Assembly (NCBI GenBank): GCA_963674755.2
Contig: CAXXVS010000003.1
Coordinates: 2,464,001 to 2,528,000, forward strand
DNA length: 64,000 nt
Source of the DNA: Desulfobacterales bacterium
Lineage (GTDB): Bacteria > Desulfobacterota > Desulfobacteria > Desulfobacterales > UBA5852
Direction of reading: 5' to 3'
The position numbers and the translations under genes were made by a program. Shown here one piece after another: positions 1 through 64,000 of the stretch; position 1 is the stretch's first letter; each line of letters begins with the position of its first letter. Under the pieces are notes generated by a model. It did not search any database. It saw only the letters and a list, made by a program, of their open reading frames with translations, and had not been told where the DNA came from.

Positions 1-708
1 GCCGTGCAGGCCCAGCCGCTGGGTGTGGAAGGCCAGGGTCTCGATGTGCCGGGACCAGGGATCGTCGCTTTCGTCGCAGTGCATGTCCACCATCAGCCCC
101 CGTTCGGCGGCCAGCTCACACAGCCGGCGGATGGATTCGGCCCCCTGGTCCATGGTGCGCTCGAAGTGGGGAATCCCGCCCACCACGTCCACGCCCCTAT
201 CCAGGGCGCGGGTTAAATTCGCCAGGGCGCCGGGGCTGCGCAGCGCCCCGTCCTGGGGAAAGGCCACCAGCTGCAGATCGATGTAGGTCTTGAACTGCTC
301 GCGCACCGCCAGGAGCGCCTCCACGGCCAGCAGGCGGGGGTCGCAGACGTCCACGTGGCTGCGGATGGCGAGCGTGCCCCGGGCGATGGCCCAGTGGCAC
401 AGCTTTTCGGCGCGTTCCCGGATGGCGTCAACCGTGAGGCTGGGTTTGAGCTCGCCCCACAATGCGATCCCTTCCAGAAGAGTGCCGCTCTGGTTGACCC
501 GCGGCAGGCCGTAGCTCAGGGTAGCGTCCATATGAAAGTGGCTGTCCACAAAAGGCGGGCTGACCAGGTAGCCGGCGGCGTCGACGACCTCTGCCGCCTG
601 TCCGTCAATAGCAACGTCCACGGCCGCGATGCGCCCGTCCTTCACGGCGATGGTCATTCCCTTGCGCCCGTCGGGCAGGCTGGCGTTTTTCACCATCAGA
701 TCGAACAT
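1..708 (-). CDS. Cytosine deaminase-like amidohydrolase (partial; runs off the window start)
   Basis: Hand translation from ATG at 708 gives MFDLMVKNASLPDGRKG...LVSPPFVDSHFHMDATLSYGLPRVNQSGTLLEGI, with the amidohydrolase D-x-H-x-H motif. The start overlaps the upstream permease stop (TGATG). Absent from the ORF track because no stop codon lies in the window. Confidence 0.85.
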   Translation of the reverse strand, partial: MFDLMVKNASLPDGRKGMTIAVKDGRIAAVDVAIDGQAAEVVDAAGYLVSPPFVDSHFHMDATLSYGLPRVNQSGTLLEGIALWGELKPSLTVDAIRERAEKLCHWAIARGTLAIRSHVDVCDPRLLAVEALLAVREQFKTYIDLQLVAFPQDGALRSPGALANLTRALDRGVDVVGGIPHFERTMDQGAESIRRLCELAAERGLMVDMHCDESDDPWSRHIETLAFHTQRLGLHG

Positions 709-1649
709 CAGCGTTGCTCCTTTCTAAAGGGGACCAGCAGGGCCGCCGGCGCCTTGGCGTTGCGCGATACCAGGGCCATGCCCACGATGGTCAGCACGAA
801 GGGCATCATGAGGAACACTTCGTAGGGCAAATTGAAGGCGCTGGCCTGCAGCCGCAGCTGCAAGGCGTCGATGAAGGCGAAGAGCAGGGCGCCGGCCGCG
901 CTCTTCCAGGGGTTCCACTGGCCGAAGACCACCAGGGCGATGCACACCCAGCCGCGCCCCGAAATCACCCCGAAGGTGTAGGCGTTGTATTGGGCCATGG
1001 AGAGAAAGGCGCCGGCCAGCCCCATGAGGGCGCCGGAAAGCAGCAAGGCCTGGTAGCGCACCTTGATCACGCTCACCCCGGCGGTGAAGGCGGCGTGGGG
1101 ATTTTCGCCCACCGTGCGCAGGTTCAGCCCCCAGGGCGTGGCGCGCAGCACCCAGGCCGCAATCGGTATCAGCATGAAAGCCAGGTAGACCAGGGCGAAG
1201 TGATCGAAGAGGATCGGCCCCAGGACCGGAATGGATGCCAGGCCCGGGAGGGGCAGGGGCTTAAAGGCGGTAATCTTGGGAATCGTTGAGGGCTGGCCGA
1301 AGATCAGGCGGTAGAAGTAAAAGGAGAGCCCAGAGCAGAGCAGGGTCACGCCGATGCCCGATACATGCTGGCTGAGCCCCAGGCTGACGGTGAGCAGGCC
1401 CATGAGCAGGCCGGCCAGCATCCCGGTGGCCATGGCCGCGGCCACGCCCAGCCATAGGCTGCCTGAAAAGTAGGCCGCGGAGAAGCCGGTCATGGCAGAC
1501 AGCATCATGATGCCTTCGATGCCCAGATTGAGAATGCCGGCGCGCTCGGCGAAGAGCTCGCCGATGGTCGCGAAGATCAGCGGCGTGGCGATGCGGATCA
1601 AGGCCGCGAAGAACCCCACCTGAAAAAGCTGCGCGAGAAGGTCATGCAT
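708..1649 (-). CDS. ABC transporter permease (nucleoside/BMP type)
   Basis: Hydrophobic protein with ERAGILNLGIEG and GENPHAA motifs; in an operon with an ATPase and a BMP protein. Confidence 0.92.
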   Translation of the reverse strand: MHDLLAQLFQVGFFAALIRIATPLIFATIGELFAERAGILNLGIEGIMMLSAMTGFSAAYFSGSLWLGVAAAMATGMLAGLLMGLLTVSLGLSQHVSGIGVTLLCSGLSFYFYRLIFGQPSTIPKITAFKPLPLPGLASIPVLGPILFDHFALVYLAFMLIPIAAWVLRATPWGLNLRTVGENPHAAFTAGVSVIKVRYQALLLSGALMGLAGAFLSMAQYNAYTFGVISGRGWVCIALVVFGQWNPWKSAAGALLFAFIDALQLRLQASAFNLPYEVFLMMPFVLTIVGMALVSRNAKAPAALLVPFRKEQR

Positions 1650-2706
1650 GGGAGAAGCGCCTTATGCGGATGCGGTAGCGGGTGAAGAGCAGGGCCACCA
1701 GCATGGCCACCAGGGCCGTGCCCTGGATCACGTCGGCCAGGAAGACCGGAACGCCCGTGGCCCGTGACATGGCCTCGGCCCCGGTGATGATGACGGCGAA
1801 AAACAGGGCCGCCGGGATCACGCCCAGCGGATTGAGGCGGGCCAGCATGGCGATGACGATGCCGGTGTAGCCGTAGCCCGGCGAGAGCCCGGCCATGACC
1901 TGGAAGTGCAGCCCGCCGACCTCCCCCACCCCGGCCAGCCCGGCCAAGGCGCCGGAGACGGCCGCCGTGATGAGGATGACCCGGTCGATACTGAAGCCGG
2001 CGTAGCGCGCCGCCACGGGGTTTTCGCCCACGGCCTGGATGCTGAACCCCATGGTGGTGCGGCGCATGAGTAGCCAGGTGCCGGCCGTGGCGATAAAGGC
2101 CAGCAGCACCCCCAGGTGCAGCCGGGTGGCGTGCAGCAGGATGGGGAATTCGGCCTCCATGCGGATGTCCGGCGAGTCGGGGTAGCCGCTCAGGGGATCT
2201 TTCCAGGGGCCGTCCAGAAGGGCCATCATGCCGTAGAAGATGATGAAGTTGAGCAGCAGCGAGGTGACCACATCGTCCACCTTGAGGCGGGTCTTGAGCA
2301 CGGCCGGGATTATGGCCCACAGGGCGCCGGCGGCGGCCCCGGCCAGGATCATGCCCGGGACCAGGGACCAGGCCGGCAGGGCTTCCAAGGCCCCCACGAA
2401 GGCGGCCGCCATGGCCCCGGCCAAAAGTTGCCCTTCGGCGCCGATGTTCCAGAAGCGTGCCCGGAAGGCCACGGCCACGGCCAGTCCGGTGAAGATCAGG
2501 GGGGTGGCTTTGACAAAGGTTTCCACCAGGTTGAAGCGGCTGGAAAGCGCGCTCAGGAAAAGCTTCTCGTAGGCGGTGAAGACGTTGGCTCCGGCCAGCA
2601 GGATCAGCCCGCTGCACAGTACCAGGGTGGCCGCCACGGCCAGCAGGGGCAGGCCCAGATTGAGCCACCAAGGCGTACGGTCACGGCTTTCCAGGGTCAG
2701 TCGCAT
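1642..2706 (-). CDS. ABC transporter permease (nucleoside/BMP type)
   Basis: FWNIGAEGQ and GYGYTGIVIAMLARLNPLG motifs; multiple TM segments. Confidence 0.92.
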   Translation of the reverse strand: MRLTLESRDRTPWWLNLGLPLLAVAATLVLCSGLILLAGANVFTAYEKLFLSALSSRFNLVETFVKATPLIFTGLAVAVAFRARFWNIGAEGQLLAGAMAAAFVGALEALPAWSLVPGMILAGAAAGALWAIIPAVLKTRLKVDDVVTSLLLNFIIFYGMMALLDGPWKDPLSGYPDSPDIRMEAEFPILLHATRLHLGVLLAFIATAGTWLLMRRTTMGFSIQAVGENPVAARYAGFSIDRVILITAAVSGALAGLAGVGEVGGLHFQVMAGLSPGYGYTGIVIAMLARLNPLGVIPAALFFAVIITGAEAMSRATGVPVFLADVIQGTALVAMLVALLFTRYRIRIRRFSHA

Positions 2707-4223
2707 CAGGCCGCCTCCCGTACGCCGGCCATCAGCAGACCTACCTGCTCGACGCTGGCGTCATCGACGGGAAGAATATCCATGATCCGCCCCTCGAACA
2801 TCACGGCGATGCGGTCGCTGAGCAGAAAGATTTCCTCCAGGTCTTCGCTGATTACCAGTACCCCGCTGCCCTTTTCCCGCAGGTTGAAAAACTGTTCATG
2901 CACGAAGCCGGCCGCCGATACGTCCAGGCCGCGGGTGGGTTGGGCCGCCAGCAGGACGCGCGGATGCCAGGCCAGCTCCCGGGCCAGAAGGGCCTTTTGC
3001 AGGTTGCCCCCCGAGAGGGTGCCGGCCCGCACGCCGCTGCCGTCCGCCTGGATGCCGAACTGGGCGATGCGCTTCCGGGCAAATTGCCGGATGGCGCCCG
3101 GTTTGAGAAAACCGAAACGGCTGAAGCGTCGTTCCCGCACCCTGGGCAGGACGATGTTGGCGGCCAGCGGCAGGGTGGTGATCAGCCCGGTGCCCATGCG
3201 GTCCTCGGGAATCCGGCCGACCCCCAGGGCCTGCATGGCCCGCGGGGAGGGGGCTGCCACGCGCACGCCGTCCACCATCATCCGGCCGGCGGAAGGCTGC
3301 CGCACGCCGGCCACGACCTCGGCCAGTTCGCGCTGGCCGTTGCCCGAAACGCCGGCCACGCCGAGGATCTCGCCGGCATGCACCGTGAGGGAAATCCCCT
3401 TCAAGCCCTGGCGGGTGCCGTTGGCAGTCTTAATACCCTCCAGGGACAGCAGGGCCGCACCCGGGGCGACGGGCTGCTTCGTGGGCGGGGTGACCGTGCG
3501 GCCGCACATCAGTTCGGCCAGCTGGCGGCGGCTGGTATGCTCGTCGTTGGCCACCGCGGCCACCACCTTGCCCTGGCGCAGGATCACGACCCGGGTGGTG
3601 ATGGCGCGCACCTCGTTGAGCTTGTGGCTGATGAAGATCACCCCCATGCCGTTTTGGGCCATGGCCGCCAGGGCCTGGAACAGCCCTTGGGCCTCCTGGG
3701 GGGTCAGGGCCGCCGTGGGTTCATCCAGGATCAGGATGCGCGCCCCGCGCACCAGGGCCTTGATGATCTCCAGGCGCTGCTGCTCGCCCACGGTGAGCTC
3801 CCCGGCCGCTGCCTGCGGGTCGAGGCTGAGTCCATACAAGGCACGGATCTCTTCCATGCGCTCCAGGACCCGGCCGCGGTCGAGGCGTCCCCGCTTGCCG
3901 CGCTGGCCCACCATGAGGTTCTCCAGTACGGAGTGCACGGGCACCAGGTGATAGTGCTGATGCACCATGCCCACCCCCAGGGCCAGAGCGTCGGCCGAAC
4001 TGCGGATGGCCGCCGGTTTCCCGTCGATACGGATGGTCCCGCCATCGGCGTCGTAGCCCCCGAAGAGGATGTTCATCAGGGTGGTCTTGCCGGCGCCGTT
4101 TTCCCCCAGCAGGCCGACGATCTCGCCGGCTGCCAGGGTCAGGTCGATGCCGTCGTTGGCCGTGACCCGCCCGAAGCGTTTGGTGATGCCGCGCATTTCC
4201 AGCAGCGGCGGTTGGCTGGTCAT
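2706..4223 (-). CDS. ABC transporter ATP-binding protein (tandem ABC domains)
   Basis: Walker A GENGAGKT, ILILDEPT, second-domain signature LSGGNLQK. Confidence 0.95.
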   Translation of the reverse strand: MTSQPPLLEMRGITKRFGRVTANDGIDLTLAAGEIVGLLGENGAGKTTLMNILFGGYDADGGTIRIDGKPAAIRSSADALALGVGMVHQHYHLVPVHSVLENLMVGQRGKRGRLDRGRVLERMEEIRALYGLSLDPQAAAGELTVGEQQRLEIIKALVRGARILILDEPTAALTPQEAQGLFQALAAMAQNGMGVIFISHKLNEVRAITTRVVILRQGKVVAAVANDEHTSRRQLAELMCGRTVTPPTKQPVAPGAALLSLEGIKTANGTRQGLKGISLTVHAGEILGVAGVSGNGQRELAEVVAGVRQPSAGRMMVDGVRVAAPSPRAMQALGVGRIPEDRMGTGLITTLPLAANIVLPRVRERRFSRFGFLKPGAIRQFARKRIAQFGIQADGSGVRAGTLSGGNLQKALLARELAWHPRVLLAAQPTRGLDVSAAGFVHEQFFNLREKGSGVLVISEDLEEIFLLSDRIAVMFEGRIMDILPVDDASVEQVGLLMAGVREAA

Positions 4224-4236
4224 AAGTTTCCCTGCT

Positions 4237-4382
4237 TAGAACCCTTCTCAAAAAAGTATTTTCGCCCGATATCGGCGTTGAAGCTTCGTTTCAAATCCTC
4301 GACATACTGGAGTATGCCTGCGGATTGATCCTCAGCTTCGCCTTGATCTCGAACGAAAACCCTAATTTTGAGATGGGTTCTA
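4237..4382. mobile_element. MITE-like element, family A, copy 1
   Basis: Terminal inverted repeats TAGAACCCTTCTCAAAA / TTTTGAGATGGGTTCTA. The core (CGGCGTTG...TCCTCGACATAC..GTATGCCTGCGG...CGCCTTG) is the reverse complement of the cores at 4914-5420. Confidence 0.75.
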
Positions 4383-4409
4383 TTTGTCATTGTTAATCTA
4401 AATCCTTCA

Positions 4410-4878
4410 CCTCTGGTGGAGGACCCGGAGGGGTTCCAGCGATCCATTGTTATCTGTTTGGAAAACGTTCATTTTCTTGTTCGCGCAAGAAAACGAACCA
4501 AAAGAACGCGCCCGTGTCCCGCGGCCCCTTCGGGGATACCCTGCGCGTCGTCCAACCAGTCGATGAAGCGGCGCCTCGTGCCGCCATGCGGCGTTGTCAA
4601 GCTTGCTCGGGTGCTCACAATCTGGCGATTGCTGCGCGCCTCGCTTCGCCTGATGCCTTGCCTAACAGCACGATGCTTGCTGCATTGACCGATTGCAGCG
4701 GTCGGACGCGCCGAAACTCGTCCCGCTTTCAGCGGAACTCAGACAGTCGCCGCGTCTTTTTCGCCCACCGACGGGATGCTCGGCGCGGGACAAAGGGAAA
4801 TTCAAACCCTAAAATCCAAAAACCGTTTTATAGCCCCCTACAAGGGGGCTTCCCGAGGTCTCCCGTTAGGCGGGAGGA
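4410..4878 (+). repeat. Long structured dispersed repeat, family B, copy 1
   Basis: Shares blocks CCTCTGGTGG, TTCATTTTCTT..AAGAAAACG, CGCCCGTGTCCCGC, ACCCTGCGCGTCGTC and GATGCTCGGCGCGG.ACAAAGGGAAA with 37591-37920 and 59950-60260. Confidence 0.8.
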
Positions 4879-4913
4879 TCAGCACTGCCCATTCAGAAAG
4901 GATTGAGACTTAC

Positions 4914-5420
4914 CAGAAGCTGATCGCAAAAACAGGATTTTTCCCCAAGTTCAAGGCGGGAACGTCTTTCAACCCGTAGGCGCCCCGAAGGAAGTGCCCT
5001 TGGGGTACATACTCCAGTATGTCGAGGATTTGAAAGACGTTTCCAACGCCGAAATTGGGGAAAAAGACGTTTTCAAGCAAAGCGTGTCCATTCAGAAATA
5101 GTAGATTTCGGTTCCCGGCAAGGCCCGAGCGAGGCTGACACCGCAGGCATAGTCACGCCATGGCGTGATCGAGGATGGCAGCCGAGCGAGAACGCCGACT
5201 TGTCCGCCAAAGGTGGATTTCCCCACCGGCGGCGGGCCGGGGGCCGAAAGATGCCGTTTCCGGTACATTTCCAAGAAGCTGATCTTAAAAACAAGATTTG
5301 GTTCCAAGTTCAAGGCGGGAGCGTCCTTTAACCCGCAGGCATACTTGAAGTATGTCGAGGAGTTAAAGGACGTTTCCAACGCCGAAATCGGGATCAAAGA
5401 CGTTTTTAAGACAGCTTCTA
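4914..5420 (+). mobile_element. Three tandem MITE-like elements (about 4914-5077, 5081-5270, 5273-5420)
   Basis: Each has the core CAAGGC...CCG(C/T)AGGC..CATA...TCGAGGA...AACGCCG. The last has TIRs AGAAGCTGATCTTAAAAAC / GTTTTTAAGACAGCTTCTA. Confidence 0.75.
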
Positions 5421-6425
5421 TTCGGATTTGGGGATCGATTCGTCAATATCCACCCGGAAAGTCCCGTCCAGGATTTCCTGTTTGCGCTTTTCCACCATCT
5501 CCTTGACCTCGCCCGGCAGCTTGGTCTCGAACTTGTGGTAGGGCGCCAGGTAGGACCCGCCCTTGGACATGTAGGAGAAGCCGCCGAAATCCTGGGCCGT
5601 GTAGACCCCGGCATTGACCAGGCTGACGGCCTGCTTGATCGTGGGCCACATGTCCCACACCGGGCCGGTGATGACCGTATCGGGTCCCAGGCTGGACTGG
5701 TCGGACATGTTGGAGATGGCCAGGACCCCCTTTTCGACCGCCGCCTCGACCACGCCGAAGCGCTCGGCGTAGATCACGTCCACTCCGGCCTCGATCTGGG
5801 CCAGGGCGGCTTCCTTGGCCTTGGGGGGATCGAAGAAGGAGCCGATGAAGGAGAACTTGCACTTCACGTCCTTGTTGACCTCCTTGGCCCCGGCATAGAA
5901 GGCGTTGGCCAGGCGGTTGACTTCGGGAATGGGCATGGCGGCCACCACGCCGATGATGTTGGTCTTGGTCATCTTGCCGGCGATCATGCCCGACAGGTAG
6001 GCCGGTTCGTGAATCCAGTTGTCGAACACGCCGAAGTTGGGCTCGGCCGGTCCGATGCCCGAGCCGAAGACGAAGGCCACGTTGGGATAGTCGCGGGCCA
6101 CCCGGCGGGCGATGCGCTCGGCGCCGAAGGCGTCGCCGGTGATCAGCTGGTAGCCCTTTTCGGCGTACTCACGCATGACGCGGGCGAAATCGGCGGACTT
6201 GACGCTCTCCGAATAGTCGTAGACGATCCCCAGCTCGTCCTTGGCCTTGAGCAGGGCCACGTGGATCTGGTTGACCCAGGGCTCCTCGATGGGGGTCTCG
6301 AAGACCGCCGCCACCTTCAGCGGCTCGGCCGCCACGGCCGCGGGCATAACACCGACCACCATGGCCACCGCCAGAAACAGCACCGACATACCGAACCCCA
6401 TTACCACCCCGTTGCATCGCTTCAT
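5418..6425 (-). CDS. BMP-family periplasmic substrate-binding protein
   Basis: Signal peptide followed by BMP-like motifs (EPAYLSGMIAGKMTKTN, IGSFFDPPKAKEAA); first gene of the ABC operon. Confidence 0.92.
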   Translation of the reverse strand: MKRCNGVVMGFGMSVLFLAVAMVVGVMPAAVAAEPLKVAAVFETPIEEPWVNQIHVALLKAKDELGIVYDYSESVKSADFARVMREYAEKGYQLITGDAFGAERIARRVARDYPNVAFVFGSGIGPAEPNFGVFDNWIHEPAYLSGMIAGKMTKTNIIGVVAAMPIPEVNRLANAFYAGAKEVNKDVKCKFSFIGSFFDPPKAKEAALAQIEAGVDVIYAERFGVVEAAVEKGVLAISNMSDQSSLGPDTVITGPVWDMWPTIKQAVSLVNAGVYTAQDFGGFSYMSKGGSYLAPYHKFETKLPGEVKEMVEKRKQEILDGTFRVDIDESIPKSE

Positions 6426-6511
6426 TCCATTTCCTTTCCTGTGTTCTGTTTATAGAAGGACACTGATCCAGCGGTCGCGTCGCGCGGACCGACGAAAACC
6501 TTTGAGCCTAC

Positions 6512-6527
6512 TGCAATCGTGGTGCCA
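6512..6527 (-). promoter_or_regulatory. Sigma-54 (-24/-12) promoter of the BMP/ABC/deaminase operon
   Basis: Minus strand reads TGGCAC-CACGA-TTGCA, a consensus match, about 90 bp upstream of the BMP start. Confidence 0.75.
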
Positions 6528-6822
6528 TCATCTCGCAGAGGCTGCGAACAATTGTAAAGTGCCGGCTATCAAGGCGATTTTGAAAAATCCCGGGCGGCGA
6601 CGGTCATGAAAGCCCACAAATGCCGGGACGGATCTTTCGGTTTTGTCGGTCTATACAACAATTTTGTCCAAAATAGGAGCGAAAGAAGGGTGGTGCAGAT
6701 GGCGATGATTGCAGGGACCGGGGCTTCCTATGGCAAATAAACGTTGCCGGCCTGGTGCCGCAGAATCGGTGACGGCTGAAAACAAGGCCTGATGATTATG
6801 CTGGATCCATCAGGCGAACGTC

Positions 6823-6965
6823 GGCGTGACATTTTACAACCAGGCCGATTTATGGTAGCCAAACTGTATACATCCCTTGCAGTTCAGCCGGCCTGTTATC
6901 CCGCTTATTCGGGTGCGCTTCCTGCGCACTTCTTCGAACCATACACGATGCAGCTTATAGAACAT
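6823..6965 (+). repeat. attI-upstream leader, duplicated at 26695-26837
   Basis: 143 bp ungapped alignment with 6 mismatches by manual comparison. Confidence 0.9.
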
Positions 6966-7022
6966 TATTGTGTTCTATAAATCCGATACAAAATCGTAAT
7001 GTTCTATAATACTATGTTATCT
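6955..7022 (+). other. attI-like integron recombination site, copy 1
   Basis: CTATAAT-ACTAT-GTTATCT has the 7+5+7 L-box/spacer/R-box layout of attI sites. GTTATCTG is complementary to CAGATAAC closing cassette 1. An upstream TATAGAAC..GTTCTATA palindrome is present. Confidence 0.72.
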
Positions 7023-7032
7023 GTAAATTATT

Positions 7033-7335
7033 ATGAGTGAACTCCAAGATATTTTAAATGTGGTATCCCAAGTTTGTTTGGTTGTTTTTTCAATTACCAC
7101 CGTAATAATGCTTTTTTACCTCAAAAAGCATGGGTATTCGCCTGAAGGGGTACATGTAAAACATAAATTTGATTTTAATTTAGATTTGCGGATTTTTGGT
7201 GATTTACGGAAGGGGTATCAAATCTTAAAAGATAATTCGATAATTCCAAGGATTAATTGCATAAGCATGTATCTTGGTATTTTTTGTGTGGTAACATATT
7301 TCATTATCACTGTGTGCAGTGAAGCAATGAGATAA
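7033..7335 (+). CDS. Hypothetical membrane protein (cassette 1)
   Basis: Two hydrophobic segments; fills the attI-attC interval. Confidence 0.75.
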   Translation: MSELQDILNVVSQVCLVVFSITTVIMLFYLKKHGYSPEGVHVKHKFDFNLDLRIFGDLRKGYQILKDNSIIPRINCISMYLGIFCVVTYFIITVCSEAMR

Positions 7336-7346
7336 TTAAACCGTTC

Positions 7347-7414
7347 AGATAACCTGCGGCTGTATTGGATGCGGACCACTTCGCGGCCCACACCAATAAG
7401 CCTAATCGTTAGGC
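7347..7414 (+). other. attC site 1
   Basis: AGATAAC...GTTAGGC with an internal imperfect palindrome. Confidence 0.85.
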
Positions 7415-7426
7415 ATCAGGATAAAT

Positions 7427-8143
7427 ATGTTTGAAGAAGTAGCTCGTCCTGTCCTCTATGAGTCTGAAGATGATAAGTTTACTTACTGGGGCAAAGGGTC
7501 ATCAGTACTCATTGGCACATCTAAACATTTTTATTGGGTAACGGCAGAGCATGTTATTAGAAATTTAGGCGGTGATACAGACTCTCTTAGAATATTTCCG
7601 TCTAATAAATCGAAAATCTCAATTCCATTTAACGAGAAATATCAAATTGTACTAGATCAAAGTGAGGACGAAGAATTTAAGGACATTTTTGCACTACGAA
7701 TAGACTTGGAGCTGTTCAAAGAAAAAGGAGATGCACCTCTATATGTTCAAGATATTGAGAACGGTGCATTTATTGCTGAAAATTTAAATTTAGGGGCATG
7801 TCTTTTAGTGATTGGTTTTCCATCTGAAATTCAATCGATAAACTATGATGAACTCAAAATCAAACACAAAAGGAGTTGGTTACCAGCAAGGTATATAGGG
7901 CAAAGTATAAGCGATCATTGTCATCAACTTCGTTTTTCTGATTCTGTTGAAATCGCAGATTATGATGGATTAAGTGGATCGCCTGTATTCTATAAAAAGG
8001 AGGCGCCTTATGTAAACGGCCAAAAAGCTATCATTCCCTTATTTGCAGGCCTATTGCTAAGAGGTAATGCTACAAACAAAATAGCACATTTTGTGAGCTC
8101 AAATGTTATAAAAAACCTCATACATAAGGCGGAAATTGCCTAA
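7427..8143 (+). CDS. Trypsin-like serine protease family protein (cassette 2)
   Basis: VTAEHV, DIFAL and GLSGSPV match the His/Asp/Ser triad motifs; the stop codon lies in the attC R'' box. Confidence 0.75.
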   Translation: MFEEVARPVLYESEDDKFTYWGKGSSVLIGTSKHFYWVTAEHVIRNLGGDTDSLRIFPSNKSKISIPFNEKYQIVLDQSEDEEFKDIFALRIDLELFKEKGDAPLYVQDIENGAFIAENLNLGACLLVIGFPSEIQSINYDELKIKHKRSWLPARYIGQSISDHCHQLRFSDSVEIADYDGLSGSPVFYKKEAPYVNGQKAIIPLFAGLLLRGNATNKIAHFVSSNVIKNLIHKAEIA

Positions 8144-8204
8144 CATTTTGCTGTACCAGATTCGGGCCAAAAAGCGGCCCTCTCTGGTGAGTAATGCGTT
8201 ATGT
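8138..8204 (+). other. attC site 2
   Basis: GCCTAAC (complement of the cassette start GTTAGGC)...GTTATGT. Confidence 0.88.
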
Positions 8205-8252
8205 TTTTGGGAATCATCATTAAAATTTTATCGAATAGCTAAAGGAATGAAG

Positions 8253-8993
8253 ATGAAAATAAAGGCCGCAATACTCATAATTGGATCACTCCTGTGGGAT
8301 TCTGATCAAGGAAATGACAAAGGTGCGCGGAAAAAATGGAGAAGTGCCAGGCTGAAAATGGAAGATAGGGTACATGTTAAGGCGCCAATCCGCTACGGTA
8401 GGTTTTCAGGAAGCCAGTCTAATCGACATTTCACCATGGTTTTCTCAACAGAATGTGAAGAACAAAATATATTTGGAACAGCATTTGTTGTTCCTTTCAA
8501 ACGGGAAACGATAAGGTCATTCAAGGGGATCGAAAACCAAGCAAGATTTCTTTCAAAAGCTGAAGGAAAATCGGACGAAAAGCTTTGTAAAGGAAATAAT
8601 GATAGCTGGTGCACAATTGGTGCAATTCTGAATCCAAAATTTGATAAAAAGTTGAAATTAAAATTTTTGACCTTCTGGAATGATTTGCTCAAAAAAGACG
8701 GATGGTTAAAAGATATTGATAAATACAAAATCGGTACTGAAAAATCAGTCTTGTCAGAATTCGGCGAAATCAAAATTGATTGGCCTAAAGCGATTGCTGA
8801 GAATGATCAAAAAATAATCGACAATATTGATATTGTTCTTGCAACATGCACCAAGCCAAACATCGATACTTATCCGAGTATAGAAGATCTCCGAAAAGAT
8901 ATAAATGCTGACAGCAGAAAATATTTTTTCAAAAATATTGAAAATGGAATAACTACTTTTCAAGACAGAGAAATATTGCATGCAGAAACATAA
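8253..8993 (+). CDS. Hypothetical protein (cassette 3)
   Basis: ATG after an AAGGA RBS. N-terminal IIGSLLWD weakly recalls gamma-glutamylcyclotransferase-like folds. Stop lies in the attC. Confidence 0.7.
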   Translation: MKIKAAILIIGSLLWDSDQGNDKGARKKWRSARLKMEDRVHVKAPIRYGRFSGSQSNRHFTMVFSTECEEQNIFGTAFVVPFKRETIRSFKGIENQARFLSKAEGKSDEKLCKGNNDSWCTIGAILNPKFDKKLKLKFLTFWNDLLKKDGWLKDIDKYKIGTEKSVLSEFGEIKIDWPKAIAENDQKIIDNIDIVLATCTKPNIDTYPSIEDLRKDINADSRKYFFKNIENGITTFQDREILHAET

Positions 8994-9061
8994 CAAGGCA
9001 AATTAACTCGGATGCAAATTCCGCTGCGCTACATTTGCACCGGTTATTTGCGACGTTATAT
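8988..9061 (+). other. attC site 3
   Basis: ACATAAC...GTTATAT with an internal TGCAAAT..ATTTGCA stem. Confidence 0.88.
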
Positions 9062-9099
9062 GCCATGAAAATGTCCCTTAATTTGATTCACTATTATGT

Positions 9100-10452
9100 G
9101 TGATGAAAAATCTATTTTACCCAGTTGTAGCGGAAGACAAACTTAATCCAGATTTTAAAAAAATATCAAGTTGGCCGGGAGCTGAACCTGGCCGTTTGAT
9201 GACAAATTATATTTTCCAAAATTACAATGACAAAGATGGAAACTTCATAGAGCAATTTCAGACCACTGGTTTTGACGCCCGGATCTTTGAATTATATTTA
9301 TTCGCCCTTTTTTCGAATTCTGGATACGAAATAATCCCAGACTATGCACGACCAGATTTTTTAATAAAGAAGGATGATATAACTGTTGCTATAGAAGCTA
9401 CTACCGTAAATCCATCATACGGAAAAAACAAAACGGATATTGAGGCCAAAATTACTCCTGATAACGTAGAAATAAAACACGATCATGAGCTTCCAATAAA
9501 ATTTGGTAGCCCGCTTTTCTCTAAACTTAATAAAAAATATTGGGAACTTGAACATTGTAAAAATATCCCGATTGTTTTTGCAATTGAAGCTTTTCATGAA
9601 AAAAACTCTTTCATATATTCTGACCATGGAATTGCACAGTATTTGTTTGGCCTTAAAGATACTCACAAGAGAGATAAAAATGGAAATTTAATTATTGATT
9701 ATGAGGAAATTATTGACCACCAGTTTCAAGAAAAAACTATCCCTTCCAATTTTTTTGCTCAACCATGCGCTGAATATATTAGCGCTGTTGTATTCACTAA
9801 TAGTGGCACTTGGCCAAAATTTAGCAGGATGGGATATCAGGCAGGTTACCATCGCGGCAATATAATGATGATTCGTCAAGGTACATGCTACCATGATGAC
9901 CGTAATTCTGTTTCCCCGCTAATTTTTCAATATAATCTCGATGATCCTGTAGTTGATGAAACTTGGGAACAGGGCCTTGTTGTAATGCATAATCCAAATG
10001 CTTTATACCCATTGCCTCGTTATTTTCTTAAGTGTTCTGCAGTACATTTTTTTGAGGATTCAAAAGTAAAAACGGAGTGCCTTCCATTCCACCCATTCGG
10101 TTCGACAACTATAAATTCTTTACTTGAGGATGCGCATAAAGCTATTACTGTGGATATAAATCCAAATATCGTAAGCCTACTTAAAAGTGAGTTCGAAAAT
10201 TATAAATTTGAAAGAATGCCTGGACCAGACAGTGTGACTGAGGAAAAAGAATGGTTTTCTGATAGAAACAATAATATTTTAGGGATTGTTTTCAGGGATA
10301 AAATAGATAATGATTACGGGTACCTTGTGTTAGGTAAAAATGAAAACGATTTTTTTTCTACAATTGATGTTGAGATTAATTTTGAGGACCGTAGTACCGC
10401 TAGGAATGAGCTATATATATCCATGGAAAAACACTTGAACAATAGCATATAA
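9100..10452 (+). CDS. Hypothetical protein with a PD-(D/E)xK-like motif (cassette 4)
   Basis: 450 aa; GNFIEQFQTTGFDARIFELYLF followed by RPDF...IEAT. Cassette boundaries GTTATATGC / GCATATA match. Confidence 0.7.
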   Translation: MMKNLFYPVVAEDKLNPDFKKISSWPGAEPGRLMTNYIFQNYNDKDGNFIEQFQTTGFDARIFELYLFALFSNSGYEIIPDYARPDFLIKKDDITVAIEATTVNPSYGKNKTDIEAKITPDNVEIKHDHELPIKFGSPLFSKLNKKYWELEHCKNIPIVFAIEAFHEKNSFIYSDHGIAQYLFGLKDTHKRDKNGNLIIDYEEIIDHQFQEKTIPSNFFAQPCAEYISAVVFTNSGTWPKFSRMGYQAGYHRGNIMMIRQGTCYHDDRNSVSPLIFQYNLDDPVVDETWEQGLVVMHNPNALYPLPRYFLKCSAVHFFEDSKVKTECLPFHPFGSTTINSLLEDAHKAITVDINPNIVSLLKSEFENYKFERMPGPDSVTEEKEWFSDRNNNILGIVFRDKIDNDYGYLVLGKNENDFFSTIDVEINFEDRSTARNELYISMEKHLNNSI

Positions 10453-10570
10453 TCGGGTAGCCGGGGGTTTTTCTCCCCCAGCCCCCACACCACCTATCAA
10501 GCGGGTCCGCACTAGGCGGTTCACAGAGCCTACTGGGCCGTAGCCGGGTAATGGATTTTCACCCATAGTT
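10452..10570 (-). mobile_element. 3' remnant of a group IIC-attC intron (end of IEP, domains V and VI) in attC site 4
   Basis: Minus strand encodes ...LWVKIHYPATAQ*, then GAACCGCCTAGTGCGGACCCGCTTGATAGGTGGTGTG (DV, CGC triad) and DVI ending CTACCCGAT. It is joined to TATATGC, i.e. at GT|TRRRY on the attC bottom strand. Confidence 0.82.
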
Positions 10571-10572
10571 AT

Positions 10573-10591
10573 GTGAGCCGAAGCGTTAGGG
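10573..10591 (+). other. Right arm of disrupted attC site 4
   Basis: GTGAGCCGAAGCGTTAGGG; GTTAGGGC is complementary to GCCCTAAC ending cassette 5. Confidence 0.7.
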
Positions 10592-10605
10592 CAGTAGGTA
10601 AAGAT

Positions 10606-11064
10606 ATGCAGGTAATGGACCCTAAGGCGAGGTATATTTGGAAACAAAACACGATACCAGTCCTCTTTAGAAGAATGAAGCCTGATCCCTTATTGGTGAA
10701 GCTTCCTTATGCTGTTGATAATTATGAATGGTTGCGAAATGACCACCACCATAAGCCAAAGTGGAATTCACAGTATAAAGCGTGGGAAACACCAATTTCT
10801 TGGTTTGATGATATAGTCCAAAGAACACTTAGCAGGTTTGGCAAATTATATGTGATACAAGCGTACAAAGAGCAGCAGAAATGTGCCCCGGCTTGTTGGA
10901 ATGCAAAAGGGTATCATTGTGAATGCTCCTGCATGGGAGAAAATCATGGTGTTGGACATCCCGGTGGAAGATGGCACGAAGTGGATGAAACCTTTGCATT
11001 TGAATGGGGACCTCTAAAATATGCGTGTAGGCTTATGTCAGCATCGAAAATAAAGAAGCCCTAA
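10606..11064 (+). CDS. Hypothetical protein with a Cys/His cluster (cassette 5)
   Basis: CAPAC...CECSCMGENHG is a possible metal-binding motif; stop lies in the attC. Confidence 0.75.
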   Translation: MQVMDPKARYIWKQNTIPVLFRRMKPDPLLVKLPYAVDNYEWLRNDHHHKPKWNSQYKAWETPISWFDDIVQRTLSRFGKLYVIQAYKEQQKCAPACWNAKGYHCECSCMGENHGVGHPGGRWHEVDETFAFEWGPLKYACRLMSASKIKKP

Positions 11065-11119
11065 CCGGTCGCTGGTGGGGACGGCGAGGGCCATGCCGCC
11101 CCACAGATCACCGTTGTGG
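11059..11119 (+). other. attC site 5
   Basis: CCCTAAC...CTGGTGGGG..CCCCACAG (extrahelical G)...GTTGTGG. Confidence 0.8.
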
Positions 11120-11140
11120 CCCATAGGCACCGTTAGTATT

Positions 11141-11202
11141 GGGGTCAATTCTGCCCATGACCCAATTAAATTTCAAGATGAGTCATGAGCAGATTTGACC
11201 CC
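11141..11202 (+). repeat. Palindromic element P1 (62 bp)
   Basis: GGGGTCAATTCTGCCCATGACCCA-ATTAAATTTCAAGA-TGAGTCATGAGCAGATTTGACCCC followed by AAGAA. Confidence 0.95.
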
Positions 11203-11285
11203 AAGAATTTAGCGGGTCATCATAACTCTCTGGCAAGCATGTAACTCAAAGTATTTATAGTATATTTTATTCCTCCCTAATATGT

Positions 11286-11318
11286 AAAAAGGGCTTCGGA
11301 ATAATTGCCGAAGCCCTT
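11286..11318 (-). terminator. Intrinsic terminator-like hairpin
   Basis: Minus strand AAGGGCTTCGG-CAATTATT-CCGAAGCCCTTTTT. Confidence 0.6.
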
Positions 11319-11627
11319 ATATAGTCGTTTGACAAAATTTCCCGAAGCCCCAGGGGTTTCGGAATCTTGCTATCTGGAATGGTAATGTAATGGTGCTGTC
11401 TCAAGACACTGGGGGGGGACCGCCTCGAATGATTTCTGTGTTAAGGATGGATAAAACCGGCAAATCTGTCAAAACGGTTTGGAATTTTGGACGATAGTGG
11501 CCGTCGGAGATGGTTTTATGATGGGTTGTACTTTACAGGTGAAAATTTTTAGAGTTAAATACTTAATAGTATTGCGGTGTTAAAAGTAGAATATCCACAT
11601 AATAATTAATATACTCCCCAAATAAAG

Positions 11628-12686
11628 ATGAAATTCAAATTTACCAAGGATTGGAAGCATTTTGAGAGAGTCGTTGCTGCGATTCATTCTGCTGAAATGG
11701 CTGGTGCAAATGTATTGTTAAATGAAAAAATAAAGGGGCGAGAGTTCGATGTTTCAATTCGTTTTAAAAATGGCCCTCACAGTTACTTAACACTAATCGA
11801 ATGCAAAAAGTATAGCAACCCAATACCGGTAGAGAAAGTTGAAGCCTTCATTACTAAAAGTTCAGATGCAGGGGCAAACAAATCAATTATGTTTTCGAGC
11901 AGCGGCTTTCAATCTGGAGCAATTACTGCTGCAACTCGACACGGCATTGATCTTTATACAGTATATGGAAAAATTAAAATACCTGATGAAATAAAAGCAG
12001 GTGGGGAAACTGAGGCACTTAATGTTCGTGATATCATTTTCACCATAGGCGGTTCCGATTATCATTTTCCTTTGGAAGATGGTAAAATGGAATATCACGC
12101 TAAAAAATCATTTCTAACACATGGCGCAGAAAAAGTTACGGTAAATGAATTTCTTGAAGCTCGAAGTCACGAGTTATTTAAACTAAGCTCCGACACCGAA
12201 AAAGAAAAAGTTTATAATCAACCACCAGGAGTAAGATTAACAGCTCCAAATATGATTGAAAATGGTGAGGTTCAGAAAATAACGATATGCTACAAGAAGA
12301 TGAAATTAGTAAACTTAAAACCTGGAACACCTGTAATGGACCACCATTTATTTGAAAAAATGGTTACTTATTACTGTATGAAAAATGAAGTTACAGGTGA
12401 AGAATCAACAATTATGGCATTAAGTGTTCACCTTGGGTTCGACACAAAAATCCAAAAGGGTAAATTCTACAGCAATCCAAATCTTGGAAATAGTTATTAC
12501 ATTGAAAGCATTAAAGATGGCATTGCTAAAATCTACCTATTGGAGAGCTATAGTATGGGAAATTTGGTACAAGCAGTTTATATGCAAAGCATTAAATATC
12601 AGTATCAATTTGTTTTGATTTCAGATCTTCGTGAGGTTTCTCGGTTATCGAAACTATATTCGAAAATGAAAGAGAAGGAAAGGTGA
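11628..12686 (+). CDS. Restriction endonuclease-like protein (Mrr_cat-type N-terminal domain)
   Basis: FERVVAAI...REFDV...LIECKKY...SSSGFQSGA motif pattern. Confidence 0.8.
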   Translation: MKFKFTKDWKHFERVVAAIHSAEMAGANVLLNEKIKGREFDVSIRFKNGPHSYLTLIECKKYSNPIPVEKVEAFITKSSDAGANKSIMFSSSGFQSGAITAATRHGIDLYTVYGKIKIPDEIKAGGETEALNVRDIIFTIGGSDYHFPLEDGKMEYHAKKSFLTHGAEKVTVNEFLEARSHELFKLSSDTEKEKVYNQPPGVRLTAPNMIENGEVQKITICYKKMKLVNLKPGTPVMDHHLFEKMVTYYCMKNEVTGEESTIMALSVHLGFDTKIQKGKFYSNPNLGNSYYIESIKDGIAKIYLLESYSMGNLVQAVYMQSIKYQYQFVLISDLREVSRLSKLYSKMKEKER

Positions 12687-12737
12687 TCAAGGCGCTGCTG
12701 CTAATTCTAACTTCCCACTGGTTCTCGGGGGGTAACC

Positions 12738-12826
12738 GAGTCAGACCAATTCAACTAATAGATATCACATATGATACGCTCTTAAATCGCCCTAAAATGC
12801 CCCTATAACCGCATTTTTGACATCAG
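12738..12826 (+). mobile_element. Orphan left-end/leader fragment of the RAYT-like element
   Basis: GAGTCAGACCAATTCAACTA..GATAT..TGATACGCTCT.AAATC..ATAAC.GCATTTTTGAC aligns with 23613-23700; cut off by palindrome P2. Confidence 0.7.
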
Positions 12827-12834
12827 GAAATATT

Positions 12835-12896
12835 GGGGTCAAGTCTGCCCATGACCCAATTAAATTTCAAGATGAGTCATGAGCAGACATGACCCC
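12835..12896 (+). repeat. Palindromic element P2 (62 bp)
   Basis: Same family and orientation as P1. Confidence 0.95.
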
Positions 12897-12984
12897 AAGA
12901 AGGACATTTCCTGATAGACCTTTCGGTGAATAAGAGGCATAAAATAGAGGAGTTATTGGAAAAGATCGATGAATTTGAATTGAT

Positions 12985-13047
12985 GGTTATAGAACATTTT
13001 GTGTTCTATATTCCGCAATTGTAATGTTCTATAATACTATGTTAGCT
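12985..13047 (+). other. attI-like site, copy 2
   Basis: GGTTATAGAACATTTTGTGTTCTATA...ATGTTCTATAATACTATGTTAGCT; GTTAGCTT is complementary to AAGCTAAC closing the FRG cassette. Confidence 0.72.
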
Positions 13048-13063
13048 TCTGGACTTGATTCGT

Positions 13064-13789
13064 ATGAAATCTTCTAAAATATCATCATTTTCAGGTTTTG
13101 AACGAATTCTCGAAAGAGAGAGTCATGCTTATATGTGGAGAGGTGTTTCAAAAAAAGAATATAAACTTATTCCTAAAGTTGCGAGAGATTGGCATTTAGG
13201 GCCTGAATTATTAAAATTGGCTGAAAAACAGCTTCTTGATCATTTTAGAATCCGTGCCACTCCTTTTTGCCAATTTATTCCGCAAACAGATTGGGAGTGG
13301 CTTGCATTAGCACAACATCATGGTCTCCCCACTAGACTTATAGATTGGACATGCAATCCACTTGTTGCTCTTTATTTTGCGTGCCGTGAAAAATCACAAA
13401 ACGATGGCGTAGTCTATTTTGCAAAATGTATAAATGAAATAGACACTAAGGTCATTTTATCACCTTTTGATATTAAGGATGAAAGAAAGTGGAGCGCTCA
13501 ACATTTTAACAATAGGCTTTCTTCGCAAAATGCTCTTTTTACTCTTTCCGAAAATCCCACAGTTCCTTTTAACAACGGAATATTTCATCGCGCCATAATC
13601 AAAGGTTCTTCAAAAAGTGATATTCTTTCTAAGTTGAAGCAGTTTGGCATTCATCAAGGTACAATATTTCCTGGTTTTGAAGGTGTTGCTAAGTATGTCG
13701 AAGAAGAATTTTTCTTTTTTAAGGGAATGGATAAAGACAAGGCATTAAAGGCACTTGAAGAAAGCCTTGAAAATGACAAAAAAAGCTAA
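13064..13789 (+). CDS. FRG domain-containing protein (cassette)
   Basis: WRG...LAQHHGLPTRLIDWTCNPLVALYFAC...RLSSQNALF. Confidence 0.9.
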   Translation: MKSSKISSFSGFERILERESHAYMWRGVSKKEYKLIPKVARDWHLGPELLKLAEKQLLDHFRIRATPFCQFIPQTDWEWLALAQHHGLPTRLIDWTCNPLVALYFACREKSQNDGVVYFAKCINEIDTKVILSPFDIKDERKWSAQHFNNRLSSQNALFTLSENPTVPFNNGIFHRAIIKGSSKSDILSKLKQFGIHQGTIFPGFEGVAKYVEEEFFFFKGMDKDKALKALEESLENDKKS

Positions 13790-13855
13790 CCCCTTTCTTC
13801 ACCTGACCGGTGTTCCGCTGCGCTTCACACCGGCCAGGTGAGAAATACGTTAGAT
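13784..13855 (+). other. attC site 6
   Basis: AGCTAAC...TCACCTGACCGGTGT..ACACCGGCCAGGTGA...GTTAGAT. Confidence 0.9.
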
Positions 13856-13888
13856 TCCAGGAATTAAAATTATTGAGGGGGCGATATC

Positions 13889-13955
13889 GGGACGCCCTTT
13901 ATATTTTTACATTTGAAACGCCATTTCTGTATAAATATAAAAATATTAAGAGCCC
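13889..13955. repeat. AT-rich hairpin beginning GGGACGCCC (related palindrome type)
   Basis: Arms CTTTATATTTTTACATTT / AAATATAAAAATATTAAG pair at 16 of 18 positions. Confidence 0.55.
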
Positions 13956-14008
13956 TTAAGCCTCATTGACTGCCTGTGCGGAACTGCCGAACCACCGACG
14001 TAGAGGAC

Positions 14009-14071
14009 GCACCCAAGTCATCCAAAGGAAGCGTACAACGATGATAGAGGATGCTCGTGCTGCACTGCGAG
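14009..14071 (+). pseudogene. 5' fragment of a DNA alkylation repair (AlkD-like) gene truncated by P3
   Basis: 63 bp homologous to 32085-32147; encodes MIEDARAALR. Confidence 0.65.
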
Positions 14072-14082
14072 GAATGGGTAAT

Positions 14083-14144
14083 GGGGTCAAGTCTGCCCAT
14101 GACCCAATTAAATTTCAAGATGAGTCATGCGCAGACTTGACCCC
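14083..14144 (+). repeat. Palindromic element P3 (62 bp)
   Basis: Same family and orientation as P1. Confidence 0.95.
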
Positions 14145-14218
14145 TATAAATTAGCACTGTTGAGAGAGAAAGAAAGCGAGCTCTGATGCGTTTTTTACAC
14201 ATTGATATTATAAAAGGA

Positions 14219-14310
14219 AGCTAACAAAAGCATAAACGCGAGCGTTTTTCGCCGTTTCGTTCGCTTCGCGTTCTACACTTTGAAAAACAACGGTTATGCT
14301 GGTGTTAGTT
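14219..14310 (+). other. attC site 7 (its cassette is truncated upstream by P3)
   Basis: AGCTAAC-AAAAGCATAA...TTATGCTGGT-GTTAGTT. Confidence 0.8.
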
Positions 14311-14334
14311 TTCCAAATACATTGTGAGGAGATA

Positions 14335-15240
14335 ATGAAAATCATTATCAGACTTGCTATTTTGGAATTTTTACTATTTTCACTACTGTGTGCTTCTTCA
14401 ACAGTCGCTTGTACAATAATTTCAGCCAGTAATAGTAGAACGGTTCTCTTTGCAGGGAACCAAGACTGGTTTCCTGCTGAATCATATTTGGTTGTGGATA
14501 AAACAGGTAAATTTGGTGTAGTTTTTTTTGCCCACCCTGCTAAGTCATACGAACTAGTAATGATGAAGGGAATAAACGAAAAAGGATTAAGCTATGATTT
14601 TAACTGGATTCCGGCAGAAAAACTTATACCTCACCCTGAAAGATCTCCCCAATTTGAATGGGCATTAATCACACACATGAGGGATTCGTGTACAGTAGAC
14701 GAGATACTAAAAAAGCTATTAACATATAATTTTGGGAATTCAATAGACTATCAAATCCATTTTATCGATAAAGATGGAAATGCCGTAGTGTTATATCCTG
14801 GCATAAATGGTGAGTTGGCATATACACGGAAGCCTAAAGGAAATGGTTATTTAATTACAACTAATTTCAATCACGCAAGACGGGAGAAAACATCATGGTC
14901 GCCTTTGGATTATGTCTACTCATTTTTATTTGATGGAAAATATGAAACAGCTGATAATATGCTTTCAAACTTTATAGATCAGGATGATTTAACAGTTGAA
15001 AATATGGCATCAGTTTTAGATGCGACTCATCGCGACTCTTTGTTTGACACACGCTTCTCCATAAAAACGCTTTTTTCAACTGTAGTTGATCTTAAAAACA
15101 TGCAAATTTCACTATATTACAAACGCCAATTCGACAAACCTATTGTATTGGATATAAAACAAGAATTGGATAAAATTGATACCTATAAAAAAGTTTCTTT
15201 AGAAGAGGTGGTGTCAAAAGTAAGTAAAGAAAAAGAATAA
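14335..15240 (+). CDS. Secreted Ntn-hydrolase (choloylglycine hydrolase/C45-like; cassette)
   Basis: Signal peptide then CTIISAS..LFAGNQD, GINEKGL and TTNF; GAGGAG RBS. Confidence 0.8.
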   Translation: MKIIIRLAILEFLLFSLLCASSTVACTIISASNSRTVLFAGNQDWFPAESYLVVDKTGKFGVVFFAHPAKSYELVMMKGINEKGLSYDFNWIPAEKLIPHPERSPQFEWALITHMRDSCTVDEILKKLLTYNFGNSIDYQIHFIDKDGNAVVLYPGINGELAYTRKPKGNGYLITTNFNHARREKTSWSPLDYVYSFLFDGKYETADNMLSNFIDQDDLTVENMASVLDATHRDSLFDTRFSIKTLFSTVVDLKNMQISLYYKRQFDKPIVLDIKQELDKIDTYKKVSLEEVVSKVSKEKE

Positions 15241-15273
15241 TAATTTTTAATTCAAAAGTATAGCAACATCAAA

Positions 15274-15353
15274 AACAAACCCGGCGTTCAACATCGCTCC
15301 TACGTCGCTTGGACGTGGCAAACAGGGCCTCGCTAGTTAACTCTATGTTAGAA
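15274..15353 (+). other. attC site 8 (degenerate)
   Basis: AACAAAC (vs cassette start GTTAGTT)...GTTAGAA. Confidence 0.7.
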
Positions 15354-15413
15354 AGAGGGTAAGACAGCCTGTAAACAAAGGAACTGAAAATTAATTCTTA
15401 TAAAAACAATTCG

Positions 15414-17030
15414 TTGGTTGGCTTTGTCTTGCTGTGTTTAATCTTTGGATCGCATCAAGATTCTCTGATAGGCAGCCTGCGAGCAGAAAATCGTAATACA
15501 GCAGTTCCAAGTGTCGAGATTAAACCGGACAGTGTTCTGGGAGATGAAGAGGTGGTCATCAAGCTTTCCGGATTTAACCCCGATCAAGAAGTTACAGTAA
15601 AAGCGCAAGCCGGCAACTGGCGGTCCAAAGCTATATTTAAGGCCGATTCTTTGGGAAACGTGGATCTTTCAAAACAAGCCCCTATATCAGGGACTTATAG
15701 AGGGATTGATGGAATGGGGCTCATCTGGTCTTTAAAAAGAACAGATGAAAAAACTGTAGACCGGAAGCAAAAACCTTATAATGGTGACGTTTATAAGCTG
15801 CCGATTATCAGACTGGAAAAAAATTCCCGAGTTGCCAAAGCCGGGTTAAAGGAAAATGATGTGCTGGTTGCTATGGATGGGAAGCCAATCCAAAACCAGA
15901 AAGAATTGTTTAACAGGATCCAAAATCATCTTGAATCGGCTTTGAAATCCCAACAAGACGTAACCTTCAATATTAAGATCGAGCGAAATGGTCACCCCCT
16001 AACTTTGCCAATTATTGTTCATAAGGAAGACCTTTCAAAACGATGGTACAAGGGTGTCATACTAGGTTCAAGGTTAATAAGAATCTTCTTAATTGAGGCG
16101 GAAGTTGAAGGTAAGGTCGTGGCTTCCACGATCTTTAAACAATACGATGTCGCCGCGGATGTAACAGAATTAGCGGTACGAGAGAATGGCCTGGTCGGAT
16201 CATTGTTCAAACCTGGTTCACCAGGCCCTCATCCAGGTATCATCGTACTTGGAGGCGCTAGTGGCGGAATAATTTCGGCCTCATATGATGCAAAGATGTT
16301 GGCCTCTCACGGCTATGCGGCGCTGGCACTGGCCTATTTTGCCTATGAGGATTTGCCACCCCGACTGATAAATATTCCGTTGGAATATTTTGGAGATGCG
16401 ATTCAATGGATGGAAAACCACCCTGCTGTCACATCGAATAAAATTGGTGTATTAGGCAGATCCAAGGGAGGAGAATTAGCTCTCTTGCTTGGGGCCACCT
16501 TTCCGAAACTAAAAGCGGTCGTTGCTTATGTCCCCAGCCACGTTGTTTGGGGGGGTGGGAGGAATAAGAGTTCATGGACAATAAACGGTAAACCATTAGA
16601 CTTTGTTCCTCTCAGGCATATAGTGAAGTTGTATGAACATCCGCCCATAAGATTTACCCCCATGTTTTTACTTAGTCTTCAAAATACTTCTGCTGTGGAG
16701 AAAGCAGTAATTCCTGTGGAAAGAATTAATGGACCGGTGCTTTTAATTTCAGGAGAAGATGATCAAGCGTGGCCATCCACACTCATGTCAGAAATGGTGA
16801 TGAAAAGACTGTCCAGATTTAAACATCCTTTTCCATATCAACATTTGAGTTACGAAGGAGCGGGGCATATCATCATAAATCCATATTATCCGACAACGAT
16901 ACTACATGGCATCCATCCTATTTTTAAGTTTGATATTGCTTATGGCGGGAATCCTCAAGACAATGCGTTTGCTTGTAAAGATTCATGGCCCAAAGTATTA
17001 CAATTTTTAAAAAAGAGCTTTACTCCTTAG
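15414..17030 (+). CDS. Acyl-CoA thioesterase/BAAT-family alpha/beta hydrolase with an inserted PDZ domain (cassette)
   Basis: Nucleophile GRSKGGE, SGEDD and AGH; PDZ motif SRVAKAGLKENDVLVAMDGKPI. Start codon uncertain. Confidence 0.85.
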   Translation: MVGFVLLCLIFGSHQDSLIGSLRAENRNTAVPSVEIKPDSVLGDEEVVIKLSGFNPDQEVTVKAQAGNWRSKAIFKADSLGNVDLSKQAPISGTYRGIDGMGLIWSLKRTDEKTVDRKQKPYNGDVYKLPIIRLEKNSRVAKAGLKENDVLVAMDGKPIQNQKELFNRIQNHLESALKSQQDVTFNIKIERNGHPLTLPIIVHKEDLSKRWYKGVILGSRLIRIFLIEAEVEGKVVASTIFKQYDVAADVTELAVRENGLVGSLFKPGSPGPHPGIIVLGGASGGIISASYDAKMLASHGYAALALAYFAYEDLPPRLINIPLEYFGDAIQWMENHPAVTSNKIGVLGRSKGGELALLLGATFPKLKAVVAYVPSHVVWGGGRNKSSWTINGKPLDFVPLRHIVKLYEHPPIRFTPMFLLSLQNTSAVEKAVIPVERINGPVLLISGEDDQAWPSTLMSEMVMKRLSRFKHPFPYQHLSYEGAGHIIINPYYPTTILHGIHPIFKFDIAYGGNPQDNAFACKDSWPKVLQFLKKSFTP

Positions 17031-17135
17031 CAAAGTTATTTTGACCGTCAACCTGAAATAGGAGTTTATTTGGCTTCTAAATAAGGAGGCATGATACCTC
17101 AATAAAACAAGTCTCATTTCCCTTGATATTAATCT

Positions 17136-17257
17136 TTCTAACAAACACATCGAGGCGGACGGCAATAGCGTGCGGTGGTTTCTAAATTAATGGTTTTTGG
17201 TAAGCTCGTTGTTTCTTCAACTTCTGTCGAAGCCGCCGCTCATGTTCGGCGTTATGT
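17136..17257 (+). other. attC site 9 (long, 122 bp)
   Basis: TTCTAAC (complement of GTTAGAA)...GTTATGT. Confidence 0.82.
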
Positions 17258-17259
17258 GA

Positions 17260-17865
17260 GTGAACGAAAATATGAATATAGCTGAATTTTTAAAAAGCGG
17301 CGAGGAACCATTTCCAAATTCAGATTATGGTGATGGTTATAGATGTAGTGCAAATCTAAATGATGGCACATTTTTACCCTGTGTGATGATTAGAAAAAGT
17401 AAAAACTATGTCGATTTAGCCTGTCGCCGTTTTGAAGAAGAGAAGAAAGGTCAAGGTGTTTTTCGTAACAAGAAAAGTGCTTATAGAGATATTGTAAAAT
17501 CATTTGTTACTGGTGGGAACCTTGTAAATGATTACGACATAAAATCTGTAGAAAAGAGCCGTTTTGCTATACCTTTATCTTTATTAAAAAAGATTGAGGG
17601 TGAAACTGCAATGGGTTGGGCAGGTTTTGTACTTGAAATGAATGATGGGAAACTATTTTCATTTGGGACATCTTTTCATGTAGAGTTTTTTGATTTGCCA
17701 GATGGATATTCATTTGAGGATGTAAAGGCAGTTCACAATCACCCCTGTGTAGGAAAATCAGGTAAATTACTATCGATGAAACGCGGTAATAGTGAATTAA
17801 ATAATAATTATGCCCCTGACAGAGTATATCGAGAACGACCGTATTTTGTATGTTATATAGACTAA
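17260..17865 (+). CDS. Hypothetical protein (cassette)
   Basis: Fills the attC9-attC10 interval; no recognised motif. Confidence 0.75.
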   Translation: MNENMNIAEFLKSGEEPFPNSDYGDGYRCSANLNDGTFLPCVMIRKSKNYVDLACRRFEEEKKGQGVFRNKKSAYRDIVKSFVTGGNLVNDYDIKSVEKSRFAIPLSLLKKIEGETAMGWAGFVLEMNDGKLFSFGTSFHVEFFDLPDGYSFEDVKAVHNHPCVGKSGKLLSMKRGNSELNNNYAPDRVYRERPYFVCYID

Positions 17866-17868
17866 ATC

Positions 17869-17930
17869 ACATAACAAAGGCATTGTTAGCGACGGCAAAC
17901 AGCCGCCGCGCCACATGCCGGGCGTTCTAT
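17869..17930 (+). other. attC site 10
   Basis: ACATAAC-AAAGGCATTG...CATGCCGGGC-GTTCTAT. Confidence 0.85.
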
Positions 17931-18138
17931 AGGAATCTGGTAGGCAAATTTGGATAATCAAATCCTTTACAAATACAGGCCATATAATTGTCGGTCTTTA
18001 TCTATACTCAAAAATAGGGAGTTCTATTTTTCTGATCCAAAACACTTCAATGATCCTGTTGACTGCCAAGTCGGAATTTATAGTGCATTAAAATCGGCCG
18101 TTGAACTCGCACAAAAGGAAGATTCGACCGTAAAAGAT

Positions 18139-20028
18139 GATGGCCGCGTAAAAAATCAGGCGGCCAATTTGTAGCTTTCTGGATATCTTCCCGACGAATT
18201 TGTCCAAGCGAAGGCAAATTCCACCAGAGCGGCCTGTAAACGTTCTTTGACACGATAAACAGCAGTCGTAATACGGTGATCAAGGCCCGGATTACCCTCT
18301 GCGGCCTTCATTCTGGCCCTGCGAACCCGGGCCGCCCGTAGCAGATTGAGCCCGGTGGCCTTCATTTTGGCACAGAAGCGCACCGCCGGCATGCCCCGAA
18401 CCCGTAGCTTTTTGACCCCGGTGCGCCGATCATATTCGCTCATGGTGGCCTCCACACCGGCCCGCCAGCGATAGGTGTCAATGAAAGCCTCGCTTTTCTC
18501 GGCCTTGCGACGCACCGATAGGCGATATTGCTTTCCGCTGTAGCGCAGATAGTTCTTCTTTTTCCCAGGCTTGACCGGGCAATGACCCGCATGCGGACAT
18601 CCCTGGCAAAGCGTGGAATCGAAGGCCGCGCTGTAACAATCGGTTTTCTTCTTGTGCTTCACCTGCTCGGGAACGTGACCCGCCGGACAGGTCTCGACAT
18701 AGCCCTTGTCATTAAAGCTAAACGCCGTGAGCGGCTTGGACTCATTGCCCTTCTGGGTCGGGGCGACAAGGTCGACATCGGCCACTTGGGCCGTCTGGTG
18801 GTTACTGTCACTGCCGTACAAAGTGTCGGCGACCAACTGATCGGGCCCCACACCCCGGATCTTGGTATCGGCGATGGCCGGCACCACGGCCTCCGCATCG
18901 CTCTCGCAGGCGGGTTGAACTTCGACATGGGTAATCAGGTTAAGCGCCTGCTCTTTTTCATTGGCCTCTTCACTGCGGCTGAAGCTCTCCATGATCTGGA
19001 CCTGATAGCCCTGGCCCTTGTGGCCGCTGTAGGTGGCCTCCGGGTCCGAAGGGTTTTGCAATGAGTCGGAGGGGATCTCGGCCGGCTTCTTTATCGTTAC
19101 TTGGGGGGCACCGGCGGCATCGGTCTCGACATGGCATTGATCGGCGAGCACCCGCTGCATGAGCTTGTAGCTGTGCATGAAAGCCACCGCCGTTTGGTCC
19201 TTGAAGCCCTCGATCAGATCGAACAGATCATTGCTGACCCGTTTTAACGTCTTTTCCGATTCCGTGGGTTTAACCAGAGAAAAGGCGGATAGGGCCTTCT
19301 CACCCCAGTAACGATCAATCACATCAGAAGCGATCGTATCGAACAGCTCTCGGTGGTGGCGTTTGAGATTGACCAGGAACTTGGCGATCGTGCGGCTGAA
19401 AATGGCAATACGGCCCAGCCGGCGCATGTTGGAGCGGATGTGTACCGAGTCGATGCGCTGGTTGGAAGGATCTACACCGAACACTTTGGCCAATTTGTCG
19501 GTGAGCTTTTCGAACATGACCCCGTCAATGCCATTTTCGGCCATCAGCTGGCGGGTCGACCACAGGGTCTTTTCGCTGACGTATTTGGCCTCGTCGCTTT
19601 CTTCAGTGATGTCCAGAGCATAATGCCACTGGAGGTTGTAGGCCAGCTGCTCGACGGCCTCGACATCGTTTAAATCCATGGTTTGCTGGAAAAGCATCAC
19701 TCCCAGCAGGGTATGCAGTTCCTTGGTGGGCCGCCCTATGGCTTCAGTGAAGAAGGGTTTTAACAGATCGACGGGAAGTTCTCCGAGCAGATGCTGGCGG
19801 AACAACCCGGGCCAGCCCTCTTCGAGCATCCGGCGCCGTTTGGGGCTCAAATAGGCCCACGGGTCGAAGAGATGTTGCTGTTTGTGGTCTTTGATGCGAA
19901 GCATGCGATCTCCAGGATAACCATCTGTAATTGTTTGGTTTCCTGTAGCATGACGAGAAGAAAATGGCAAGCTGAAATTGGGCGTTTTGTTAAATAATTC
20001 AGGCGGATAGACTTTTTACGATGCCATC
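18139..20028 (-). mobile_element. Complete insertion sequence (IS1182-like), 1890 bp
   Basis: TIRs GATGGCCGCGTAAAAA / TTTTTACGATGCCATC; 6 bp target duplication AAAGAT at 18133-18138 and 20029-20034. Family assignment is from transposase size and motifs. Confidence 0.88.
18156..19904 (-). CDS. DDE transposase
   Basis: RIDSVHI, QNPSDPEATYSGHKGQGY, ADTLYGS, a Cys cluster and YRWRAGVEAT. Confidence 0.92.
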   Translation of the reverse strand: MLRIKDHKQQHLFDPWAYLSPKRRRMLEEGWPGLFRQHLLGELPVDLLKPFFTEAIGRPTKELHTLLGVMLFQQTMDLNDVEAVEQLAYNLQWHYALDITEESDEAKYVSEKTLWSTRQLMAENGIDGVMFEKLTDKLAKVFGVDPSNQRIDSVHIRSNMRRLGRIAIFSRTIAKFLVNLKRHHRELFDTIASDVIDRYWGEKALSAFSLVKPTESEKTLKRVSNDLFDLIEGFKDQTAVAFMHSYKLMQRVLADQCHVETDAAGAPQVTIKKPAEIPSDSLQNPSDPEATYSGHKGQGYQVQIMESFSRSEEANEKEQALNLITHVEVQPACESDAEAVVPAIADTKIRGVGPDQLVADTLYGSDSNHQTAQVADVDLVAPTQKGNESKPLTAFSFNDKGYVETCPAGHVPEQVKHKKKTDCYSAAFDSTLCQGCPHAGHCPVKPGKKKNYLRYSGKQYRLSVRRKAEKSEAFIDTYRWRAGVEATMSEYDRRTGVKKLRVRGMPAVRFCAKMKATGLNLLRAARVRRARMKAAEGNPGLDHRITTAVYRVKERLQAALVEFAFAWTNSSGRYPESYKLAA

Positions 20029-20599
20029 AAAGATAAGCTTCAGAAGTTAGGAAAGTTAGAAGATATATATGCCAAGATTGAAAATGACGTTAAACGATCA
20101 GCTGTATTCTCCCTCTCAAAAGAGGAAAATAATGTATTAATGTGGTCGCACTACACAGAGAGTCATACTGGTTTTTCATTAGGTTTTACTTTGTCCAAAT
20201 CATTTACCGAATATAATGAATCAAAAGCAATTATTGGTAAAAACGACGTCCACTATTCTGAAGATAATCCGTTTGTTGATTATTTTATTGAATTTGCAAA
20301 ATGTACTCAGCTACCTGAATGGAATGAATTCTGGGTATCGCTATTGTCAATGGGGTTAGTTGTCAAATCTAAAGCTTGGGAATATGAAAATGAGGTGCGA
20401 ATTATAAGAGGGAAGCCAGGCAAGGTTCAGTTTTCACCTTCTGAACTTAAAGTTGTAATTTTCGGGTTAAATTTGACACCCAAAAAAAGAATGAAGATAC
20501 GAAATATACTATCTGATCATGAATGGAGTCATGTACAAATAAAAGAAGTTATCAGAGAAGATGATGGTTTTAGGTTAAAGGTGGTAAATTGTTAAGGAA

Positions 20600-20659
20600 A
20601 TATAACCAGCGACTGCTCCCGACGCTCGTTCCTCGCGCCGGAGAGCAGCGACGTTCGAC
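20600..20659 (+). other. attC site 11
   Basis: ATATAAC...CTGCTCCCG..CCGGAGAGCAG...GTTCGAC. Confidence 0.82.
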
Positions 20660-20716
20660 TCCAACAAAGAATGTACAAAAAATCATTTGGGAATAGATAA
20701 CAATAATGGGCGTGAT

Positions 20717-20778
20717 GGGGTCAAGTCTGCCCATGACCCAATTAAATTTCAAGATGAGTCATGAGCAGACTTGACCCC
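20717..20778 (+). repeat. Palindromic element P4 (62 bp)
   Basis: Consensus copy. Confidence 0.95.
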
Positions 20779-20812
20779 AAGAACCTTTGATTCCTCGGAG
20801 AATAGTATAGAT

Positions 20813-21571
20813 ATGAACCGCATACTCAAAAGGTCATCAATCCGCCGATCGACGGATCAGGATCTCGCTCAAGTTCACACATGGCTCATTGAAGAGAATG
20901 AGCAGGGTGTCCATGGCAACTTTCTCTGCAACTGGAGGGTCATAGATAGGGCCCATAAAAATAGAAACCTATTAGTCTATATCGACGGCGCGGTTGGTCA
21001 ACCTGTCGGATTTCAGCTTGGCGGACTCTTAAGCCCCGGCATTCTCCAGGTGCGCAATTCATTCCGAGGGAAAGGCATTGGCCGGAAGCTGGTGGAGCGA
21101 TGCTTCTCGCTCGCAAACAAACGCAACGAACCCTGCCTTTTGATTCAGTGCATCCCTTCCTCATCGATTCTGTTTTGGAAGAAAATGGGATTCACCCTTT
21201 TGGATAAGAACAGGTACGGTGAACATTATGCCTATCGAGTGGTGAACAAGAGCCATAGGCTTCCAGAACAAGGCACCGATATTGACGACGCCATCGCATT
21301 TTATCCAGAGTCAAGGAGATGGGAGGTCAACGAAAAACCATATTCATATTTCTCTCCATCCGCCAGAATCGATTCAGATGGTGTTATACACCTCGGGCAA
21401 CGCGTAATTTTTCATGAAAAGACCTCTCCGAAATACGAGGATGTATTGGTGGGAATGGAAATATCAGGCGAACCTGCTTATCTTGATAAGGCGAAATATC
21501 AGCAGACGCGTGATATGGGCGTAGAGAGGTGCCAAAACGGGTACTATATTGACCTACTTAGGGTTTCCTGA
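20813..21571 (+). CDS. GNAT-family acetyltransferase (C-terminus altered by IS insertion)
   Basis: FRGKGIGRKL and FWKKMGF motifs. The original end LLRGLMRGHIV* continues after 23263. Confidence 0.8.
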   Translation: MNRILKRSSIRRSTDQDLAQVHTWLIEENEQGVHGNFLCNWRVIDRAHKNRNLLVYIDGAVGQPVGFQLGGLLSPGILQVRNSFRGKGIGRKLVERCFSLANKRNEPCLLIQCIPSSSILFWKKMGFTLLDKNRYGEHYAYRVVNKSHRLPEQGTDIDDAIAFYPESRRWEVNEKPYSYFSPSARIDSDGVIHLGQRVIFHEKTSPKYEDVLVGMEISGEPAYLDKAKYQQTRDMGVERCQNGYYIDLLRVS

Positions 21572-23257
21572 ATAATGTCTTTTGCGCCGTATATCCTATC
21601 GCTACTGAGGTTTTACGGCCTGCAGAAGCCAACGAGACCAATGTCACCACCGAGACAAATACGGCAATATCGCCTTGCAGGAGGCTTAATCCAGCGGCTG
21701 GGAGCCCAGATAGTAGATGTGAGGCACGAAAAGAGCGCAAAAAAATGGCTCTTGAGCCACTTCTCCAGATTCATCACCAAAAAGGTTATCAGGATCGCCG
21801 CCTCGGAGGTGATATCGAGCTTGCACATGATCCGAGATAGGCTGAAGCGCCGCTTGCCTTGCCCGAACTTGCCTTCGATCGGTATCCGATCCAACTCGTC
21901 TTGGCGGGCTTGCTTGGCGATAGCCTGTCGCTTTGTGACATCAGCCGGCGGCCGGCCCAATGGCGGACCGGAAAGCCGAATGCCGTGCTTCTTGCAAAAC
22001 TTGCGGTTGTCCCGGGTGCGGTAGATCGTATCGGCGTGGACCGATTCCGGATAATGGCCAAAACGTGTGCGGTACGCCTCGATCTGATCGATCAGATCGC
22101 CGGACTCGTTGAAGGCATCCCAACTGATGCGATCCACAAAGGAGAAGCCGTCAATCAGGCTGGCAGATATCTTGGCTCCAAACTCAGTGGCCGCTCCGGC
22201 CTTTCCGCGCTTGATAGGTCGGACGTGGGGCTGTGAGACGCTCACGATGCGATCATCGATTCGAGTCTCACGGTGATCATAAAGCCATTGCTGCTGGCGA
22301 TAGACTTCATGGATGACCAGCAGGTTCTTGTAATGGCGCGGCTTGAGAACCGTAAGTGGCGTTTGACGGGACAATTTCTCAATCGTCTTCAAGTTACGTT
22401 TAAGATAGCCTAACTGCTTTCGCAGCGCCTTTCTCATCTTGTTCTTTGATAAACGTTTGCTCTTGGCGGCGGCAAGAAACGCTTTGCGGGCCACTTTACG
22501 GTAAGTGCGCGGCTTGTTCTGTTTTCCCTTGAGTGGCTTGTGCAGAATATCAATGATTTCTTCGCTTTTTTCACGAGCCGTGTTCAGCATTTTCAGATCA
22601 GTTGGAAAGGTAATGTCCGCCGGTGTGCAGGTGGCATCCACAAGCAGCTTGCCACGATTATCTGATGCGCCTCCTGCCAGATCGCTATCGTCATTAGAGT
22701 CCTTGGATGGCGCTGCTTTCTTTTCGGATTCAAGAGCCTTGCTGGCAATCCTTTCGTTGATCTTGGCGAAGCGCTTCTTTCCGAAGCGTTTTCTGAAGTA
22801 AACGAACAGCGACGGATCGAACGGTTTCTCGTCCCGGTAAGCCTTGTAGCCCAGAAAGTACTGCAGGTACGGATTCTCCCGGATCTGCTCCACGGTTTCC
22901 TCGTCGCTGGTGCCCAAGCGCTCTTTGATGATCAGCGCACCTAAGGCCACCCGCACTGATTTGGCCGGTGGCCCCAAACGTGAATTTCTAAAGCTTTTGC
23001 GGTAGGCTTTTTCAAACTCCGCCCAAGGGATGAACTTAGCCATCTTCACCCAGCGATTGTCGCTGCGCAGCCGACCGTCGAAAGGCAGGGCGAAATCTTC
23101 GAATTCCAATTGCCGTTGATTGTGTCGATACATGGGAAAGTCCGGAAAAAGTGCAAGGGTTTTGGGTAAAATGAAGGGGATTGCTTTTCACTTTTCCGAA
23201 TATTTATGACATATATTGACAATATATTCAATGACTTATTTGTTATTCAGGAAGCCC
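21561..23257 (-). mobile_element. Complete IS5-family insertion sequence, 1697 bp
   Basis: TIRs GGGTTTCCTGAATAA / TTATTCAGGAAGCCC; 6 bp target duplication TACTTA. Confidence 0.9.
21613..23133 (-). CDS. IS5-family DDE transposase
   Basis: LLVDATCTPADI, HADTIY and RIPIEGKFGQGKRRF. Confidence 0.93.
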   Translation of the reverse strand: MYRHNQRQLEFEDFALPFDGRLRSDNRWVKMAKFIPWAEFEKAYRKSFRNSRLGPPAKSVRVALGALIIKERLGTSDEETVEQIRENPYLQYFLGYKAYRDEKPFDPSLFVYFRKRFGKKRFAKINERIASKALESEKKAAPSKDSNDDSDLAGGASDNRGKLLVDATCTPADITFPTDLKMLNTAREKSEEIIDILHKPLKGKQNKPRTYRKVARKAFLAAAKSKRLSKNKMRKALRKQLGYLKRNLKTIEKLSRQTPLTVLKPRHYKNLLVIHEVYRQQQWLYDHRETRIDDRIVSVSQPHVRPIKRGKAGAATEFGAKISASLIDGFSFVDRISWDAFNESGDLIDQIEAYRTRFGHYPESVHADTIYRTRDNRKFCKKHGIRLSGPPLGRPPADVTKRQAIAKQARQDELDRIPIEGKFGQGKRRFSLSRIMCKLDITSEAAILITFLVMNLEKWLKSHFFALFSCLTSTIWAPSRWIKPPARRYCRICLGGDIGLVGFCRP

Positions 23258-23396
23258 TACTTAGGGGCCTAATGCGGGGACATATCGTTTAGTTCCGATT
23301 GCTACGCTTGACCAATTCCGCCAACCAATGCAGGCAATGGACACACAGTAAGCGTCGCGCTGCGGCAGGGTGCCGCAGTGGATTTGGGCGCGTAAT

Positions 23397-23499
23397 GGGG
23401 TCAAGTCTGCCCATGACCCAATTAAATTTCAAGATGAGTCATGAGCAGACTTGACCCCAAGAACTGACCCCTGACCCCAAGAACTGACCCCAAGAACTG
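23397..23499 (+). repeat. Palindromic element P5 (23397-23458) plus tandem stutter of its right end
   Basis: Consensus copy followed by AAGAAC-TGACCCC-TGACCCCAAGAAC-TGACCCCAAGAAC-TG. Confidence 0.95.
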
Positions 23500-23612
23500 C
23501 CTGTTTGGTCAGAGAGCGTTGCTGCTGGCAGTCGGGATTACGTGGAGCAGGACGCCCAGGGGGACGCCCATGAAATTATGCCTTTCTATGGTGTAAGATA
23601 GGGCCGGAAACC

Positions 23613-23904
23613 GGGTCGGACCAAGTCAACTATTCGATATAAAATGTGATACGCTCTGAAATCACCCCAAAAAGGTCCCGATAACTGCATTTTTGACCTC
23701 GAAATCGGCGTTGCACGAAATCCGTAATCATGGCACGCGCTCATCGGCATTTTATACCCAGGCAGGTTTGGCATCTGACGCACCGATGTCATAAGCGGGA
23801 ATTCTTGCTGGTCGGAGAGCATTGCCGTCGGCAGTCAGGCTTATGTCGCGAGGCTTGGTGAGGTGCTGGGAGGTATGGCCCACATTCCATTCGGTAGGGT
23901 ATAA
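23613..23904 (+). pseudogene. Internally deleted RAYT-like (Y1 HUH) transposase with its left end
   Basis: Left end GGGTCGGACCAAG at 23613. ATG at 23730 gives MARAHRHFIPRQVWHLTHRCHKREFLL, fused out of frame to WSESIAVGSQAYV. I recognise these as the N- and C-terminal motifs of REP-associated tyrosine transposases. Confidence 0.75.
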
Positions 23905-23931
23905 TAAAGGAATAGGTTCATATGCAAAAAA

Positions 23932-24053
23932 GGGGTCAAGTCTACATTTGACTGTTACCTCATGATTTGGTGACATTGCAAGGGCGCACCAAAAAACCTT
24001 GTTAAAATTGGATTCCGTGAGGGAACCATCTCAAAGTCAAATGGACATGCTCC
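23932..24053. repeat. Related palindrome with a long loop
   Basis: GGGGTCAAGTCTACATTTGACT ... AGTCAAATGGACATGCTCC (degenerate right arm). Confidence 0.65.
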
Positions 24054-24057
24054 ATTA

Positions 24058-25449
24058 TCATGAACTTGATCTGACGTCGCAGTTTTCCACGATCCTTTTA
24101 TGGGGTTTGTACATTTCAGTTTTTATTCTGCTGTAGAACTCTTTTCTGAATCCCGGGATTTTGGTCAGAAGCATCACGACGGCGTTGATCAACCTTGATT
24201 TGTAGCGCTTGTGCGGGAAATCAAATGCCCCGTTATTTTTATAGTACCTGTAGTCCGCCTGGAAGACATGGCGCAGCTTGCCCCAGATATCGTCCCGGAA
24301 GATTTTTGAGCCACCGACGCCTAAAAAGGTTTGCGGCTGGCAATAGGCGTTATTTGAAAATGTGATCAAATGCTCAGCCAGTTTTTGGATACTGGCGTCA
24401 ATTTCATCGGAATTGCCGGTCTCATCGCAAACGATACCGGCGAAATTGGCTTGCTGGCATTCAAAGAAACCCTGACAGAAATCGTATAAATACGGCATCT
24501 GGCTCATCCGGCCGGAAACGAGGAAGCCCACCTGTTTGTCTTTCAGATCCGGGACGTGATTCATAAAAAAACGCCGGTCGAAATATTCCTTGAATTTGGA
24601 CGACATGTTTCGTCCGGTCAGTGGCATGGCAAAAATTACGACATCGGCAGGTAGAATCCTGGACCGATAAAAAGAGGAAAAGTCATCTTTGTACATGCAG
24701 CTATTGTCATAGCCGCACTTGATGCATCCGGTACACCCCCCCTGAATATTCATATCTCTCAGATTTACGATGTCGATGGCTTCGGTGTAAGCCTCTGAGA
24801 ATCGCTTGATCATGGCCTGAATGCCCGTATCATGCGGTTTGTGGTCTGTCACCAAAACGATTTTCTTGTTCCCGGCATCCAATTTTCTTGAGACAACGGC
24901 CGGCTCGAAGGCGTAGTTATTTTGTGGGATGGGTTGATATCTTTTCTGATGGTGGAATTTTTGCTCTGAAGATTCAAAATAATTTTCTGCAAACTTGAGC
25001 AGTGTTTCCCTGCCGCGGCTTTTTCTGAGATCATCCATTTCGGCCGAAAAATAACCGATATAGTTCAGTTCAAGATCATCACAGACGGCATGCATATAAC
25101 GGTGCGCGGTATGGTCATAGAAATGGATAGACGTTGTCATGACAATGGTGGACTTGTTTTTGAACGCCTGAGCAACGTTGCGTTCATGGATAAGCTCGAT
25201 GAATCGCATGTATTGGGCCGGCACGAATAGTGTGTATACGGGTGTGGACCATATGATGCTGTCACAGGATTCGATATCGGCCATTATGTCGTTAAAGAGA
25301 TCATCATTCTTTTCGATTTTTTTTATCCGGCTTGAAATGTTGTGAAACAGGTATTCATGGTCGGGATAATGTTTTTGAATAAATTTTACATACTGCATGG
25401 TAACGCTGGGTTCACCCTTGGGGCTTCCATTTAATATGACGATCTTCAT
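24058..25449 (-). CDS. NAD(P)H-dependent oxidoreductase with two flavodoxin-like domains (iron-sulfur flavoprotein-like)
   Basis: LNGSPKG, STPVY and CTGCIKCGYDNSC motifs. Confidence 0.85.
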   Translation of the reverse strand: MKIVILNGSPKGEPSVTMQYVKFIQKHYPDHEYLFHNISSRIKKIEKNDDLFNDIMADIESCDSIIWSTPVYTLFVPAQYMRFIELIHERNVAQAFKNKSTIVMTTSIHFYDHTAHRYMHAVCDDLELNYIGYFSAEMDDLRKSRGRETLLKFAENYFESSEQKFHHQKRYQPIPQNNYAFEPAVVSRKLDAGNKKIVLVTDHKPHDTGIQAMIKRFSEAYTEAIDIVNLRDMNIQGGCTGCIKCGYDNSCMYKDDFSSFYRSRILPADVVIFAMPLTGRNMSSKFKEYFDRRFFMNHVPDLKDKQVGFLVSGRMSQMPYLYDFCQGFFECQQANFAGIVCDETGNSDEIDASIQKLAEHLITFSNNAYCQPQTFLGVGGSKIFRDDIWGKLRHVFQADYRYYKNNGAFDFPHKRYKSRLINAVVMLLTKIPGFRKEFYSRIKTEMYKPHKRIVENCDVRSSS

Positions 25450-25478
25450 AGCGGCCTCCTGTGATAGGCGTTTTTAAA

Positions 25479-25526
25479 GTTGACCCCGTCAACATTGTGT
25501 ATAGGGCATGAAATTGACAGTGTCAA
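25479..25526. promoter_or_regulatory. Two putative TetR operators
   Basis: GTTGACCCCGTCAAC and TTGACAGTGTCAA palindromes between the divergent genes. Confidence 0.65.
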
Positions 25527-25591
25527 CATTAAATGTTAATCAATGACCAAAAAAGTGAAGATGGCGCGTCTGATTAACCGGGGGGGCAACA

Positions 25592-26251
25592 TTGGCAACC
25601 AAGAAAAGCTACCACCATGGCGATTTACGCAAAAAACTGCTGGCCACCGCCCTTGAAATTATATCTGAACATGGACTTGAAAAAGTGTCCATGCGGGGGC
25701 TTGGGCACCGCATAGGGGTGTCGAGAACCGCACCCTACCGGCACTTTGCCGATAAAAGCGCGCTGTTATGTGCCATCGCGGAACAGGGGCATCAAAAATT
25801 GACAGCAGTGCTGAAAAAAGCCAACCAGCAGCTTTCCGATGATCCGCTGACAAGACTTACCAATACCGGCATTGGCTATGTCGAATTCGCTGTTGCCAAC
25901 CCGGTCCATTACAGGATCATGTTCGGTAATGAGATCCTGGAAAATAAACGAACCTCCGAACTCGTCAACGCCGCTGAAACGTCATTTAATGAATTGCTCT
26001 ATGCAGTCAAGGCCTGTCAGGAAGAAAAGCTTATCAAACCAATCAACCCCTATATTATAGCCAACACACTGTGGTCATTGACGCATGGCATATCCATGCT
26101 TTTGATCGATGGACAGATTCAGTCGGCCAATGCGTTCCGAGGGATGCCGGCAATGCTTCAACCGGGTATTGAAGCAGGCAAGATCGATGTGCGAAAGATC
26201 TTTGAATATAAGAGTGATATTTTATTCACAGGTCTTATGGCAGATTCCTGA
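25592..26251 (+). CDS. TetR/AcrR-family regulator
   Basis: YHHGDLR..GVSRTAPYRHFADK HTH and a C-terminal WSLTHG motif. Confidence 0.92.
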   Translation: MATKKSYHHGDLRKKLLATALEIISEHGLEKVSMRGLGHRIGVSRTAPYRHFADKSALLCAIAEQGHQKLTAVLKKANQQLSDDPLTRLTNTGIGYVEFAVANPVHYRIMFGNEILENKRTSELVNAAETSFNELLYAVKACQEEKLIKPINPYIIANTLWSLTHGISMLLIDGQIQSANAFRGMPAMLQPGIEAGKIDVRKIFEYKSDILFTGLMADS

Positions 26252-26266
26252 TGGCGCAATAATAAT

Positions 26267-26331
26267 GGGGGCAAGTCTGCGATAGCTTCCCATATGAAAA
26301 CCTATAAATTGAAAAGAGAAGACGACACCCC
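26267..26331. repeat. Degenerate related palindrome
   Basis: TAAT-GGGGGCAAGTCTGC ... AGACGACACCCC. Confidence 0.5.
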
Positions 26332-26366
26332 ATTTTTTTGTGATCGAAAAAATTGGGCATAAGATT

Positions 26367-26499
26367 GATGGAACCGTAAAAAGTCGAATTTCCTGTTTAA
26401 TCGTCATTCCGGCGAAAGCCGGAATCTTTTGATATCAGTGAGTTATAGATTTCGGATCAAGTCCGGAATGACAGATAGAAGACTTTTTACGAAACCACA
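26367..26499. mobile_element. MITE with ends resembling the IS1182-like element
   Basis: GATGGAACCGTAAAAAGTC / GACTTTTTACGAAACCA; internal GTCATTCCGGCGAAAGCCGGAATC...TCCGGAATGAC REP-like doublet. Confidence 0.72.
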
Positions 26500-26622
26500 C
26501 TCTTGTCCAAAAACGGGATCAAATGGAAGTAATCTAACAAAATCTTGAAAAAAAGCCCCCTTGTGAGGCATGGTTTAGCTGCGAGGAAAAACCGATAGCC
26601 AACAACAGGGAGGCAAAATAAT

Positions 26623-26684
26623 GGGGTCAAGTCTGCCCATGACCCAATTAAATTTCAAGATGAGTCATGAGCAGACTTGACCCC
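26623..26684 (+). repeat. Palindromic element P6 (62 bp)
   Basis: Consensus copy. Confidence 0.95.
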
Positions 26685-26694
26685 AAGAATCTCT

Positions 26695-26999
26695 GGCGTG
26701 GCGTTTTACAAGCAGGCCGATTTATGGTAGCCAAACTGTATACATCCCTTGCAGTTCAGCCGGCCTGTTATCCCGCATATTCGGGTGCGCTTCCTGCGCA
26801 CTTCTTCGAAATATACACGATGCAGCTTATAGAACATCGCTGCTGTTCTATAACACCGTTTCAAAATAGCCTATTTGGTGGATAAGAGAAATAAAACAGA
26901 GGGTTTATTGGAAAAGGATCATAAAGATAAATTGATGGTTATAGAACATTTTACGTTCTATAAGCCGCAATCGGAATGTTCTATAATACTATGTTATAT
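26695..26999 (+). other. attI-like site, copy 3, with its full leader
   Basis: 26695-26837 matches 6823-6965 and about 26865-26999 matches 12915-13047. Ends CTATAAT-ACTAT-GTTATAT. Confidence 0.75.
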
Positions 27000-27018
27000 G
27001 AAAAAATAAGGGAGTAAT

Positions 27019-27075
27019 GGGGTCAAGTCTGCCCATGACCCAATTACAAGGTGAGTCATGAGCAGACTTGACCCC
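27019..27075 (+). repeat. Palindromic element P7 (57 bp, short-loop variant)
   Basis: Loop ATTACAAGG instead of ATTAAATTTCAAGA. Confidence 0.95.
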
Positions 27076-27432
27076 AAGAATTGACCCTTCCCGGGATCGC
27101 GGCACTACCTCTGTGATTATTGCGGCTACACCTCCCTTTCTTTTTTTAAAACGGTCTCTATCCGATTAGACCGCTTTCCAATTCGCAAAATCAAAACCGT
27201 TGTTAATGGGGTAAAAGCCGGGACGGAATAAAAGGGGCGATAGGAAAGGGCGGTGCGGTCATAGTAAGTGAAAATCACGGCCGCCGCTACGACCCCGACA
27301 ACCTCCGGCGGAATTCGGCGTCACGCCTTATAAGTTGGGGGAATACCTGGCTTATGCTGCAGGAGATCAACCTGGCGGTTTTTGCGCGTCTCACCCGAAC
27401 CGTCTGTCCATTAAAAAAGAACATATGAATAA

Positions 27433-27524
27433 TGAACTTCCCCGCCGCAAGCGGTCGGGGTATCTCTACGGGATATATTCCCAATTCGCCGCAAGCGGCG
27501 GGGAATTGACCCTTAGAGATTAAA
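27433..27524. repeat. REP-like hairpin doublet
   Basis: CCCCGCCGCAAGCGGTCGGGG and CGCCGCAAGCGGCGGGGAATT hairpins. Confidence 0.6.
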
Positions 27525-27561
27525 GAACACCGATATTTTCCGCGCAGACATCTGAAACAGG

Positions 27562-29340
27562 ATGTCGATCGCCAATTTTCCTGCAGAGCAGCCGATGTTC
27601 TCCTACGTCTTCATGAAAATCCTGGAAAACCGTGCGAACCGGTATGACCGCGGAATCGATGTCGCAAGTGGGGGGCACGCCAGCAAGATCAGAAAGTTCA
27701 TTGTGGCGCATTACGTCCGGAATGGCATTGCGATGCTGGACATCGGCTGCGGGACCGGCACCCTGGCGGTGGAAGCCGCGTTGGCGGGTGCGACGGTCGC
27801 CGGCATCGACATCTCCCGAGGAATGCTGGCGATCGCACGGCAAAAGGTCGCGCGCCGATCCCTGGAGGGAAGGGTCGCTCTCTACGAAGCGGGGGTCGTC
27901 GAGATAGACACGCTCTTCAAGACCGGTGACTTCGACCTGGTCACGTCCACGCTCGTCATGAGCGAGCTTTACCCGGCTGAACGGCGCTGGGCGCTCAAGC
28001 AAGTCCACGCGCTTCTGAAACCCGGCGGGATCCTCGTCATCGCGGCCGAGGTTTTGCCCAAGAACACCCTCAAACGTTTCCTGTATCGGCTTGTCCGCGC
28101 ACCGTTGTCGATTTTAACCTACCTGATCGCCCAAACCGGAACCAAACCGGTGGCCGGTCTCGATGCGGCGCTGACAGGGGCGGATTTCGATATCCTCGAA
28201 AGACGCTTCTCCTTCCTGGACAGCTTCACGGTGGTCGTCGCAAGAAAAGGCCGTAACCGCACGGCCGCGGCGCAGGATTTCAAAGCGCTCACGCCGGCGG
28301 GGGACATTTCCAGATTGAAGACCATTTGGGATTTCGGCGGCAGGTGGTTTCCCTGCCCGGTGGAACCAGGGCTGCGAATCATCGGCAAGCCCAACAGGGA
28401 TTCCCCGGTGCTGGTGACTGGGAATTTTCATCTGACCGTAAGGCGCGTGGAAAAATCGCTCGCCGGATTGTCGTGCTACCTGCTGGTGGCACCCACAGGC
28501 GGCATCAACGTATGGTGCGGTTCCGTCGGCGGCGAAATGACGGCGCATTCCGTCATCTCCGCGGTCACGACGAGCGGCATTGCCGGCATGGTCGCTCACC
28601 GGCGGATCATCCTGCCCCAGTTGTGTGCCCCCGGCGTCGACGTGACGTCCGTGCACGCCCAAACCGGTTGGCACGTCGTTTTTGGCCCTGTGTATTCCGA
28701 AGACATCCCGGCTTTCCTGGAAACGGGAAACCGGCACGCGCCAAATGCCGCCGCCCGGTTTTCCCTGCCCTTCCGTCTGGAAATGCTATTCTCCATGAAT
28801 TTCCTCGTCTGGCTGGCAGCAGCGCTCGCGTTCTTGGTGTTCAACAGTACCACCGCCCTCTACTTTTCCGCCGTATTCTGGGGGTCCGCTTTGCTGCTCT
28901 ACGCAGCCTACCCGCTGATCCCGGGGAGAAGCGGTTGGATCAAGTCACTGCTGATGGCCGTGGTTGTGTCCGCCGTCATCTTTCTCGGCCGGGCACACGT
29001 CTCGCATTGTGCCGGATGGATTGTTGTGACGGTTTTCGTCAACCTCTGGCTGGGTTTCGACCTGCGCGGCATTGTCAGTGGAGACACTTCGGAAGCGGTG
29101 CTGCTGCTCAACAAACTGCACATCGGCTCTTTCGGGAAATTGCACAAAGCCAGCTCAAAAGAATCGCTGTCGGTACGTTTGGATTACGACCGCTGCACGG
29201 TTTGCGGGCTGTGCGTCCGCCTGTGTCCAGCGAACGCCTTGAGCGAAAAGGATCGCCGCATCACACTGGAACAACCGAAGTGCATGAAATGCGGGGCTTG
29301 CGTGAAACAGTGTCCCGTCGACGCTTTGCGATTCGAATGA
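27562..29340 (+). CDS. Fusion of a class I SAM methyltransferase, an HgcA-like corrinoid/TM region and a 2x[4Fe-4S] ferredoxin
   Basis: LDIGCGTG; SPVLVTGNFHLT...GGINVWCGSVGG; RRIILPQL; about 4 TM helices; CTVCGLCVRLCP and CMKCGACVKQCP. Confidence 0.85.
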   Translation: MSIANFPAEQPMFSYVFMKILENRANRYDRGIDVASGGHASKIRKFIVAHYVRNGIAMLDIGCGTGTLAVEAALAGATVAGIDISRGMLAIARQKVARRSLEGRVALYEAGVVEIDTLFKTGDFDLVTSTLVMSELYPAERRWALKQVHALLKPGGILVIAAEVLPKNTLKRFLYRLVRAPLSILTYLIAQTGTKPVAGLDAALTGADFDILERRFSFLDSFTVVVARKGRNRTAAAQDFKALTPAGDISRLKTIWDFGGRWFPCPVEPGLRIIGKPNRDSPVLVTGNFHLTVRRVEKSLAGLSCYLLVAPTGGINVWCGSVGGEMTAHSVISAVTTSGIAGMVAHRRIILPQLCAPGVDVTSVHAQTGWHVVFGPVYSEDIPAFLETGNRHAPNAAARFSLPFRLEMLFSMNFLVWLAAALAFLVFNSTTALYFSAVFWGSALLLYAAYPLIPGRSGWIKSLLMAVVVSAVIFLGRAHVSHCAGWIVVTVFVNLWLGFDLRGIVSGDTSEAVLLLNKLHIGSFGKLHKASSKESLSVRLDYDRCTVCGLCVRLCPANALSEKDRRITLEQPKCMKCGACVKQCPVDALRFE

Positions 29341-29361
29341 AGGGCAATAAACCGGACAGGA

Positions 29362-30267
29362 ATGAAAATGAACCTAAAACAAGAAACGCGTCGACCGCAA
29401 AACCTTCACATCATACCACGCAAGATGGATTTTGACTTTGCCGCGTCATTAAGGAACAGTTGTTATTGGAATGATAATAATGCGGTATCAGCGCATTTTA
29501 TCAATGCCCTTCAGGACACCTTCCCCGAAGGAGAACGCTTTTTTATGGATGCCGCCCGCCAAGCTGCCAAAATTCTGCACCAAAAAGGATTGTTGGATCA
29601 AGAGCTTGAACAGGATCTGCAGGCCTTTTCCATGCAGGAGGCCTCACATGGCTGGCTCCATCATAAATGGTCGCAGGCATTGATTGAAAGCGGATATGCC
29701 AGGTTAGCCGACTATGGCGATCAGCTTCACAGGGCGCACCTCTGGCTAAACCGGTATTTGCCTGTCAAAATGCGTCTTTCGATTACAAGTGCGGCCGAAC
29801 ATTACACCGCTTCAATCGCCTATATGCTGGTGCATATCAAACCCGAGTTGATTACGCAGTCCACCTCCCCCTTTAAAGATATGTTGCTCTATCACGCCAT
29901 GGAAGAACTTGAGCATAAAAGTGTTTGTTTTGATTTGTATCAGAAGTTATCGGGAAATTATCTCTTACGGCTGTTTGGTCTATTGTTCATCACCGTTGAT
30001 CTTTCAACACTGGTTTTTATGCGCTATCACTATTTAATGCAAAAAGACGGACTTTGGGATGTGAGACACCGGAAGTTGGCATGGCACTTTCTTTTCGGCC
30101 CTAACGGGTTGATTAAATCGATGTGGCCGAGAATCAAAAGTTATATGAAACGTTCTTTTCATCCCTGGCAAACCGATGATCGCCATGAAATGGAATCCGC
30201 TTTTGGTGATTTTATCAGAACATTAGAAATCGTGCCTTTCGAATATTCGTCAGGGCCTCCTGAATAA
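29362..30267 (+). CDS. Predicted metal-dependent hydrolase
   Basis: FPEGERFF, QEASH, EHYTA and HAMEELEHKSVCFDLY motifs. Confidence 0.88.
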   Translation: MKMNLKQETRRPQNLHIIPRKMDFDFAASLRNSCYWNDNNAVSAHFINALQDTFPEGERFFMDAARQAAKILHQKGLLDQELEQDLQAFSMQEASHGWLHHKWSQALIESGYARLADYGDQLHRAHLWLNRYLPVKMRLSITSAAEHYTASIAYMLVHIKPELITQSTSPFKDMLLYHAMEELEHKSVCFDLYQKLSGNYLLRLFGLLFITVDLSTLVFMRYHYLMQKDGLWDVRHRKLAWHFLFGPNGLIKSMWPRIKSYMKRSFHPWQTDDRHEMESAFGDFIRTLEIVPFEYSSGPPE

Positions 30268-30332
30268 TCAATTTCGCTTCGCAGGTCGGCTATTTTCAGC
30301 CCTTTCATGGATGTCAGGGGTAAACGCGTAAT

Positions 30333-30420
30333 GGGGCCAAGTCTGCCCATGACCCAATTACAAGGTGAGTCATGAGCGGACTTGACCCCAAGAATCCTGA
30401 GCAGACTTGACCCCAAGAAT
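30333..30420 (+). repeat. Palindromic element P8 (30333-30389, short-loop variant) plus duplicated right arm
   Basis: Loop ATTACAAGG as in P7; a second TGAGCAGACTTGACCCCAAGAAT at 30398-30420. Confidence 0.95.
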
Positions 30421-30450
30421 CCTCAAGAATCCACAATATCAGGAACTTAG

Positions 30451-30464
30451 CTTGGTCCGACCCC
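30451..30464 (+). mobile_element. Putative right end of the RAYT-like element
   Basis: CTTGGTCCGACCC is the exact reverse complement of the left end at 23613-23625. Confidence 0.6.
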
Positions 30465-30655
30465 AGCTGCCCCCTTTTTGATGAGAAAGATCTTAAGTTT
30501 GCCGTTCTCCAGCCGATATTGCTATTCAAATATATCATTCTGGTTTGAATTCCGACAGTGCTTCCTTGGGCACTTCCGTGAATGATCCGTCTTAGTTGAA
30601 ATACATTGCAACATGGAGAATGGCAAACCAGGCAGTTATTGAAGAAAGGAGAAGT

Positions 30656-31792
30656 ATGTTTAACAAACTGTCATTTCAAAAGAAAATCGGATTCGGATAC
30701 ATCCTAACCGCCCTCGGGATCGTTGCCGCCGCCTTGCTGCAGAACCCGGTTGCCTGGGATATTTCCATGTTGTTGGCAGTGGTTTTCGGGGTCATCGCCT
30801 ATCGTACGGCTTCCGCCCATCAGAGGCGGATGTACTACTTGGAAGGCACTTTAGATGCGGTTCAGTTGCCCATTACCGTCACCGACATGGATATGAAATG
30901 GGTCTTTGTCAACAAAGTAACGGAAAGCCTGCTGGCAATGAACAATCTGGACAAGCAAAGCTGTCTGGGTAAACACTGCTCCAACTGGAAAGCGGATATC
31001 TGCGGGACTGAGAATTGCGGGATCGCCAGCCTTCGAAATGGCATCCCCCAAACCAACTACAACCAGGAATACCCGGACAAGCCCAGCACCTACATGCAAG
31101 TGGACACCAGCTATATTCAGGACAAAAATGGGAAGAACATCGGTCATGTAGAAATCGTCACCAACATCGACGCCCAATACCGGCTTCAAAACACAGTGGA
31201 GAATCTCGCGGCATCAATGGAAGAGACATCCGCATCTTTGGAGGAGATTTCGGCGGTGACGAAGAGCACCGAAGCAACCACAGCCGATGTCGACCGTCTC
31301 ATGCAGAAGGCCGGTCAAACCGTTACCGTCGTCAGCCAAGCCATGGACGACTTGACCCAATCCATGAACAATATCAAAAATGCCAGCGAGGAAACCTCAG
31401 AAATCATCAAAACCATTGATGAGATCGCATTCCAGACCAATTTGCTGGCATTAAATGCCGCCGTGGAAGCCGCCAGGGCCGGAGAGGCGGGAGCCGGTTT
31501 TGCCGTGGTTGCCGACGAAGTAAGGAATCTGGCCATGCGGGCCGCCGAAGCGGCCAGGAATACGGCGGAATTGATCGAAAGCACGGTGAAACAGATAAAT
31601 GACGGTCATAACCAGGTTATTGTGAACAATGACAATTTCAGCAAACTGTCAGAAGTCATTGACCAGACCACGGAGCAGTTCGGCACCATCTCAACTTCAG
31701 CCCGGGAGCAATCACTTGGCATTGAACAAATCAATGTAGCTGTCGCACATGTGGAGCAGGTGCTTATGGAGAACAGCGGTGGCGGTTCATAA
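30656..31792 (+). CDS. Methyl-accepting chemotaxis protein with a PAS domain
   Basis: [47 protein letters not shown]-terminal TM segments and PAS. Confidence 0.92.
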
Positions 31793-31974
31793 AAGCGGCT
31801 ACCAGAGGCGGCGTAGAAGTAATGGCCTATGGATGGAGAATGCCAAAGGCAAGCACAACAAATATCGATGTCTTTGCAGATCTCCATTTTGGTAGCCATA
31901 CGACATGTAGTGCTTATGGTATTCTGACAAATTTTTCAGGTAGCTCCAACGTACCGCAACCAAGGAACTTATAA

Positions 31975-32035
31975 GGGGCAGGTCTCAACATCTGACATGT
32001 TTTTATGCCCCGTGTTAGATGTTGAGACCTGCCCC
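31975..32035. repeat. Related 61 bp palindrome
   Basis: GGGGCAGGTCTCAACATCTGACA / TGTTAGATGTTGAGACCTGCCCC. Confidence 0.85.
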
Positions 32036-32116
32036 CCACATTCCATGCCCCCCCCATTCCACTTGCTGGAGTTGCCCGCGACCGGCACCTAAGTCATCCA
32101 AAGGAAGTGTACAACG

Positions 32117-32314
32117 ATAATAGAAGCTGTTCGTGCTGCATTGCGAGAGTGCTCTGATAAATCGCACGCCAAAGTACTCCAGCGTTTTTTCAAGACCGGT
32201 CCCGGTGAATACGGGGAAGGCGACCAGTTTATAGGCGTCCGGGTCCCTGCAATGAGGAGCGTTGCGCGAAGATACCGGGACTTGTCCTTGACCGACAGGC
32301 TCAACAGTATTTGA
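32117..32314 (+). pseudogene. Truncated DNA alkylation repair (AlkD-like) gene
   Basis: [24 protein letters not shown]; start codon decayed to ATA, followed by an early stop. Confidence 0.78.
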
Positions 32315-32431
32315 AAGGTACGATCAAAGGCCGGAAGTAGAAAACTGAAATTCAGCAATCACCAGGAAGCGGCTGTCCATATTTTGCGCCAGATCGATGT
32401 TCCGTTACATTCCACATCGACTGGTGAGTAT

Positions 32432-32493
32432 ACATAGCAATGCGTTTGGGTGGGACGCTCGCTTCGCTGGCGTCCACAACTTTAATGTTAGAA
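32432..32493 (+). other. Degenerate attC site
   Basis: ACATAGC...GTGGGACGC-TCGCTTCGCTG-GCGTCCAC...GTTAGAA. Confidence 0.6.
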
Positions 32494-32845
32494 TTACTCA
32501 AAAGTAAATATGAGAATCGATTACGAAAAGGCAAAGCTATCAGATTGTGAAGAAATTTATACCGTTAGGGCATCAACATTTTGCAAAATCAGCCTATGCA
32601 AAAATTATCTGCCAGCTATGACAGAGGTTTGTCGTTGTGGGTTAGACTCAGACGACCACTTTCCGAAAATTGCAGCGTAATCGTGTCATAATGTTTGCGG
32701 ATTAACTCTGATCCCAAAAGCTGACGCTTTTTTCCCAGGTTAAGCAGAAGCTCTTGTTGAAGTCCGCCTGCGGTCGGCAATGCTGGAGAAGGGGCAGCGC
32801 CTCCTTTAGCCCCCTGGATGGCCTCACAGCCGGTTTAACAGTATT

Positions 32846-33415
32846 TTAGATCCTTCCGGCCGCTACATTCCGGAATACCTGCATGTAAAAATGTTCGCCG
32901 GCCTCTACAAACTGCTGTGGCGCGAATGGCAGTTTCCGGATCAGTTCCTCTGGCGAGGACCGCCTTTCGATGGGAGGGCCGAAAGGCGTTTCCTCTTTGT
33001 TTAGATTGACAATGGCCAGCCTCGCCGCCGGCCTTAAAATCCGCTTCACTTCCTTCACGAAGCCCTCGATGCGGGCCTCGGAAAAAATGTGGAATACGGC
33101 CGACAAGTAGACCAGGTCGATGGAAGCGTCTTCCAGCACGGTTGGCCTGGTGATATCTCCCACCAGAACCTCGATATTGGTGTTTTCGACGTCTTTTCTG
33201 AGGTTGGCGATGAACCCCTCATTATTGTCAAGGGCATAGACCTTTCCGCCGGGTCCCACCCGCTGCGAAAATTTTAGCGCCATATAGCCGCTGCCACAGC
33301 CCGCATCAAGAATGGTCTGCCCGGCACCAATGTCCAAACAGGCCAAGATCCGTTCATCGTCTAACAACCCCTCTGAAAATTTGCGTGTCTTTTGCATGTT
33401 ACGAATCCATCCCAA
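32846..33415 (-). CDS. Class I SAM-dependent methyltransferase
   Basis: ILDAGCGSG, VYALD and TPFGPP motifs. Confidence 0.88.
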   Translation of the reverse strand: MGWIRNMQKTRKFSEGLLDDERILACLDIGAGQTILDAGCGSGYMALKFSQRVGPGGKVYALDNNEGFIANLRKDVENTNIEVLVGDITRPTVLEDASIDLVYLSAVFHIFSEARIEGFVKEVKRILRPAARLAIVNLNKEETPFGPPIERRSSPEELIRKLPFAPQQFVEAGEHFYMQVFRNVAAGRI

Positions 33416-33421
33416 TATACT

Positions 33422-33556
33422 TGGTCTTCATATAGCCCATAAGGACAATATATGGTCTATATACGGATCAATTTTACCTTGACGATCTAATTAAAATGCA
33501 TTATCAATGGTTCACTGAAAGATCATTAGGCTGCCTTATGGTCTATATGTGAACCA
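33422..33556. promoter_or_regulatory. Four 18 bp imperfect palindromes (putative antitoxin operators)
   Basis: TGGTCTTCATATAGCCCA, TGGTCTATATACGGATCA, TGGTTCACTGAAAGATCA and TGGTCTATATGTGAACCA upstream of the HTH gene. Confidence 0.6.
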
Positions 33557-33567
33557 AAGAGATAGGA

Positions 33568-33906
33568 ATGCCAAAATCTGTCACACGCACATACTCACGT
33601 TATAGCCGCGACGCGGTTTCCCTGCTCGGCGCATTGATTCGCGAAGCGCGCAAGGAGCGCAGGATTACCACACAGGAGTTGGCTGATCGTGCCGGTATTT
33701 CCAGAGGATTGCTACAACGCATCGAAAAGGGCAACCCCAAATGTGAAATCGGCGCCGTGTTCGAAGTGGCAACCATTGTGGGCGTCAAACTGTTTGATGC
33801 CGATGAAAGCACACTGACGAATTCCTTGCGTCAAACCAGGGGAAAACTGGCGCTTCTACCCAAATCTGTTCGCAAGAAACCCAAAGCGGTGCACGATGAC
33901 TTCTAA
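33568..33906 (+). CDS. XRE-family HTH protein, HipB-like antitoxin
   Basis: TQELADRAGISRGLLQRIEKG; overlaps the hipA start. Confidence 0.88.
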   Translation: MPKSVTRTYSRYSRDAVSLLGALIREARKERRITTQELADRAGISRGLLQRIEKGNPKCEIGAVFEVATIVGVKLFDADESTLTNSLRQTRGKLALLPKSVRKKPKAVHDDF

Positions 33907-35155
33907 GCCGGAGAAAGAAGCCTTCGTCTGGATATGGCTGCCGGGCGAAACTGAACCTGTCGTGGCCGGACGGCTTGAAGCCGACAACGGCAATATTTTG
34001 TTCAACTATGGTAAAAGCTATCTGAATCGTATCGGCGACACCAACCCTGCGATAGCCATCTACGAACCTGAATTGCCGCTAAAGGGGGGGGGGCTGCCCT
34101 TGCCCGAGGGCTTGGTCATGCCCGGCTGCATCAGGGATGCCGCGCCCGATGCGTGGGGCCGGCGTGTGATTATCAACAAGATGTTCGGGCTCAAAGGCGC
34201 CGGCACAGATACAGCCGTGCTGGATGAACTGACCTTCCTGCTGGAGTCTGGCTCGGACCGGATCGGTGCGCTCGATTTTCAGCGCTCCCCCACAGAATAT
34301 GTGCCGCGTACCGCAGACAATGTCGGCATGGAAGCATTAATGGCATCTGCGGAAAGGGTCGAAAAGGGCTTGCCCCTTACACCTGAGCTGGATCAGGCTT
34401 TGTTCCATGGCAGCTCAATTGGCGGCGCTCGCCCCAAAGCTTTAATTCAAGACCAGGGCCAAAAATACGTGGCCAAGTTTTCTTCCAGCACCGATCTGTA
34501 CAGCGTCGTTAAAGCTGAATTCATCGCCATGCGGTTGGCCCGATTGGCGGGGTTGAATGCTGCGCCCGTAAAGTTGGTCAAGGCGGCCAACAAAGACGTC
34601 CTCCTGATCGAGCGCTTTGACCGCGTGCCGAAAGGTGACAAGTGGGCGCGAAAGGCCATGGTCTCCGCCCTAACGCTTTTTCAATTGGATGACATGATGG
34701 CGCGGTACGCCAGTTATGAAACGCTATCCGAAATTATCCGCCACCGTTTTGCCGATCCGAAGCATACGCTGAAAGAGCTGTTCTCGCGGCTCGTCTTCAA
34801 TATCCTGTGTGGCAATACCGACGATCATGCGCGGAATCATGCAGCCTTTTGGGACGGCAAATCGTTGACCCTGACACCTGCTTATGACATTTGTCCGCAA
34901 GGCCGTGCAGGCAATGAGGCTTCACAGGCCATGCTGATATCTGGCAACAAGAATCTTAGCCAACTCAAAACCTGCCTTGAAACGGCGCATAACTTCCTTC
35001 TTTCCGCGGAGGAAGCCCGCGACATATTTGGCAGCCAAATTTCCGTAATCGAACAAAATTGGGACGCCGTCTGTGAGAATGCTGAGCTGACTAGAGTGGA
35101 TAAGCGACTTTTTTGGAGACGACAGTTTCTAAATCCCTATTCGGTCGAGCAATAG
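33896..35155 (+). CDS. hipA: HipA-family kinase toxin
   Basis: PDAWGRR, SIGGARPKA, GNTDDHARNH and LTPAYD motifs. Confidence 0.92.
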   Translation: MTSKPEKEAFVWIWLPGETEPVVAGRLEADNGNILFNYGKSYLNRIGDTNPAIAIYEPELPLKGGGLPLPEGLVMPGCIRDAAPDAWGRRVIINKMFGLKGAGTDTAVLDELTFLLESGSDRIGALDFQRSPTEYVPRTADNVGMEALMASAERVEKGLPLTPELDQALFHGSSIGGARPKALIQDQGQKYVAKFSSSTDLYSVVKAEFIAMRLARLAGLNAAPVKLVKAANKDVLLIERFDRVPKGDKWARKAMVSALTLFQLDDMMARYASYETLSEIIRHRFADPKHTLKELFSRLVFNILCGNTDDHARNHAAFWDGKSLTLTPAYDICPQGRAGNEASQAMLISGNKNLSQLKTCLETAHNFLLSAEEARDIFGSQISVIEQNWDAVCENAELTRVDKRLFWRRQFLNPYSVEQ

Positions 35156-35346
35156 GCATTACCTTTCACAGATCTTTTTTCCCCTTCCCGGATTGCAGCA
35201 TTCGGAAAGTCGCATCGGTCAAAACGATCGACGCCCCGATGCGGATAATATGAGATTTAAGGGAATCATCGAGAAGGGATCCGTCCTGCTGCTACGACCT
35301 GGAACGTTGCGGCACAGGCCGCCCGGGCCCCATCAAGCCAAAGCAT

Positions 35347-35829
35347 ATGAAAATTAGAAAAGCATCGGCAGCCGATAAAGAGAAGCTTTCCAAAATGCAC
35401 ATTGCATCCATCCGGAAGCTGTGCGCTGGTCATTATACCCGCCAGCAGATAGACGCCTGGACCGGTGTCCTTGTCCCCTCGGTTTACGAACAGGCATTGC
35501 AGGAAAAGGTGGTCTTGACGGCCTGCGATTCGGGCGAGGATCTGTCGGGGCTCGGGATTCTGGACATTGAAAATAAAGAGCTCAGTACGGTCTATGTTCA
35601 TCCTGATGCCGTCGGAAAGGGTGTTGGATCAGGACTTCTTGAGGTGCTGGAGACGATCGCGCGCAAGAGCGGTCTCATTGACATCACGGTCCATGCCACC
35701 CTCAATGCCAAGGGGTTCTACCGGGCGCACGGCTATTTAGAGCAGGAATTGACGGCGCACCATTTGCCGGACGGGACCAAGCTTGCGTGCAACCGAATGG
35801 TCAAGACGCTGCCGAAGCATGCGGGATGA
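35347..35829 (+). CDS. GNAT-family acetyltransferase
   Basis: YVHPDAVGKGVG and NAKGFYRAHGY. Confidence 0.88.
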   Translation: MKIRKASAADKEKLSKMHIASIRKLCAGHYTRQQIDAWTGVLVPSVYEQALQEKVVLTACDSGEDLSGLGILDIENKELSTVYVHPDAVGKGVGSGLLEVLETIARKSGLIDITVHATLNAKGFYRAHGYLEQELTAHHLPDGTKLACNRMVKTLPKHAG

Positions 35830-35890
35830 CAGCATAGGTGGTGAGGCAAGGCCCCCGCATGTCGGGTGCTGCACTCATTTAGGTATGAGT

Positions 35891-36829
35891 TCAAGGGTGG
35901 CTGCGGGCGGTCCTGGATTTTGCCAGAATCAGCTCCCCCAGCACGCGCGTGATGGGTGTGTCGATGGGCGGAGCTAAGGTGCCGCCGGCCCGTGCAATCT
36001 CCATATTCAGGAAGCCGATCTCGGTTTCGCGCCCGTTGTTGAGATCCTGGAGGGTGGATATCAACTGCCCGTCGGCGCGGCGGCTGATCAGGAGCAGCTG
36101 ATCCATCAATTCGCGTTCCGCGAAGCGGATGCCGATGGCCGCAGCAACGGCGCTTGCCTCGGCGATAACGGCTTCGGCGATTGCTGCCACACCGGCATCC
36201 CGGTAAAAGATGCCGTTGTCGACACCCAGCAGCGGGCAAATCGAATTGAAGGCCGCATTGATGATCGCCTTTTTCCACGCCTGGGCGGCGATGTTTTCTT
36301 CGTGGCAAAAGCGCAACTCAGGTGTTGTAAGATGATCGACGAGGGCCGGCGCCTTGGCCGGGTTGCCGTGTACCACGCCTAAGGGTGATGCGGCGACTTC
36401 ACGAAAGCGGTATCGATATGGCGCTACGGTCTGACCGGTGGCGTATAAGACGCAGCGATAGATATCCGTAAACCCCGCATCGGCAAACGGCTGCTCCACA
36501 CCGAGACCGTTTTGCATCACGACGAGGGGCAGGGCGGCGAACCGGGTTTTCAGTTTTTCGGCGATCAGCTTGTTCGCCGTAGCTTTGGCGGTGAGGGCCA
36601 CGATGCCGTCATCGACGCGTTTGATCTCCGACAGGGAAACCGTTCCGACCTCCGTTTCCAGCGATTGACCGCCGGGCAGATCGACCTTAACCTCGATGGT
36701 CGCGGGGGCGGCTCCGTCGACACTCGTTCGGACGGCGGTCACCGGGGCGCCTTTGGCCGACAAAAACGCCGCCAGCGGCATCCCGATCGATCCGGACCCG
36801 ATGACATATATTCTCGATGGATCACTCAT
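35891..36829 (-). CDS. Ketopantoate reductase family protein
   Basis: IGSGSIG, MQNGLG, WKKAIINAAFN and STLQDL..RETEI. Confidence 0.88.
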   Translation of the reverse strand: MSDPSRIYVIGSGSIGMPLAAFLSAKGAPVTAVRTSVDGAAPATIEVKVDLPGGQSLETEVGTVSLSEIKRVDDGIVALTAKATANKLIAEKLKTRFAALPLVVMQNGLGVEQPFADAGFTDIYRCVLYATGQTVAPYRYRFREVAASPLGVVHGNPAKAPALVDHLTTPELRFCHEENIAAQAWKKAIINAAFNSICPLLGVDNGIFYRDAGVAAIAEAVIAEASAVAAAIGIRFAERELMDQLLLISRRADGQLISTLQDLNNGRETEIGFLNMEIARAGGTLAPPIDTPITRVLGELILAKSRTARSHP

Positions 36830-36961
36830 AGCAGCTCCTTATGGTGATGGTTCACCGTCGAAGGGATGGCGAACGATGAAAAATGCCCATGAAACCATCA
36901 TCATGATTGTGATAGAACGCAAGTCGCGAAAAATACGTTGGCCACACGAAAAAAACGAGGC

Positions 36962-37108
36962 TAGTACCCATCCATAAATAGCATCTTTCGACCCTGACCT
37001 GCGTTCTCCGCGGGTTTAGCGGCTGGGGCGTACTTGGGTACGCCTCGCCGCAAACCCTTGTGCGGCCTTGGTCAGGACCCAAAATCCGTCATCTCTGGAC
37101 GGGCACGA
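36962..37108. mobile_element. MITE-like element related to the 5081-5270 copy
   Basis: Degenerate TIRs TAGTACCCATCCATAAATA / CATCTCTGGACGGGCACGA; core GCGTT...GGCGTAC..GTACGCC...GCCTTG. Confidence 0.6.
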
Positions 37109-37124
37109 GGATTGGAAAATACCG

Positions 37125-37535
37125 ATGAAACACACCGGATCATGTCTTTGCGGCCAGGTGGTTTTCGAGATAGAGGGCGATTTTGAGCGATTCCTGCTTT
37201 GCCATTGCGAGCGTTGCCGTAAAGACACGGGCTCCGCCCATGCGGCCAATCTGTTTTCGTCCACGGCCAAACTGAAATGGGTGTCGGGCCAAAATAGCGT
37301 GAAAGTCCATAACTTCAAATCGACCGGGCACATCAAAAGCTTTTGTGCGGATTGCGGCTCAGCGCTCCCCAATATCCAGATGGATGGAACCCTGCTGGTC
37401 GTCCCGGCGGGGTGTCTCGACAGCGACGTCCCCATTCAGCCCCAAGGCCATATCTATTTTGCCAACCGGGCCAACTGGGACAACGACCTGGAGAAAGTGC
37501 CCCGCTTCGACCAACTGCCGGACGAAAGCGAATAG
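37125..37535 (+). CDS. GFA-family (Mss4-like) zinc protein
   Basis: GSCLCG, CHCERCRK and FCADCGS. Confidence 0.92.
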   Translation: MKHTGSCLCGQVVFEIEGDFERFLLCHCERCRKDTGSAHAANLFSSTAKLKWVSGQNSVKVHNFKSTGHIKSFCADCGSALPNIQMDGTLLVVPAGCLDSDVPIQPQGHIYFANRANWDNDLEKVPRFDQLPDESE

Positions 37536-37590
37536 GATCCGAGGGCGGGATTCGTGCGGCGCTTTAGTCACTTTCGATATAAGCCCTCCA

Positions 37591-37920
37591 CCTCTGGTGG
37601 AGGACCCGGAGCGGTTCTACCGATCCGGGGTGGCTTTACATCAATTGTTTTCTTCATTTTCTTGCACGTGCAAGAAAACGGAAGCAATCACGCCTCGGCG
37701 TGACAGGCTTCAAACGCCCGTGTCCCGCTCAACCCTGCGCGTCGTCGACACGGCCGGAGCGCGCGGAAACTCGCTTCGCTCAAACAGTCCGCGCGTTTTT
37801 TTCCGGCCGCATCGCCGATGCTCGGCGCGGGACAAAGGGAAATTCAAAACCAAAACCTCAAAAACTGTTTTCCAGCCCCCTTCGAGGGGGCTTCCTGAGG
37901 CCTCCCGCTAAGCGGGAGGA
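37591..37920 (+). repeat. Long structured dispersed repeat, family B, copy 2
   Basis: Shares the blocks listed for copy 1 (4410-4878). Confidence 0.82.
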
Positions 37921-37937
37921 GGCTCACCCCCGGTCTG

Positions 37938-38894
37938 TCAGACCGGAAAGGGCTGCAGGAGGATCAGCAATCCGCTGATCGTGAAGAACGAGCAGATGGT
38001 GGTGACCAGCATGGCCGCCGCGGCGAGCTCTTCCCGACCGTAGATCTGGGCCAGAATCGTATAGATGCTCATGGTCGGCATGGCGGCCAGGAGGACCGCG
38101 GCCGTTCTCAGCGGCGCTGCCATCATGGGGAGCCCCGCCAGGGACAGGAGCTGAATGGCCGCCAGGACGGCCAGCGGGTGAAAGACCAGCTTGCCCAGTA
38201 CAATCGGTGCCACGCGTTTGCCGAGGCCCTGCATGGGCAGCCCGACCAGGGCGCCGCCGATCACAAACAGGGCCAGGGCCCCGCTGGCCGGGGCCAGAAT
38301 GCCGACGGTTTGGACCAGGGCCGCGGGCAATTGCCACCCGGCAAGGGACACCCCGAATCCGGCAAAGATGCTGATGATGATGGGGTTCGAGACCAGCCGC
38401 CTGAACGAATGGCCAACCACACGGTACCACCGGTCCGGCGTGCCGCAGCTGCGGTCTGCCATGACCAGCAGCAGCGGGATGATAACCAGGTTTTCCACGA
38501 TCATGTTGAGGGCCAGGGCCACGGCGGAAATGGGCGCCATGGTCAGCAGGAGGATCGGATAGCCGACAAAGGCGCTGTTGGAACAGGACATGCCCATGGC
38601 ATAGATGGTGCTGGTGGTTGCATCCTGTCCGGCCAAACGCCGGGACCAGAAATAGCCGCTGCCGAGCAGGCTCAGCGTGCCGGTTGCGTAGGCCAGCAGA
38701 TAACGGCTGTCGAGAATTTCGCCAATCGGACGTTGCGACAAGGACTTGAACAGCAGGGCCGGCAAGGCAAAACTGACCACAAATTTCCCGAGAACCCCCA
38801 TGTCCGCCTTGGTGAACCGGCCCAGACGGGTTGCGGCAAAACCAATTGCAATGATGATGTAGATGGGGCCGGTTATGGAGAGAATGTCAAGCAT
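37938..38894 (-). CDS. AEC-family transporter
   Basis: About 10 TM helices; FALPALLF, SNSAFVGYP and KLVFHP. Confidence 0.9.
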   Translation of the reverse strand: MLDILSITGPIYIIIAIGFAATRLGRFTKADMGVLGKFVVSFALPALLFKSLSQRPIGEILDSRYLLAYATGTLSLLGSGYFWSRRLAGQDATTSTIYAMGMSCSNSAFVGYPILLLTMAPISAVALALNMIVENLVIIPLLLVMADRSCGTPDRWYRVVGHSFRRLVSNPIIISIFAGFGVSLAGWQLPAALVQTVGILAPASGALALFVIGGALVGLPMQGLGKRVAPIVLGKLVFHPLAVLAAIQLLSLAGLPMMAAPLRTAAVLLAAMPTMSIYTILAQIYGREELAAAAMLVTTICSFFTISGLLILLQPFPV

Positions 38895-39252
38895 GGGCTT
38901 TCAGCAATTCCGTAGAGTAGATGATTCCGGGTGGTCGGACCCGGTCGTCATTTTTAAGTTGTTCGACCGGCTCTCGATTCGGGCCTGCTTGCCGATGGTC
39001 TTGCCATTTTAACTACAAAACGGGCCGTGCCAAGTTATTTGTCGGGTATTGTCGATGAATTTTTCTGAAAGGTGCATTTAAAGCTTCCGAAAATGTAAAA
39101 TGGATCGCGCTTTAATGGGCGGCCTGATGACCTCCTATGACCTTTTGCGCGGCCCGCCCGTTAACCGGAGCGGAAAGTTTGAAACATCTCTTGAATATTA
39201 AAGGCATCGTCAAGTTCAACATATTGCAAAAAAGGTTCTTGATGAACTGCGC

Positions 39253-39885
39253 ATGCGTATTTCTGAAGAGGATACAGAGTATTCCATTGCTGAAAAGGCG
39301 ACGGCGCTTCTTTCGGCCAAGGGCATTCGTGATACATGGTATTATGATTGCCCGGCGCTTGTATTGCTGGGGGCGCGAAGCTGTTTGTCAATTTCGGGCC
39401 GAGCGTATGTACCGGGCCGCCGTGAGCAAGTTGGAAAACATAACTTGGTAACCGTCGATTTGAGCCCATCGATCGATAATGTCTGGGGTGACTGCGCCCG
39501 TAGTTTTTATATCGAAGATGGCCATTGCCGAAACATGCCCCGGACGCACGCGTTTTCAGTGGGGGCAATGTTTCAAGGGCGGTTGCATAAATCGCTTTTG
39601 GATTTCGCAACCCCGGCCACCACTTTTGAAGAACTCTACCGCTTCGGTAATACCCAAATTGAGGCGGCCGGATTTCAGAATCTGGATTTTCGTAAAAATC
39701 TGGGACATAGCATTGCAAGCCGCACCAAAGATCGCTGTTTCATTGAAGACGGCAATACACGTTGCCTTGGAGAGATTGCCTTATTCACCTTCGAACCGCA
39801 CATCCGGTTTAAAGAAGGCCCGTGGGGATTCAAGCATGAGAATATCTACTTCTTTGATCAAAATGGCCATCTTGAAGAGCTCTGA
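39253..39885 (+). CDS. M24-family metallopeptidase (possibly 5'-damaged)
   Basis: TVDLSP..WGDCAR, NLGHSI, FEPH and HENIY metal ligands. The reading frame stays open upstream to about 39202. Confidence 0.8.
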   Translation: MRISEEDTEYSIAEKATALLSAKGIRDTWYYDCPALVLLGARSCLSISGRAYVPGRREQVGKHNLVTVDLSPSIDNVWGDCARSFYIEDGHCRNMPRTHAFSVGAMFQGRLHKSLLDFATPATTFEELYRFGNTQIEAAGFQNLDFRKNLGHSIASRTKDRCFIEDGNTRCLGEIALFTFEPHIRFKEGPWGFKHENIYFFDQNGHLEEL

Positions 39886-39956
39886 GCATCGGTCCTGAGG
39901 GACCGCTAGTGATCGATGCCCCGCAACCGCCAATTTGAATCCAGAGGGGAAATCTT

Positions 39957-40460
39957 GTGACAGAAGTGGAAACGCTGGAGATCAGCCGGGCGACCGAGGA
40001 CGATCTTGAAGGCATCCTGGAATTGCAGGCCGCCAATCAGGCCGAAAAGGGCGGTCGTTTGTCGGTCAGTCTGCCGCGTTCCCAGATTTTGGCCATGATG
40101 GGGGCTATGCCGCTTCTGGTTGCACGGCGCCGGGGCCGCGTGATCGGTTTTCTCATGACGAGCACGCGGGCGATGAATGCCGATATCCCCATCATCAATG
40201 CGATGCTCGCGGCTTACGATCACCAGGATGACGCCTATGTTTACGGCCCCATCTGCGTCGATGTGGACGCGCGCGGCCAGGGCATCGCGCAAGCCATGTT
40301 CACCGAATTGCGACGCTTGCAACCGGGGCGCGAGGGCGTGCTCTTCGTCCGGCGGGACAACACCGCCTCCCTGCGCGCCCACGCAAAAATGGCAATGCGC
40401 GAGGTGGGCTCCTTCGCGTTCAGGGGCATGGATCATGCTGTTTTTTCTTATGTCGGTTGA
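39957..40460 (+). CDS. GNAT-family acetyltransferase
   Basis: YGPICVD..ARGQGIA and NTASLRAH. Confidence 0.85.
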   Translation: MTEVETLEISRATEDDLEGILELQAANQAEKGGRLSVSLPRSQILAMMGAMPLLVARRRGRVIGFLMTSTRAMNADIPIINAMLAAYDHQDDAYVYGPICVDVDARGQGIAQAMFTELRRLQPGREGVLFVRRDNTASLRAHAKMAMREVGSFAFRGMDHAVFSYVG

Positions 40461-40860
40461 CGTGCAGCACAAGGGAGCAGGAGAAGCGCGATTGCGCTAA
40501 CCCGGATTCTTCTCATGTTGCCCCAACACGGCCGTCAATCGGACCGCCCCAGGGCGACACTTTGGCAGACGCTTCGATCCGTGCGACAGCTTTTCCGCAA
40601 ACCACCGCCAATCAAAAGAACCGATCATTCGGCCCCGTCCCGACGGGCTGATCTGAAACACGGCATGTTCCCATGGCACAAGCCGGACCATCTGCGTTGG
40701 GAAATGCAAGGCCTTGTATTCTAAACCTTATGGTTTGATTCGTCGAACGATGCATGCTAACTTTTTCACATTCATGCTGCGATTTCGGCAAGAGATCCAA
40801 TGCCGTCCCATTTCCTGGAATCCATCGAATGCTGAGGGGTGCTCAAGTCAGAGAGGTGCG

Positions 40861-41091
40861 ATGAAGCGGTTTGCGTTGGGCCATCAATGCCCGTCCTGTT
40901 ATCAATTCTTCCGGTATCGGATCCGCCGCCATTTTTTTATGCGCCTTATACCGGGATCACGGCACTACCTTTGTGACTATTGCGGCTGCACATCGCTTTC
41001 TTTATTCAAGCGGGCATCCATTCGGATGGGGCGCTTTCCCATTGGGAAAATAAAAGCCGTTCTCGATGCAGCCAAAACCAGGACGGAATGA
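40861..41091 (+). CDS. Small zinc-ribbon protein
   Basis: GAGG RBS; CPSC...CDYC. Confidence 0.5.
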   Translation: MKRFALGHQCPSCYQFFRYRIRRHFFMRLIPGSRHYLCDYCGCTSLSLFKRASIRMGRFPIGKIKAVLDAAKTRTE

Positions 41092-41283
41092 AGGGCGCTC
41101 ATCCAAAAGCCGGTGCAATCCTCCCCAATATGGTGCCCCACGAGGCTGTGAAGGAAACCCGCCTAGGGGTGTTGCACCTGCCTGATCAGCGTCTACTGCA
41201 ACAACTACTTAAATCCGGCCGGCTGTCTGCCGGACGACAAGACGCGCCTCCTGGAAGAGATTGACCAGGAGGGTCCCCAACTC

Positions 41284-44200
41284 TCAATCGCCCGGGTTTA
41301 TGATGCGGCGGATTTTGCGGGAGAGTTCCCCCAGGTCGAAGGGCTTCTGCGCGAAACCGCTGCAGCCCCGCTGCATGATGGCCCGGGCCTGCCCGTCGAG
41401 GCTGTATCCGCTGGACAGCAGGACCTTCACCTCGGGATCGATGGCCCGCAGCCGGTCGAACACCTCGCCCCCGCCCATGCCGGGCATGATCAAATCCAAA
41501 ATGACCAAAGCGATTTCTTCCCGCTGCTCCTCGAAGAGCTGCAGGCCTTGCGGGCCGTTTTCGGCGGTCAGGACTTCGTAGCCGAGCCGTGCCAGCATGA
41601 CGCGCCCAAGATCTCGGATGAGTTTTTCATCGTCCACGAGCAATATTCGGCCCGATCCCGTGACAATTTCCGACGGCGCGGCTTTCTCGGAAGGCACGGT
41701 TTTTTTCGAGGCCGGCAAGTAGATCGTGAAGGTGGTTCCCTCCCCGGGTTCGCTGGCTACGGTGATGATGCCGGCATGGCCTGAAACGATGCCGTAGGCC
41801 GCGGCTAGCCCCAGGCCGGTTCCCCGCGAGATCTCCTTGGTGGTGAAGAACGGTTCGAAAATGCGCCGCTGGGTTTCGGCATCCATCCCGGAGCCGGTGT
41901 CCTGTACGGTGATTTTGACGTAGCGGCCGGGTTTGAGGTCGTATGGTCGCACAAAGACCTCGTCCAGCACAGCGTTTTCGGCAGCGAGATATAGTTCGCC
42001 CGGCCCCTCCATGGCCTGCCAGGCATTGACGTACAAGTTCAGCAGTACCTGCTCGATCTGGGTGCGGTCCACCTCGACGGCCCACAGGCCGTTTCGGGCC
42101 GCCACCTGGATCTTGATTTCCTTATGGGTTCGCCCGAACATCTCCGCGCTTTGTTGGACCAGCGCGTCCAGGTCGACCGGCCGGATCTCGTATTTCCCGC
42201 CGCGGGCGTAACCCAGCAATTGCCGGGTCAGGTCGGCCGCGCTACGCACATAGGATTCGATCTCGCAGAGGTGCTCCCGGAAGGGGTGGTCGGCGTCGAT
42301 ATCCTCCAGCATGAGAGAAATGCGGCCCCGGATGCCGGTCAGAAGATTGTTGAAATCGTGGGCCACCCCGCCGGCCAGGGTGCCGACAGCTTCCATTTTC
42401 TGGGCCTGCTGGAATTTGGATTCCAGTTCCCGGCGTTCCTGCTCGGCCTTCTTGATCGCGCTGATATCCCGGAAGATGGACAGCACCGCTGTGGCGCCGG
42501 CATGGACGATGCGGACACCGGTGGCCTCCACCACGATGGTTTGGCCGTCCATGCGGCGGTAATGCTGTTCCATGGGCGGGAGCTGTTCGCCCCTGGTGGA
42601 GACATCTTCCAGGCGTTGGCGGACGGTCTCGCGGTCATCGGGATGGACAATATCAAGAAGATTTTTCCCGATGATCTGCCGTGGTTCGTCAGCCCCCAGC
42701 AGGCGTGCGCCCCGGGGATTGATGTAGACGATTAGGCCTTCGATATGCAGCAACACCGCCTCGGGTGACATTTCCACCAGCCTGCGATAACGGGCTTCGC
42801 TCTCCTTGAGGGCATCCTCGGAGCGCACCTGCTCGGTAATGTCCAAGAGAAAGCCTTCCAGGATCTGCCGGTCCGGTATCTCTTCGACGATCCGGGCGTT
42901 GACCTGAACCCAGATGATCCGGCCATCCTTGCGAAGCAATCGCATGCGCCGGTCGGCGATGAACCCCTGGACGAACATGGCCTGTAAATTGTCTTGACGG
43001 TCTTGACGATCGACATAGATTTGGTTGATATCCGCGACTTGCGCCACTAGTTCTTCCGGAGAAGGGTAGCCCAGGATCGTTGCCATGCGCGGATTGGCGA
43101 AAACGAACTTCCCCTCCACGGTTACCTGATAGATGCCCAGGAGGGCGTTGTTGATGATGGCCCTGAGCTGTTCGCGGTTCCCCCGCAAAGCCGTTTCCGC
43201 CTGGCGGCGCTGGTCAACCATGGCGTTGGCGGATTCGGCCAGCGCGGCAAATTCAGTGAAGGTCAAGTCTTCGGGCTCAATCCGAATGGATTCGCCGGCG
43301 GCCTTGTCGAAAAACACGGTGAGCATCCGAAGGCTTTTTTCGATCTTGGACGACAAAAAGCGGGCCGCCAGCAATACAAGTACCAGGAGGGAGACCAGGG
43401 CCAGGAGGATTTTGACGACTTCGGATCGAAGCTCTTGGCGCATGAGGCGGCGCTGGTCGGCGATGAGCTGGTCCATTTCGTCCACGTAGAGGCCGGCTCC
43501 TACGTACCACTGCCAGTCGGATATCCCGGCGGCATAGCTGATTTTGGTCACCTTGCGCCGGCCTTCGATCTCGGGCATGACATAGCTGACGAAACCCCCG
43601 CCGGCCTTGGCTGCGGCAATGAGGTCCCGGACCACCGGGAACCCGTTGGCATCGGTCGTGTCGATCATGTTTTTTCCGGCAGCGGGGCCTGACAGGCTTA
43701 CACCGTCCCACCGGCCGGTGAAGACATATCCCTCCTTTCCCATGTGGATGCTGTCGAGCCACGCCAGCACCTCCTGCTGGACATCCCTTTCCACCTCGTC
43801 GAGGTAATCGCCGGTGCCGACGTACCAGTCGAGGGAAGCGACGTATTTGACAAACGAAATTTTGGGGAAGGTTTGGGAGGACGCCCTACCCGGTTTGGGC
43901 CAGCAGCCCACGACAAAGCCTTCGCCTGTGGTGCGGACGACCTCCAACTCATGGCGAATCACGTAGGCGCCCTCTGAATCCCTAAGATCGATGAGGTTGT
44001 GACCTTCCAATGCAGGCCGGACAGGGTAGAGTTGCTCCATGCCGTCCATAGCGACGGCAAAATAATATCCGCGTCCCCTGTTGAACCGAATGGGGCGCAA
44101 AGCTTCGCGGATCATATCCTTGATGGCCGCGTCGGACATCGTTCCATGGTTCTGTTCATAGAGGTGGTTCGCGATCTGCCAGGCTTCGTGGGTCCGATTG

Positions 44201-44457
44201 CGGATGTTGCGCCTCAAGCGCGCTCTGGTTTGGGACTTTTTGAATTCGATGTAAGCAACGATGTTATCGACTTCGCTCTTGATCCGCTCCTTCTGGCTTG
44301 CCATGAACTCCGATCGCATGCGTTCGGTCATCCGGTCGAAACGCTTATACTCCCAGGCAACCCACAGCAGGCCCAGCAAGACACAGGCGAGGGTCGTGCA
44401 GGCGATCAGGTTGTAGAAGAACACGCGGGTCAGCTTGGTTGTTTTTGGCGCGGCCAT
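41284..44457 (-). CDS. Hybrid sensor histidine kinase (Cache domains, PAS, HisKA, HATPase, REC)
   Basis: [18 protein letters not shown] and LVDDE..LDLIMP. Start placed at MAAPK. Confidence 0.92.
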
Positions 44458-44631
44458 GGCAACATGCCCTCTCAATGATGGATGAACGTCGCGCGGCCGT
44501 GCGGCGTTGCCTCCATAAAATGGCATTATAGCATATTTTGCGCTTTGGGCAGTGCTTGCAATTTTAGTCCCATGGGGACTAAATGGGATTGATCGCCCAT
44601 TTGATTCCATCCAGCAGCACGAGGAGGCAAC

Positions 44632-44836
44632 ATGGCTGTGTAGTCGCATGGCTGGTGCGGCCGGATTCTCGAAGTGGATCTTACCAACCGCCGCTTTCGA
44701 GACCATGCGTGCGGAATTCTACACCCTCCGGGGATGGGATACCGCTTCCGGGTGCCAACGCCGTTCGCACCTTGCCGCGCTCGACCTTGGCGATGTGGCC
44801 GATGCAATGACCGCTCTGGGGTACTTGGCAAACTAA
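44632..44836 (+). pseudogene. Collapsed aldehyde:ferredoxin oxidoreductase gene remnant
   Basis: GAGGAGG RBS, then MAV*SHGWCGRILEVDLT (AOR N-terminus) joined to FETMRAEFYTLRGWD..LAALDLGDVA (AOR C-terminus). Confidence 0.72.
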
Positions 44837-44892
44837 CGCTAGCCCCTAGCGGCGAATGACGATCACCGGTGTATCAATAAGGAACATCGCTT

Positions 44893-45768
44893 TTGCGCTA
44901 CGAAGGTCCCATCTACCGCCCGCCGAGCGAAGCCGACAGTCTGCTGATCCAGGCCACGGTGGGCTGCCCGCACAACAAATGCACCTTTTGCATGATCTAC
45001 AAGAAAGGGCCGCGCTATCGGGTGCGGCCGGTGGCCGACATCTGCGCGGACATCGATACGGCCCGCGCAGCTTACGGCGACAGCGTAAAGACCCTCTTTT
45101 TTCCGTCCGGTAACACCATTGCCATGCCGACCCACGAGCTGGCCGCCATCTGCCGGCATGCCATGGAACGCTTTCCCAAGATAGAGCGGATCACGGTCTA
45201 CGGATCGTCCCGCTACATCGTGCAAAAGGGGCTGGACGACCTGCAAACCCTCCGTGCGGCCGGCCTGCGCCGGATCCATGTAGGGCTTGAAAGCGGGGAC
45301 GACACGGTCTTGCAGCGGATCAAGAAGGGCACCACGGCCGCCGAACAGATCGCCGCCGGCCGGCTCGTCATGGCGGCGGGCATCGAACTCAGTGAGTATG
45401 TCATCCTGGGGATGGGCGGGATCGAACACACCGAAGCCCATGCCCGGCACACGGCGGCGGCCCTGAACGCCATCGCTCCGGATTTCGTGCGGCTGCGCAC
45501 CCTCGTGCCCAAGATCAACACCCTCCTGCTGCACGACATCAGGAAGGGCCGCTTTCAGCTCTTGTCGCCCCATGCGGTGCTGGCGGAAACCCGGCAGCTG
45601 ATAGCGCACCTCGAATGCCGCACCCGGCTTACCAGCGACCATTACAGCAACTACCTGAATCTAACCGGCTGGCTGCCGGATGACAAGGAACGCCTCCTGG
45701 GCGAGATCGACCGCGCCCTGACTTGGGATGAGGGCCGCTTTCGTCCCATGGTTGTCGGCACCCAGTAA
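44893..45768 (+). CDS. Radical SAM protein
   Basis: YRPPSEA..GCPHNKCTFC (CxxxxCxxC variant) and GLESG. Confidence 0.9.
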   Translation: MRYEGPIYRPPSEADSLLIQATVGCPHNKCTFCMIYKKGPRYRVRPVADICADIDTARAAYGDSVKTLFFPSGNTIAMPTHELAAICRHAMERFPKIERITVYGSSRYIVQKGLDDLQTLRAAGLRRIHVGLESGDDTVLQRIKKGTTAAEQIAAGRLVMAAGIELSEYVILGMGGIEHTEAHARHTAAALNAIAPDFVRLRTLVPKINTLLLHDIRKGRFQLLSPHAVLAETRQLIAHLECRTRLTSDHYSNYLNLTGWLPDDKERLLGEIDRALTWDEGRFRPMVVGTQ

Positions 45769-45925
45769 CCCCGATGTCGGCCGGACGCGGGCCTCGGATC
45801 CGCGTCCTGGCCGGGCAGCCCCTAAAGTATCCCCCCAAAATCCCGATATTGAACGGGAGGACGAAGCAGGTCAGGCCGGAGTGGCCCGCGAGCCCGATCC
45901 CCTCGCATCCCTCCCGGCATAAAGG

Positions 45926-48049
45926 ATGGCGGTGATGAAACTCAGACTGATCGTATTGGCCCTGGCGTTCCTGTCGCTGATAGCGGTGATATCGGGCGCA
46001 CTCACCTACTATTCCATCCTCAGGAAAACCGTCCTGGCCGAAGCCAATCGCCACGTGGCTTCGGATGCGGCCTCCATCAGCCACATGTTTTCCGCCTACC
46101 TGAGCGAAAATACCAAATCGGTGAAAACCCTGGCGGGGATGCCGGCGCTCGAGACCGCCTTTCTTTATGATGACGCCGCGGGCCTGACGGCGGCCAACCG
46201 CATGCTGGATCGTTTTCAGCAATCTCTCGGGATGGACGTGTGCTACCTGATGAACACCGAGGGGCTGACCCTGGCATCTTCCAACCGCCACGATCCCGAC
46301 AGCTTCGTGGGCAAGAATTTCGGTTTTCGGCCCTACTTTCAAAAAGCCCTGCACGGCGAGGCCGGGGTGTATATGGCCCTTGGTGCCACCTCCCACAAAC
46401 GCGGCATCTACTATAGTCATCCGGTCTATGGGGAATCCGGTCCGGCGCCGCTGGGGGTCGTGGTGATCAAGGCCGGCATCGATCAGGTGGAAGCCCGTGC
46501 CGCAAGCGCCAGTCGCCACAGTGGGGGGGCCTGGGTCCTGGTCAATACCGACGGCGTCATATTCGCAGCCAGCCGCCCGGACTGGTGCTTCCATTTCCTG
46601 TCTTGCCCATCCGAGGCCCTGCGCGATCGTGTTGCCGCCAGCCGTCAGTTCGGCAAAACGCCGATGGAAGACCTGGGGTTTACCGCCGCCGACCCTAACG
46701 AGATGCGGGATTGTGATGGGACCGCCTATCTGGTGCACGGCGTCCCGATCGACTCCCTGGCGCAATGGCAGGTGCTTTACCTTTATCGGACCCGCAGCGC
46801 CCTGGCCGTCCTAACCGATCCCATCCTGCCCTACCGCAAGCCGATCGTCATAACGATTTGCAGCCTTTTTTCCGTCATTATCCTCGCCCTATGCACCATG
46901 GCGTTTATTGATATCCGGGAACGCAAGGGACAGCGCGATACCCTGGCCGTTCAGAATGCCTATCTGTCCGCGCTGCACGACACCGCCCTGGGACTCGTGG
47001 GACGTCTGGAATTCAATGAACTGATCCGCGCCGTATTGAGCCGTGCCGGTCTGTTGACAGGGACTTGCAACGGATTTCTTTTTCTTCACCACCCCGAAAC
47101 CCAGGACCTGGAGATGATGGTGGGGCTGGGGGTCTATGCCGATGAAGTCGGGCGGCGCATCAAGCCCGGTGAAGGCTTGTCGGGCAAGATCTTCCAAACC
47201 GGCGAACCCCTCATCCTGGACGACTATGCGACCTGGCCCGAGAGGTTGCCCCATGCGAAATACGACAACCTGCATGCGGTGGTGGGCATGCCCCTCAAGG
47301 GACGTTCGTCCATTGCCGGGGTCATGGGGCTGGGGCATTTCGAGCTGGGCAAGACCTTCGGAAAGAGCGAAATCGATATCATCGAACGCTTTTGCCAGCT
47401 GGCCGTCATCGCTCTGGACAACGCCCAGCTTTACACCCGGCTCGAGGAGGAGCTCGCCGAACGCCAGCGTGCCCAACAGGCCCTCAAAGAAGCCAATCTG
47501 GCCCTCGAACGTCTGGCCAGTCTCGACGGGCTGACCCAGATCGCCAACCGGCGCCGTTTTGACGAAATTCTTCAGAAGGAGTGGAAACGGCTGCGGCGAT
47601 CGAAAGCCCCCCTGGGGCTTATCCTGGCGGATGTGGATTATTTTAAAGGCTACAATGACACCTACGGTCACCAGGCCGGCGACAGCTGCCTACAGGCCAT
47701 CGCACGGACCCTGGCGGCCAATGCCTATCGGCCGGCGGACCTGGCCGCACGTTATGGGGGCGAAGAGTTCGCGGTTTTACTGCCGGAAACGGAGGCGGCG
47801 GGAAGCTGCTTCGTGGCCCAAAGAATTCTGGCGGCGATTCGAAACCTCAGGATTCCCCACAGCGCCTCTATAGTGGCACCCCACGTCACCATCAGCCTGG
47901 GGGTGGCCTGCTTGACCGCCAATCAAGACGATCCCCGGGTTCTGATCCAGCTTGCCGATGAAGCCCTTTACGAAGCCAAGAAAAGGGGCCGCAACAGGAT
48001 GGTCCTGCAGGATCTCGATCCCACGCCCGGCGCCGTCGGCACCCGATAA
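45926..48049 (+). CDS. Diguanylate cyclase (Cache, GAF, GGDEF)
   Basis: FRPYF, a GAF region, DGLTQIANRR and RPADLAARYGGEEF (RxxD I-site present). Confidence 0.93.
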   Translation: MAVMKLRLIVLALAFLSLIAVISGALTYYSILRKTVLAEANRHVASDAASISHMFSAYLSENTKSVKTLAGMPALETAFLYDDAAGLTAANRMLDRFQQSLGMDVCYLMNTEGLTLASSNRHDPDSFVGKNFGFRPYFQKALHGEAGVYMALGATSHKRGIYYSHPVYGESGPAPLGVVVIKAGIDQVEARAASASRHSGGAWVLVNTDGVIFAASRPDWCFHFLSCPSEALRDRVAASRQFGKTPMEDLGFTAADPNEMRDCDGTAYLVHGVPIDSLAQWQVLYLYRTRSALAVLTDPILPYRKPIVITICSLFSVIILALCTMAFIDIRERKGQRDTLAVQNAYLSALHDTALGLVGRLEFNELIRAVLSRAGLLTGTCNGFLFLHHPETQDLEMMVGLGVYADEVGRRIKPGEGLSGKIFQTGEPLILDDYATWPERLPHAKYDNLHAVVGMPLKGRSSIAGVMGLGHFELGKTFGKSEIDIIERFCQLAVIALDNAQLYTRLEEELAERQRAQQALKEANLALERLASLDGLTQIANRRRFDEILQKEWKRLRRSKAPLGLILADVDYFKGYNDTYGHQAGDSCLQAIARTLAANAYRPADLAARYGGEEFAVLLPETEAAGSCFVAQRILAAIRNLRIPHSASIVAPHVTISLGVACLTANQDDPRVLIQLADEALYEAKKRGRNRMVLQDLDPTPGAVGTR

Positions 48050-48108
48050 GGACCGGAGAAAACGATCAAGCCGGCCGGCAACTCCCTATGCCGTGTCTCC
48101 CCGTAGGC

Positions 48109-49116
48109 TTAGAAGTCGCTCTCCAGAACGATGCGATAGCGCGGCTTGCCGGAGCGCAGCTTTTCCATGGCATCGTTCACCCGGGACATGGGGAAGGTCT
48201 CGGTCTGGGGAGCGATGCCGTGCCGAGCTGCGAAATCGAGCATGGTGGCGGTGGTGGCGGGACTGCCCAGGGGGGAGGCCCCGACGGACCGCTGTCCGAT
48301 GAGCAAGGGAAAGACGGCGGTTTCCACCGAAGGGGCCGCGCCCACCAGATGCAGTTTGCCCTTGGGTGCCAGGGACCCGATATAGGCCTCCCAGGGCAGG
48401 GATACGTTGACCGTGGAGAGGATCATGTCGAAATAGCCGGCCCGTTTTTCCAGGGCCGCGGTATCGCGGGAGTTCAGGAAGTGATGGGCACCCAGCCGGC
48501 GGGCTTCATCCTCTTTTTCAGGGCTGGTGGAAAAGGCCGTCACCTCGCAGCCCCAGGCCCGCAGGAAAGCCAGCGCCATATGGCCCAAGCCGCCGATGCC
48601 GATCACGCCCACGCGGTCGGTGGGGCGGATATGGTTTTGCACGATGGGATTGAAGACCGTAATGCCCCCGCAGAAGAGGGGTCCCGCACTGGCCGGCGCA
48701 ACGCCCTCGGGCAGGGGAATCACCCACCCCATGTGGGCCCGCACCTTGTCGGCGAAACCGCCGTGGCGCTCCACGATGGTGCCCTGGACCTCGGGGCACA
48801 GGTTGTGGTTGCCGGACATGCACTGACGGCAGTGCATGCACGATTGCGCGAACCACCCCAGTCCCACCGTCTGCCCCACGGCAAGGTGGCGCACGGCCGG
48901 GCCGACCGCCTCGATGCGGCCCACGATCTCGTGGCCCGGCACAAAGGGGTAGCGGGTCATCTGCCAGTCGTTGTCGAGCATACTGAGGTCGCTGTGGCAG
49001 ATGCCGCAATACGCTACGGCAATGTCGACTTCCTCGGCCCCGATGGTACCGAGTTCGTATTCAAAGGGTTTAAGCGCTCCGGCCGCGGATTCCGCGGCAT
49101 AGGCGTTGACGTTCAT
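48109..49116 (-). CDS. Zn-dependent NAD(P) alcohol dehydrogenase/aldehyde reductase
   Basis: CGICHSD, GHEIVG and GIGGLGH. Confidence 0.93.
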   Translation of the reverse strand: MNVNAYAAESAAGALKPFEYELGTIGAEEVDIAVAYCGICHSDLSMLDNDWQMTRYPFVPGHEIVGRIEAVGPAVRHLAVGQTVGLGWFAQSCMHCRQCMSGNHNLCPEVQGTIVERHGGFADKVRAHMGWVIPLPEGVAPASAGPLFCGGITVFNPIVQNHIRPTDRVGVIGIGGLGHMALAFLRAWGCEVTAFSTSPEKEDEARRLGAHHFLNSRDTAALEKRAGYFDMILSTVNVSLPWEAYIGSLAPKGKLHLVGAAPSVETAVFPLLIGQRSVGASPLGSPATTATMLDFAARHGIAPQTETFPMSRVNDAMEKLRSGKPRYRIVLESDF

Positions 49117-49286
49117 GAGAAAAGCTCCTTTCGATCTGAAGGTTGATGATCGTTTACGATCACACCGGGAAAGCTAAGGGAGTAAAAGCCGAATGCAAGT
49201 GGGGGCGGGAGGGACGACGATCTGCCTGCGGTGGGTTTCGGAGGAATAAGAGGCGCGCGGCGGTCTATCGGTGAGGCGGCCGCCGC

Positions 49287-50213
49287 TCAGCCTTCGCGGT
49301 TGAAGGGGATGCCCAGGGCGGCCGGCCCGCCGAAGCGTCGCCCCGGTCCGATATTGACCAACACCATGACGACGATGGTCAGGAGGTAGGGTAGCATTTT
49401 GAGGATATAAGCCGGCACGATCTCGACGCCCACGGCCTGGAAGTAGAACTGCAAGGCGGTCAACCCGCCGAAGAGAAAGGCCCCCACCACGGCCCGCAGG
49501 GGGTTCCAGGTGGCGAAGATGACCATGGCGATGGCCACCCAGCCCTGGCCGCCGGTCATGGATTCCTTCCAGCCGGGGGTGTAGGAAAGAGAGAGGTAGG
49601 CCCCGGCCAGGCCGGCCCCCAGGCCCCCGGCAAAGGTGCACAAATAGCGGATGCGGAACACATCGATGCCGGCGGCGTCCACGGCCGCGGCGTCTTCCCC
49701 GGCGGCCCGGATTTTGAGCCCGGTGCCGGTGCGAAAGAGCAGAATCCAGCACAGGGGCACCAGGAGATAGGCCAGATAGGCCAGCACGGACTGGCGGAAG
49801 AAGATATCCCCCACCACCGGGATGTCCGCCAGGCCGGGCAGCGGCAGGGCGCGCAGCCGCACCCCGGGGGCGGTGCCGATCAGAGGGCGCCCCAGAAAGC
49901 TGGTGAGTCCCATGCCCAGGAGGGTCAGGGCCAGTCCCGAGAGGACCTGGTTGACCCGCAGGGTGACGGCGAAAAACCCGTGCACCAGGGCCAGCAGCCC
50001 CCCGGCCAGGGTCCCGGCGGCCACGGCGATCAAGGGGTTGCCCGTGGCCATGCCGGCCGCCGCCGCACACAGGGCCCCGGCCAGCATCATGCCCTCCACC
50101 CCGAGGTTGAGGATGCCGCTGCGTTCGGCCACAATTTCCCCCAGGGTGGCCAGCAATACCGCGATGGAGGATTTGACGGCGATCTGCCCGATGAAAGCCA
50201 GGTCTTCGATCAT
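49287..50213 (-). CDS. ABC transporter permease (nucleoside/BMP type)
   Basis: ERSGILNLGVEG. Confidence 0.92.
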   Translation of the reverse strand: MIEDLAFIGQIAVKSSIAVLLATLGEIVAERSGILNLGVEGMMLAGALCAAAAGMATGNPLIAVAAGTLAGGLLALVHGFFAVTLRVNQVLSGLALTLLGMGLTSFLGRPLIGTAPGVRLRALPLPGLADIPVVGDIFFRQSVLAYLAYLLVPLCWILLFRTGTGLKIRAAGEDAAAVDAAGIDVFRIRYLCTFAGGLGAGLAGAYLSLSYTPGWKESMTGGQGWVAIAMVIFATWNPLRAVVGAFLFGGLTALQFYFQAVGVEIVPAYILKMLPYLLTIVVMVLVNIGPGRRFGGPAALGIPFNREG

Positions 50214-51307
50214 GCCCCCTCCTCTCCGGCGGCGGGCACGGCGCGGCCGGTTTCCCGCCGGACCAGGCGGTAGCGGGCCAGGCTTTCGCTGAGCAGCAGG
50301 CCGAAGAGCAGCACGGCTTCGAGCACCACGCTGATGGAGGCCGGCAGGTGTAAAACGGACTGGAGCTGCTCGCCGCCCACGATCAGAAATCCCAACAGCA
50401 GGGCCACGAAGGGCACGGCCAGGGGATTGAGGCGGGCCAGCCAGGCCACGATAATGCCGTCGTAGCCGTAGCCCACGGCCAATCCCTGCTGAAGACGATA
50501 GTGGATGCCGCTCACCTCGGCCATGCCGGCCAGCCCGGCCAGGGCCCCGCTGAGCAGCATGACGCCGACGATCTGAGACCGTATGCCGAACCCGGCATAG
50601 CGGGCCGCCCGGGGATTGAGGCCGATGGCGCGCACCCTATAGCCCCAGCGGGTGAGGCGCAGGGCGCCGTAGAGCACCATGGCCAGCACGAGGGCCAACA
50701 CCAGGCCGAGATGAATGCGGGTGCCGAAGTAGTGGGGGATGCGGGCGGCTTCGGCGATCTGGGCGGTCCCCGGGAAGCCGTACCCTTCCGGGTTGCGCCA
50801 GGGACCGAAGTAGAGGTGCTCCATGACGATAATGGCAATATAGTTGAGCAGCAGGGAGGAGAGAATTTCGTTGACCGCCAGATAGGCTTTCAGCAGGCCC
50901 GGAATCAGGCCCCACAGGGCACCGCCCACGGCCCCGGCCGCGACCACGGCCGGGAGCACCAGAAAGGGGGGCAGGTGCGGCGCCAGGTAGAGCCCCGTGC
51001 CGGCGGCCAAGATGCCCCCCCAGACGAGCTGGCCCTCGCAGCCGATGTTCCACAGCAGCATGGTGGCGGCCAGGGCCACGGCCAGGCCCGTCAGCATCAG
51101 GGGAATGGCGCGCACGACGACCTCGGATACATGAAAAAACGATCCGGCGGCCCCTTTCAGCATGACGCCGTAGGCGGTCAGGGGATTGACCCCCAGGGCG
51201 GCGAAGATGCCGGCCCCCACGGCGACGGCCATGGCCAGGGAGACCGGGAAAACCCAGGCCGGGGAGCGGGCAAAGGATGCGGAGCGCTTCTCGATGCGCC
51301 AGGCCAT
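50210..51307 (-). CDS. ABC transporter permease (nucleoside/BMP type)
   Basis: Start at MAWRIEKR overlaps the ATPase stop; WNIGCEGQ and GYGYDGIIVAWLARLNP. Confidence 0.9.
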   Translation of the reverse strand: MAWRIEKRSASFARSPAWVFPVSLAMAVAVGAGIFAALGVNPLTAYGVMLKGAAGSFFHVSEVVVRAIPLMLTGLAVALAATMLLWNIGCEGQLVWGGILAAGTGLYLAPHLPPFLVLPAVVAAGAVGGALWGLIPGLLKAYLAVNEILSSLLLNYIAIIVMEHLYFGPWRNPEGYGFPGTAQIAEAARIPHYFGTRIHLGLVLALVLAMVLYGALRLTRWGYRVRAIGLNPRAARYAGFGIRSQIVGVMLLSGALAGLAGMAEVSGIHYRLQQGLAVGYGYDGIIVAWLARLNPLAVPFVALLLGFLIVGGEQLQSVLHLPASISVVLEAVLLFGLLLSESLARYRLVRRETGRAVPAAGEEGA

Positions 51308-52818
51308 CAGCGGTCCTCCAGTCCGGCCATGAGCAGTTTGATGCGGTCGATGTCGCCGTCGTCCCGGGCGGAAACGATATCGAGAATCCGGCCGCGAAAC
51401 ATGACAGCGATGCGATCGGCCAGGGAGAGGGCCTCCTTGAGATCGCCGGTGATCAAGAGGACCGCCGCCGTCGCCCGCTGGCGCAGGAGGGCCTGCCAGA
51501 TGTCTTCGGTGGCCCGAATGTCCAGCCCCTGGGTGGGTTGCTCGGCGATGAGCAGGGCCGGCCGGCGGGACAATTCCCGGGCCAGGATGAGCTTTTGCAG
51601 ATTGCCGCCGGACAGATGACCGGCCTGGCTCCGGAGGCCGCCGCCCTGAATGCCGAAGCGCGCCACCGCTTCGGCCGTTGCCTGGGCGGCGCGGCGCCGG
51701 TCGACGAGAAGCGATGTCCCGAAGACGTCTAAACGGGTCAGCATGAAATTTTCCACCAGACTGAAGGCATCGACGGAGCCGGTCCGATGCCGGTCTTCCG
51801 GGATGTAGGCGATCCGGTCGGAGGGGCGTCGCCGCCATTGGGCGGCCGTAAAGGTGCGCTCCTGAAACCGAAGCGTGCCGCCGGTCAGGCGGACGAGGCC
51901 TGCCAGCGCGGCGGCCAGGTCTTCCTGACCGTTGCCGGCCACGCCCGTAATGGCCAAAATTTCGCCCTGCCGGACATCGAACGCAATATCCCGAAAGGTC
52001 GGGCGCGGCGACTCGCCGGGCCCGGTCAAGCCCCGAACCTGGAGGACGGATTCCCCGACGGCGACCGGGGGCTTGTCCACACTCAGGATGACTTCCCGGC
52101 CCACCATCAGGCGGGCCAGATCGTGCCGGCTGCGTACGTCGGCGGCCGCCAGTTGGCTGACCATCCGCCCCCGCCGCATGACGGCGATTTCGTCGGCCAC
52201 GGCCATGACTTCTTCCAGCTTATGGGTGATGAAGACCACGGTTTTGCCTTCATTCTTCAATTGCCGGAAGACCGTAAAAAGGTTTTCGATTTCGGCGTGG
52301 GTCAGTACCGCGGTGGGTTCGTCGAAGATCAGAATCTTCGCCCGGCGATAGAGCAGCTTGAGAATTTCCACCCGCTGGCGCTCCCCCATGGACAGGGTGC
52401 CCACCGTGGCCCGGGGGTTCACCGCCAAACCATAGCGTTCGGCCAGTTCGCGGATGCGCCGGATTTCCCGGGTGCCGCGAAGATGGATGGGGCCCCGACG
52501 CAGCAGAATGTTTTCGGCCACGGTGAGGGGGGCCACCAGCATGAAACGTTGATAGACCATCCCGATGCCGGCGGCCAGGGCCTGGGCCGGGGAGAGGAAG
52601 CGCACCGGTCGTCCCTGGCGCAGGATGTCCCCCTGGTCGGGCTGGTAGCGGCCTGCCAGGATCGACATGAGGGTGCTTTTGCCGGCCCCGTTTTCCCCCA
52701 GCAGGGCGTAGATGCGTCCGGCGCGGAGGGTCCAGTTCACCCCACGGTTGGCGTGCACCTCGCCGAAGCGCTTGGAGATGTCTTGCAACGCGAGGGCCGG
52801 TGGGGGGGAGATCGTCAT
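51307..52818 (-). CDS. ABC transporter ATP-binding protein
   Basis: GENGAGKS and LSGGNLQK. Confidence 0.94.
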   Translation of the reverse strand: MTISPPPALALQDISKRFGEVHANRGVNWTLRAGRIYALLGENGAGKSTLMSILAGRYQPDQGDILRQGRPVRFLSPAQALAAGIGMVYQRFMLVAPLTVAENILLRRGPIHLRGTREIRRIRELAERYGLAVNPRATVGTLSMGERQRVEILKLLYRRAKILIFDEPTAVLTHAEIENLFTVFRQLKNEGKTVVFITHKLEEVMAVADEIAVMRRGRMVSQLAAADVRSRHDLARLMVGREVILSVDKPPVAVGESVLQVRGLTGPGESPRPTFRDIAFDVRQGEILAITGVAGNGQEDLAAALAGLVRLTGGTLRFQERTFTAAQWRRRPSDRIAYIPEDRHRTGSVDAFSLVENFMLTRLDVFGTSLLVDRRRAAQATAEAVARFGIQGGGLRSQAGHLSGGNLQKLILARELSRRPALLIAEQPTQGLDIRATEDIWQALLRQRATAAVLLITGDLKEALSLADRIAVMFRGRILDIVSARDDGDIDRIKLLMAGLEDR

Positions 52819-52830
52819 GATCTTAGGGCG

Positions 52831-53475
52831 TCAAACGAATTCGGGGTCGGGCAGCCGCGTCAGGGCGTGGATCGGATAGCCCGGGAGGGTCTGCAGCGCG
52901 CCTTCCTGGGCCACGCAGAATACGCCCTGAATGGCTGTGGGCGCGTGGCCGCGGTGGGCGGCCACTTCTTCCAGAAGATCTTCCAGGGCCAGCAGGGTGC
53001 CCCCGGTGCTGACCACGTCGTCGATCACCACGATACCCCGGTCGGCCTGACCGATGAGGTTGATGTCCCGCTCATAGAGGGCCATGAACTTGCTGCCGCT
53101 CGTAACCGAGGAGGAGCCCACCTGGATCAGGGGTCGCCGGTCGGCCTCCATGTGGGGTTTGACCCGATTGTAGGCCACGGCCACGGCCTCCACGTCCAGC
53201 TCCTGGGCCACGGCCTGGACCAGCATGAGGGCTTTTTCCACGGCGGTCAGGAACACCAGGCCATCACGATCGGGGAAGGCCTCGCGGATACGGGCGGCCA
53301 GCAGGCGCCCCAGATCCCGGTTCAGGCGGGTCTGGCCCACCAGGTTGAGGGAGGCGATGCGCAGGCGGCGCTCTCCGGAAGGCAGGACCGCATAGGGGAT
53401 CTCGATCTCGTAGCCCAGCCCCGGCACGCTGAGGCGATATTTTTTACCCGATTCCAGACCGCCCAGTATCTCCAT
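52831..53475 (-). CDS. Type I phosphoribosyltransferase (purine PRT-like)
   Basis: VVIDDVVSTGGT PRPP-binding motif. Confidence 0.88.
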   Translation of the reverse strand: MEILGGLESGKKYRLSVPGLGYEIEIPYAVLPSGERRLRIASLNLVGQTRLNRDLGRLLAARIREAFPDRDGLVFLTAVEKALMLVQAVAQELDVEAVAVAYNRVKPHMEADRRPLIQVGSSSVTSGSKFMALYERDINLIGQADRGIVVIDDVVSTGGTLLALEDLLEEVAAHRGHAPTAIQGVFCVAQEGALQTLPGYPIHALTRLPDPEFV

Positions 53476-53516
53476 AGCGGCTCCTTTGATGCATGGGCAC
53501 TAAAAAGTTATTCTGT

Positions 53517-54635
53517 CTATTGGGGCAGGCTCCCTTTGACCCCTTTCACCAGCCAGCGCATGGTGAGCAGATCCTTGTCCGAGGCTTTCTGGCCCTCGGG
53601 TATCATCAGGTTGCCCCCCTGGTCGTAGAGGGGGCCGGCGAAGATGTCGTCCTGCCCCGCTTCCAGCTTTTGCTTGGCGGCCAGCACCTTCTGCTGCACG
53701 TCTTCCGGCACGGCGGCGTTGAAATTGCTCAGGACGATGTCGTGCTTGTCGAAGCCCCCCCAGTAGGCGGTGGGCTTCCAGGTGCCGTCCATGACCTGTT
53801 TGACCTTCTCCACATAGATCGGGCCCCAGTTCCAGACCGTGGACACCAGGGCGCAATCGGCGCCGTAGCGGGTGGCATCCTCGCCGTAGCCGATGGCCGG
53901 CACGCCGGCCGCGCAGGCGGCCACCGAGCTGTCGGGGGTGTCGGCCATCTGGCGGATAAGGTCGTGCTTGCGCGCCACCAGGGTTTCGGCCAGGGTGGTT
54001 TCGTTGATGGCGTCGCGCCAGGCCTTGAGCCAGACCACCGTGTTGACGGTATTCGGATCCACGGCATATCCGGACTCCACAAGCCCCTTGAGCAGCCCGA
54101 TGGTAAAGGCGTTGATGCCCCGGATGGGCTCCGGAATCGGGTTGGTGGCCACGGTGCCCACGTTTTTGAAGCCCATGAGGCCGGCCATGTAGCCGGCCAG
54201 GTATTCCGCCTGGTACATGCGGGCGAAGTAGTTGCCCATGTTGGGGGCGGTCTTGAAGCCGGAACAATGCTCGAAAACGATGTCGGGGTAGTCCTTGGCC
54301 ACGTTGAGCATGGGATCCATGTGCTCGAAGGTGGTGCCGAAGATGATATCGTAGCCCTGTTGGGCATAGTTGCGGAAGACGCGTTCGGCGTCGGCGGCCA
54401 GGACTTTTTCGGTGTAGCTGACCTCGATCTGGTCGCCCAGCTTTTCCTTGAGGTATTCGATGCCGTCGTAGGAGGCCGTGGTCCATCCCTGATCGTCGAT
54501 GGTCCACAGGAGGGCAAAAGCCACCTTGAGTTTTTTGGCGGCGGCATCGGCGGTTTGGACGCTGCCGGCCAAAACCAGGCTGAGGCAGGCGACCATCAGG
54601 AAGACCGAAACGACGAGGGTTCTTGTGCGGCTCAT
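53517..54635 (-). CDS. BMP-family periplasmic substrate-binding protein
   Basis: Signal peptide; DDQGWT, YQAEYLAGYMAG and WNWGPIY. Confidence 0.92.
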   Translation of the reverse strand: MSRTRTLVVSVFLMVACLSLVLAGSVQTADAAAKKLKVAFALLWTIDDQGWTTASYDGIEYLKEKLGDQIEVSYTEKVLAADAERVFRNYAQQGYDIIFGTTFEHMDPMLNVAKDYPDIVFEHCSGFKTAPNMGNYFARMYQAEYLAGYMAGLMGFKNVGTVATNPIPEPIRGINAFTIGLLKGLVESGYAVDPNTVNTVVWLKAWRDAINETTLAETLVARKHDLIRQMADTPDSSVAACAAGVPAIGYGEDATRYGADCALVSTVWNWGPIYVEKVKQVMDGTWKPTAYWGGFDKHDIVLSNFNAAVPEDVQQKVLAAKQKLEAGQDDIFAGPLYDQGGNLMIPEGQKASDKDLLTMRWLVKGVKGSLPQ

Positions 54636-55051
54636 GGAATTCTCCTTTATGTTTCCGTGTGGCAAAGGTGCGGGATCGGATGGGCGCGCCGTCCTGAAAA
54701 ATGTTTCTTAACTTAGACAAGGCACAGGGCGGCGTCAAGCCACCATTGTGCGCTGTCGTCGATCTGATGATTTCGGCATCGGATTTCTCTGTAACGGATA
54801 AGCATAATTTGGTATGAAAAACAGATTCGTTCGGATTCACCGTATTTTGAGCAAACGTCACGACACGTGGTTTCAAACCCCCGTCCAACGCCCGACGGCC
54901 GTGTTGCCGCTTTCAGCAAAATGCTTGCATATTATTGAAAATGCAGCGCTTTTTGATCTGGATGCGCCTTGCCCTCGAACGCCATCTGAGGTTTTGAGAT
55001 CACTTGCAAAACCAACCTGTTGCCAAAGCTTGTGATAGGAGCGCTGAAACC

Positions 55052-56302
55052 ATGAATATTCAAAGGGTGGTCGACGACATATATCGTTTTTCCGTCAACA
55101 TCGAGGACAAGGACTATTTGTTCGAAGGCATCTGGCCGATTCCCCACGGCATTTCCATCAATGGCTATCTGATTAAGGGCGATAAGAACGTCATCATCGA
55201 TTTGACCCAGGATATCTTCGATTTCCCGCAGGAGATCACCCACCAGATGGACGGGGTGCAACTGGCCATCGAAGACATCGACATCATCGTCATGAATCAC
55301 ATGGAACCCGACCACTCGGGATGGTTGCGCGAGTTTTGCAGCAAAAACAGCAAGGCGGTCATTTACTGCACCAAAAAGGCGGTACCCCTGCTGCAGGCCT
55401 TTGCCGCGGTGCCACCCGAGCGGGCGGTGGCCATCACCGACGGCATGGTGCTTCCGGTCGGCGACTACGACCTGCAATTCTTCGATACGCCCAATATCCA
55501 CTGGCCCGAAACCATGATGACCTACGAGCGCAAACGGAAGATGCTTTTTTCCTGCGATGCCTTCGGTTCCTATGGCCGTGTGGACGAAAACGCGATTTTC
55601 GACGACCAGATCGACGAGGAACAGCACCGCTTCTTCGAGCAGGAGGCCCTGCGCTACTACGCCAACATCGTGGCCACCTTTTCGGGCTTTGTCCTCAAGG
55701 GCCTGGAGAAGCTGAAGGGATTGGAGATCGAGGTTATCTGCCCTTCGCACGGCATTATATGGCGGGAAAATCCCGGGCGGATCATCGGCCACTACCAACG
55801 CTACGCCGAATACAGCAAGGGACCGGCGGAGCGCGAGGTGACCGTGCTCTGGAGCAGCATGTACGGCAACACCAAGCAGGTGCTCAATGTGGTGATCGAG
55901 GTGTTGCGCAAACGCGGCATCCCGGTGCATGTCTTCCAGGTGCCCGGGGACGAGATGGGCGACATTCTGGGCAGCGCCTGGAAATCCGCAGGCCTGATCT
56001 TCGGCATGCCCACCTATGAATACAAGATGTTTCCACCCATGGCCCACGCCATCGAGGAATTGCTGGTCAAAAAAGTCACCAATAAAAAGGTCTTCCGCTT
56101 CGGCTCGTTCGGCTGGGTCGGCGGGGCCCAGAGGGATTTCGAGGCCAAAACCGAAAAGTCCGGCTGGGACCTTGTCGGCCATTACGAATGGCAGGGGGCT
56201 CCCACCGAGGCGGATAAAACCGCCATCCAGCAGGCCCTGGAGGCTTATGGCGACACGCTGCTCGCGTTTGCCAAAACGCCTTCCGGCTGTGAAAAAGGAT
56301 GA
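55052..56302 (+). CDS. fprA: Flavodiiron protein (A-type flavoprotein)
   Basis: NHMEPDHSG, HWPE, FSCDAFG, PSHG and SMYGNT. Confidence 0.93.
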   Translation: MNIQRVVDDIYRFSVNIEDKDYLFEGIWPIPHGISINGYLIKGDKNVIIDLTQDIFDFPQEITHQMDGVQLAIEDIDIIVMNHMEPDHSGWLREFCSKNSKAVIYCTKKAVPLLQAFAAVPPERAVAITDGMVLPVGDYDLQFFDTPNIHWPETMMTYERKRKMLFSCDAFGSYGRVDENAIFDDQIDEEQHRFFEQEALRYYANIVATFSGFVLKGLEKLKGLEIEVICPSHGIIWRENPGRIIGHYQRYAEYSKGPAEREVTVLWSSMYGNTKQVLNVVIEVLRKRGIPVHVFQVPGDEMGDILGSAWKSAGLIFGMPTYEYKMFPPMAHAIEELLVKKVTNKKVFRFGSFGWVGGAQRDFEAKTEKSGWDLVGHYEWQGAPTEADKTAIQQALEAYGDTLLAFAKTPSGCEKG

Positions 56303-56356
56303 TGCGGTCCCGGGCAGCCGGACGGCAGCCCTTGCGGGCGCAACGATAAGATAAGA

Positions 56357-57475
56357 TCAGCTTGCCGCTGAAACAGCGCGCTCCGCACTGGATAAGGCGC
56401 CTTCCAGGTAACCGCCCAAATCGTCGGCGGTTTCCGTGCCGGCCAGGTGCAGGGTGCCATCCCAGATGCTTGTTTCTCCGGCAGGCGGCTGGAACTCGGG
56501 ATGATTGTGGGCGGCCCGCTGGTCGTATTCAGTGGCCGTAAATGCTTCCCGGGCCCAATCCTGATAATAGATTTTGACGGGCTGTCCGGCCGCCGGTCCG
56601 TAAAGAAGGGCCAGCTGGGCCAGGATGGGCCGGATCATCATGTCGCTAGGTTTGCGCCGCAGGGCCGGAATGCCGACAAACCCGGTCAGCCCATAGGGCC
56701 GGTCGGCCGCACCGGAAGCGTCATGAATCTCCCCCAGGGGGCCGCACAGGCTGAACCCCTGGCCGGAAAGGCCGATCTTGCGCCAATCGGCCCTGTCATA
56801 CAGAGCAAAGAATTTGGCCTGGCCGGCCATCCAGGTGCTGGCTTTCAACATGGCCTGGGTAAGATCGTAGGGCAACTCCGGGGTGAACAAAATGGAGCGC
56901 GCCGCCAGCCGGGGCGGCAGAGCGAGGATGACCCGGGCGGCTTGCAACCGGCACTGGGGTTCCTGGTCAAGGCGCCCGACCGTCACCCGAACACCATCGT
57001 CCCGCCGTTCGATCTCGCAGACCGGATGATTCAGACGGATGACGTCTTGGGGTATCCGGGTGCAAAGTCCCTTGACCAGCGCGATCATACCCCCGTCAAG
57101 CCGCCATCCGGGCGGCTCCATGGGATAGCCCTCGATGGTTTCCGTATGGCCGTCCTTGGTCTGGAACCGCCCCAGGCCGGTTTCAAACTGGGGATAGCCT
57201 TTAAGGCCCAGGGTTTCAATCAGCGCCGCGACCTTGGGGTTGATCGTGGGCCAATACCAGGATGGCCCCAAGTCGGCAAAAAAGCCCTGATGCTCCGGAC
57301 TCAAAATGCGGCCGCCCACACGGGAGCGGGCTTCGAGCAGAACCAGGGATTGGGTCTCGGCCGCCAGCCGAAAGGCCGCATAAACCCCGCTGAGGCCGCC
57401 CCCGATGATGATGGTATCCACCCGTTCCGGATGCCTGGCGGCACCTCTGCCTTTGCTATGCAGGGTGAGGCTCAC
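56357..57475 (-). CDS. Flavin monoamine oxidase family protein
   Basis: IIGGGLSG, EARSRVGGR and GYLEGAL. Confidence 0.9.
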   Translation of the reverse strand: MSLTLHSKGRGAARHPERVDTIIIGGGLSGVYAAFRLAAETQSLVLLEARSRVGGRILSPEHQGFFADLGPSWYWPTINPKVAALIETLGLKGYPQFETGLGRFQTKDGHTETIEGYPMEPPGWRLDGGMIALVKGLCTRIPQDVIRLNHPVCEIERRDDGVRVTVGRLDQEPQCRLQAARVILALPPRLAARSILFTPELPYDLTQAMLKASTWMAGQAKFFALYDRADWRKIGLSGQGFSLCGPLGEIHDASGAADRPYGLTGFVGIPALRRKPSDMMIRPILAQLALLYGPAAGQPVKIYYQDWAREAFTATEYDQRAAHNHPEFQPPAGETSIWDGTLHLAGTETADDLGGYLEGALSSAERAVSAAS

Positions 57476-58140
57476 GTTTCGCGGGCCACATCCCGGTCAA
57501 AGTCAACCACGTCACCGGATTCGGCCAGGGTGTAGGCCTGGCGGAAGGTTTCCCGGATGGCTTCGATGGGCACATCCCGGAATTCGCCGCGGTGGGCCAG
57601 GTATTCCATGTGACGGTTCCCGGCCAGGTCGAACGGCTGGTAGATGGCGTCGTCCCGGCCATTGAATTCGAGCGGGTGCAGACGGAAGCGCTCGCAAAGC
57701 TCGATGTTGAAAGCCGGGGTGGCCTTGACCCAGCGGTTGTTGAGAAAAAGGGTGGTATAGCCGTGCCAGTAGAACACGTCGGTCTGCATCTGGGCCCGCA
57801 TACGGGCGGTGGACAGGTGATTGCGGACGTCGGCAAACCCCAGACGGGCGGGAATGCCCACCGCCCGGCAGACGGCGGCCAGCAGGATCGCCTTGGGAAC
57901 GCACCAGCCCCGGCCTTTGGCCAGGGTGGCGCTGGCCCGCAGCCCCGCCACCGACAAGTCGATGGCGTAGGGGTCATAGCGGATGCCGTCGCGGACGGCA
58001 TAGTAGAGCTTACGGGCGGCTTCTTCAGTTGTCGCCGCCTGTCCGGCGGTTTCTTCGGCCAGGCGGCGGATGGCGGGATGGTCGCTGTCGACGGTTTCCG
58101 AAGGTGTCAGAAAGGGTTCCAGATCGGTATTCGTTTCCAT
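57472..58140 (-). CDS. Transglutaminase-like protein
   Basis: GWCVPKA and WHGY...WVKATPAFN. Confidence 0.88.
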   Translation of the reverse strand: METNTDLEPFLTPSETVDSDHPAIRRLAEETAGQAATTEEAARKLYYAVRDGIRYDPYAIDLSVAGLRASATLAKGRGWCVPKAILLAAVCRAVGIPARLGFADVRNHLSTARMRAQMQTDVFYWHGYTTLFLNNRWVKATPAFNIELCERFRLHPLEFNGRDDAIYQPFDLAGNRHMEYLAHRGEFRDVPIEAIRETFRQAYTLAESGDVVDFDRDVARET

Positions 58141-58565
58141 AAAAACCTATTCATGCAATGGTTCTGTTCATCAAGGTGTCTTCGGGGAGATCCCCGTGCC
58201 GCCGGGCGGGCAGCACCAGCGACCGCAACCCTTTTAAACCCCATGCGTCGCGGAAGCAAGTATGGATACGCCCTAACGTGTCCCTAACCGCCTATGGGTA
58301 AACAAGCATGAGGCCGGAAGGACGGCGCGCTCCGATGTGAAGAGCGCCGCAACCCCAATGTGAGTATTTTCGCTATGGTCGCAAAACCGCATTTCGGCCC
58401 TATGGGCCGTCGATGCACAGGCTGCTGACGGGGTGGCCTCATGGTGCCCTGGGCCGAAGGGGGGCCTGAAATTGGCTTCCGGGTTTAATTGGGGTTGATT
58501 TCATGATATGGTATGTTTTATGAGAAATGGGTACTACATGTAGTGGCTTTAACAAGGAGTTGTCT

Positions 58566-59894
58566 ATGCCCCAAGCCAAGAGAACCTTTGTTCTGGACAC
58601 CAATGTCATCCTGCACGACAGCACCTGCATCTACCAGTTCGACGAACACGACATCGTCATTCCCATCACCGTCATCGAGGAGTTGGACCGTTTCAAGAAG
58701 GGCAAGGATATCCTCAACTGCAACGCCCGGGAGTTTCTGCGGTCCCTGGACGCCCTCACGGGGCACCACATTTTCAATGGCGGGGTGCCCATTGGCGAGG
58801 GCAAAGGCAAAATCTCGGTTCGCCTGGAGTCCGCCTTTCATGAGAAATTGAAGGACAACTTCAGCAGCACCCAGCCCGATCACCGCATCCTCAACAGCGC
58901 CTACCAGATTGCAATCAACCAGGGGTTTGAGCGGGCCGTTCTGGTCACTAAAGACGTGAACCTGCGCATGAAGGCCAAATCCGTCGGATTGACGGCTGAA
59001 AACTATCGCTCGGACCACGTAAAAAACCCGGCGGAACTCTACAAGGGGCTCAGCGTGCTGGAAAACGTGGACGGCAGCCTCATCGACCTGCTCTACCAGT
59101 CGCCCTACGAGGTCCCGGTAGGCGCGCTGGACCTGGAAGCGCCCCTGCTGGCCAACGAATTCCTGATTCTGCGCAACGGGCGCAAGTCCGCCCTGGGGTA
59201 CTTCGACATTGCCTCGGAGACCGTGCAGCGGATCGAAAATCACGGCTGCTTCGGCATCCGGCCGCGTAATGCCGAGCAATGCTTCGCCCTCAATGCCTTG
59301 CTGGACCGGAACATTCCCCTGGTGACCATGAGCGGCAAGGCCGGCACCGGCAAGACCTTGCTGGCCCTGGCGGCCGCCCTGGAAACCAAGCGCCACTACC
59401 GTCAGATTTTTGTGGCCCGGCCGGTGGTGCCCCTCAGCAACAAGGACCTGGGCTATCTGCCCGGGGATGTGAATTCCAAGCTCGATCCTTACATGCAGCC
59501 CCTCTACGACAACCTTTCGGTGATCCAGACCCAGCTGTCATCGGACAAGGCCCGCAGCAAACGCATCAGCGAGATGATCGAGGAGGAGAAGATCGTCATC
59601 ACGCCCCTGTCCTACATCCGGGGGCGCAGCATCGTAAAAGCCTTTTTCATCGTGGACGAGGCCCAGAACCTGACCCCCCATGAGGTCAAGACCATCATCA
59701 CCCGGGCCGGGGAAGGCACCAAGATCGTCTTCACGGGCGACGTTTTCCAGATCGACCATCCTTATCTGGACAGCAACTCCAACGGGCTGAGTTTTTTGAT
59801 TGAAAAGATGAAGGGGGAGCGCCTCTACGCCCACATCAATCTTGAAAAGGGCGAGCGCTCGGAGCTTTCCGACCTGGCCACGCGGCTGCTCTGA
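58566..59894 (+). CDS. phoH: PIN-PhoH fusion (PhoH2-type) protein
   Basis: VLDTNV PIN domain; GKAGTGKT, RGRS and DEAQN. Confidence 0.92.
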   Translation: MPQAKRTFVLDTNVILHDSTCIYQFDEHDIVIPITVIEELDRFKKGKDILNCNAREFLRSLDALTGHHIFNGGVPIGEGKGKISVRLESAFHEKLKDNFSSTQPDHRILNSAYQIAINQGFERAVLVTKDVNLRMKAKSVGLTAENYRSDHVKNPAELYKGLSVLENVDGSLIDLLYQSPYEVPVGALDLEAPLLANEFLILRNGRKSALGYFDIASETVQRIENHGCFGIRPRNAEQCFALNALLDRNIPLVTMSGKAGTGKTLLALAAALETKRHYRQIFVARPVVPLSNKDLGYLPGDVNSKLDPYMQPLYDNLSVIQTQLSSDKARSKRISEMIEEEKIVITPLSYIRGRSIVKAFFIVDEAQNLTPHEVKTIITRAGEGTKIVFTGDVFQIDHPYLDSNSNGLSFLIEKMKGERLYAHINLEKGERSELSDLATRLL

Positions 59895-59949
59895 ATCGAC
59901 CGTCCCGACCGGGATTTCGTCCGGGTTGCTTAGTTTTGATTTACCCCCC

Positions 59950-60260
59950 CCTCTGGTGGCGGAGCCGTAGAAGTTCGACCAATCCGGGCGGTGTTTTTGT
60001 ATGCGGATTCTTCATTTTCTTCCACGTGGAAGAAAACGGAAGCAATCACGCCTCGGCGTGACAGGCTTCAAACGCCCGTGTCCCGCTTGACCCTGCGCGT
60101 CGTCGCGGCGGCCGGAGCACGCGGAAACTCGCCCCGCCTTCGCCAAGGCTACGGCGGGACTCAGACAGTCCGCGCGCTTTAATCCGTCCGCCCCGCCGAT
60201 GCTCGGCGCGGAACAAAGGGAAACCTGAAAACCAAAGACAAAAACACCTTTTTGAAGCCT
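59950..60260 (+). repeat. Long structured dispersed repeat, family B, copy 3
   Basis: Shares the blocks listed for copy 1; carries a CCGCCTTCGCCAAGGCTACGGCGG hairpin insert. Confidence 0.8.
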
Positions 60261-60520
60261 CTTTCCATGTCTGCAACCTTTCGATATCCTTTGTCTCTGT
60301 TGAGGGTGGTTTTGGCCTTGGTGGAAGGTAATACCAATATGGATGGGCACAATCCTAATGCCCCCCGCTCCCGTGACAGGGCGTTTGCGATGCCTCCGTT
60401 CATGGCGTGCGGGGAAAATGGTTCCGGGCATGGTTGAACATCGAAGACGTTCAATGGTATGCGGGCTATTGCGATTAAACCGATCGACGCCATCGCCGCT
60501 TAGCTATTCCAAGGAGACCC

Positions 60521-61021
60521 ATGAAAATCGATGCCCGCTGCAAGCCCCTGCCCACCAGTGCCGACCACAATTGCTTTGCCTGCAGTCCGGCCAATGAGGC
60601 CGGTTTGCAAATGACCTTTTTTCAATACGAGGATACGCTGCTGTCGCGTGTGACCATCCCGGACCACTTGGGCGGATGGAATGCGGTGACCCACGGCGGT
60701 GTGGTCTCCACCATCCTGGACGAGACCATGAGCTGGGCTGCCATGGTGCTGCTCAAACGCCTCAGTTTCACCCAGAAGATGACCGTGGAGTTCCGGAAAA
60801 CAGTCGCCGTGGGCGCGACCATGGAAGCCGAGGCCCGTATCCGGGAGGTGAAAGACCACCGGGAGGCGGCCCTGGAAGGCGTCCTCAGCGATGCGGCGGG
60901 CACGGTATGTGCGGTGTCGGAAGGCACCTTCCGGATTTTCGCTCCGGCCGTGGCCAAGCGGCTGAAGCTCGTGGATGACAAGATGCTGGCTTGGTTCCAC
61001 GGCCTGTTTGAAGGAGGTTGA
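60521..61021 (+). CDS. PaaI-family thioesterase
   Basis: CFACS..N..GL and HGGVVSTILDE. Confidence 0.9.
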   Translation: MKIDARCKPLPTSADHNCFACSPANEAGLQMTFFQYEDTLLSRVTIPDHLGGWNAVTHGGVVSTILDETMSWAAMVLLKRLSFTQKMTVEFRKTVAVGATMEAEARIREVKDHREAALEGVLSDAAGTVCAVSEGTFRIFAPAVAKRLKLVDDKMLAWFHGLFEGG

Positions 61022-61939
61022 ATGGACCTGACGGATCTGCCGCTCAGCACACCCGCTTTGCTGGATGGCGGGATGGGGCGCGAATTGCGCTTTCGCGGGG
61101 TGCCCGTGCCCGCGACCATCTGGTCGGCGGGCGCCCTGATGACCGATCCCGACGTGGTGCGCCAGATCCATGCGGACTTCATCGCCGCCGGGGCCGACAT
61201 CATTACCACCAACACCTACGGGGTTATCCGCAGCGATCTGGCCCAGGTAGGACGCGAAGACCGCTTGGCCGACCTCAACCGCCTGGCCGGTCGCCTGGCC
61301 GCGCAAGCGCGGGATGCGAGTCCCCGCAAGGCCTGGATCGCCGGATCGCTGCCGCCCCTGCGGGGCAGCTACCGGCCAGACCGGGTGGGGCCGCCCGCCG
61401 AGATCGAAGCCCTCTACCGGGAGCAGGCCGAGCTGTTGGCACCCTTCGTGGACCTTTTCCTGTGCGAAACCATGTCCTCAGCGGCCGAGGGGCGCGCGGC
61501 GGCATCCGCCGCCTGTTGTACCGGCAAGCCGGTCTGGGTGGCCTGGACCCTGCACGAGGACCGCTCCGGCAACCTGCGCAGCGGGGAGTCCATCACGGCC
61601 GCGGCGGGTGCCCTGGAAGGGTTGCCGGTCAGCGGCTGCCTGGCCAATTGCTGCGCGCCCGAGAGCATTACCCGCGCCATGTCCCGTCTGGCCCGTTTGG
61701 GCGTTCCATGGGTCGGTGGCTATGCCAATACCTTTAGCCCTGTCCCCCAAGACTGGACCCTGGGCGGGGACAAAGAGACCGACGGGCTTTTGGACCTGCG
61801 TGCAGATCTGGATCCCGAACGCTACGCCGACCACGCGGCGGACTGGCTGGCGAACGGGGCCACGGTGGTGGGGGGCTGTTGCGGCACCCGGCCGGCCCAC
61901 ATCGCCAGGCTGCGGGCCCTCATCGACCGGGGGCGGTGA
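61022..61939 (+). CDS. Homocysteine S-methyltransferase family protein
   Basis: LLDGGMG, NC and GGCCG. Confidence 0.92.
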   Translation: MDLTDLPLSTPALLDGGMGRELRFRGVPVPATIWSAGALMTDPDVVRQIHADFIAAGADIITTNTYGVIRSDLAQVGREDRLADLNRLAGRLAAQARDASPRKAWIAGSLPPLRGSYRPDRVGPPAEIEALYREQAELLAPFVDLFLCETMSSAAEGRAAASAACCTGKPVWVAWTLHEDRSGNLRSGESITAAAGALEGLPVSGCLANCCAPESITRAMSRLARLGVPWVGGYANTFSPVPQDWTLGGDKETDGLLDLRADLDPERYADHAADWLANGATVVGGCCGTRPAHIARLRALIDRGR

Positions 61940-61981
61940 CTGGCCGGCCGGGAGGCTCCGGATGGGAGGCGCCTTTTCCGG

Positions 61982-62689
61982 TCAGGCCGGAGCGGGCACT
62001 TCGATCCAGGTCGCCCTGGCTTTGGCGATACAGCTACCGGCGGCGTCGAAAAGGGCGGTGCCGGTCCGGTGCTTGCGGCCGTCCCGGGCCAACTCCCATC
62101 CGATCACCACATGCGCGGCGCCGGCCTGGGCCGTTTGAGCCACGTTGGCCGTCATTTCCCCCAGCAGGACCGCTCCGTCCGAAGGCCATTCGAAGGAAAA
62201 CGCGCCGGGACAGTCCAGGACCGCCCACACAAATTCCGCCCTGACGGTGCCGGCCGTGCCCGCCAGAGCCGCATCCGGCGTCCAGGGGGCCGCCACCATC
62301 GATCTTCGGGGGAGCGGTCCCGGGAAAATGCGAAGGCCGTCGGCGGGGGCGCGATCCGGCCCGCAGACGAAACAGCCCGGGTAAGGGTGGGATCGATGCC
62401 CCCGGTAGCCCCGGGAAGCCTGCAAGGCCTCGTCAAACGCCGGCGGTGCGGGTGGCTCCAGGTCAAGCTCGCCCGGCCGGGCTTGGGCCACCACCCGCTC
62501 CCCGTCCAACAGGGCCCAGCCTGCGGCATCGGGGCGGACCCGCAGTTCGGTTTCCAGCCGGGGCGGGCTTATAAGGCGCACGGTGGCCGGTCCCTGGATA
62601 TAGGCCGCCAGGCAACCGCAGACATAGCCCCCGTTACCCGAGTCGGGGGGGCCTTGAAAACGCCGCTCGATCATGATGCTGTTCGTCAA
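61982..62689 (-). CDS. Double hotdog-fold protein
   Basis: FQGPPDSGNGGY, CFVCG and LDCP. Confidence 0.8.
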   Translation of the reverse strand: MTNSIMIERRFQGPPDSGNGGYVCGCLAAYIQGPATVRLISPPRLETELRVRPDAAGWALLDGERVVAQARPGELDLEPPAPPAFDEALQASRGYRGHRSHPYPGCFVCGPDRAPADGLRIFPGPLPRRSMVAAPWTPDAALAGTAGTVRAEFVWAVLDCPGAFSFEWPSDGAVLLGEMTANVAQTAQAGAAHVVIGWELARDGRKHRTGTALFDAAGSCIAKARATWIEVPAPA

Positions 62690-62704
62690 GGGCTGATCCT
62701 TTCA

Positions 62705-63100
62705 TCATGCGTCGTGATGCATCACGACGCATTCGGCTTCCATTTCCACCAGCCAGGCCGGGTCGATCAGGCGGCTGACTTCCACGAAGGTGCAGGCCGG
62801 GCGGATGTCACCGAAGATTTCGCCGTGGGCCCGGGCGGCCTCTTGCCAACGCAGGGCGTCCGTGACGTAGACCCGGGTGCGGATGACGTCCTCCAGCCGG
62901 CCGCCGGCCGCTTCAATGGCTTCCCGAATGATCTCGATGCAGCGCCGGGTCTGCCGGTACATGTCGCCGGGGTGGGCGGCCGTGCCGTCCGGGGCGATGG
63001 GCGCCGTGCCGGAAACCGCAATGCGGTCGCCCATGCGCACGGCCCGGGAGAAGCCGATCGGTTTTTCAAAGGGGGAACCGGAAGAGATGTTTTGGCGCAT
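62705..63100 (-). CDS. RidA/YjgF-family protein
   Basis: GFSRAVR..VSGT and LVEMEA. Confidence 0.9.
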   Translation of the reverse strand: MRQNISSGSPFEKPIGFSRAVRMGDRIAVSGTAPIAPDGTAAHPGDMYRQTRRCIEIIREAIEAAGGRLEDVIRTRVYVTDALRWQEAARAHGEIFGDIRPACTFVEVSRLIDPAWLVEMEAECVVMHHDA

Positions 63101-63124
63101 AATAGTGGCCCTTTCTTTGGCGAT

Positions 63125-64000
63125 TCAATTGGCTGACATGGTTTTGGCGATATAGTGCACCATCTGGCCGGCTACGAGGGCCACTACTTCCCGGGGGAGG
63201 AAGTCCACCGGCGCCTCGGCCATGATCCGGTTCGTGACGATGGCGGCGGTTCGGGCTTCGTCACCGGTTGCGGTGAAGGTCGCTTCCAGAAATTGGCGGG
63301 TTTCGGCGGCTGCGGCCAGGGCGTCCTGCAGAAAGCGCCGCCCCTCTTCGCCGGAGCGGGCCCCGTAATGTTCGGCCAGGTGAATGGCGACATCCCGGGC
63401 GGCCATTTTCGCCAGGCTGGCCTGGTAGAGATCGAAATTGGAATTGGCGGCCGTGAAGATCTTGTCGCCAAAGGGAACCCCCCCGGCATCCGAGGCGAAC
63501 AAGGCTTTCTCTTCGGGGATGTAAATGGCGAGGGAGCACGAGGAATGGCCCGGGACTTCCATGATTTCCAAAGACAGGTCGCTGCAGGGCAGGGTCTCAC
63601 CGTCACCCACGACCGCCTCCACAGCGATGCCATCAAACCGCAGGTCGTCATCCCCGGCGTCCCCGGTCAGACCGGAGGACGCGACCAGGGCCTGGTTGAG
63701 GGCGGCGATATGGGCGACCACCTTGGGTTTTTGCAGCAGTTCCCTGCTCCTGGCCGAGGCTGTAACCACAGCCCAGGGCCAGCGGCGTTTCAAAAACGGC
63801 ACCATGCCGCAGTGATCGAAATGACTGTGCAGGATGACGATCCGGCGGATTTTGGTTTCGTCAATGCCGAAGCGCTTCACCTGGTCCAACACGTCCGGTG
63901 CCACGTAGGCCATGGCCCCGCCCAGGAGGGCGTATTCATCTTCCCCGCCGACGATGTAGGCGCAGGACTCGCTGCGGCCCACCAGCCAGATGCGGTCGGT
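63125..64000 (-). CDS. MBL-fold metallo-hydrolase (5' end outside the window)
   Basis: HSHFDHCG, PGHS and FASD. Confidence 0.88.
   Translation of the reverse strand, partial: TDRIWLVGRSESCAYIVGGEDEYALLGGAMAYVAPDVLDQVKRFGIDETKIRRIVILHSHFDHCGMVPFLKRRWPWAVVTASARSRELLQKPKVVAHIAALNQALVASSGLTGDAGDDDLRFDGIAVEAVVGDGETLPCSDLSLEIMEVPGHSSCSLAIYIPEEKALFASDAGGVPFGDKIFTAANSNFDLYQASLAKMAARDVAIHLAEHYGARSGEEGRRFLQDALAAAAETRQFLEATFTATGDEARTAAIVTNRIMAEAPVDFLPREVVALVAGQMVHYIAKTMSAN

Follow-up and report, generated by a model that had tools for sequence, protein, structure and literature searches.

The window, a stretch of 64,000 nucleotides from a Desulfobacterales bacterium, carries an array of integron-type gene cassettes. 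Between 7347 and 20659 we found 11 attC-type sites, called with a home-made heuristic and not with IntegronFinder (4817 raw calls, 113 kept, many of them false), and the nearest intI matches are far outside the window. Having more than one attC site but no intI nearby, the array is a CALIN. As the initial annotation had claimed, there is no integrase at the locus: none of 33 window ORFs scanned against Pfam was a tyrosine recombinase, and all 17 PF00589 matches of the genome fall elsewhere. The locus also holds three copies of an attI-type platform and eight hairpin elements. The features are the following:

6823..6955, + strand: leader (block A) of platform copy 1, with promoter-like TTTACA-N14-TGGTAG (TTTACA at 6833-6838) and AGCCGG 67 nt before the palindrome
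6956..6979, + strand: single palindrome of copy 1
6999..7019, + strand: attI-type core of copy 1, crossover G at 7016
7016..7414, + strand: first cassette, with a 100-aa ORF (7033-7335) and its attC (7347-7414, crossover G at 7408)
7408..11113, + strand: cassettes 2-5, with ORFs at 7427-8143, 8136-8993, 9100-10452 and 10573-11064 and attC sites at 8138, 8988, 10446 (interrupted) and 11058
7408..14303, + strand: block of 6,896 bp absent from the X4 contig (cassettes 2-5, an Mrr-type gene, platform copy 2 and the FRG cassette)
11140..11202, + strand: putative 63-bp RAYT-type empty element (hairpin), first of eight in the window
12834..12896, + strand: 63-bp element directly before copy 2, ending 144 bp from the crossover
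12897..13044, + strand: platform copy 2, with block B, palindrome 2 (12988-13010) and core (13024-13044, crossover G at 13041)
13041..13855, + strand: FRG-domain cassette, with ORF 13055-13789 and attC 13784-13855
14082..14144, + strand: 63-bp element
14219..14310, + strand: attC of a 5'-truncated cassette, crossover G at 14304, the far end of the X4 joint
14304..20659, + strand: further cassettes, with ORFs at 14296-15240, 15414-17030 (BAAT-like) and 17260-17865, a DUF2971 ORF, and attC sites at 15274, 17136, 17869 and 20600
20716..20778, + strand: 63-bp element
23396..23458, + strand: 63-bp element
26622..26684, + strand: 63-bp element directly before copy 3
26695..26996, + strand: platform copy 3, the full form, with leader (TTTACA at 26705-26710), palindrome 1, block B, palindrome 2 and core (26976-26996, crossover G at 26993)
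27018..27075, + strand: shorter element variant, 24 bp past the copy 3 crossover, truncating its first cassette
30332..30389, + strand: shorter element variant

The 21-mer ATGTTCTATAATACTATGTTA occurs at 6999, 13024 and 26976, always on the + strand and without mismatches; no match is expected, and 100 shuffles gave none even when three mismatches were allowed. The crossover G lies where the initial annotation had placed it in each copy (7016, 13041 and 26993). The palindrome that it had described before each core, TATAGAAC-N7-9-GTTCTATA, was found at 6956-6979, 12988-13010, 26828-26852 and 26940-26962; the last two both belong to copy 3, and copy 1, with its single palindrome, lacks block B, the spacer that separates palindromes 1 and 2. 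The stretch common to copies 1 and 3 is 143 bp long (96% identity) and that common to copies 2 and 3 is 138 bp long (80%), in line with the blocks proposed before. From the 96% identity of their leaders, copies 1 and 3 seem to have this part from a shared source of fairly recent date.

The core of all four intact copies in the genome reads CTATAAT-ACTAT-G/TT, that is, L box, 5-bp spacer and R box. As proposed, the R box is complementary to the R'' box of the attC that follows it, both in copy 1 (GTTATCT/AGATAAC at 7347) and in copy 2 (GTTAGCT/AGCTAAC at 13784). More widely, the match is exact at 5 of 11 platform sites (copies 1, 2 and 4, L037, and L043, whose attC has a mutated R'), and has one mismatch at L045. 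At another five, the matching attC is absent, cut off or decayed: copy 3, whose first cassette is cut off after 24 bp, L038, L032, copy 5 and C3:2454k. The motif always heads AT-rich cassette-type DNA and never core genes. Judging from the sequence, the motif repeats are attI sites with cassettes inserted at G/TT, and the attI-type reading of the initial annotation was thus upheld.

Beyond the window, the platform is a unit of about 300 bp, ordered as leader, palindrome 1, spacer, palindrome 2 and attI core. The genome holds four intact and three decayed copies (7 loci, the fourth intact copy being at C3:1419620), and further copies were found in two genomes of the same genus and on five metagenome contigs. 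The metagenome pattern gave nine matches; four of these (L039-L042) were simple repeats with no relation to the platform and were dropped, and L043 and L044 are the same sequence. Across eight aligned copies, the 12-bp core was 100% identical in 8/8 and the palindrome-2 arms 97-100% identical, compared with 46% for block A and 43% for block B. The extensions of palindrome 2 covary, with three pairs changed on both sides and none of 500 shuffles reaching the score. Palindrome 1 lies 165-167 bp from the crossover in 4/4 full copies, the palindrome dyads are 112-114 bp apart, and AGCCGG precedes the palindrome by 65-69 nt in 6/7 copies (61 in one decayed copy). The spacing is thus fixed within 2-4 bp despite a spacer identity of about 45%. 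The view of the platform as a module was borne out in this sense: it is a conserved integrase-free unit present at many loci.

Its layout can be compared with attI1 of class 1 integrons, a simple site whose L and R boxes are separated by 4-5 bp (PMC12614218), with accessory core-motif repeats upstream. The accessory sites of the platform are two covarying dyads about 165 and 53 bp upstream, and not the direct repeats DR1/DR2, when compared by layout.

Some of these features would also suit a promoter bound by a regulator, with the palindromes as operators and the cassettes having landed at GTT as an attG hotspot. A perfect TATAAT stands in the core, five bases ahead of the crossover, the regular distance between the two dyads fits such a design, and IntI can insert cassettes at genome sites (10.1101/2022.09.11.507474). 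We nevertheless hold this reading to be very improbable. The dyad AGAAC-N7-GTTCT occurs at only five places in the genome, three of them platforms; it is absent before lexA and recA, where a LexA-box/SOS reading, now discarded, would place it. The motif heads cassette-type DNA, an L box and R box 5 bp apart is the attI form (PMC12614218), and the same design heads intact integrons of the genus. As for transcription, TTTACA-N14-TGGTAG is conserved in five of the eight leaders examined, and sigma-70 consensus scans returned no promoter in the leaders (that of copy 1 was negative on the + strand).

The search for a cognate integrase covered 78 intI loci (70 from the class, where 192 of 401 genomes had IntI matches, and eight from the family). 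The expectation that the motif would stand beside an intI found no support: none of these loci carried a platform in any orientation, and no integrase was found together with this attI class. Likewise, no recombinase or remnant was found upstream of the platform at any of 13 loci, with the positive controls found in 2/2; the flanks of L037 and L038 are short, and a gene further upstream is possible there. The 20-mer with one mismatch was found, among the 401 class genomes, in this genome and at one unrelated site before an ATPase gene, and the exact 20-mer gave two matches in a genome-contig collection, both unrelated and AT-rich. The palindrome was found in 0/400 other class genomes. A spaced 25-letter pattern with three mismatches was found in 0/400 other phylum genomes and in 1/300 other order genomes (G384). 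Viral contigs and plasmids gave no platform.

An intact IntI elsewhere in the genome, as had been supposed, was confirmed: one gene, on contig C2. It heads a co-oriented integron of the same design with a different motif, its attI having another palindrome and a 6-bp rather than a 5-bp gap after ATAAT. Together with the class-specificity of attI sites (PMC3146285), this speaks against service of the platform by the resident enzyme. The attC types common to the intact-IntI array and this one are 87% and 81% identical, the former being the attC of the FRG cassette. The attC x attC reactions are most likely carried out in trans by an IntI encoded elsewhere, for which there is the one intact gene on C2, and this enzyme might also integrate at the attI class of the platform.

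The missing remnants could mean that the platform was integrase-free from the start and served by some separate, so far unseen recombinase, either an IntI of another class or a tyrosine recombinase of non-IntI type, that binds the TATAGAAC palindromes. The strictly conserved geometry would fit, as would the absence of recombinase remnants at 0/13 loci when remnants are often kept in heads of the other classes. However, the leader is shared with co-oriented heads of the IntI class, and none of the 17 PF00589 matches adjoins a platform copy; the closest, an intI remnant, is some 10 kb away from copy 4. We regard such an origin as improbable.

Co-oriented intI genes with the same design and another motif downstream were found at seven loci of the genus. 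There, intI points the same way as the cassettes, attI lies downstream of it, and the encoded IntI, 409 aa long, carries two SAM-like stretches in its N-terminal part. This other-motif class has many intI-less heads too, and in three of them in this genome an intI-type leader (z = 9.2, 6.5 and 3.8) runs directly into the palindrome, the intI frame being absent. Among the platform leaders, those of copy 5 and L043 are matched by the leader at C3:693k (z = 11.2 and 7.5), L037 matches an intI leader in 20 of 21 bases, and the leaders of L037, L043 and copy 5 resemble those of the co-oriented lineage with z of 4.6-5.2. When the leaders of copies 1 and 3 were compared directly with intI leaders, no similarity emerged (z 0.7 and 0.6), and an HMM of intI leaders did not find them; the link runs only via L043, L037, copy 5 and C3:693k.

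On balance, we favor the reading that the platforms are integrase-free heads of the co-oriented integron lineage, moved as passengers. They would descend from the co-oriented integrons of the genus, with leader, intI, palindrome, attI and cassettes on one strand. With the intI frame lost, leader and attI region would have become adjacent, a promoter still facing the cassettes, and this intI-less form may then have spread as a unit. That several copies share one locus would reflect their travel as passengers: IntI would cut out multi-cassette blocks at attC sites, as for copy 2, and copies 2 and 3 could also travel in segments bounded by the empty RAYT-type element. The import of modules suggested in the initial annotation is not needed, as copying and reshuffling within the lineage explain the three copies.

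An attC x attC joint in this array is seen in a run of another study. In run X4 of study P2, one contig (depth 15.4) has 7407 and 14304 joined, the joint falling exactly at two attC GTT crossovers, with five letters shared there and the strains about 99% identical, so an IntI-type attC x attC event removed or added the 6.9-kb block with copy 2. This joint is one contig of one study, the event may have gone in either direction, and the X4 strain may carry an intI beside copy 1. Other joints (6965/6952/7003 to ~12980, and 13044 and 7027 to 23392) were set aside as misplaced copy 3 or other platform copies because the copy 3 core is outside the mapped stretch.

For the hairpins, it was correctly noted that copies 2 and 3 start directly after one (12834-12896 and 26622-26684, 63 bp each). 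The element ends match those of an intact RAYT-type gene at C1:916346-917380 (Y1_Tnp plus HTH, Bac_DnaA_C), and by these shared ends the 63-bp hairpin appears to be a RAYT-dependent non-autonomous element. Fourteen of 16 full copies lie within 10 kb of an attC, compared with 5% of the genome, although these are not 16 independent events, with 8/16 in this one window. REPINs are RAYT-dependent non-autonomous elements too (PMC3337134), and the 63-bp hairpin resembles them in having the ends of a Y1_Tnp gene; unlike REPINs, the elements here cluster in integron arrays and border attI platforms. They may have a role in moving the platforms.

The element ends 144 bp from the copy 2 crossover, and in full copies the end of palindrome 1 lies at about the same distance (140 bp); in copies 2 and 4 alike, the element stops near that position. 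This is what deletions beside the element predict, and it would suit dead relics, that is, heads loaded by an integrase in cis that was later lost, whose core was kept as a promoter or has not yet decayed, and whose pieces were piled up by RAYT-type elements and IS. Many decayed heads and four intI remnants in the genome point the same way, as do the decayed platform cores (C2:1405k, C3:159k, C3:2454k and in G232), and integrase loss is an accepted source of CALINs (PMC4889954 and PMC3607928). However, the same leader-palindrome joint and spacing recur with different neighbors and divergent spacers, as if one intI-less form had spread; both palindromes, the crossover spacer and the covarying arms are conserved beyond the needs of a -10 box; and the X4 joint has the form of IntI-type recombination between closely related strains. 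Relics are a rather unlikely explanation, with somewhat better prospects than a natively integrase-free platform.

The three platform copies in one region, with no recombinase gene beside them, suggest that numerous entry points for cassettes can be distributed around the chromosome of a bacterium and be served by an enzyme encoded elsewhere. A bolder version would make them non-autonomous mini-integrons: selected units of promoter plus attI, about 300 bp long, spread to many sites of the chromosome and into arrays already present, as cargo of multi-cassette circles and RAYT-bounded segments, and still capturing and expressing cassettes via an integrase in trans. We put this forward only tentatively and do not expect it to hold in full; if true, one integrase would run a genome-wide network of entry points.

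Integrons are usually described as having one attI beside the integrase, and CALINs as passive leftovers of unsettled origin (PMC4889954 and PMC3607928). This array resembles CALINs in its cassettes without intI nearby, which an IntI elsewhere may serve (PMC4889954), and one report, PMC9892861, mentions an attI heading a CALIN. Here, the attI head is a conserved unit of about 300 bp, at seven loci of one genome and in other genomes; it stands three times in one 20-kb array, twice inside, and differs from the attI of the resident IntI. The intact integrons of the genus share the layout of the co-oriented ('inverted-integrase') integrons of Treponema, where intI is transcribed toward attI and the cassettes (PMC3607928), and the palindrome-spacer-core design of the platform. 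Compared with the Treponema type, the platform is without intI, the genus IntI is the 409-aa protein with two SAM-like stretches, and one attI per integron is assumed in PMC3607928. Insertions at attG (SALINs and small CALINs) also place cassettes at many scattered chromosomal loci (10.1101/2022.09.11.507474), whereas the platform is a dedicated, conserved target and not a chance genomic site. The main texts covered, mostly outside subscription papers, describe no multi-copy integrase-free attI family. Standard searches miss platforms because IntegronFinder cannot look for attI sites not already described (PMC4889954).

A conserved, multi-copy, integrase-free attI offers a concrete and testable route by which CALIN-like arrays could arise and stay usable, and internal attI heads would allow distal cassettes to be exchanged or expressed. 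Among the cassettes, several look like anti-phage genes (PD-T7-1-like, FRG and DUF2971), so a wider spread of entry points could enlarge the stock of defences. The PD-T7-1-like gene is ORF 9100-10452, and ORF 7427-8143 has a weak LmuA/HamA match. The stretch 10450-10575 presumably resembles the 3' end of a group II intron; the intron model RF00029 had no match there, and Rfam over 6000-34000 gave a chance match only. The DUF2971 ORF is split by an IS at 18156-19970.

The 21-mer of the attI-carrying platform occurs three times in the locus, where the initial annotation had placed it. All three copies were exact, and 100 shuffles gave no match, even allowing 3 mismatches.

Features of the window and its source genome (contigs C1-C3)
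Window 6999: 21-mer of platform copy 1
Window 13024: 21-mer of platform copy 2
Window 26976: 21-mer of platform copy 3
Window 7427-8143: cassette gene matching an anti-phage model
Window 9100-10452: cassette gene matching an anti-phage model
Window 13055-13789: cassette gene matching an anti-phage model
Window 20140-20595: cassette gene matching an anti-phage model
C2:2339253-2340482: sole intact IntI of the genome (409 aa; TIGR02249, 415 bits)

Every window copy is preceded by a TATAGAAC-N7-9-GTTCTATA palindrome, as had been described, and copy 3 by two. The reported block sharing was also reproduced, with 143 bp common to copies 1 and 3 (96% identity) and 138 bp to copies 2 and 3 (80%). The locus was said to lack an integrase, and no tyrosine recombinase was found in the window. 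Positions 7000-27000 are AT-rich (genome GC 58%) and contain 11 attC-type sites and two IS transposases; a 63-bp hairpin (an empty RAYT-type element) is present there eight times, always in the same orientation.

The platform sequences differ past the crossover G, and the 7 bases after it are the exact complement of the R'' box of the next attC at 5 of the 11 platform sites tested: window copies 1 and 2 (where complementarity had been claimed), copy 4 (C3:1419637), and metagenome loci L037 and L043, the latter with a mutated R' in its attC. L045 pairs with one mismatch, and at the remaining five sites the cassette is cut off, the core changed, or the attC not clear; the copy 3 cassette is truncated by a hairpin 24 bp past the crossover. 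Five matches at four variable letters are, by our estimate, far beyond chance. The core consists of an L box (CTATAAT), 5 bp, and G|TT, the attI form described in the accessible sections of PMC12614218. Judged by sequence, the platform sites are attI-type, and such sites on a conserved integrase-free platform are a real feature.

The complete ~300-bp platform, seen in copy 3, runs from leader A through palindrome 1, block B, and palindrome 2 to the core. Copy 1 has no block B, and copies 2 and 4 have neither leader A nor palindrome 1. The genome holds four intact cores and three decayed copies (C2:1405k, C3:159k, C3:2454k). Related copies were present in the congeneric genomes G384 and G232 (leader only in G232), and 5/9 metagenome matches were genuine relatives (L037, L038, L043 = L044, L045); the platform was not found beyond this genus in the genomes searched. 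An alignment of 8 copies shows no variation in the 12-bp core (100% identity) and 97-100% identity in the palindrome-2 arms, with only 46% in A and 43% in B. Palindrome 2 has covarying outer arms in a shuffle test that takes no account of relatedness. Palindrome 1 lies 165-167 bp from the crossover in 4/4 full copies, and AGCCGG 65-69 nt from the palindrome in 6/7 copies. TTTACA-N14-TGGTAG is conserved at the start of 5/8 leaders examined, and consensus promoter scans did not call it. A regulator-bound promoter is a very improbable account of the motif, since the dyad occurs at just 5 places in the genome, none ahead of lexA or recA.

The divergent platforms L037 and L043, from different metagenomes, have first cassettes that are homologous and encode a membrane-like protein of 150-153 aa. 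Two decayed platforms, L031:1495-2880 and C3:159k (minus strand), have an upstream flank in common, followed by what we take to be a toxin-antitoxin-like gene pair in place of a cassette.

The expectation that the motif adjoins intI failed: the platform was found at 0/78 intI loci. Using 83 recombinases as tblastn queries, no recombinase remnant was detected in 13 regions upstream of platforms, two of them short (L037, 535 bp; L038, 120 bp); the search did recover both positive controls. The lack of remnants would suit a natively integrase-free class served by an unseen enzyme; leader sharing fits this less well, and we consider it improbable. The genome has four intI remnants besides its intact IntI. 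Service by this resident IntI is chiefly in doubt because attI sites are alike within a class and divergent between classes, according to the portion of PMC3146285 consulted.

Seven loci of the genus have intI pointing the same way as its cassettes; behind the gene come a palindrome, a spacer, and a core that terminates in ATAAT-N6-G|TT. The platform is alike in design, but the palindrome motif at intI loci is TGCAGCA-centred. Integrons with such co-orientation have been described in Treponema (PMC3607928, in part). TGCAGCA-class heads without intI occur at C1:481k, C2:1562k, C3:616k, C3:693k, and C3:2579k, and in three an intI-type leader abuts the palindrome (z = 6.5, 3.8, 9.2). The C3:693k leader is similar to platform leaders of copy 5 (z = 11.2) and L043 (z = 7.5), and 20/21 bases of L037 agree with an intI leader. 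For window copies 1 and 3, direct comparison with intI leaders gave no similarity (z below 1), and an HMM of leaders missed both. Links thus run only through C3:693k, L043, copy 5, and L037, and descent of the platform from a co-oriented integron of the genus is likely but indirect.

TGCAGCA-centred heads number about eight (C1:181k, 481k, 722k; C2:1562k, 2339k; C3:616k, 693k, 2579k), with intact intI at only one and two directly behind RAYT-type hairpin ends. A third head class, ending GGATGG|TTAGGC, occurs at C3:1409377-1409616 (platform copy 4 sits within this array), C1:756k, and C3:2293k. One such head follows a 79-aa frame joining an IntI-like start to the IntI C-terminus, an internally deleted intI. 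The short IntI at L090, which is in another family, is co-oriented as well; a repeat lies right past its stop and recurs ahead of the attI core. By eye, a LexA-like gene seemingly lies directly 3' of intI in many members of the bacterial class (L083, L085, L086, L092, L095, L097, L132, L135, L143).

A 1,587-bp contig (depth 15.4) from X4, a sequencing run of study P2 (a different study from the one in which the window is best represented), matches 6992-7407 and 14304-15471 except at 10 letters. The 6,896 bp in between are missing from it, and the joint, where 5 letters are shared, falls exactly on two attC GTT crossovers. Copy 2 is retained on a depth-2.4 contig of the same run. The joint, seen on this one contig, is what IntI recombination of attC x attC leaves behind, here between strains that are very close. 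Since copy 2 lies inside the missing block, it shows that an entire attI platform would be able to ride within such an attC-bounded block. Two of the window's attC sites resemble members of the intact-IntI array, at 87% and 81% identity. Overall, the platforms are probably integrase-free attI platforms of a co-oriented integron lineage, moved as passengers. They could possibly be active non-autonomous mini-integrons with integrase supplied in trans, which we propose tentatively. Despite the many decayed heads, dead relics retained as promoters are unlikely, fitting poorly with the common joint, the fixed spacing, and the X4 joint.

An intact Y1_Tnp + HTH gene on C1 is bounded by the same ends as the hairpin. 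Of the hairpin's 16 full copies, 14 have an attC no further than 10 kb away, against 5% of the genome, and 8 are in the window. The hairpin's end lies 144 bp from the crossover in copy 2 and 148 bp in copy 4 (palindrome 1 end, 140 bp), and copy 3 is flanked by it on both sides. We infer that the hairpin may have had a part in cutting or moving platforms. Between 11140 and 30389, the eight hairpins separate modules, and genes that are not cassettes occur in several of these (Mrr-type, GNAT, FMN reductase/TetR, methyltransferase). Short tandem partial repeats follow some copies, and likewise the intact RAYT on C1. Ends of other RAYT-type hairpin families lie near the arrays (31979-32035, 13878-13905).

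The window array is by definition a CALIN (PMC4889954, as excerpted). An attI heading a CALIN has one report, in a Shewanella prophage (PMC9892861), and attG sites admit cassettes into genomes (10.1101/2022.09.11.507474), both per the sections available. In the incomplete literature collection searched, nothing described an attI family that is integrase-free, present in many copies, and conserved in geometry.

Among the anti-phage models matched by cassette genes, LmuA/HamA (weak) belongs to 7427-8143 and PD-T7-1 (E 3.5e-138) to 9100-10452; the others are PDC-S15 and PDC-S31. A HipB-like HTH and HipA-like gene pair (33568-35155) lies where the AT-rich region ends on the right. An insert at 10450-10575 interrupts the attC of cassette 4. 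It looks like the 3' end of a minus-strand group II intron and was negative in Rfam; contig depth there was very high in all four runs compared.

Follow-up and report, generated by a model that had tools for sequence, protein, structure and literature searches.

Y1 transposases with GGGGWSAS at the start of their flanking inverted repeats, which in some cases form dimeric repeat families, have been described as TIRtrons and TIRYTs (Di Nocera et al. 2013, PMC3733652), and proteins bearing a DnaA_C domain make up TnpA-REP subclass 2.1.2 (Quentin et al. 2018, PMC6006769). Going by part of the text of these two papers, the TIRtron/TIRYT of the former was equated with subclass 2.1.2 of the latter, and REP-like sequences were not found by Quentin et al. 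near genes of subclass 2.1. REPIN-RAYT systems of Pseudomonas and Escherichia were compared from parts of Bertels and Rainey (2011, PMC3116915) and Ton-Hoang et al. (2012, PMC3333891), and the "peel and paste" elements of the IS200/IS605 family from parts of PMC5027513, PMC3597680 and PMC6006769.

The window (the whole stretch of 64,000 nucleotides from a Desulfobacterales bacterium that was analysed) contained eight palindromic doublets of 57-62 bp between 11141 and 30389, all on the + strand, as identified by a motif search; no doublet matches were obtained in 100 shuffles of the sequence. Each doublet consists of two inverted 24-nt arms separated by a loop of 9-14 nt, and mismatches at arm positions 15 and 22 are retained in 8 of 8. 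Both mismatches read as C.A in the top strand but as T.G in the bottom one, which leaves the bottom-strand hairpin uninterrupted and the top-strand fold with two mismatches. The fold energy was -25.6 kcal/mol for the bottom strand versus -22.6 for the top strand, and shuffled sequences folded much less stably than either (z-scores -10.1 and -8.4). To the left, all eight doublets have TAAT, TATT or TGAT; to the right, seven have AAGAA and the exception, P3, has TATAA. Comparison of the flanks revealed no consistent target duplication. Start positions, orientation, arm mismatches and flanks all agreed with the first-pass annotation of this DNA.

Elsewhere in the genome, a 1033-bp unit (C1:916347-917379) carries inverted copies of the 24-nt arm around an intact transposase gene (C1:916398-917372) with an ORF of 325 aa. 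Pfam domains Y1_Tnp (1e-15) and, C-terminally, the DnaA-like HTH Bac_DnaA_C (2e-10) were detected in the protein, and HYH (HUH) and RYIHKNP (tyrosine) motifs were read from the translation. More than 7,700 homologues have the same two domains, several of them named RayT by a source; solved RAYT structures gave no sequence match to the protein. The best NCBIfam model was REP_Tyr_transpos, with 70.8 bits (cut-off 80) versus 22 bits for transpos_IS200; that this score falls under the curated cut-off counts against the reading favoured below.

Doublet arms and transposase-flanking repeats disagree at 2-3 of 24 positions. Reiterated units of repeat end plus flank were seen at right-hand ends, both in doublets and in the transposase unit. 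In other genomes the arm repeat was found at 32 loci, of which 11 (10 distinct places) have a transposase homologue within 2.5 kb, full-length at 6 of those 10 places (other Desulfobacterales genomes). Doublets of the same architecture are present in two other genomes. Judged by sequence, the putatively RAYT/TIRYT-type Y1 HUH transposase at C1:916398-917372 is the likely cognate mobilising enzyme of the doublets, and, because this unit and its homologues are flanked by the same arm, the palindromes can be classed as REPIN-like dimers of a known kind. The REP/RAYT link drawn in the first-pass annotation was thereby substantiated, with an intact gene in this genome and flanked homologues in related ones.

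The system resembles TIRtrons/TIRYTs in a Y1 HUH transposase whose C-terminus carries an HTH (Bac_DnaA_C), in a gene placed between inverted repeats with a GGGGWSAS-like start (GGGGTCAA here, fitting at 7 of 8 positions) and in a flanking repeat that is also a moderately sized family organised in dimers. Unlike the TIRtrons/TIRYTs described in the consulted parts of PMC3733652 and PMC6006769, the copies here are clustered in one orientation, have strand-asymmetric mismatches, and lie at integron crossovers and island junctions. Features shared with REPIN-RAYT systems, as far as the cited parts of PMC3116915 and PMC3333891 describe them, are two inverted short palindromic units that together make a long hairpin, copies of that unit on either side of a cognate tyrosine HUH gene, and non-autonomous elements. 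Unlike classical REP sequences, the doublets have TAAT, TGAT or TATT in place of a GTAG or CGTC tag, which fits the TIR type. In the same partial accounts, REPIN-RAYT systems have hundreds of copies dispersed over intergenic regions and a uniformly inherited enzyme, whereas here there are tens of copies, not so dispersed, and the orthologous enzyme is patchy (2 of 13 genomes of the genus). With IS200/IS605 elements, again from part of the literature cited, the system shares the catalytic domain family, hairpin ends that would be recognised as single strands and the lack of target duplication; the conserved short left flank, together with sequence a few nt past the right hairpin, is reminiscent of offset cleavage sites. 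A replication-related orientation bias would also be expected, with few independent clusters here to judge it by. Unlike IS200/IS605 elements, the doublets contain no gene.

Genome-wide, 37 arm matches corresponded to 17 doublets, one solo arm and the pair 1033 bp apart. Nine of the doublets, including one that an IS200-like element has split, lie outside the window; the earlier statement that none occurs outside the island therefore held within the window and failed for the genome, given these doublets, the solo arm and the transposase-flanking pair. Copies were not restricted to the island, and 17 of 17 are on the + strand of their contigs. For 15 of the 17 this strand is the G-rich (leading-strand) sequence, a figure with only 6 clusters behind it (5 vs 1). 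Doublets elsewhere in the genome are in accessory surroundings, where IS elements, a group II intron, toxin-antitoxin genes or cassette-like ORFs also occur. Eight of the 17 fall within 19 kb; both this copy number and the tight clustering are unlike classical REPIN populations and speak against the favoured reading. So do the divergence of the arms from the transposase-flanking repeats and the state of G005: it alone among the other genomes of the genus has an orthologous transposase gene (96% identity), but no doublets were found in it.

All doublets of the window lie in a low-GC island of 25.2 kb (6752..31963; 37-54% GC vs 60-63% in the flanks) that is missing from the same-genus genome G004, where 6751 is joined directly to 31964. 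Eight co-oriented attC sites with paired AAC...GTT ends, called by eye and with a crude heuristic rather than a calibrated model, follow short ORFs between 8138 and 20659. Among them, all on the + strand, are 11059..11138, with a folded stem; 13784..13855, of an FRG-domain cassette; 17136..17257, of a BAAT-type thioesterase cassette that is 97% identical in the relative G001, with homology stopping at the attC; and 20600..20659, 3' of a DUF2971 gene. The last of these is the final convincing attC of the island, with none beyond 20.7 kb. Three attI-like leader copies are also present on the + strand: copy 1 (6823..7027) has the conserved core end ...CTATGTT and is followed by attC-bearing cassettes, copy 2 (12914..13049) precedes the FRG cassette, and copy 3 (26695..27004) is a mosaic of copy-1-like and copy-2-like parts. 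The four leader copies of the genome part in sequence right after ...CTATGTT, and attC cassettes follow three of them. The leader end is similar to ...ATAGTTRGGC, an end found downstream of integrase genes in this genome; no integrase lies beside the leaders, and no match to the integron integrase (TIGR02249) was found within the window. Elsewhere in the genome the sole full integrase gene is at C2:2339256-2340191, the rest being fragments. By these features, the island qualifies as a putative integron cassette array without an integrase.

P1 (62 bp, 11141..11202) begins 8 nt past the crossover of attC 11059-11138. P2 (62 bp, 12835..12896) ends 17 nt upstream of leader copy 2, and P3 (62 bp, 14083..14144) separates the 5' stub of a DNA-alkylation-repair-like gene on its left (14009-14071 is similar to 32085-32147) from the tail of an unrelated cassette on its right. 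P4 (62 bp, 20717..20778) is 63 nt past the crossover of attC 20600-20659, with a GNAT gene right after it. Directly 3' of P5 (62 bp, 23397..23458), the stretch 23459-23497 is made up of reiterated units that combine the repeat's last 7 nt with 6 nt of flank. Leader copy 3 starts 10 nt downstream of P6 (62 bp, 26623..26684), and P7, a 57-bp short-loop variant (27019..27075), lies 25 nt past the crossover-like ...CTATG/TT end of that leader. P8 (57 bp, 30333..30389) is also a short-loop variant, with 97% identity to P7; beyond it, 30391-30414 contains part of a second right arm along with repeated flank units. The positions relative to attC and attI given in the first-pass annotation (P1, P4 and P7 after crossovers, P2 and P6 directly before leaders, P3 at a gene stub) were all recovered. 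A doublet remnant on the + strand (26264..26281), resembling the TAAT flank and first 14 nt of the left arm, is the endpoint of flavin reductase/TetR cassette homology with three relatives.

IS1111-attC insertion sequences and group IIC-attC introns target integron recombination sites, and MITE pairs mobilise integron segments. The doublets are similarly small mobile elements at or beside attC/attI or bracketing integron segments; unlike the IS1111-attC and group IIC-attC elements, they are found 8-63 nt past the crossover rather than within attC, and belong with another enzyme family. P1 and P7 fall within 25 nt downstream of 2 of 11 crossover points, against a rough expectation of about 0.09 out of 8 copies over the 25-kb island, estimated after the pattern had been noticed. 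This post-hoc count suggests targeting of integron crossovers by the doublets.

The doublets are crowded in a foreign gene-cassette island, at points of rearrangement. Truncated genes adjoin them at P3, L011:4627 and L013:6300, and the leader homology beginning 10 nt after P6 is the boundary of the duplicated leader. In contigs of run X20, one doublet copy comes directly after 13928, with the 145-nt stub missing, and another lies 23 nt past the crossover of attC 17136-17257, where G000 has none; in contigs of run X1 a copy follows 17029. Three of the strain-variable joints in related-strain contigs stop 7-11 nt short of a palindrome, on its left side, and at least one (27244->29332) is away from any. 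The remaining breakpoints were at attC sites or at neither feature. Because copies occur near crossovers, by truncated genes and at strain-variable joints, the repeat ends are real breakpoints. The proposal that the hairpins are joints was upheld to that extent.

This pattern is most likely the outcome of repeats that inserted and whose copies then underwent recombination or deletion, with no need for a new cassette system. The doublets would probably be REPIN-like, non-autonomous partners of the RAYT/TIRYT Y1 HUH transposase that inserted and then recombined at their copies; they would mark joints for that reason and not as a second cassette system. Each doublet would comprise two inverted 24-nt repeats plus flanking sequence, ~8-25 nt on the left and ~6 nt on the right. 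The transposase would act on single-stranded hairpin DNA, like those of IS200/IS605 and E. coli TnpA-REP, and insert in one orientation, which would account for the single orientation of the doublets. Insertion may favour AT-rich spacers a short way past integron crossovers. Once several copies were present, homologous recombination between direct copies could yield the junctions, truncated genes and duplicated leader segments, and enzyme-made deletions starting at a repeat end could yield the same junctions. No empty site was found for any doublet, relatives being without the flanks, so we infer doublet insertion rather than see it; related-strain contigs contained no joints skipping 57-90 nt at a palindrome.

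The first-pass annotation had gone further and proposed that the palindromes splice in modules, as a cassette system independent of attC and layered on the integron. On such a model the transposase would cut at the ends of two co-oriented doublets and move the intervening DNA as a unit. We regard this minority reading as unlikely. It would suit P7 and P8, a distinct 57-bp subtype found only as this pair, which enclose a 3.3-kb two-gene segment of higher GC, and leader copy 3, which takes up almost all of the P6-P7 interval. The three joints left of palindromes and the truncated genes beside doublets are compatible with it, and the reiterated units may be traces left by recurrent rounds of cleavage and rejoining. 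However, a search for modules present twice and bounded by palindromes at the same points found none, nothing related to the P7-P8 segment at the DNA level turned up in 60 other sampled genomes of the order, and cassette-sized differences from relatives, including the ends of shared cassettes, stop at attC-type crossovers, not palindromes. The joint 27244->29332 is away from any palindrome, a contig joint at a repeat shows that a copy follows and not how it arrived, and direct repeats of 60-85 bp can give the same junctions through ordinary recombination. The earlier interpretation was partly supported, in its REP/RAYT link and in the junctions at repeat ends, but nothing found demonstrates gene capture by the palindromes themselves.

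It is likewise doubtful that the doublets were passengers that came in acquired cassettes or island DNA and multiplied only through its duplication or recombination, with no active transposase. Their confinement in the window to low-GC DNA missing from G004, the accessory contexts of the others, an arm variant differing from the repeats at the transposase gene, and the presence of that gene in the doublet-free G005 would agree with this, as would a palindrome-plus-leader block duplicated at 79% identity (12834-13049 vs C3:1419426-1419645). But doublets are 95-100% identical to one another versus only 79-92% for adjoining co-duplicated DNA, they adjoin many unrelated sequences, and close strains have copies where G000 has none.

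Selection by the host for hairpins at cassette 5' ends, as terminators, insulators, RNA-stabilising stems or promoter donors, is very improbable. All eight window doublets are co-oriented with flanking + strand ORFs, several lying just upstream of one, and the right arm includes a TTGACC hexamer, but the stem has no T-run 3' of it, the doublet matched no Rfam family, and the adjoining truncated genes and the link to the transposase-flanking repeat indicate mobility, not function. That the palindromes are an unusual attC class used by the integron integrase, as their size, imperfect symmetry, single orientation and attC-array-like spacing might suggest, has next to no probability, since genuine attC sites beside them show the features they lack (AAC...GTT end boxes, extrahelical bases and an unpaired central spacer), and their bottom strand pairs throughout.

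A MITE of a DDE IS was also rejected as an identity for the palindromes, there being no target duplication and the only longer element with these ends encoding a Y1 enzyme. Two IS with DDE transposases are present in the island on the - strand: one (18138..20030) interrupts the DUF2971 cassette gene and has three more genomic copies, and the second (21559..23259) has a 98% copy at C3:1413921-1415621, beside another palindrome cluster. A separate palindrome family with similar termini is represented on the + strand at 31975..32040, with G000-specific DNA on both its flanks, and is present at the empty site of G004.

The window, which corresponds to C3:2464001-2528000 of the source genome (G000, contigs C1 to C3), contained eight co-oriented palindromes, as the first-pass annotation had described. 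Each was a doublet, made of two inverted 24-nt arms and a loop, in + orientation at 11141, 12835, 14083, 20717, 23397, 26623, 27019 and 30333 (P1 to P8). They were located with arm patterns at up to 3 mismatches, left and right arms being paired; 100 shuffles returned 0 arm-pair matches, and a search of the whole window against Rfam returned 0 families. Six of the eight were 62 bp long, and P7 and P8, with a shorter loop, were 57 bp. The two arm mismatches said to be kept were indeed identical in all eight copies. The mismatched pairs read C.A in the top-strand fold (two internal mismatches, -22.6 kcal/mol, z -8.4) and T.G in that of the bottom strand, which therefore forms a continuous stem of 25 bp (-25.6 kcal/mol, z -10.1). 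The flanks were likewise as reported, with TAAT, TATT or TGAT on the left of 8/8 copies and AAGAA on the right of 7/8. The left-flank TAAT is able to pair with ATTA at the start of the loop, and AAGA is present on either side of the right arm. Because similarity between copies continued for 7-24 nt beyond the palindrome leftward and about 6-11 nt rightward, the mobile unit is larger than the palindrome. Inspection of the flanks of all 16 intact copies bore out the reported lack of a consistent target duplication; apparent matches of 4-7 nt at P1 and P2 were not general among the 16.

Across the genome (6.71 Mb in 3 contigs) there were 37 arm matches, comprising 17 doublets, one solo arm and one pair spaced by 1033 bp. 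Eight doublets were in the window, 4 on the rest of C3, 3 on C1 and 2 on C2, so the earlier statement that none occurs outside the island holds within the window but fails genome-wide, 9 of the 17 lying elsewhere. All 17 lay on the + strand of their own contig. By cumulative GC skew, this is the G-rich, leading strand for all of C1, for C3 beyond 340 kb and for C2 up to 1.0 Mb; relative to replication, 15/17 doublets were oriented alike and both C2 doublets were opposite. Since these represent only six clusters, divided 5 vs 1, a replication-linked orientation bias is suggestive at best. The skew over the three contigs rises across about 4.8 Mb and falls across about 1.9 Mb, meaning either that the replichores are very unequal or that one of the contigs has the wrong orientation or represents a replicon of its own.

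One of the two C2 doublets is split by an IS200-like element (about 640 bp; C2:1977406-1978105, which is 7407-8106 of locus L010; Y1_Tnp 2e-40), of which the genome has five. The insertion point falls precisely where the left arm meets the loop, which suggests that this doublet is accessible in single-stranded form in vivo. The same locus carries, between two palindrome copies, the gene for a group II intron reverse transcriptase/maturase (L010:4878-6428, C2:1974877-1976427) and a Gp49/HTH toxin-antitoxin-like pair. No empty site was seen for any doublet copy; outside the window the flanks were too weakly shared with relatives, the same-genus genome G004 matching one side of C1:486788 and giving no match near C3:882115. 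A metagenome scan with the exact loop-spanning doublet core gave 0 matches; with a shorter arm pattern it picked up 3 contigs, which were not similar to G000 and whose arrangements were related to, yet distinct from, those seen here.

The spaced pair (C1:916347-917379) consists of two perfect arms in inverted orientation and delimits a 1033-bp unit with a single 325-aa ORF at C1:916398-917372, immediately 3' of a tRNA-like gene (judged by eye). The protein matched Pfam Y1_Tnp (1e-15) and Bac_DnaA_C (2e-10), and its translation includes the HUH motif HYH and the tyrosine motif RYIHKNP. Its best NCBIfam model was REP-associated tyrosine transposase, at 70.8 bits (curated cut-off 80), as compared with 22 bits for an IS200 transposase model; by sequence, solved structures matched the DnaA domain IV part only. 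The REP/RAYT link drawn in the first-pass annotation found a concrete form in this gene, which stands between inverted copies of the arm and encodes a Y1 HUH protein, probably of RAYT type. Seven further RAYT-like Y1 genes were present in G000 (C2:1885907, C2:1644746, C1:626392, C3:764779, C3:763739, C3:1282460 and C1:1285484), with Y1_Tnp E-values of 1e-11 to 3e-6 and open frames of 111-354 aa.

The two-domain architecture occurs in >7,700 database proteins, several of them called RayT in one source, and many homologues are on contigs of just 1-1.7 kb. REP-type transposases of this DnaA-HTH branch abound in metagenomes, and we know of no member with tested activity. An exact-pattern scan for the arm, using one genome per species, identified 32 loci in other genomes, labelled Desulfobacterales for most. 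A transposase homologue lay within 2.5 kb of the arm at 11/32 loci (10 distinct places), and at 6 places it was full-length (51-96% identity) and stood between inverted arms. Two of the arm-bearing genomes had doublets of the same build. Within the genus, G005 alone had an orthologue (96%) with two flanking arms, and no doublets were found in it; the remaining 11 genus genomes had paralogues at 33-54% identity, or none.

Di Nocera et al. (PMC3733652) gave Y1 transposases with flanking inverted repeats the name TIRYT and called the unit a TIRtron; the repeats begin GGGGWSAS, and some form moderately abundant dimer families. Quentin et al. (PMC6006769) assign Bac_DnaA_C-extended proteins to TnpA-REP subclass 2.1.2, equate subclass 2.1 with TIRYT, and report that no REP-like sequences were found near subclass 2.1 genes. 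The G000 arm starts GGGGTCAA, and this start, set beside GGGGWSAS (PMC3733652), marks the element, as judged by sequence, as a member of the kind already described. As transposase gene, flanking repeat and young dimer family occur together in G000, with copy positions that vary between strains, they make a concrete candidate substrate-enzyme pair.

G004 matches the window to 6751 and again from 31964, lacking the 25.2 kb between, and also lacks 0.8 kb at 32046-32823. The GC content of this island is 37-54%, versus 60-63% in the flanks. At the joint G004 keeps a different palindrome (31975-32040), with termini similar to those of the doublets, and the G000 additions lie around it: to its left is the 25-kb island, to its right the 0.8 kb, which holds a truncated DNA-alkylation-repair-like gene. 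This second family has right-flank reiterations of its own, and no RAYT-like gene was found within 2.5 kb of its 9 genomic arm matches. An HTH/HipA-type toxin-antitoxin pair just outside the island (33568-35155) is conserved in G004.

A cassette array with eight attC sites (8138-20659) takes up the island's first 14 kb. The sites were called by eye and heuristic from end pairing and stem folding; each has paired AAC...GTT ends and a folded stem and follows a short + strand ORF. The cassette genes include typical ones, among them an Mrr-type nuclease, FRG, DUF2971 and GNAT. The DUF2971 gene (17950-18174 and 20140-20595) is split by an IS (18138-20030) with three more G000 copies at 98-100% identity and copies at 98-99% in G001. 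No convincing attC was found past 20.7 kb of the window. An attC covariance model was abandoned, an 11-site MAFFT alignment and an 8-site refold both lacking consensus pairs. A genome-wide heuristic attC scan missed known sites and left 26% of random positions within 3 kb of a candidate, and was therefore useless for association testing.

The genome has four copies of a leader segment (6823-7027, 12914-13049, 26695-27004 and C3:1419584-1419639), with a conserved core that ends ...CTATGTT and immediate divergence beyond it. Cassettes with attC follow 3/4 copies, and the leader end is similar to ...ATAGTTRGGC, a site that lies downstream of the integrase genes in this genome; calling the leaders attI-like is reasonable but unproven. 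A palindromic box, TATAGAACA-N5-7-TGTTCTATA, occurs in one or two copies in the leaders (6940-7020, 12960-13045 and 26800-27000) and overlaps a TATAAT hexamer; together they may be an operator (SOS-type?) with its promoter. The window has no integron integrase. Elsewhere G000 has one intact gene (C2:2339256-2340191), apparently upstream of and co-oriented with its array and reading towards the cassettes, and four C-terminal fragments (C1:181041, C1:721999, C1:756585 and C3:1409422). Palindrome clusters lie near the fragments, not within the intact integron's array.

The reported positions of the palindromes relative to integron sites held up. P1 and P4 begin 8 and 63 nt past an attC crossover and P7 25 nt past that of a leader; P2 and P6 directly precede leaders, with leader homology starting 10 nt past P6, and the copy at C3:1419427 is likewise just upstream of a leader. 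To the left of P3, as had been noted, is the 5' stub of a gene (14009-14071, resembling 32085-32147), and the DNA to its right is unrelated. Two copies beyond the window also abut broken genes: the one at L011:4627 comes after a radical-SAM 5' stub, and the one at L013:6300 comes before a DUF3089 gene that is truncated N-terminally. A left-end remnant (26264-26281) sits at the point where a flavin reductase/TetR cassette loses its homology with three relatives.

Four sequencing runs, some covering only parts of the stretch, were compared as contigs. All of these are interrupted at the repeat, and a joint there therefore shows just that a copy follows. In run X20, from a related strain, 13928 ran directly into the sequence that begins 8 nt left of P3, without the 145-nt stub, and a copy lay 23 nt past the 17136-17257 attC crossover, a place that is free of copies in G000. 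In metagenome run X1 a copy directly followed 17029, and a joint 27244->29332 had no palindrome. Five other joints (13049->27015, 23466->12988, 26837->12988, 26837->26969 and 11107->13794) were rejected as cross-alignments of paralogous leaders or attC sites. The earlier claim that the palindromes mark junctions is supported by the stubs, leader edges and strain joints. Against a special role stand the X1 joint and the cassettes shared with relatives, the BAAT-type one in G001 and the flavin reductase/TetR one in G001, G005 and G010, which end at attC-type crossovers.

The simplest account of the palindromes would take four steps and no new cassette system. A TIRYT/RAYT-type enzyme would have spread a dimeric derivative of the repeat flanking its own gene; insertion into single-stranded DNA would have fixed one orientation; AT-rich spacers beside integron sites, in accessory DNA, would have been favoured or tolerated targets; and the direct 60-85 bp copies would then have been substrates for recombination and for deletions starting at the repeat end, which would leave copies where unrelated DNA is joined. 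Such a history would explain the distal-half mosaic of leaders, stubs and non-cassette genes. It explains poorly that 2-3/8 copies are found just 8-63 nt from a crossover, that a leader copy fits the P6-P7 interval very exactly, and that P7 and P8, on either side of two genes, form a subtype of their own. On these grounds the proposal that the palindromes capture modules independently of attC stays alive, and we regard it as unlikely given the attC-type ends of cassettes shared with relatives and the palindrome-free X1 joint. It is similarly doubtful that enzyme and doublets act specifically at single-strand-prone DNA next to attC/attI, with end cleavage and rejoining, in place of simple homologous recombination, splicing and deleting segments. 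Were this true, integrase-dependent arrays would be eroded into integrase-less mosaics and non-cassette genes brought in, an attC-independent module exchange coupled to integrons. Should the proximity to crossovers be real, the doublets would be a third kind of element exploiting integron recombination sites and would bear on the origin of integrase-less cassette clusters and mosaic islands; if not, the locus would be an ordinary example of accessory DNA colonised by a small repeat. When the P7-P8 and P8-end segments were compared with 60 other genomes of the order, a chemoreceptor signalling domain was their sole match.

The right end is often trailed by tandem reiterations of the arm's last 4-8 nt with 5-8 nt of flank, seen at P5, P7, P8, C1:486788, C3:1436299, the transposase unit, another species' doublet and the second palindrome family. 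They could arise from repeated nicking and rejoining, or from slippage at the hairpin foot, and we know of no earlier description of this footprint. Another repeat, of roughly 150-350 bp, occurs at 4230-4880 and 37573-37928, with no Rfam match in the window, and at L015:5955-6294; all genus genomes searched have dozens of copies each, at 70-95% identity.
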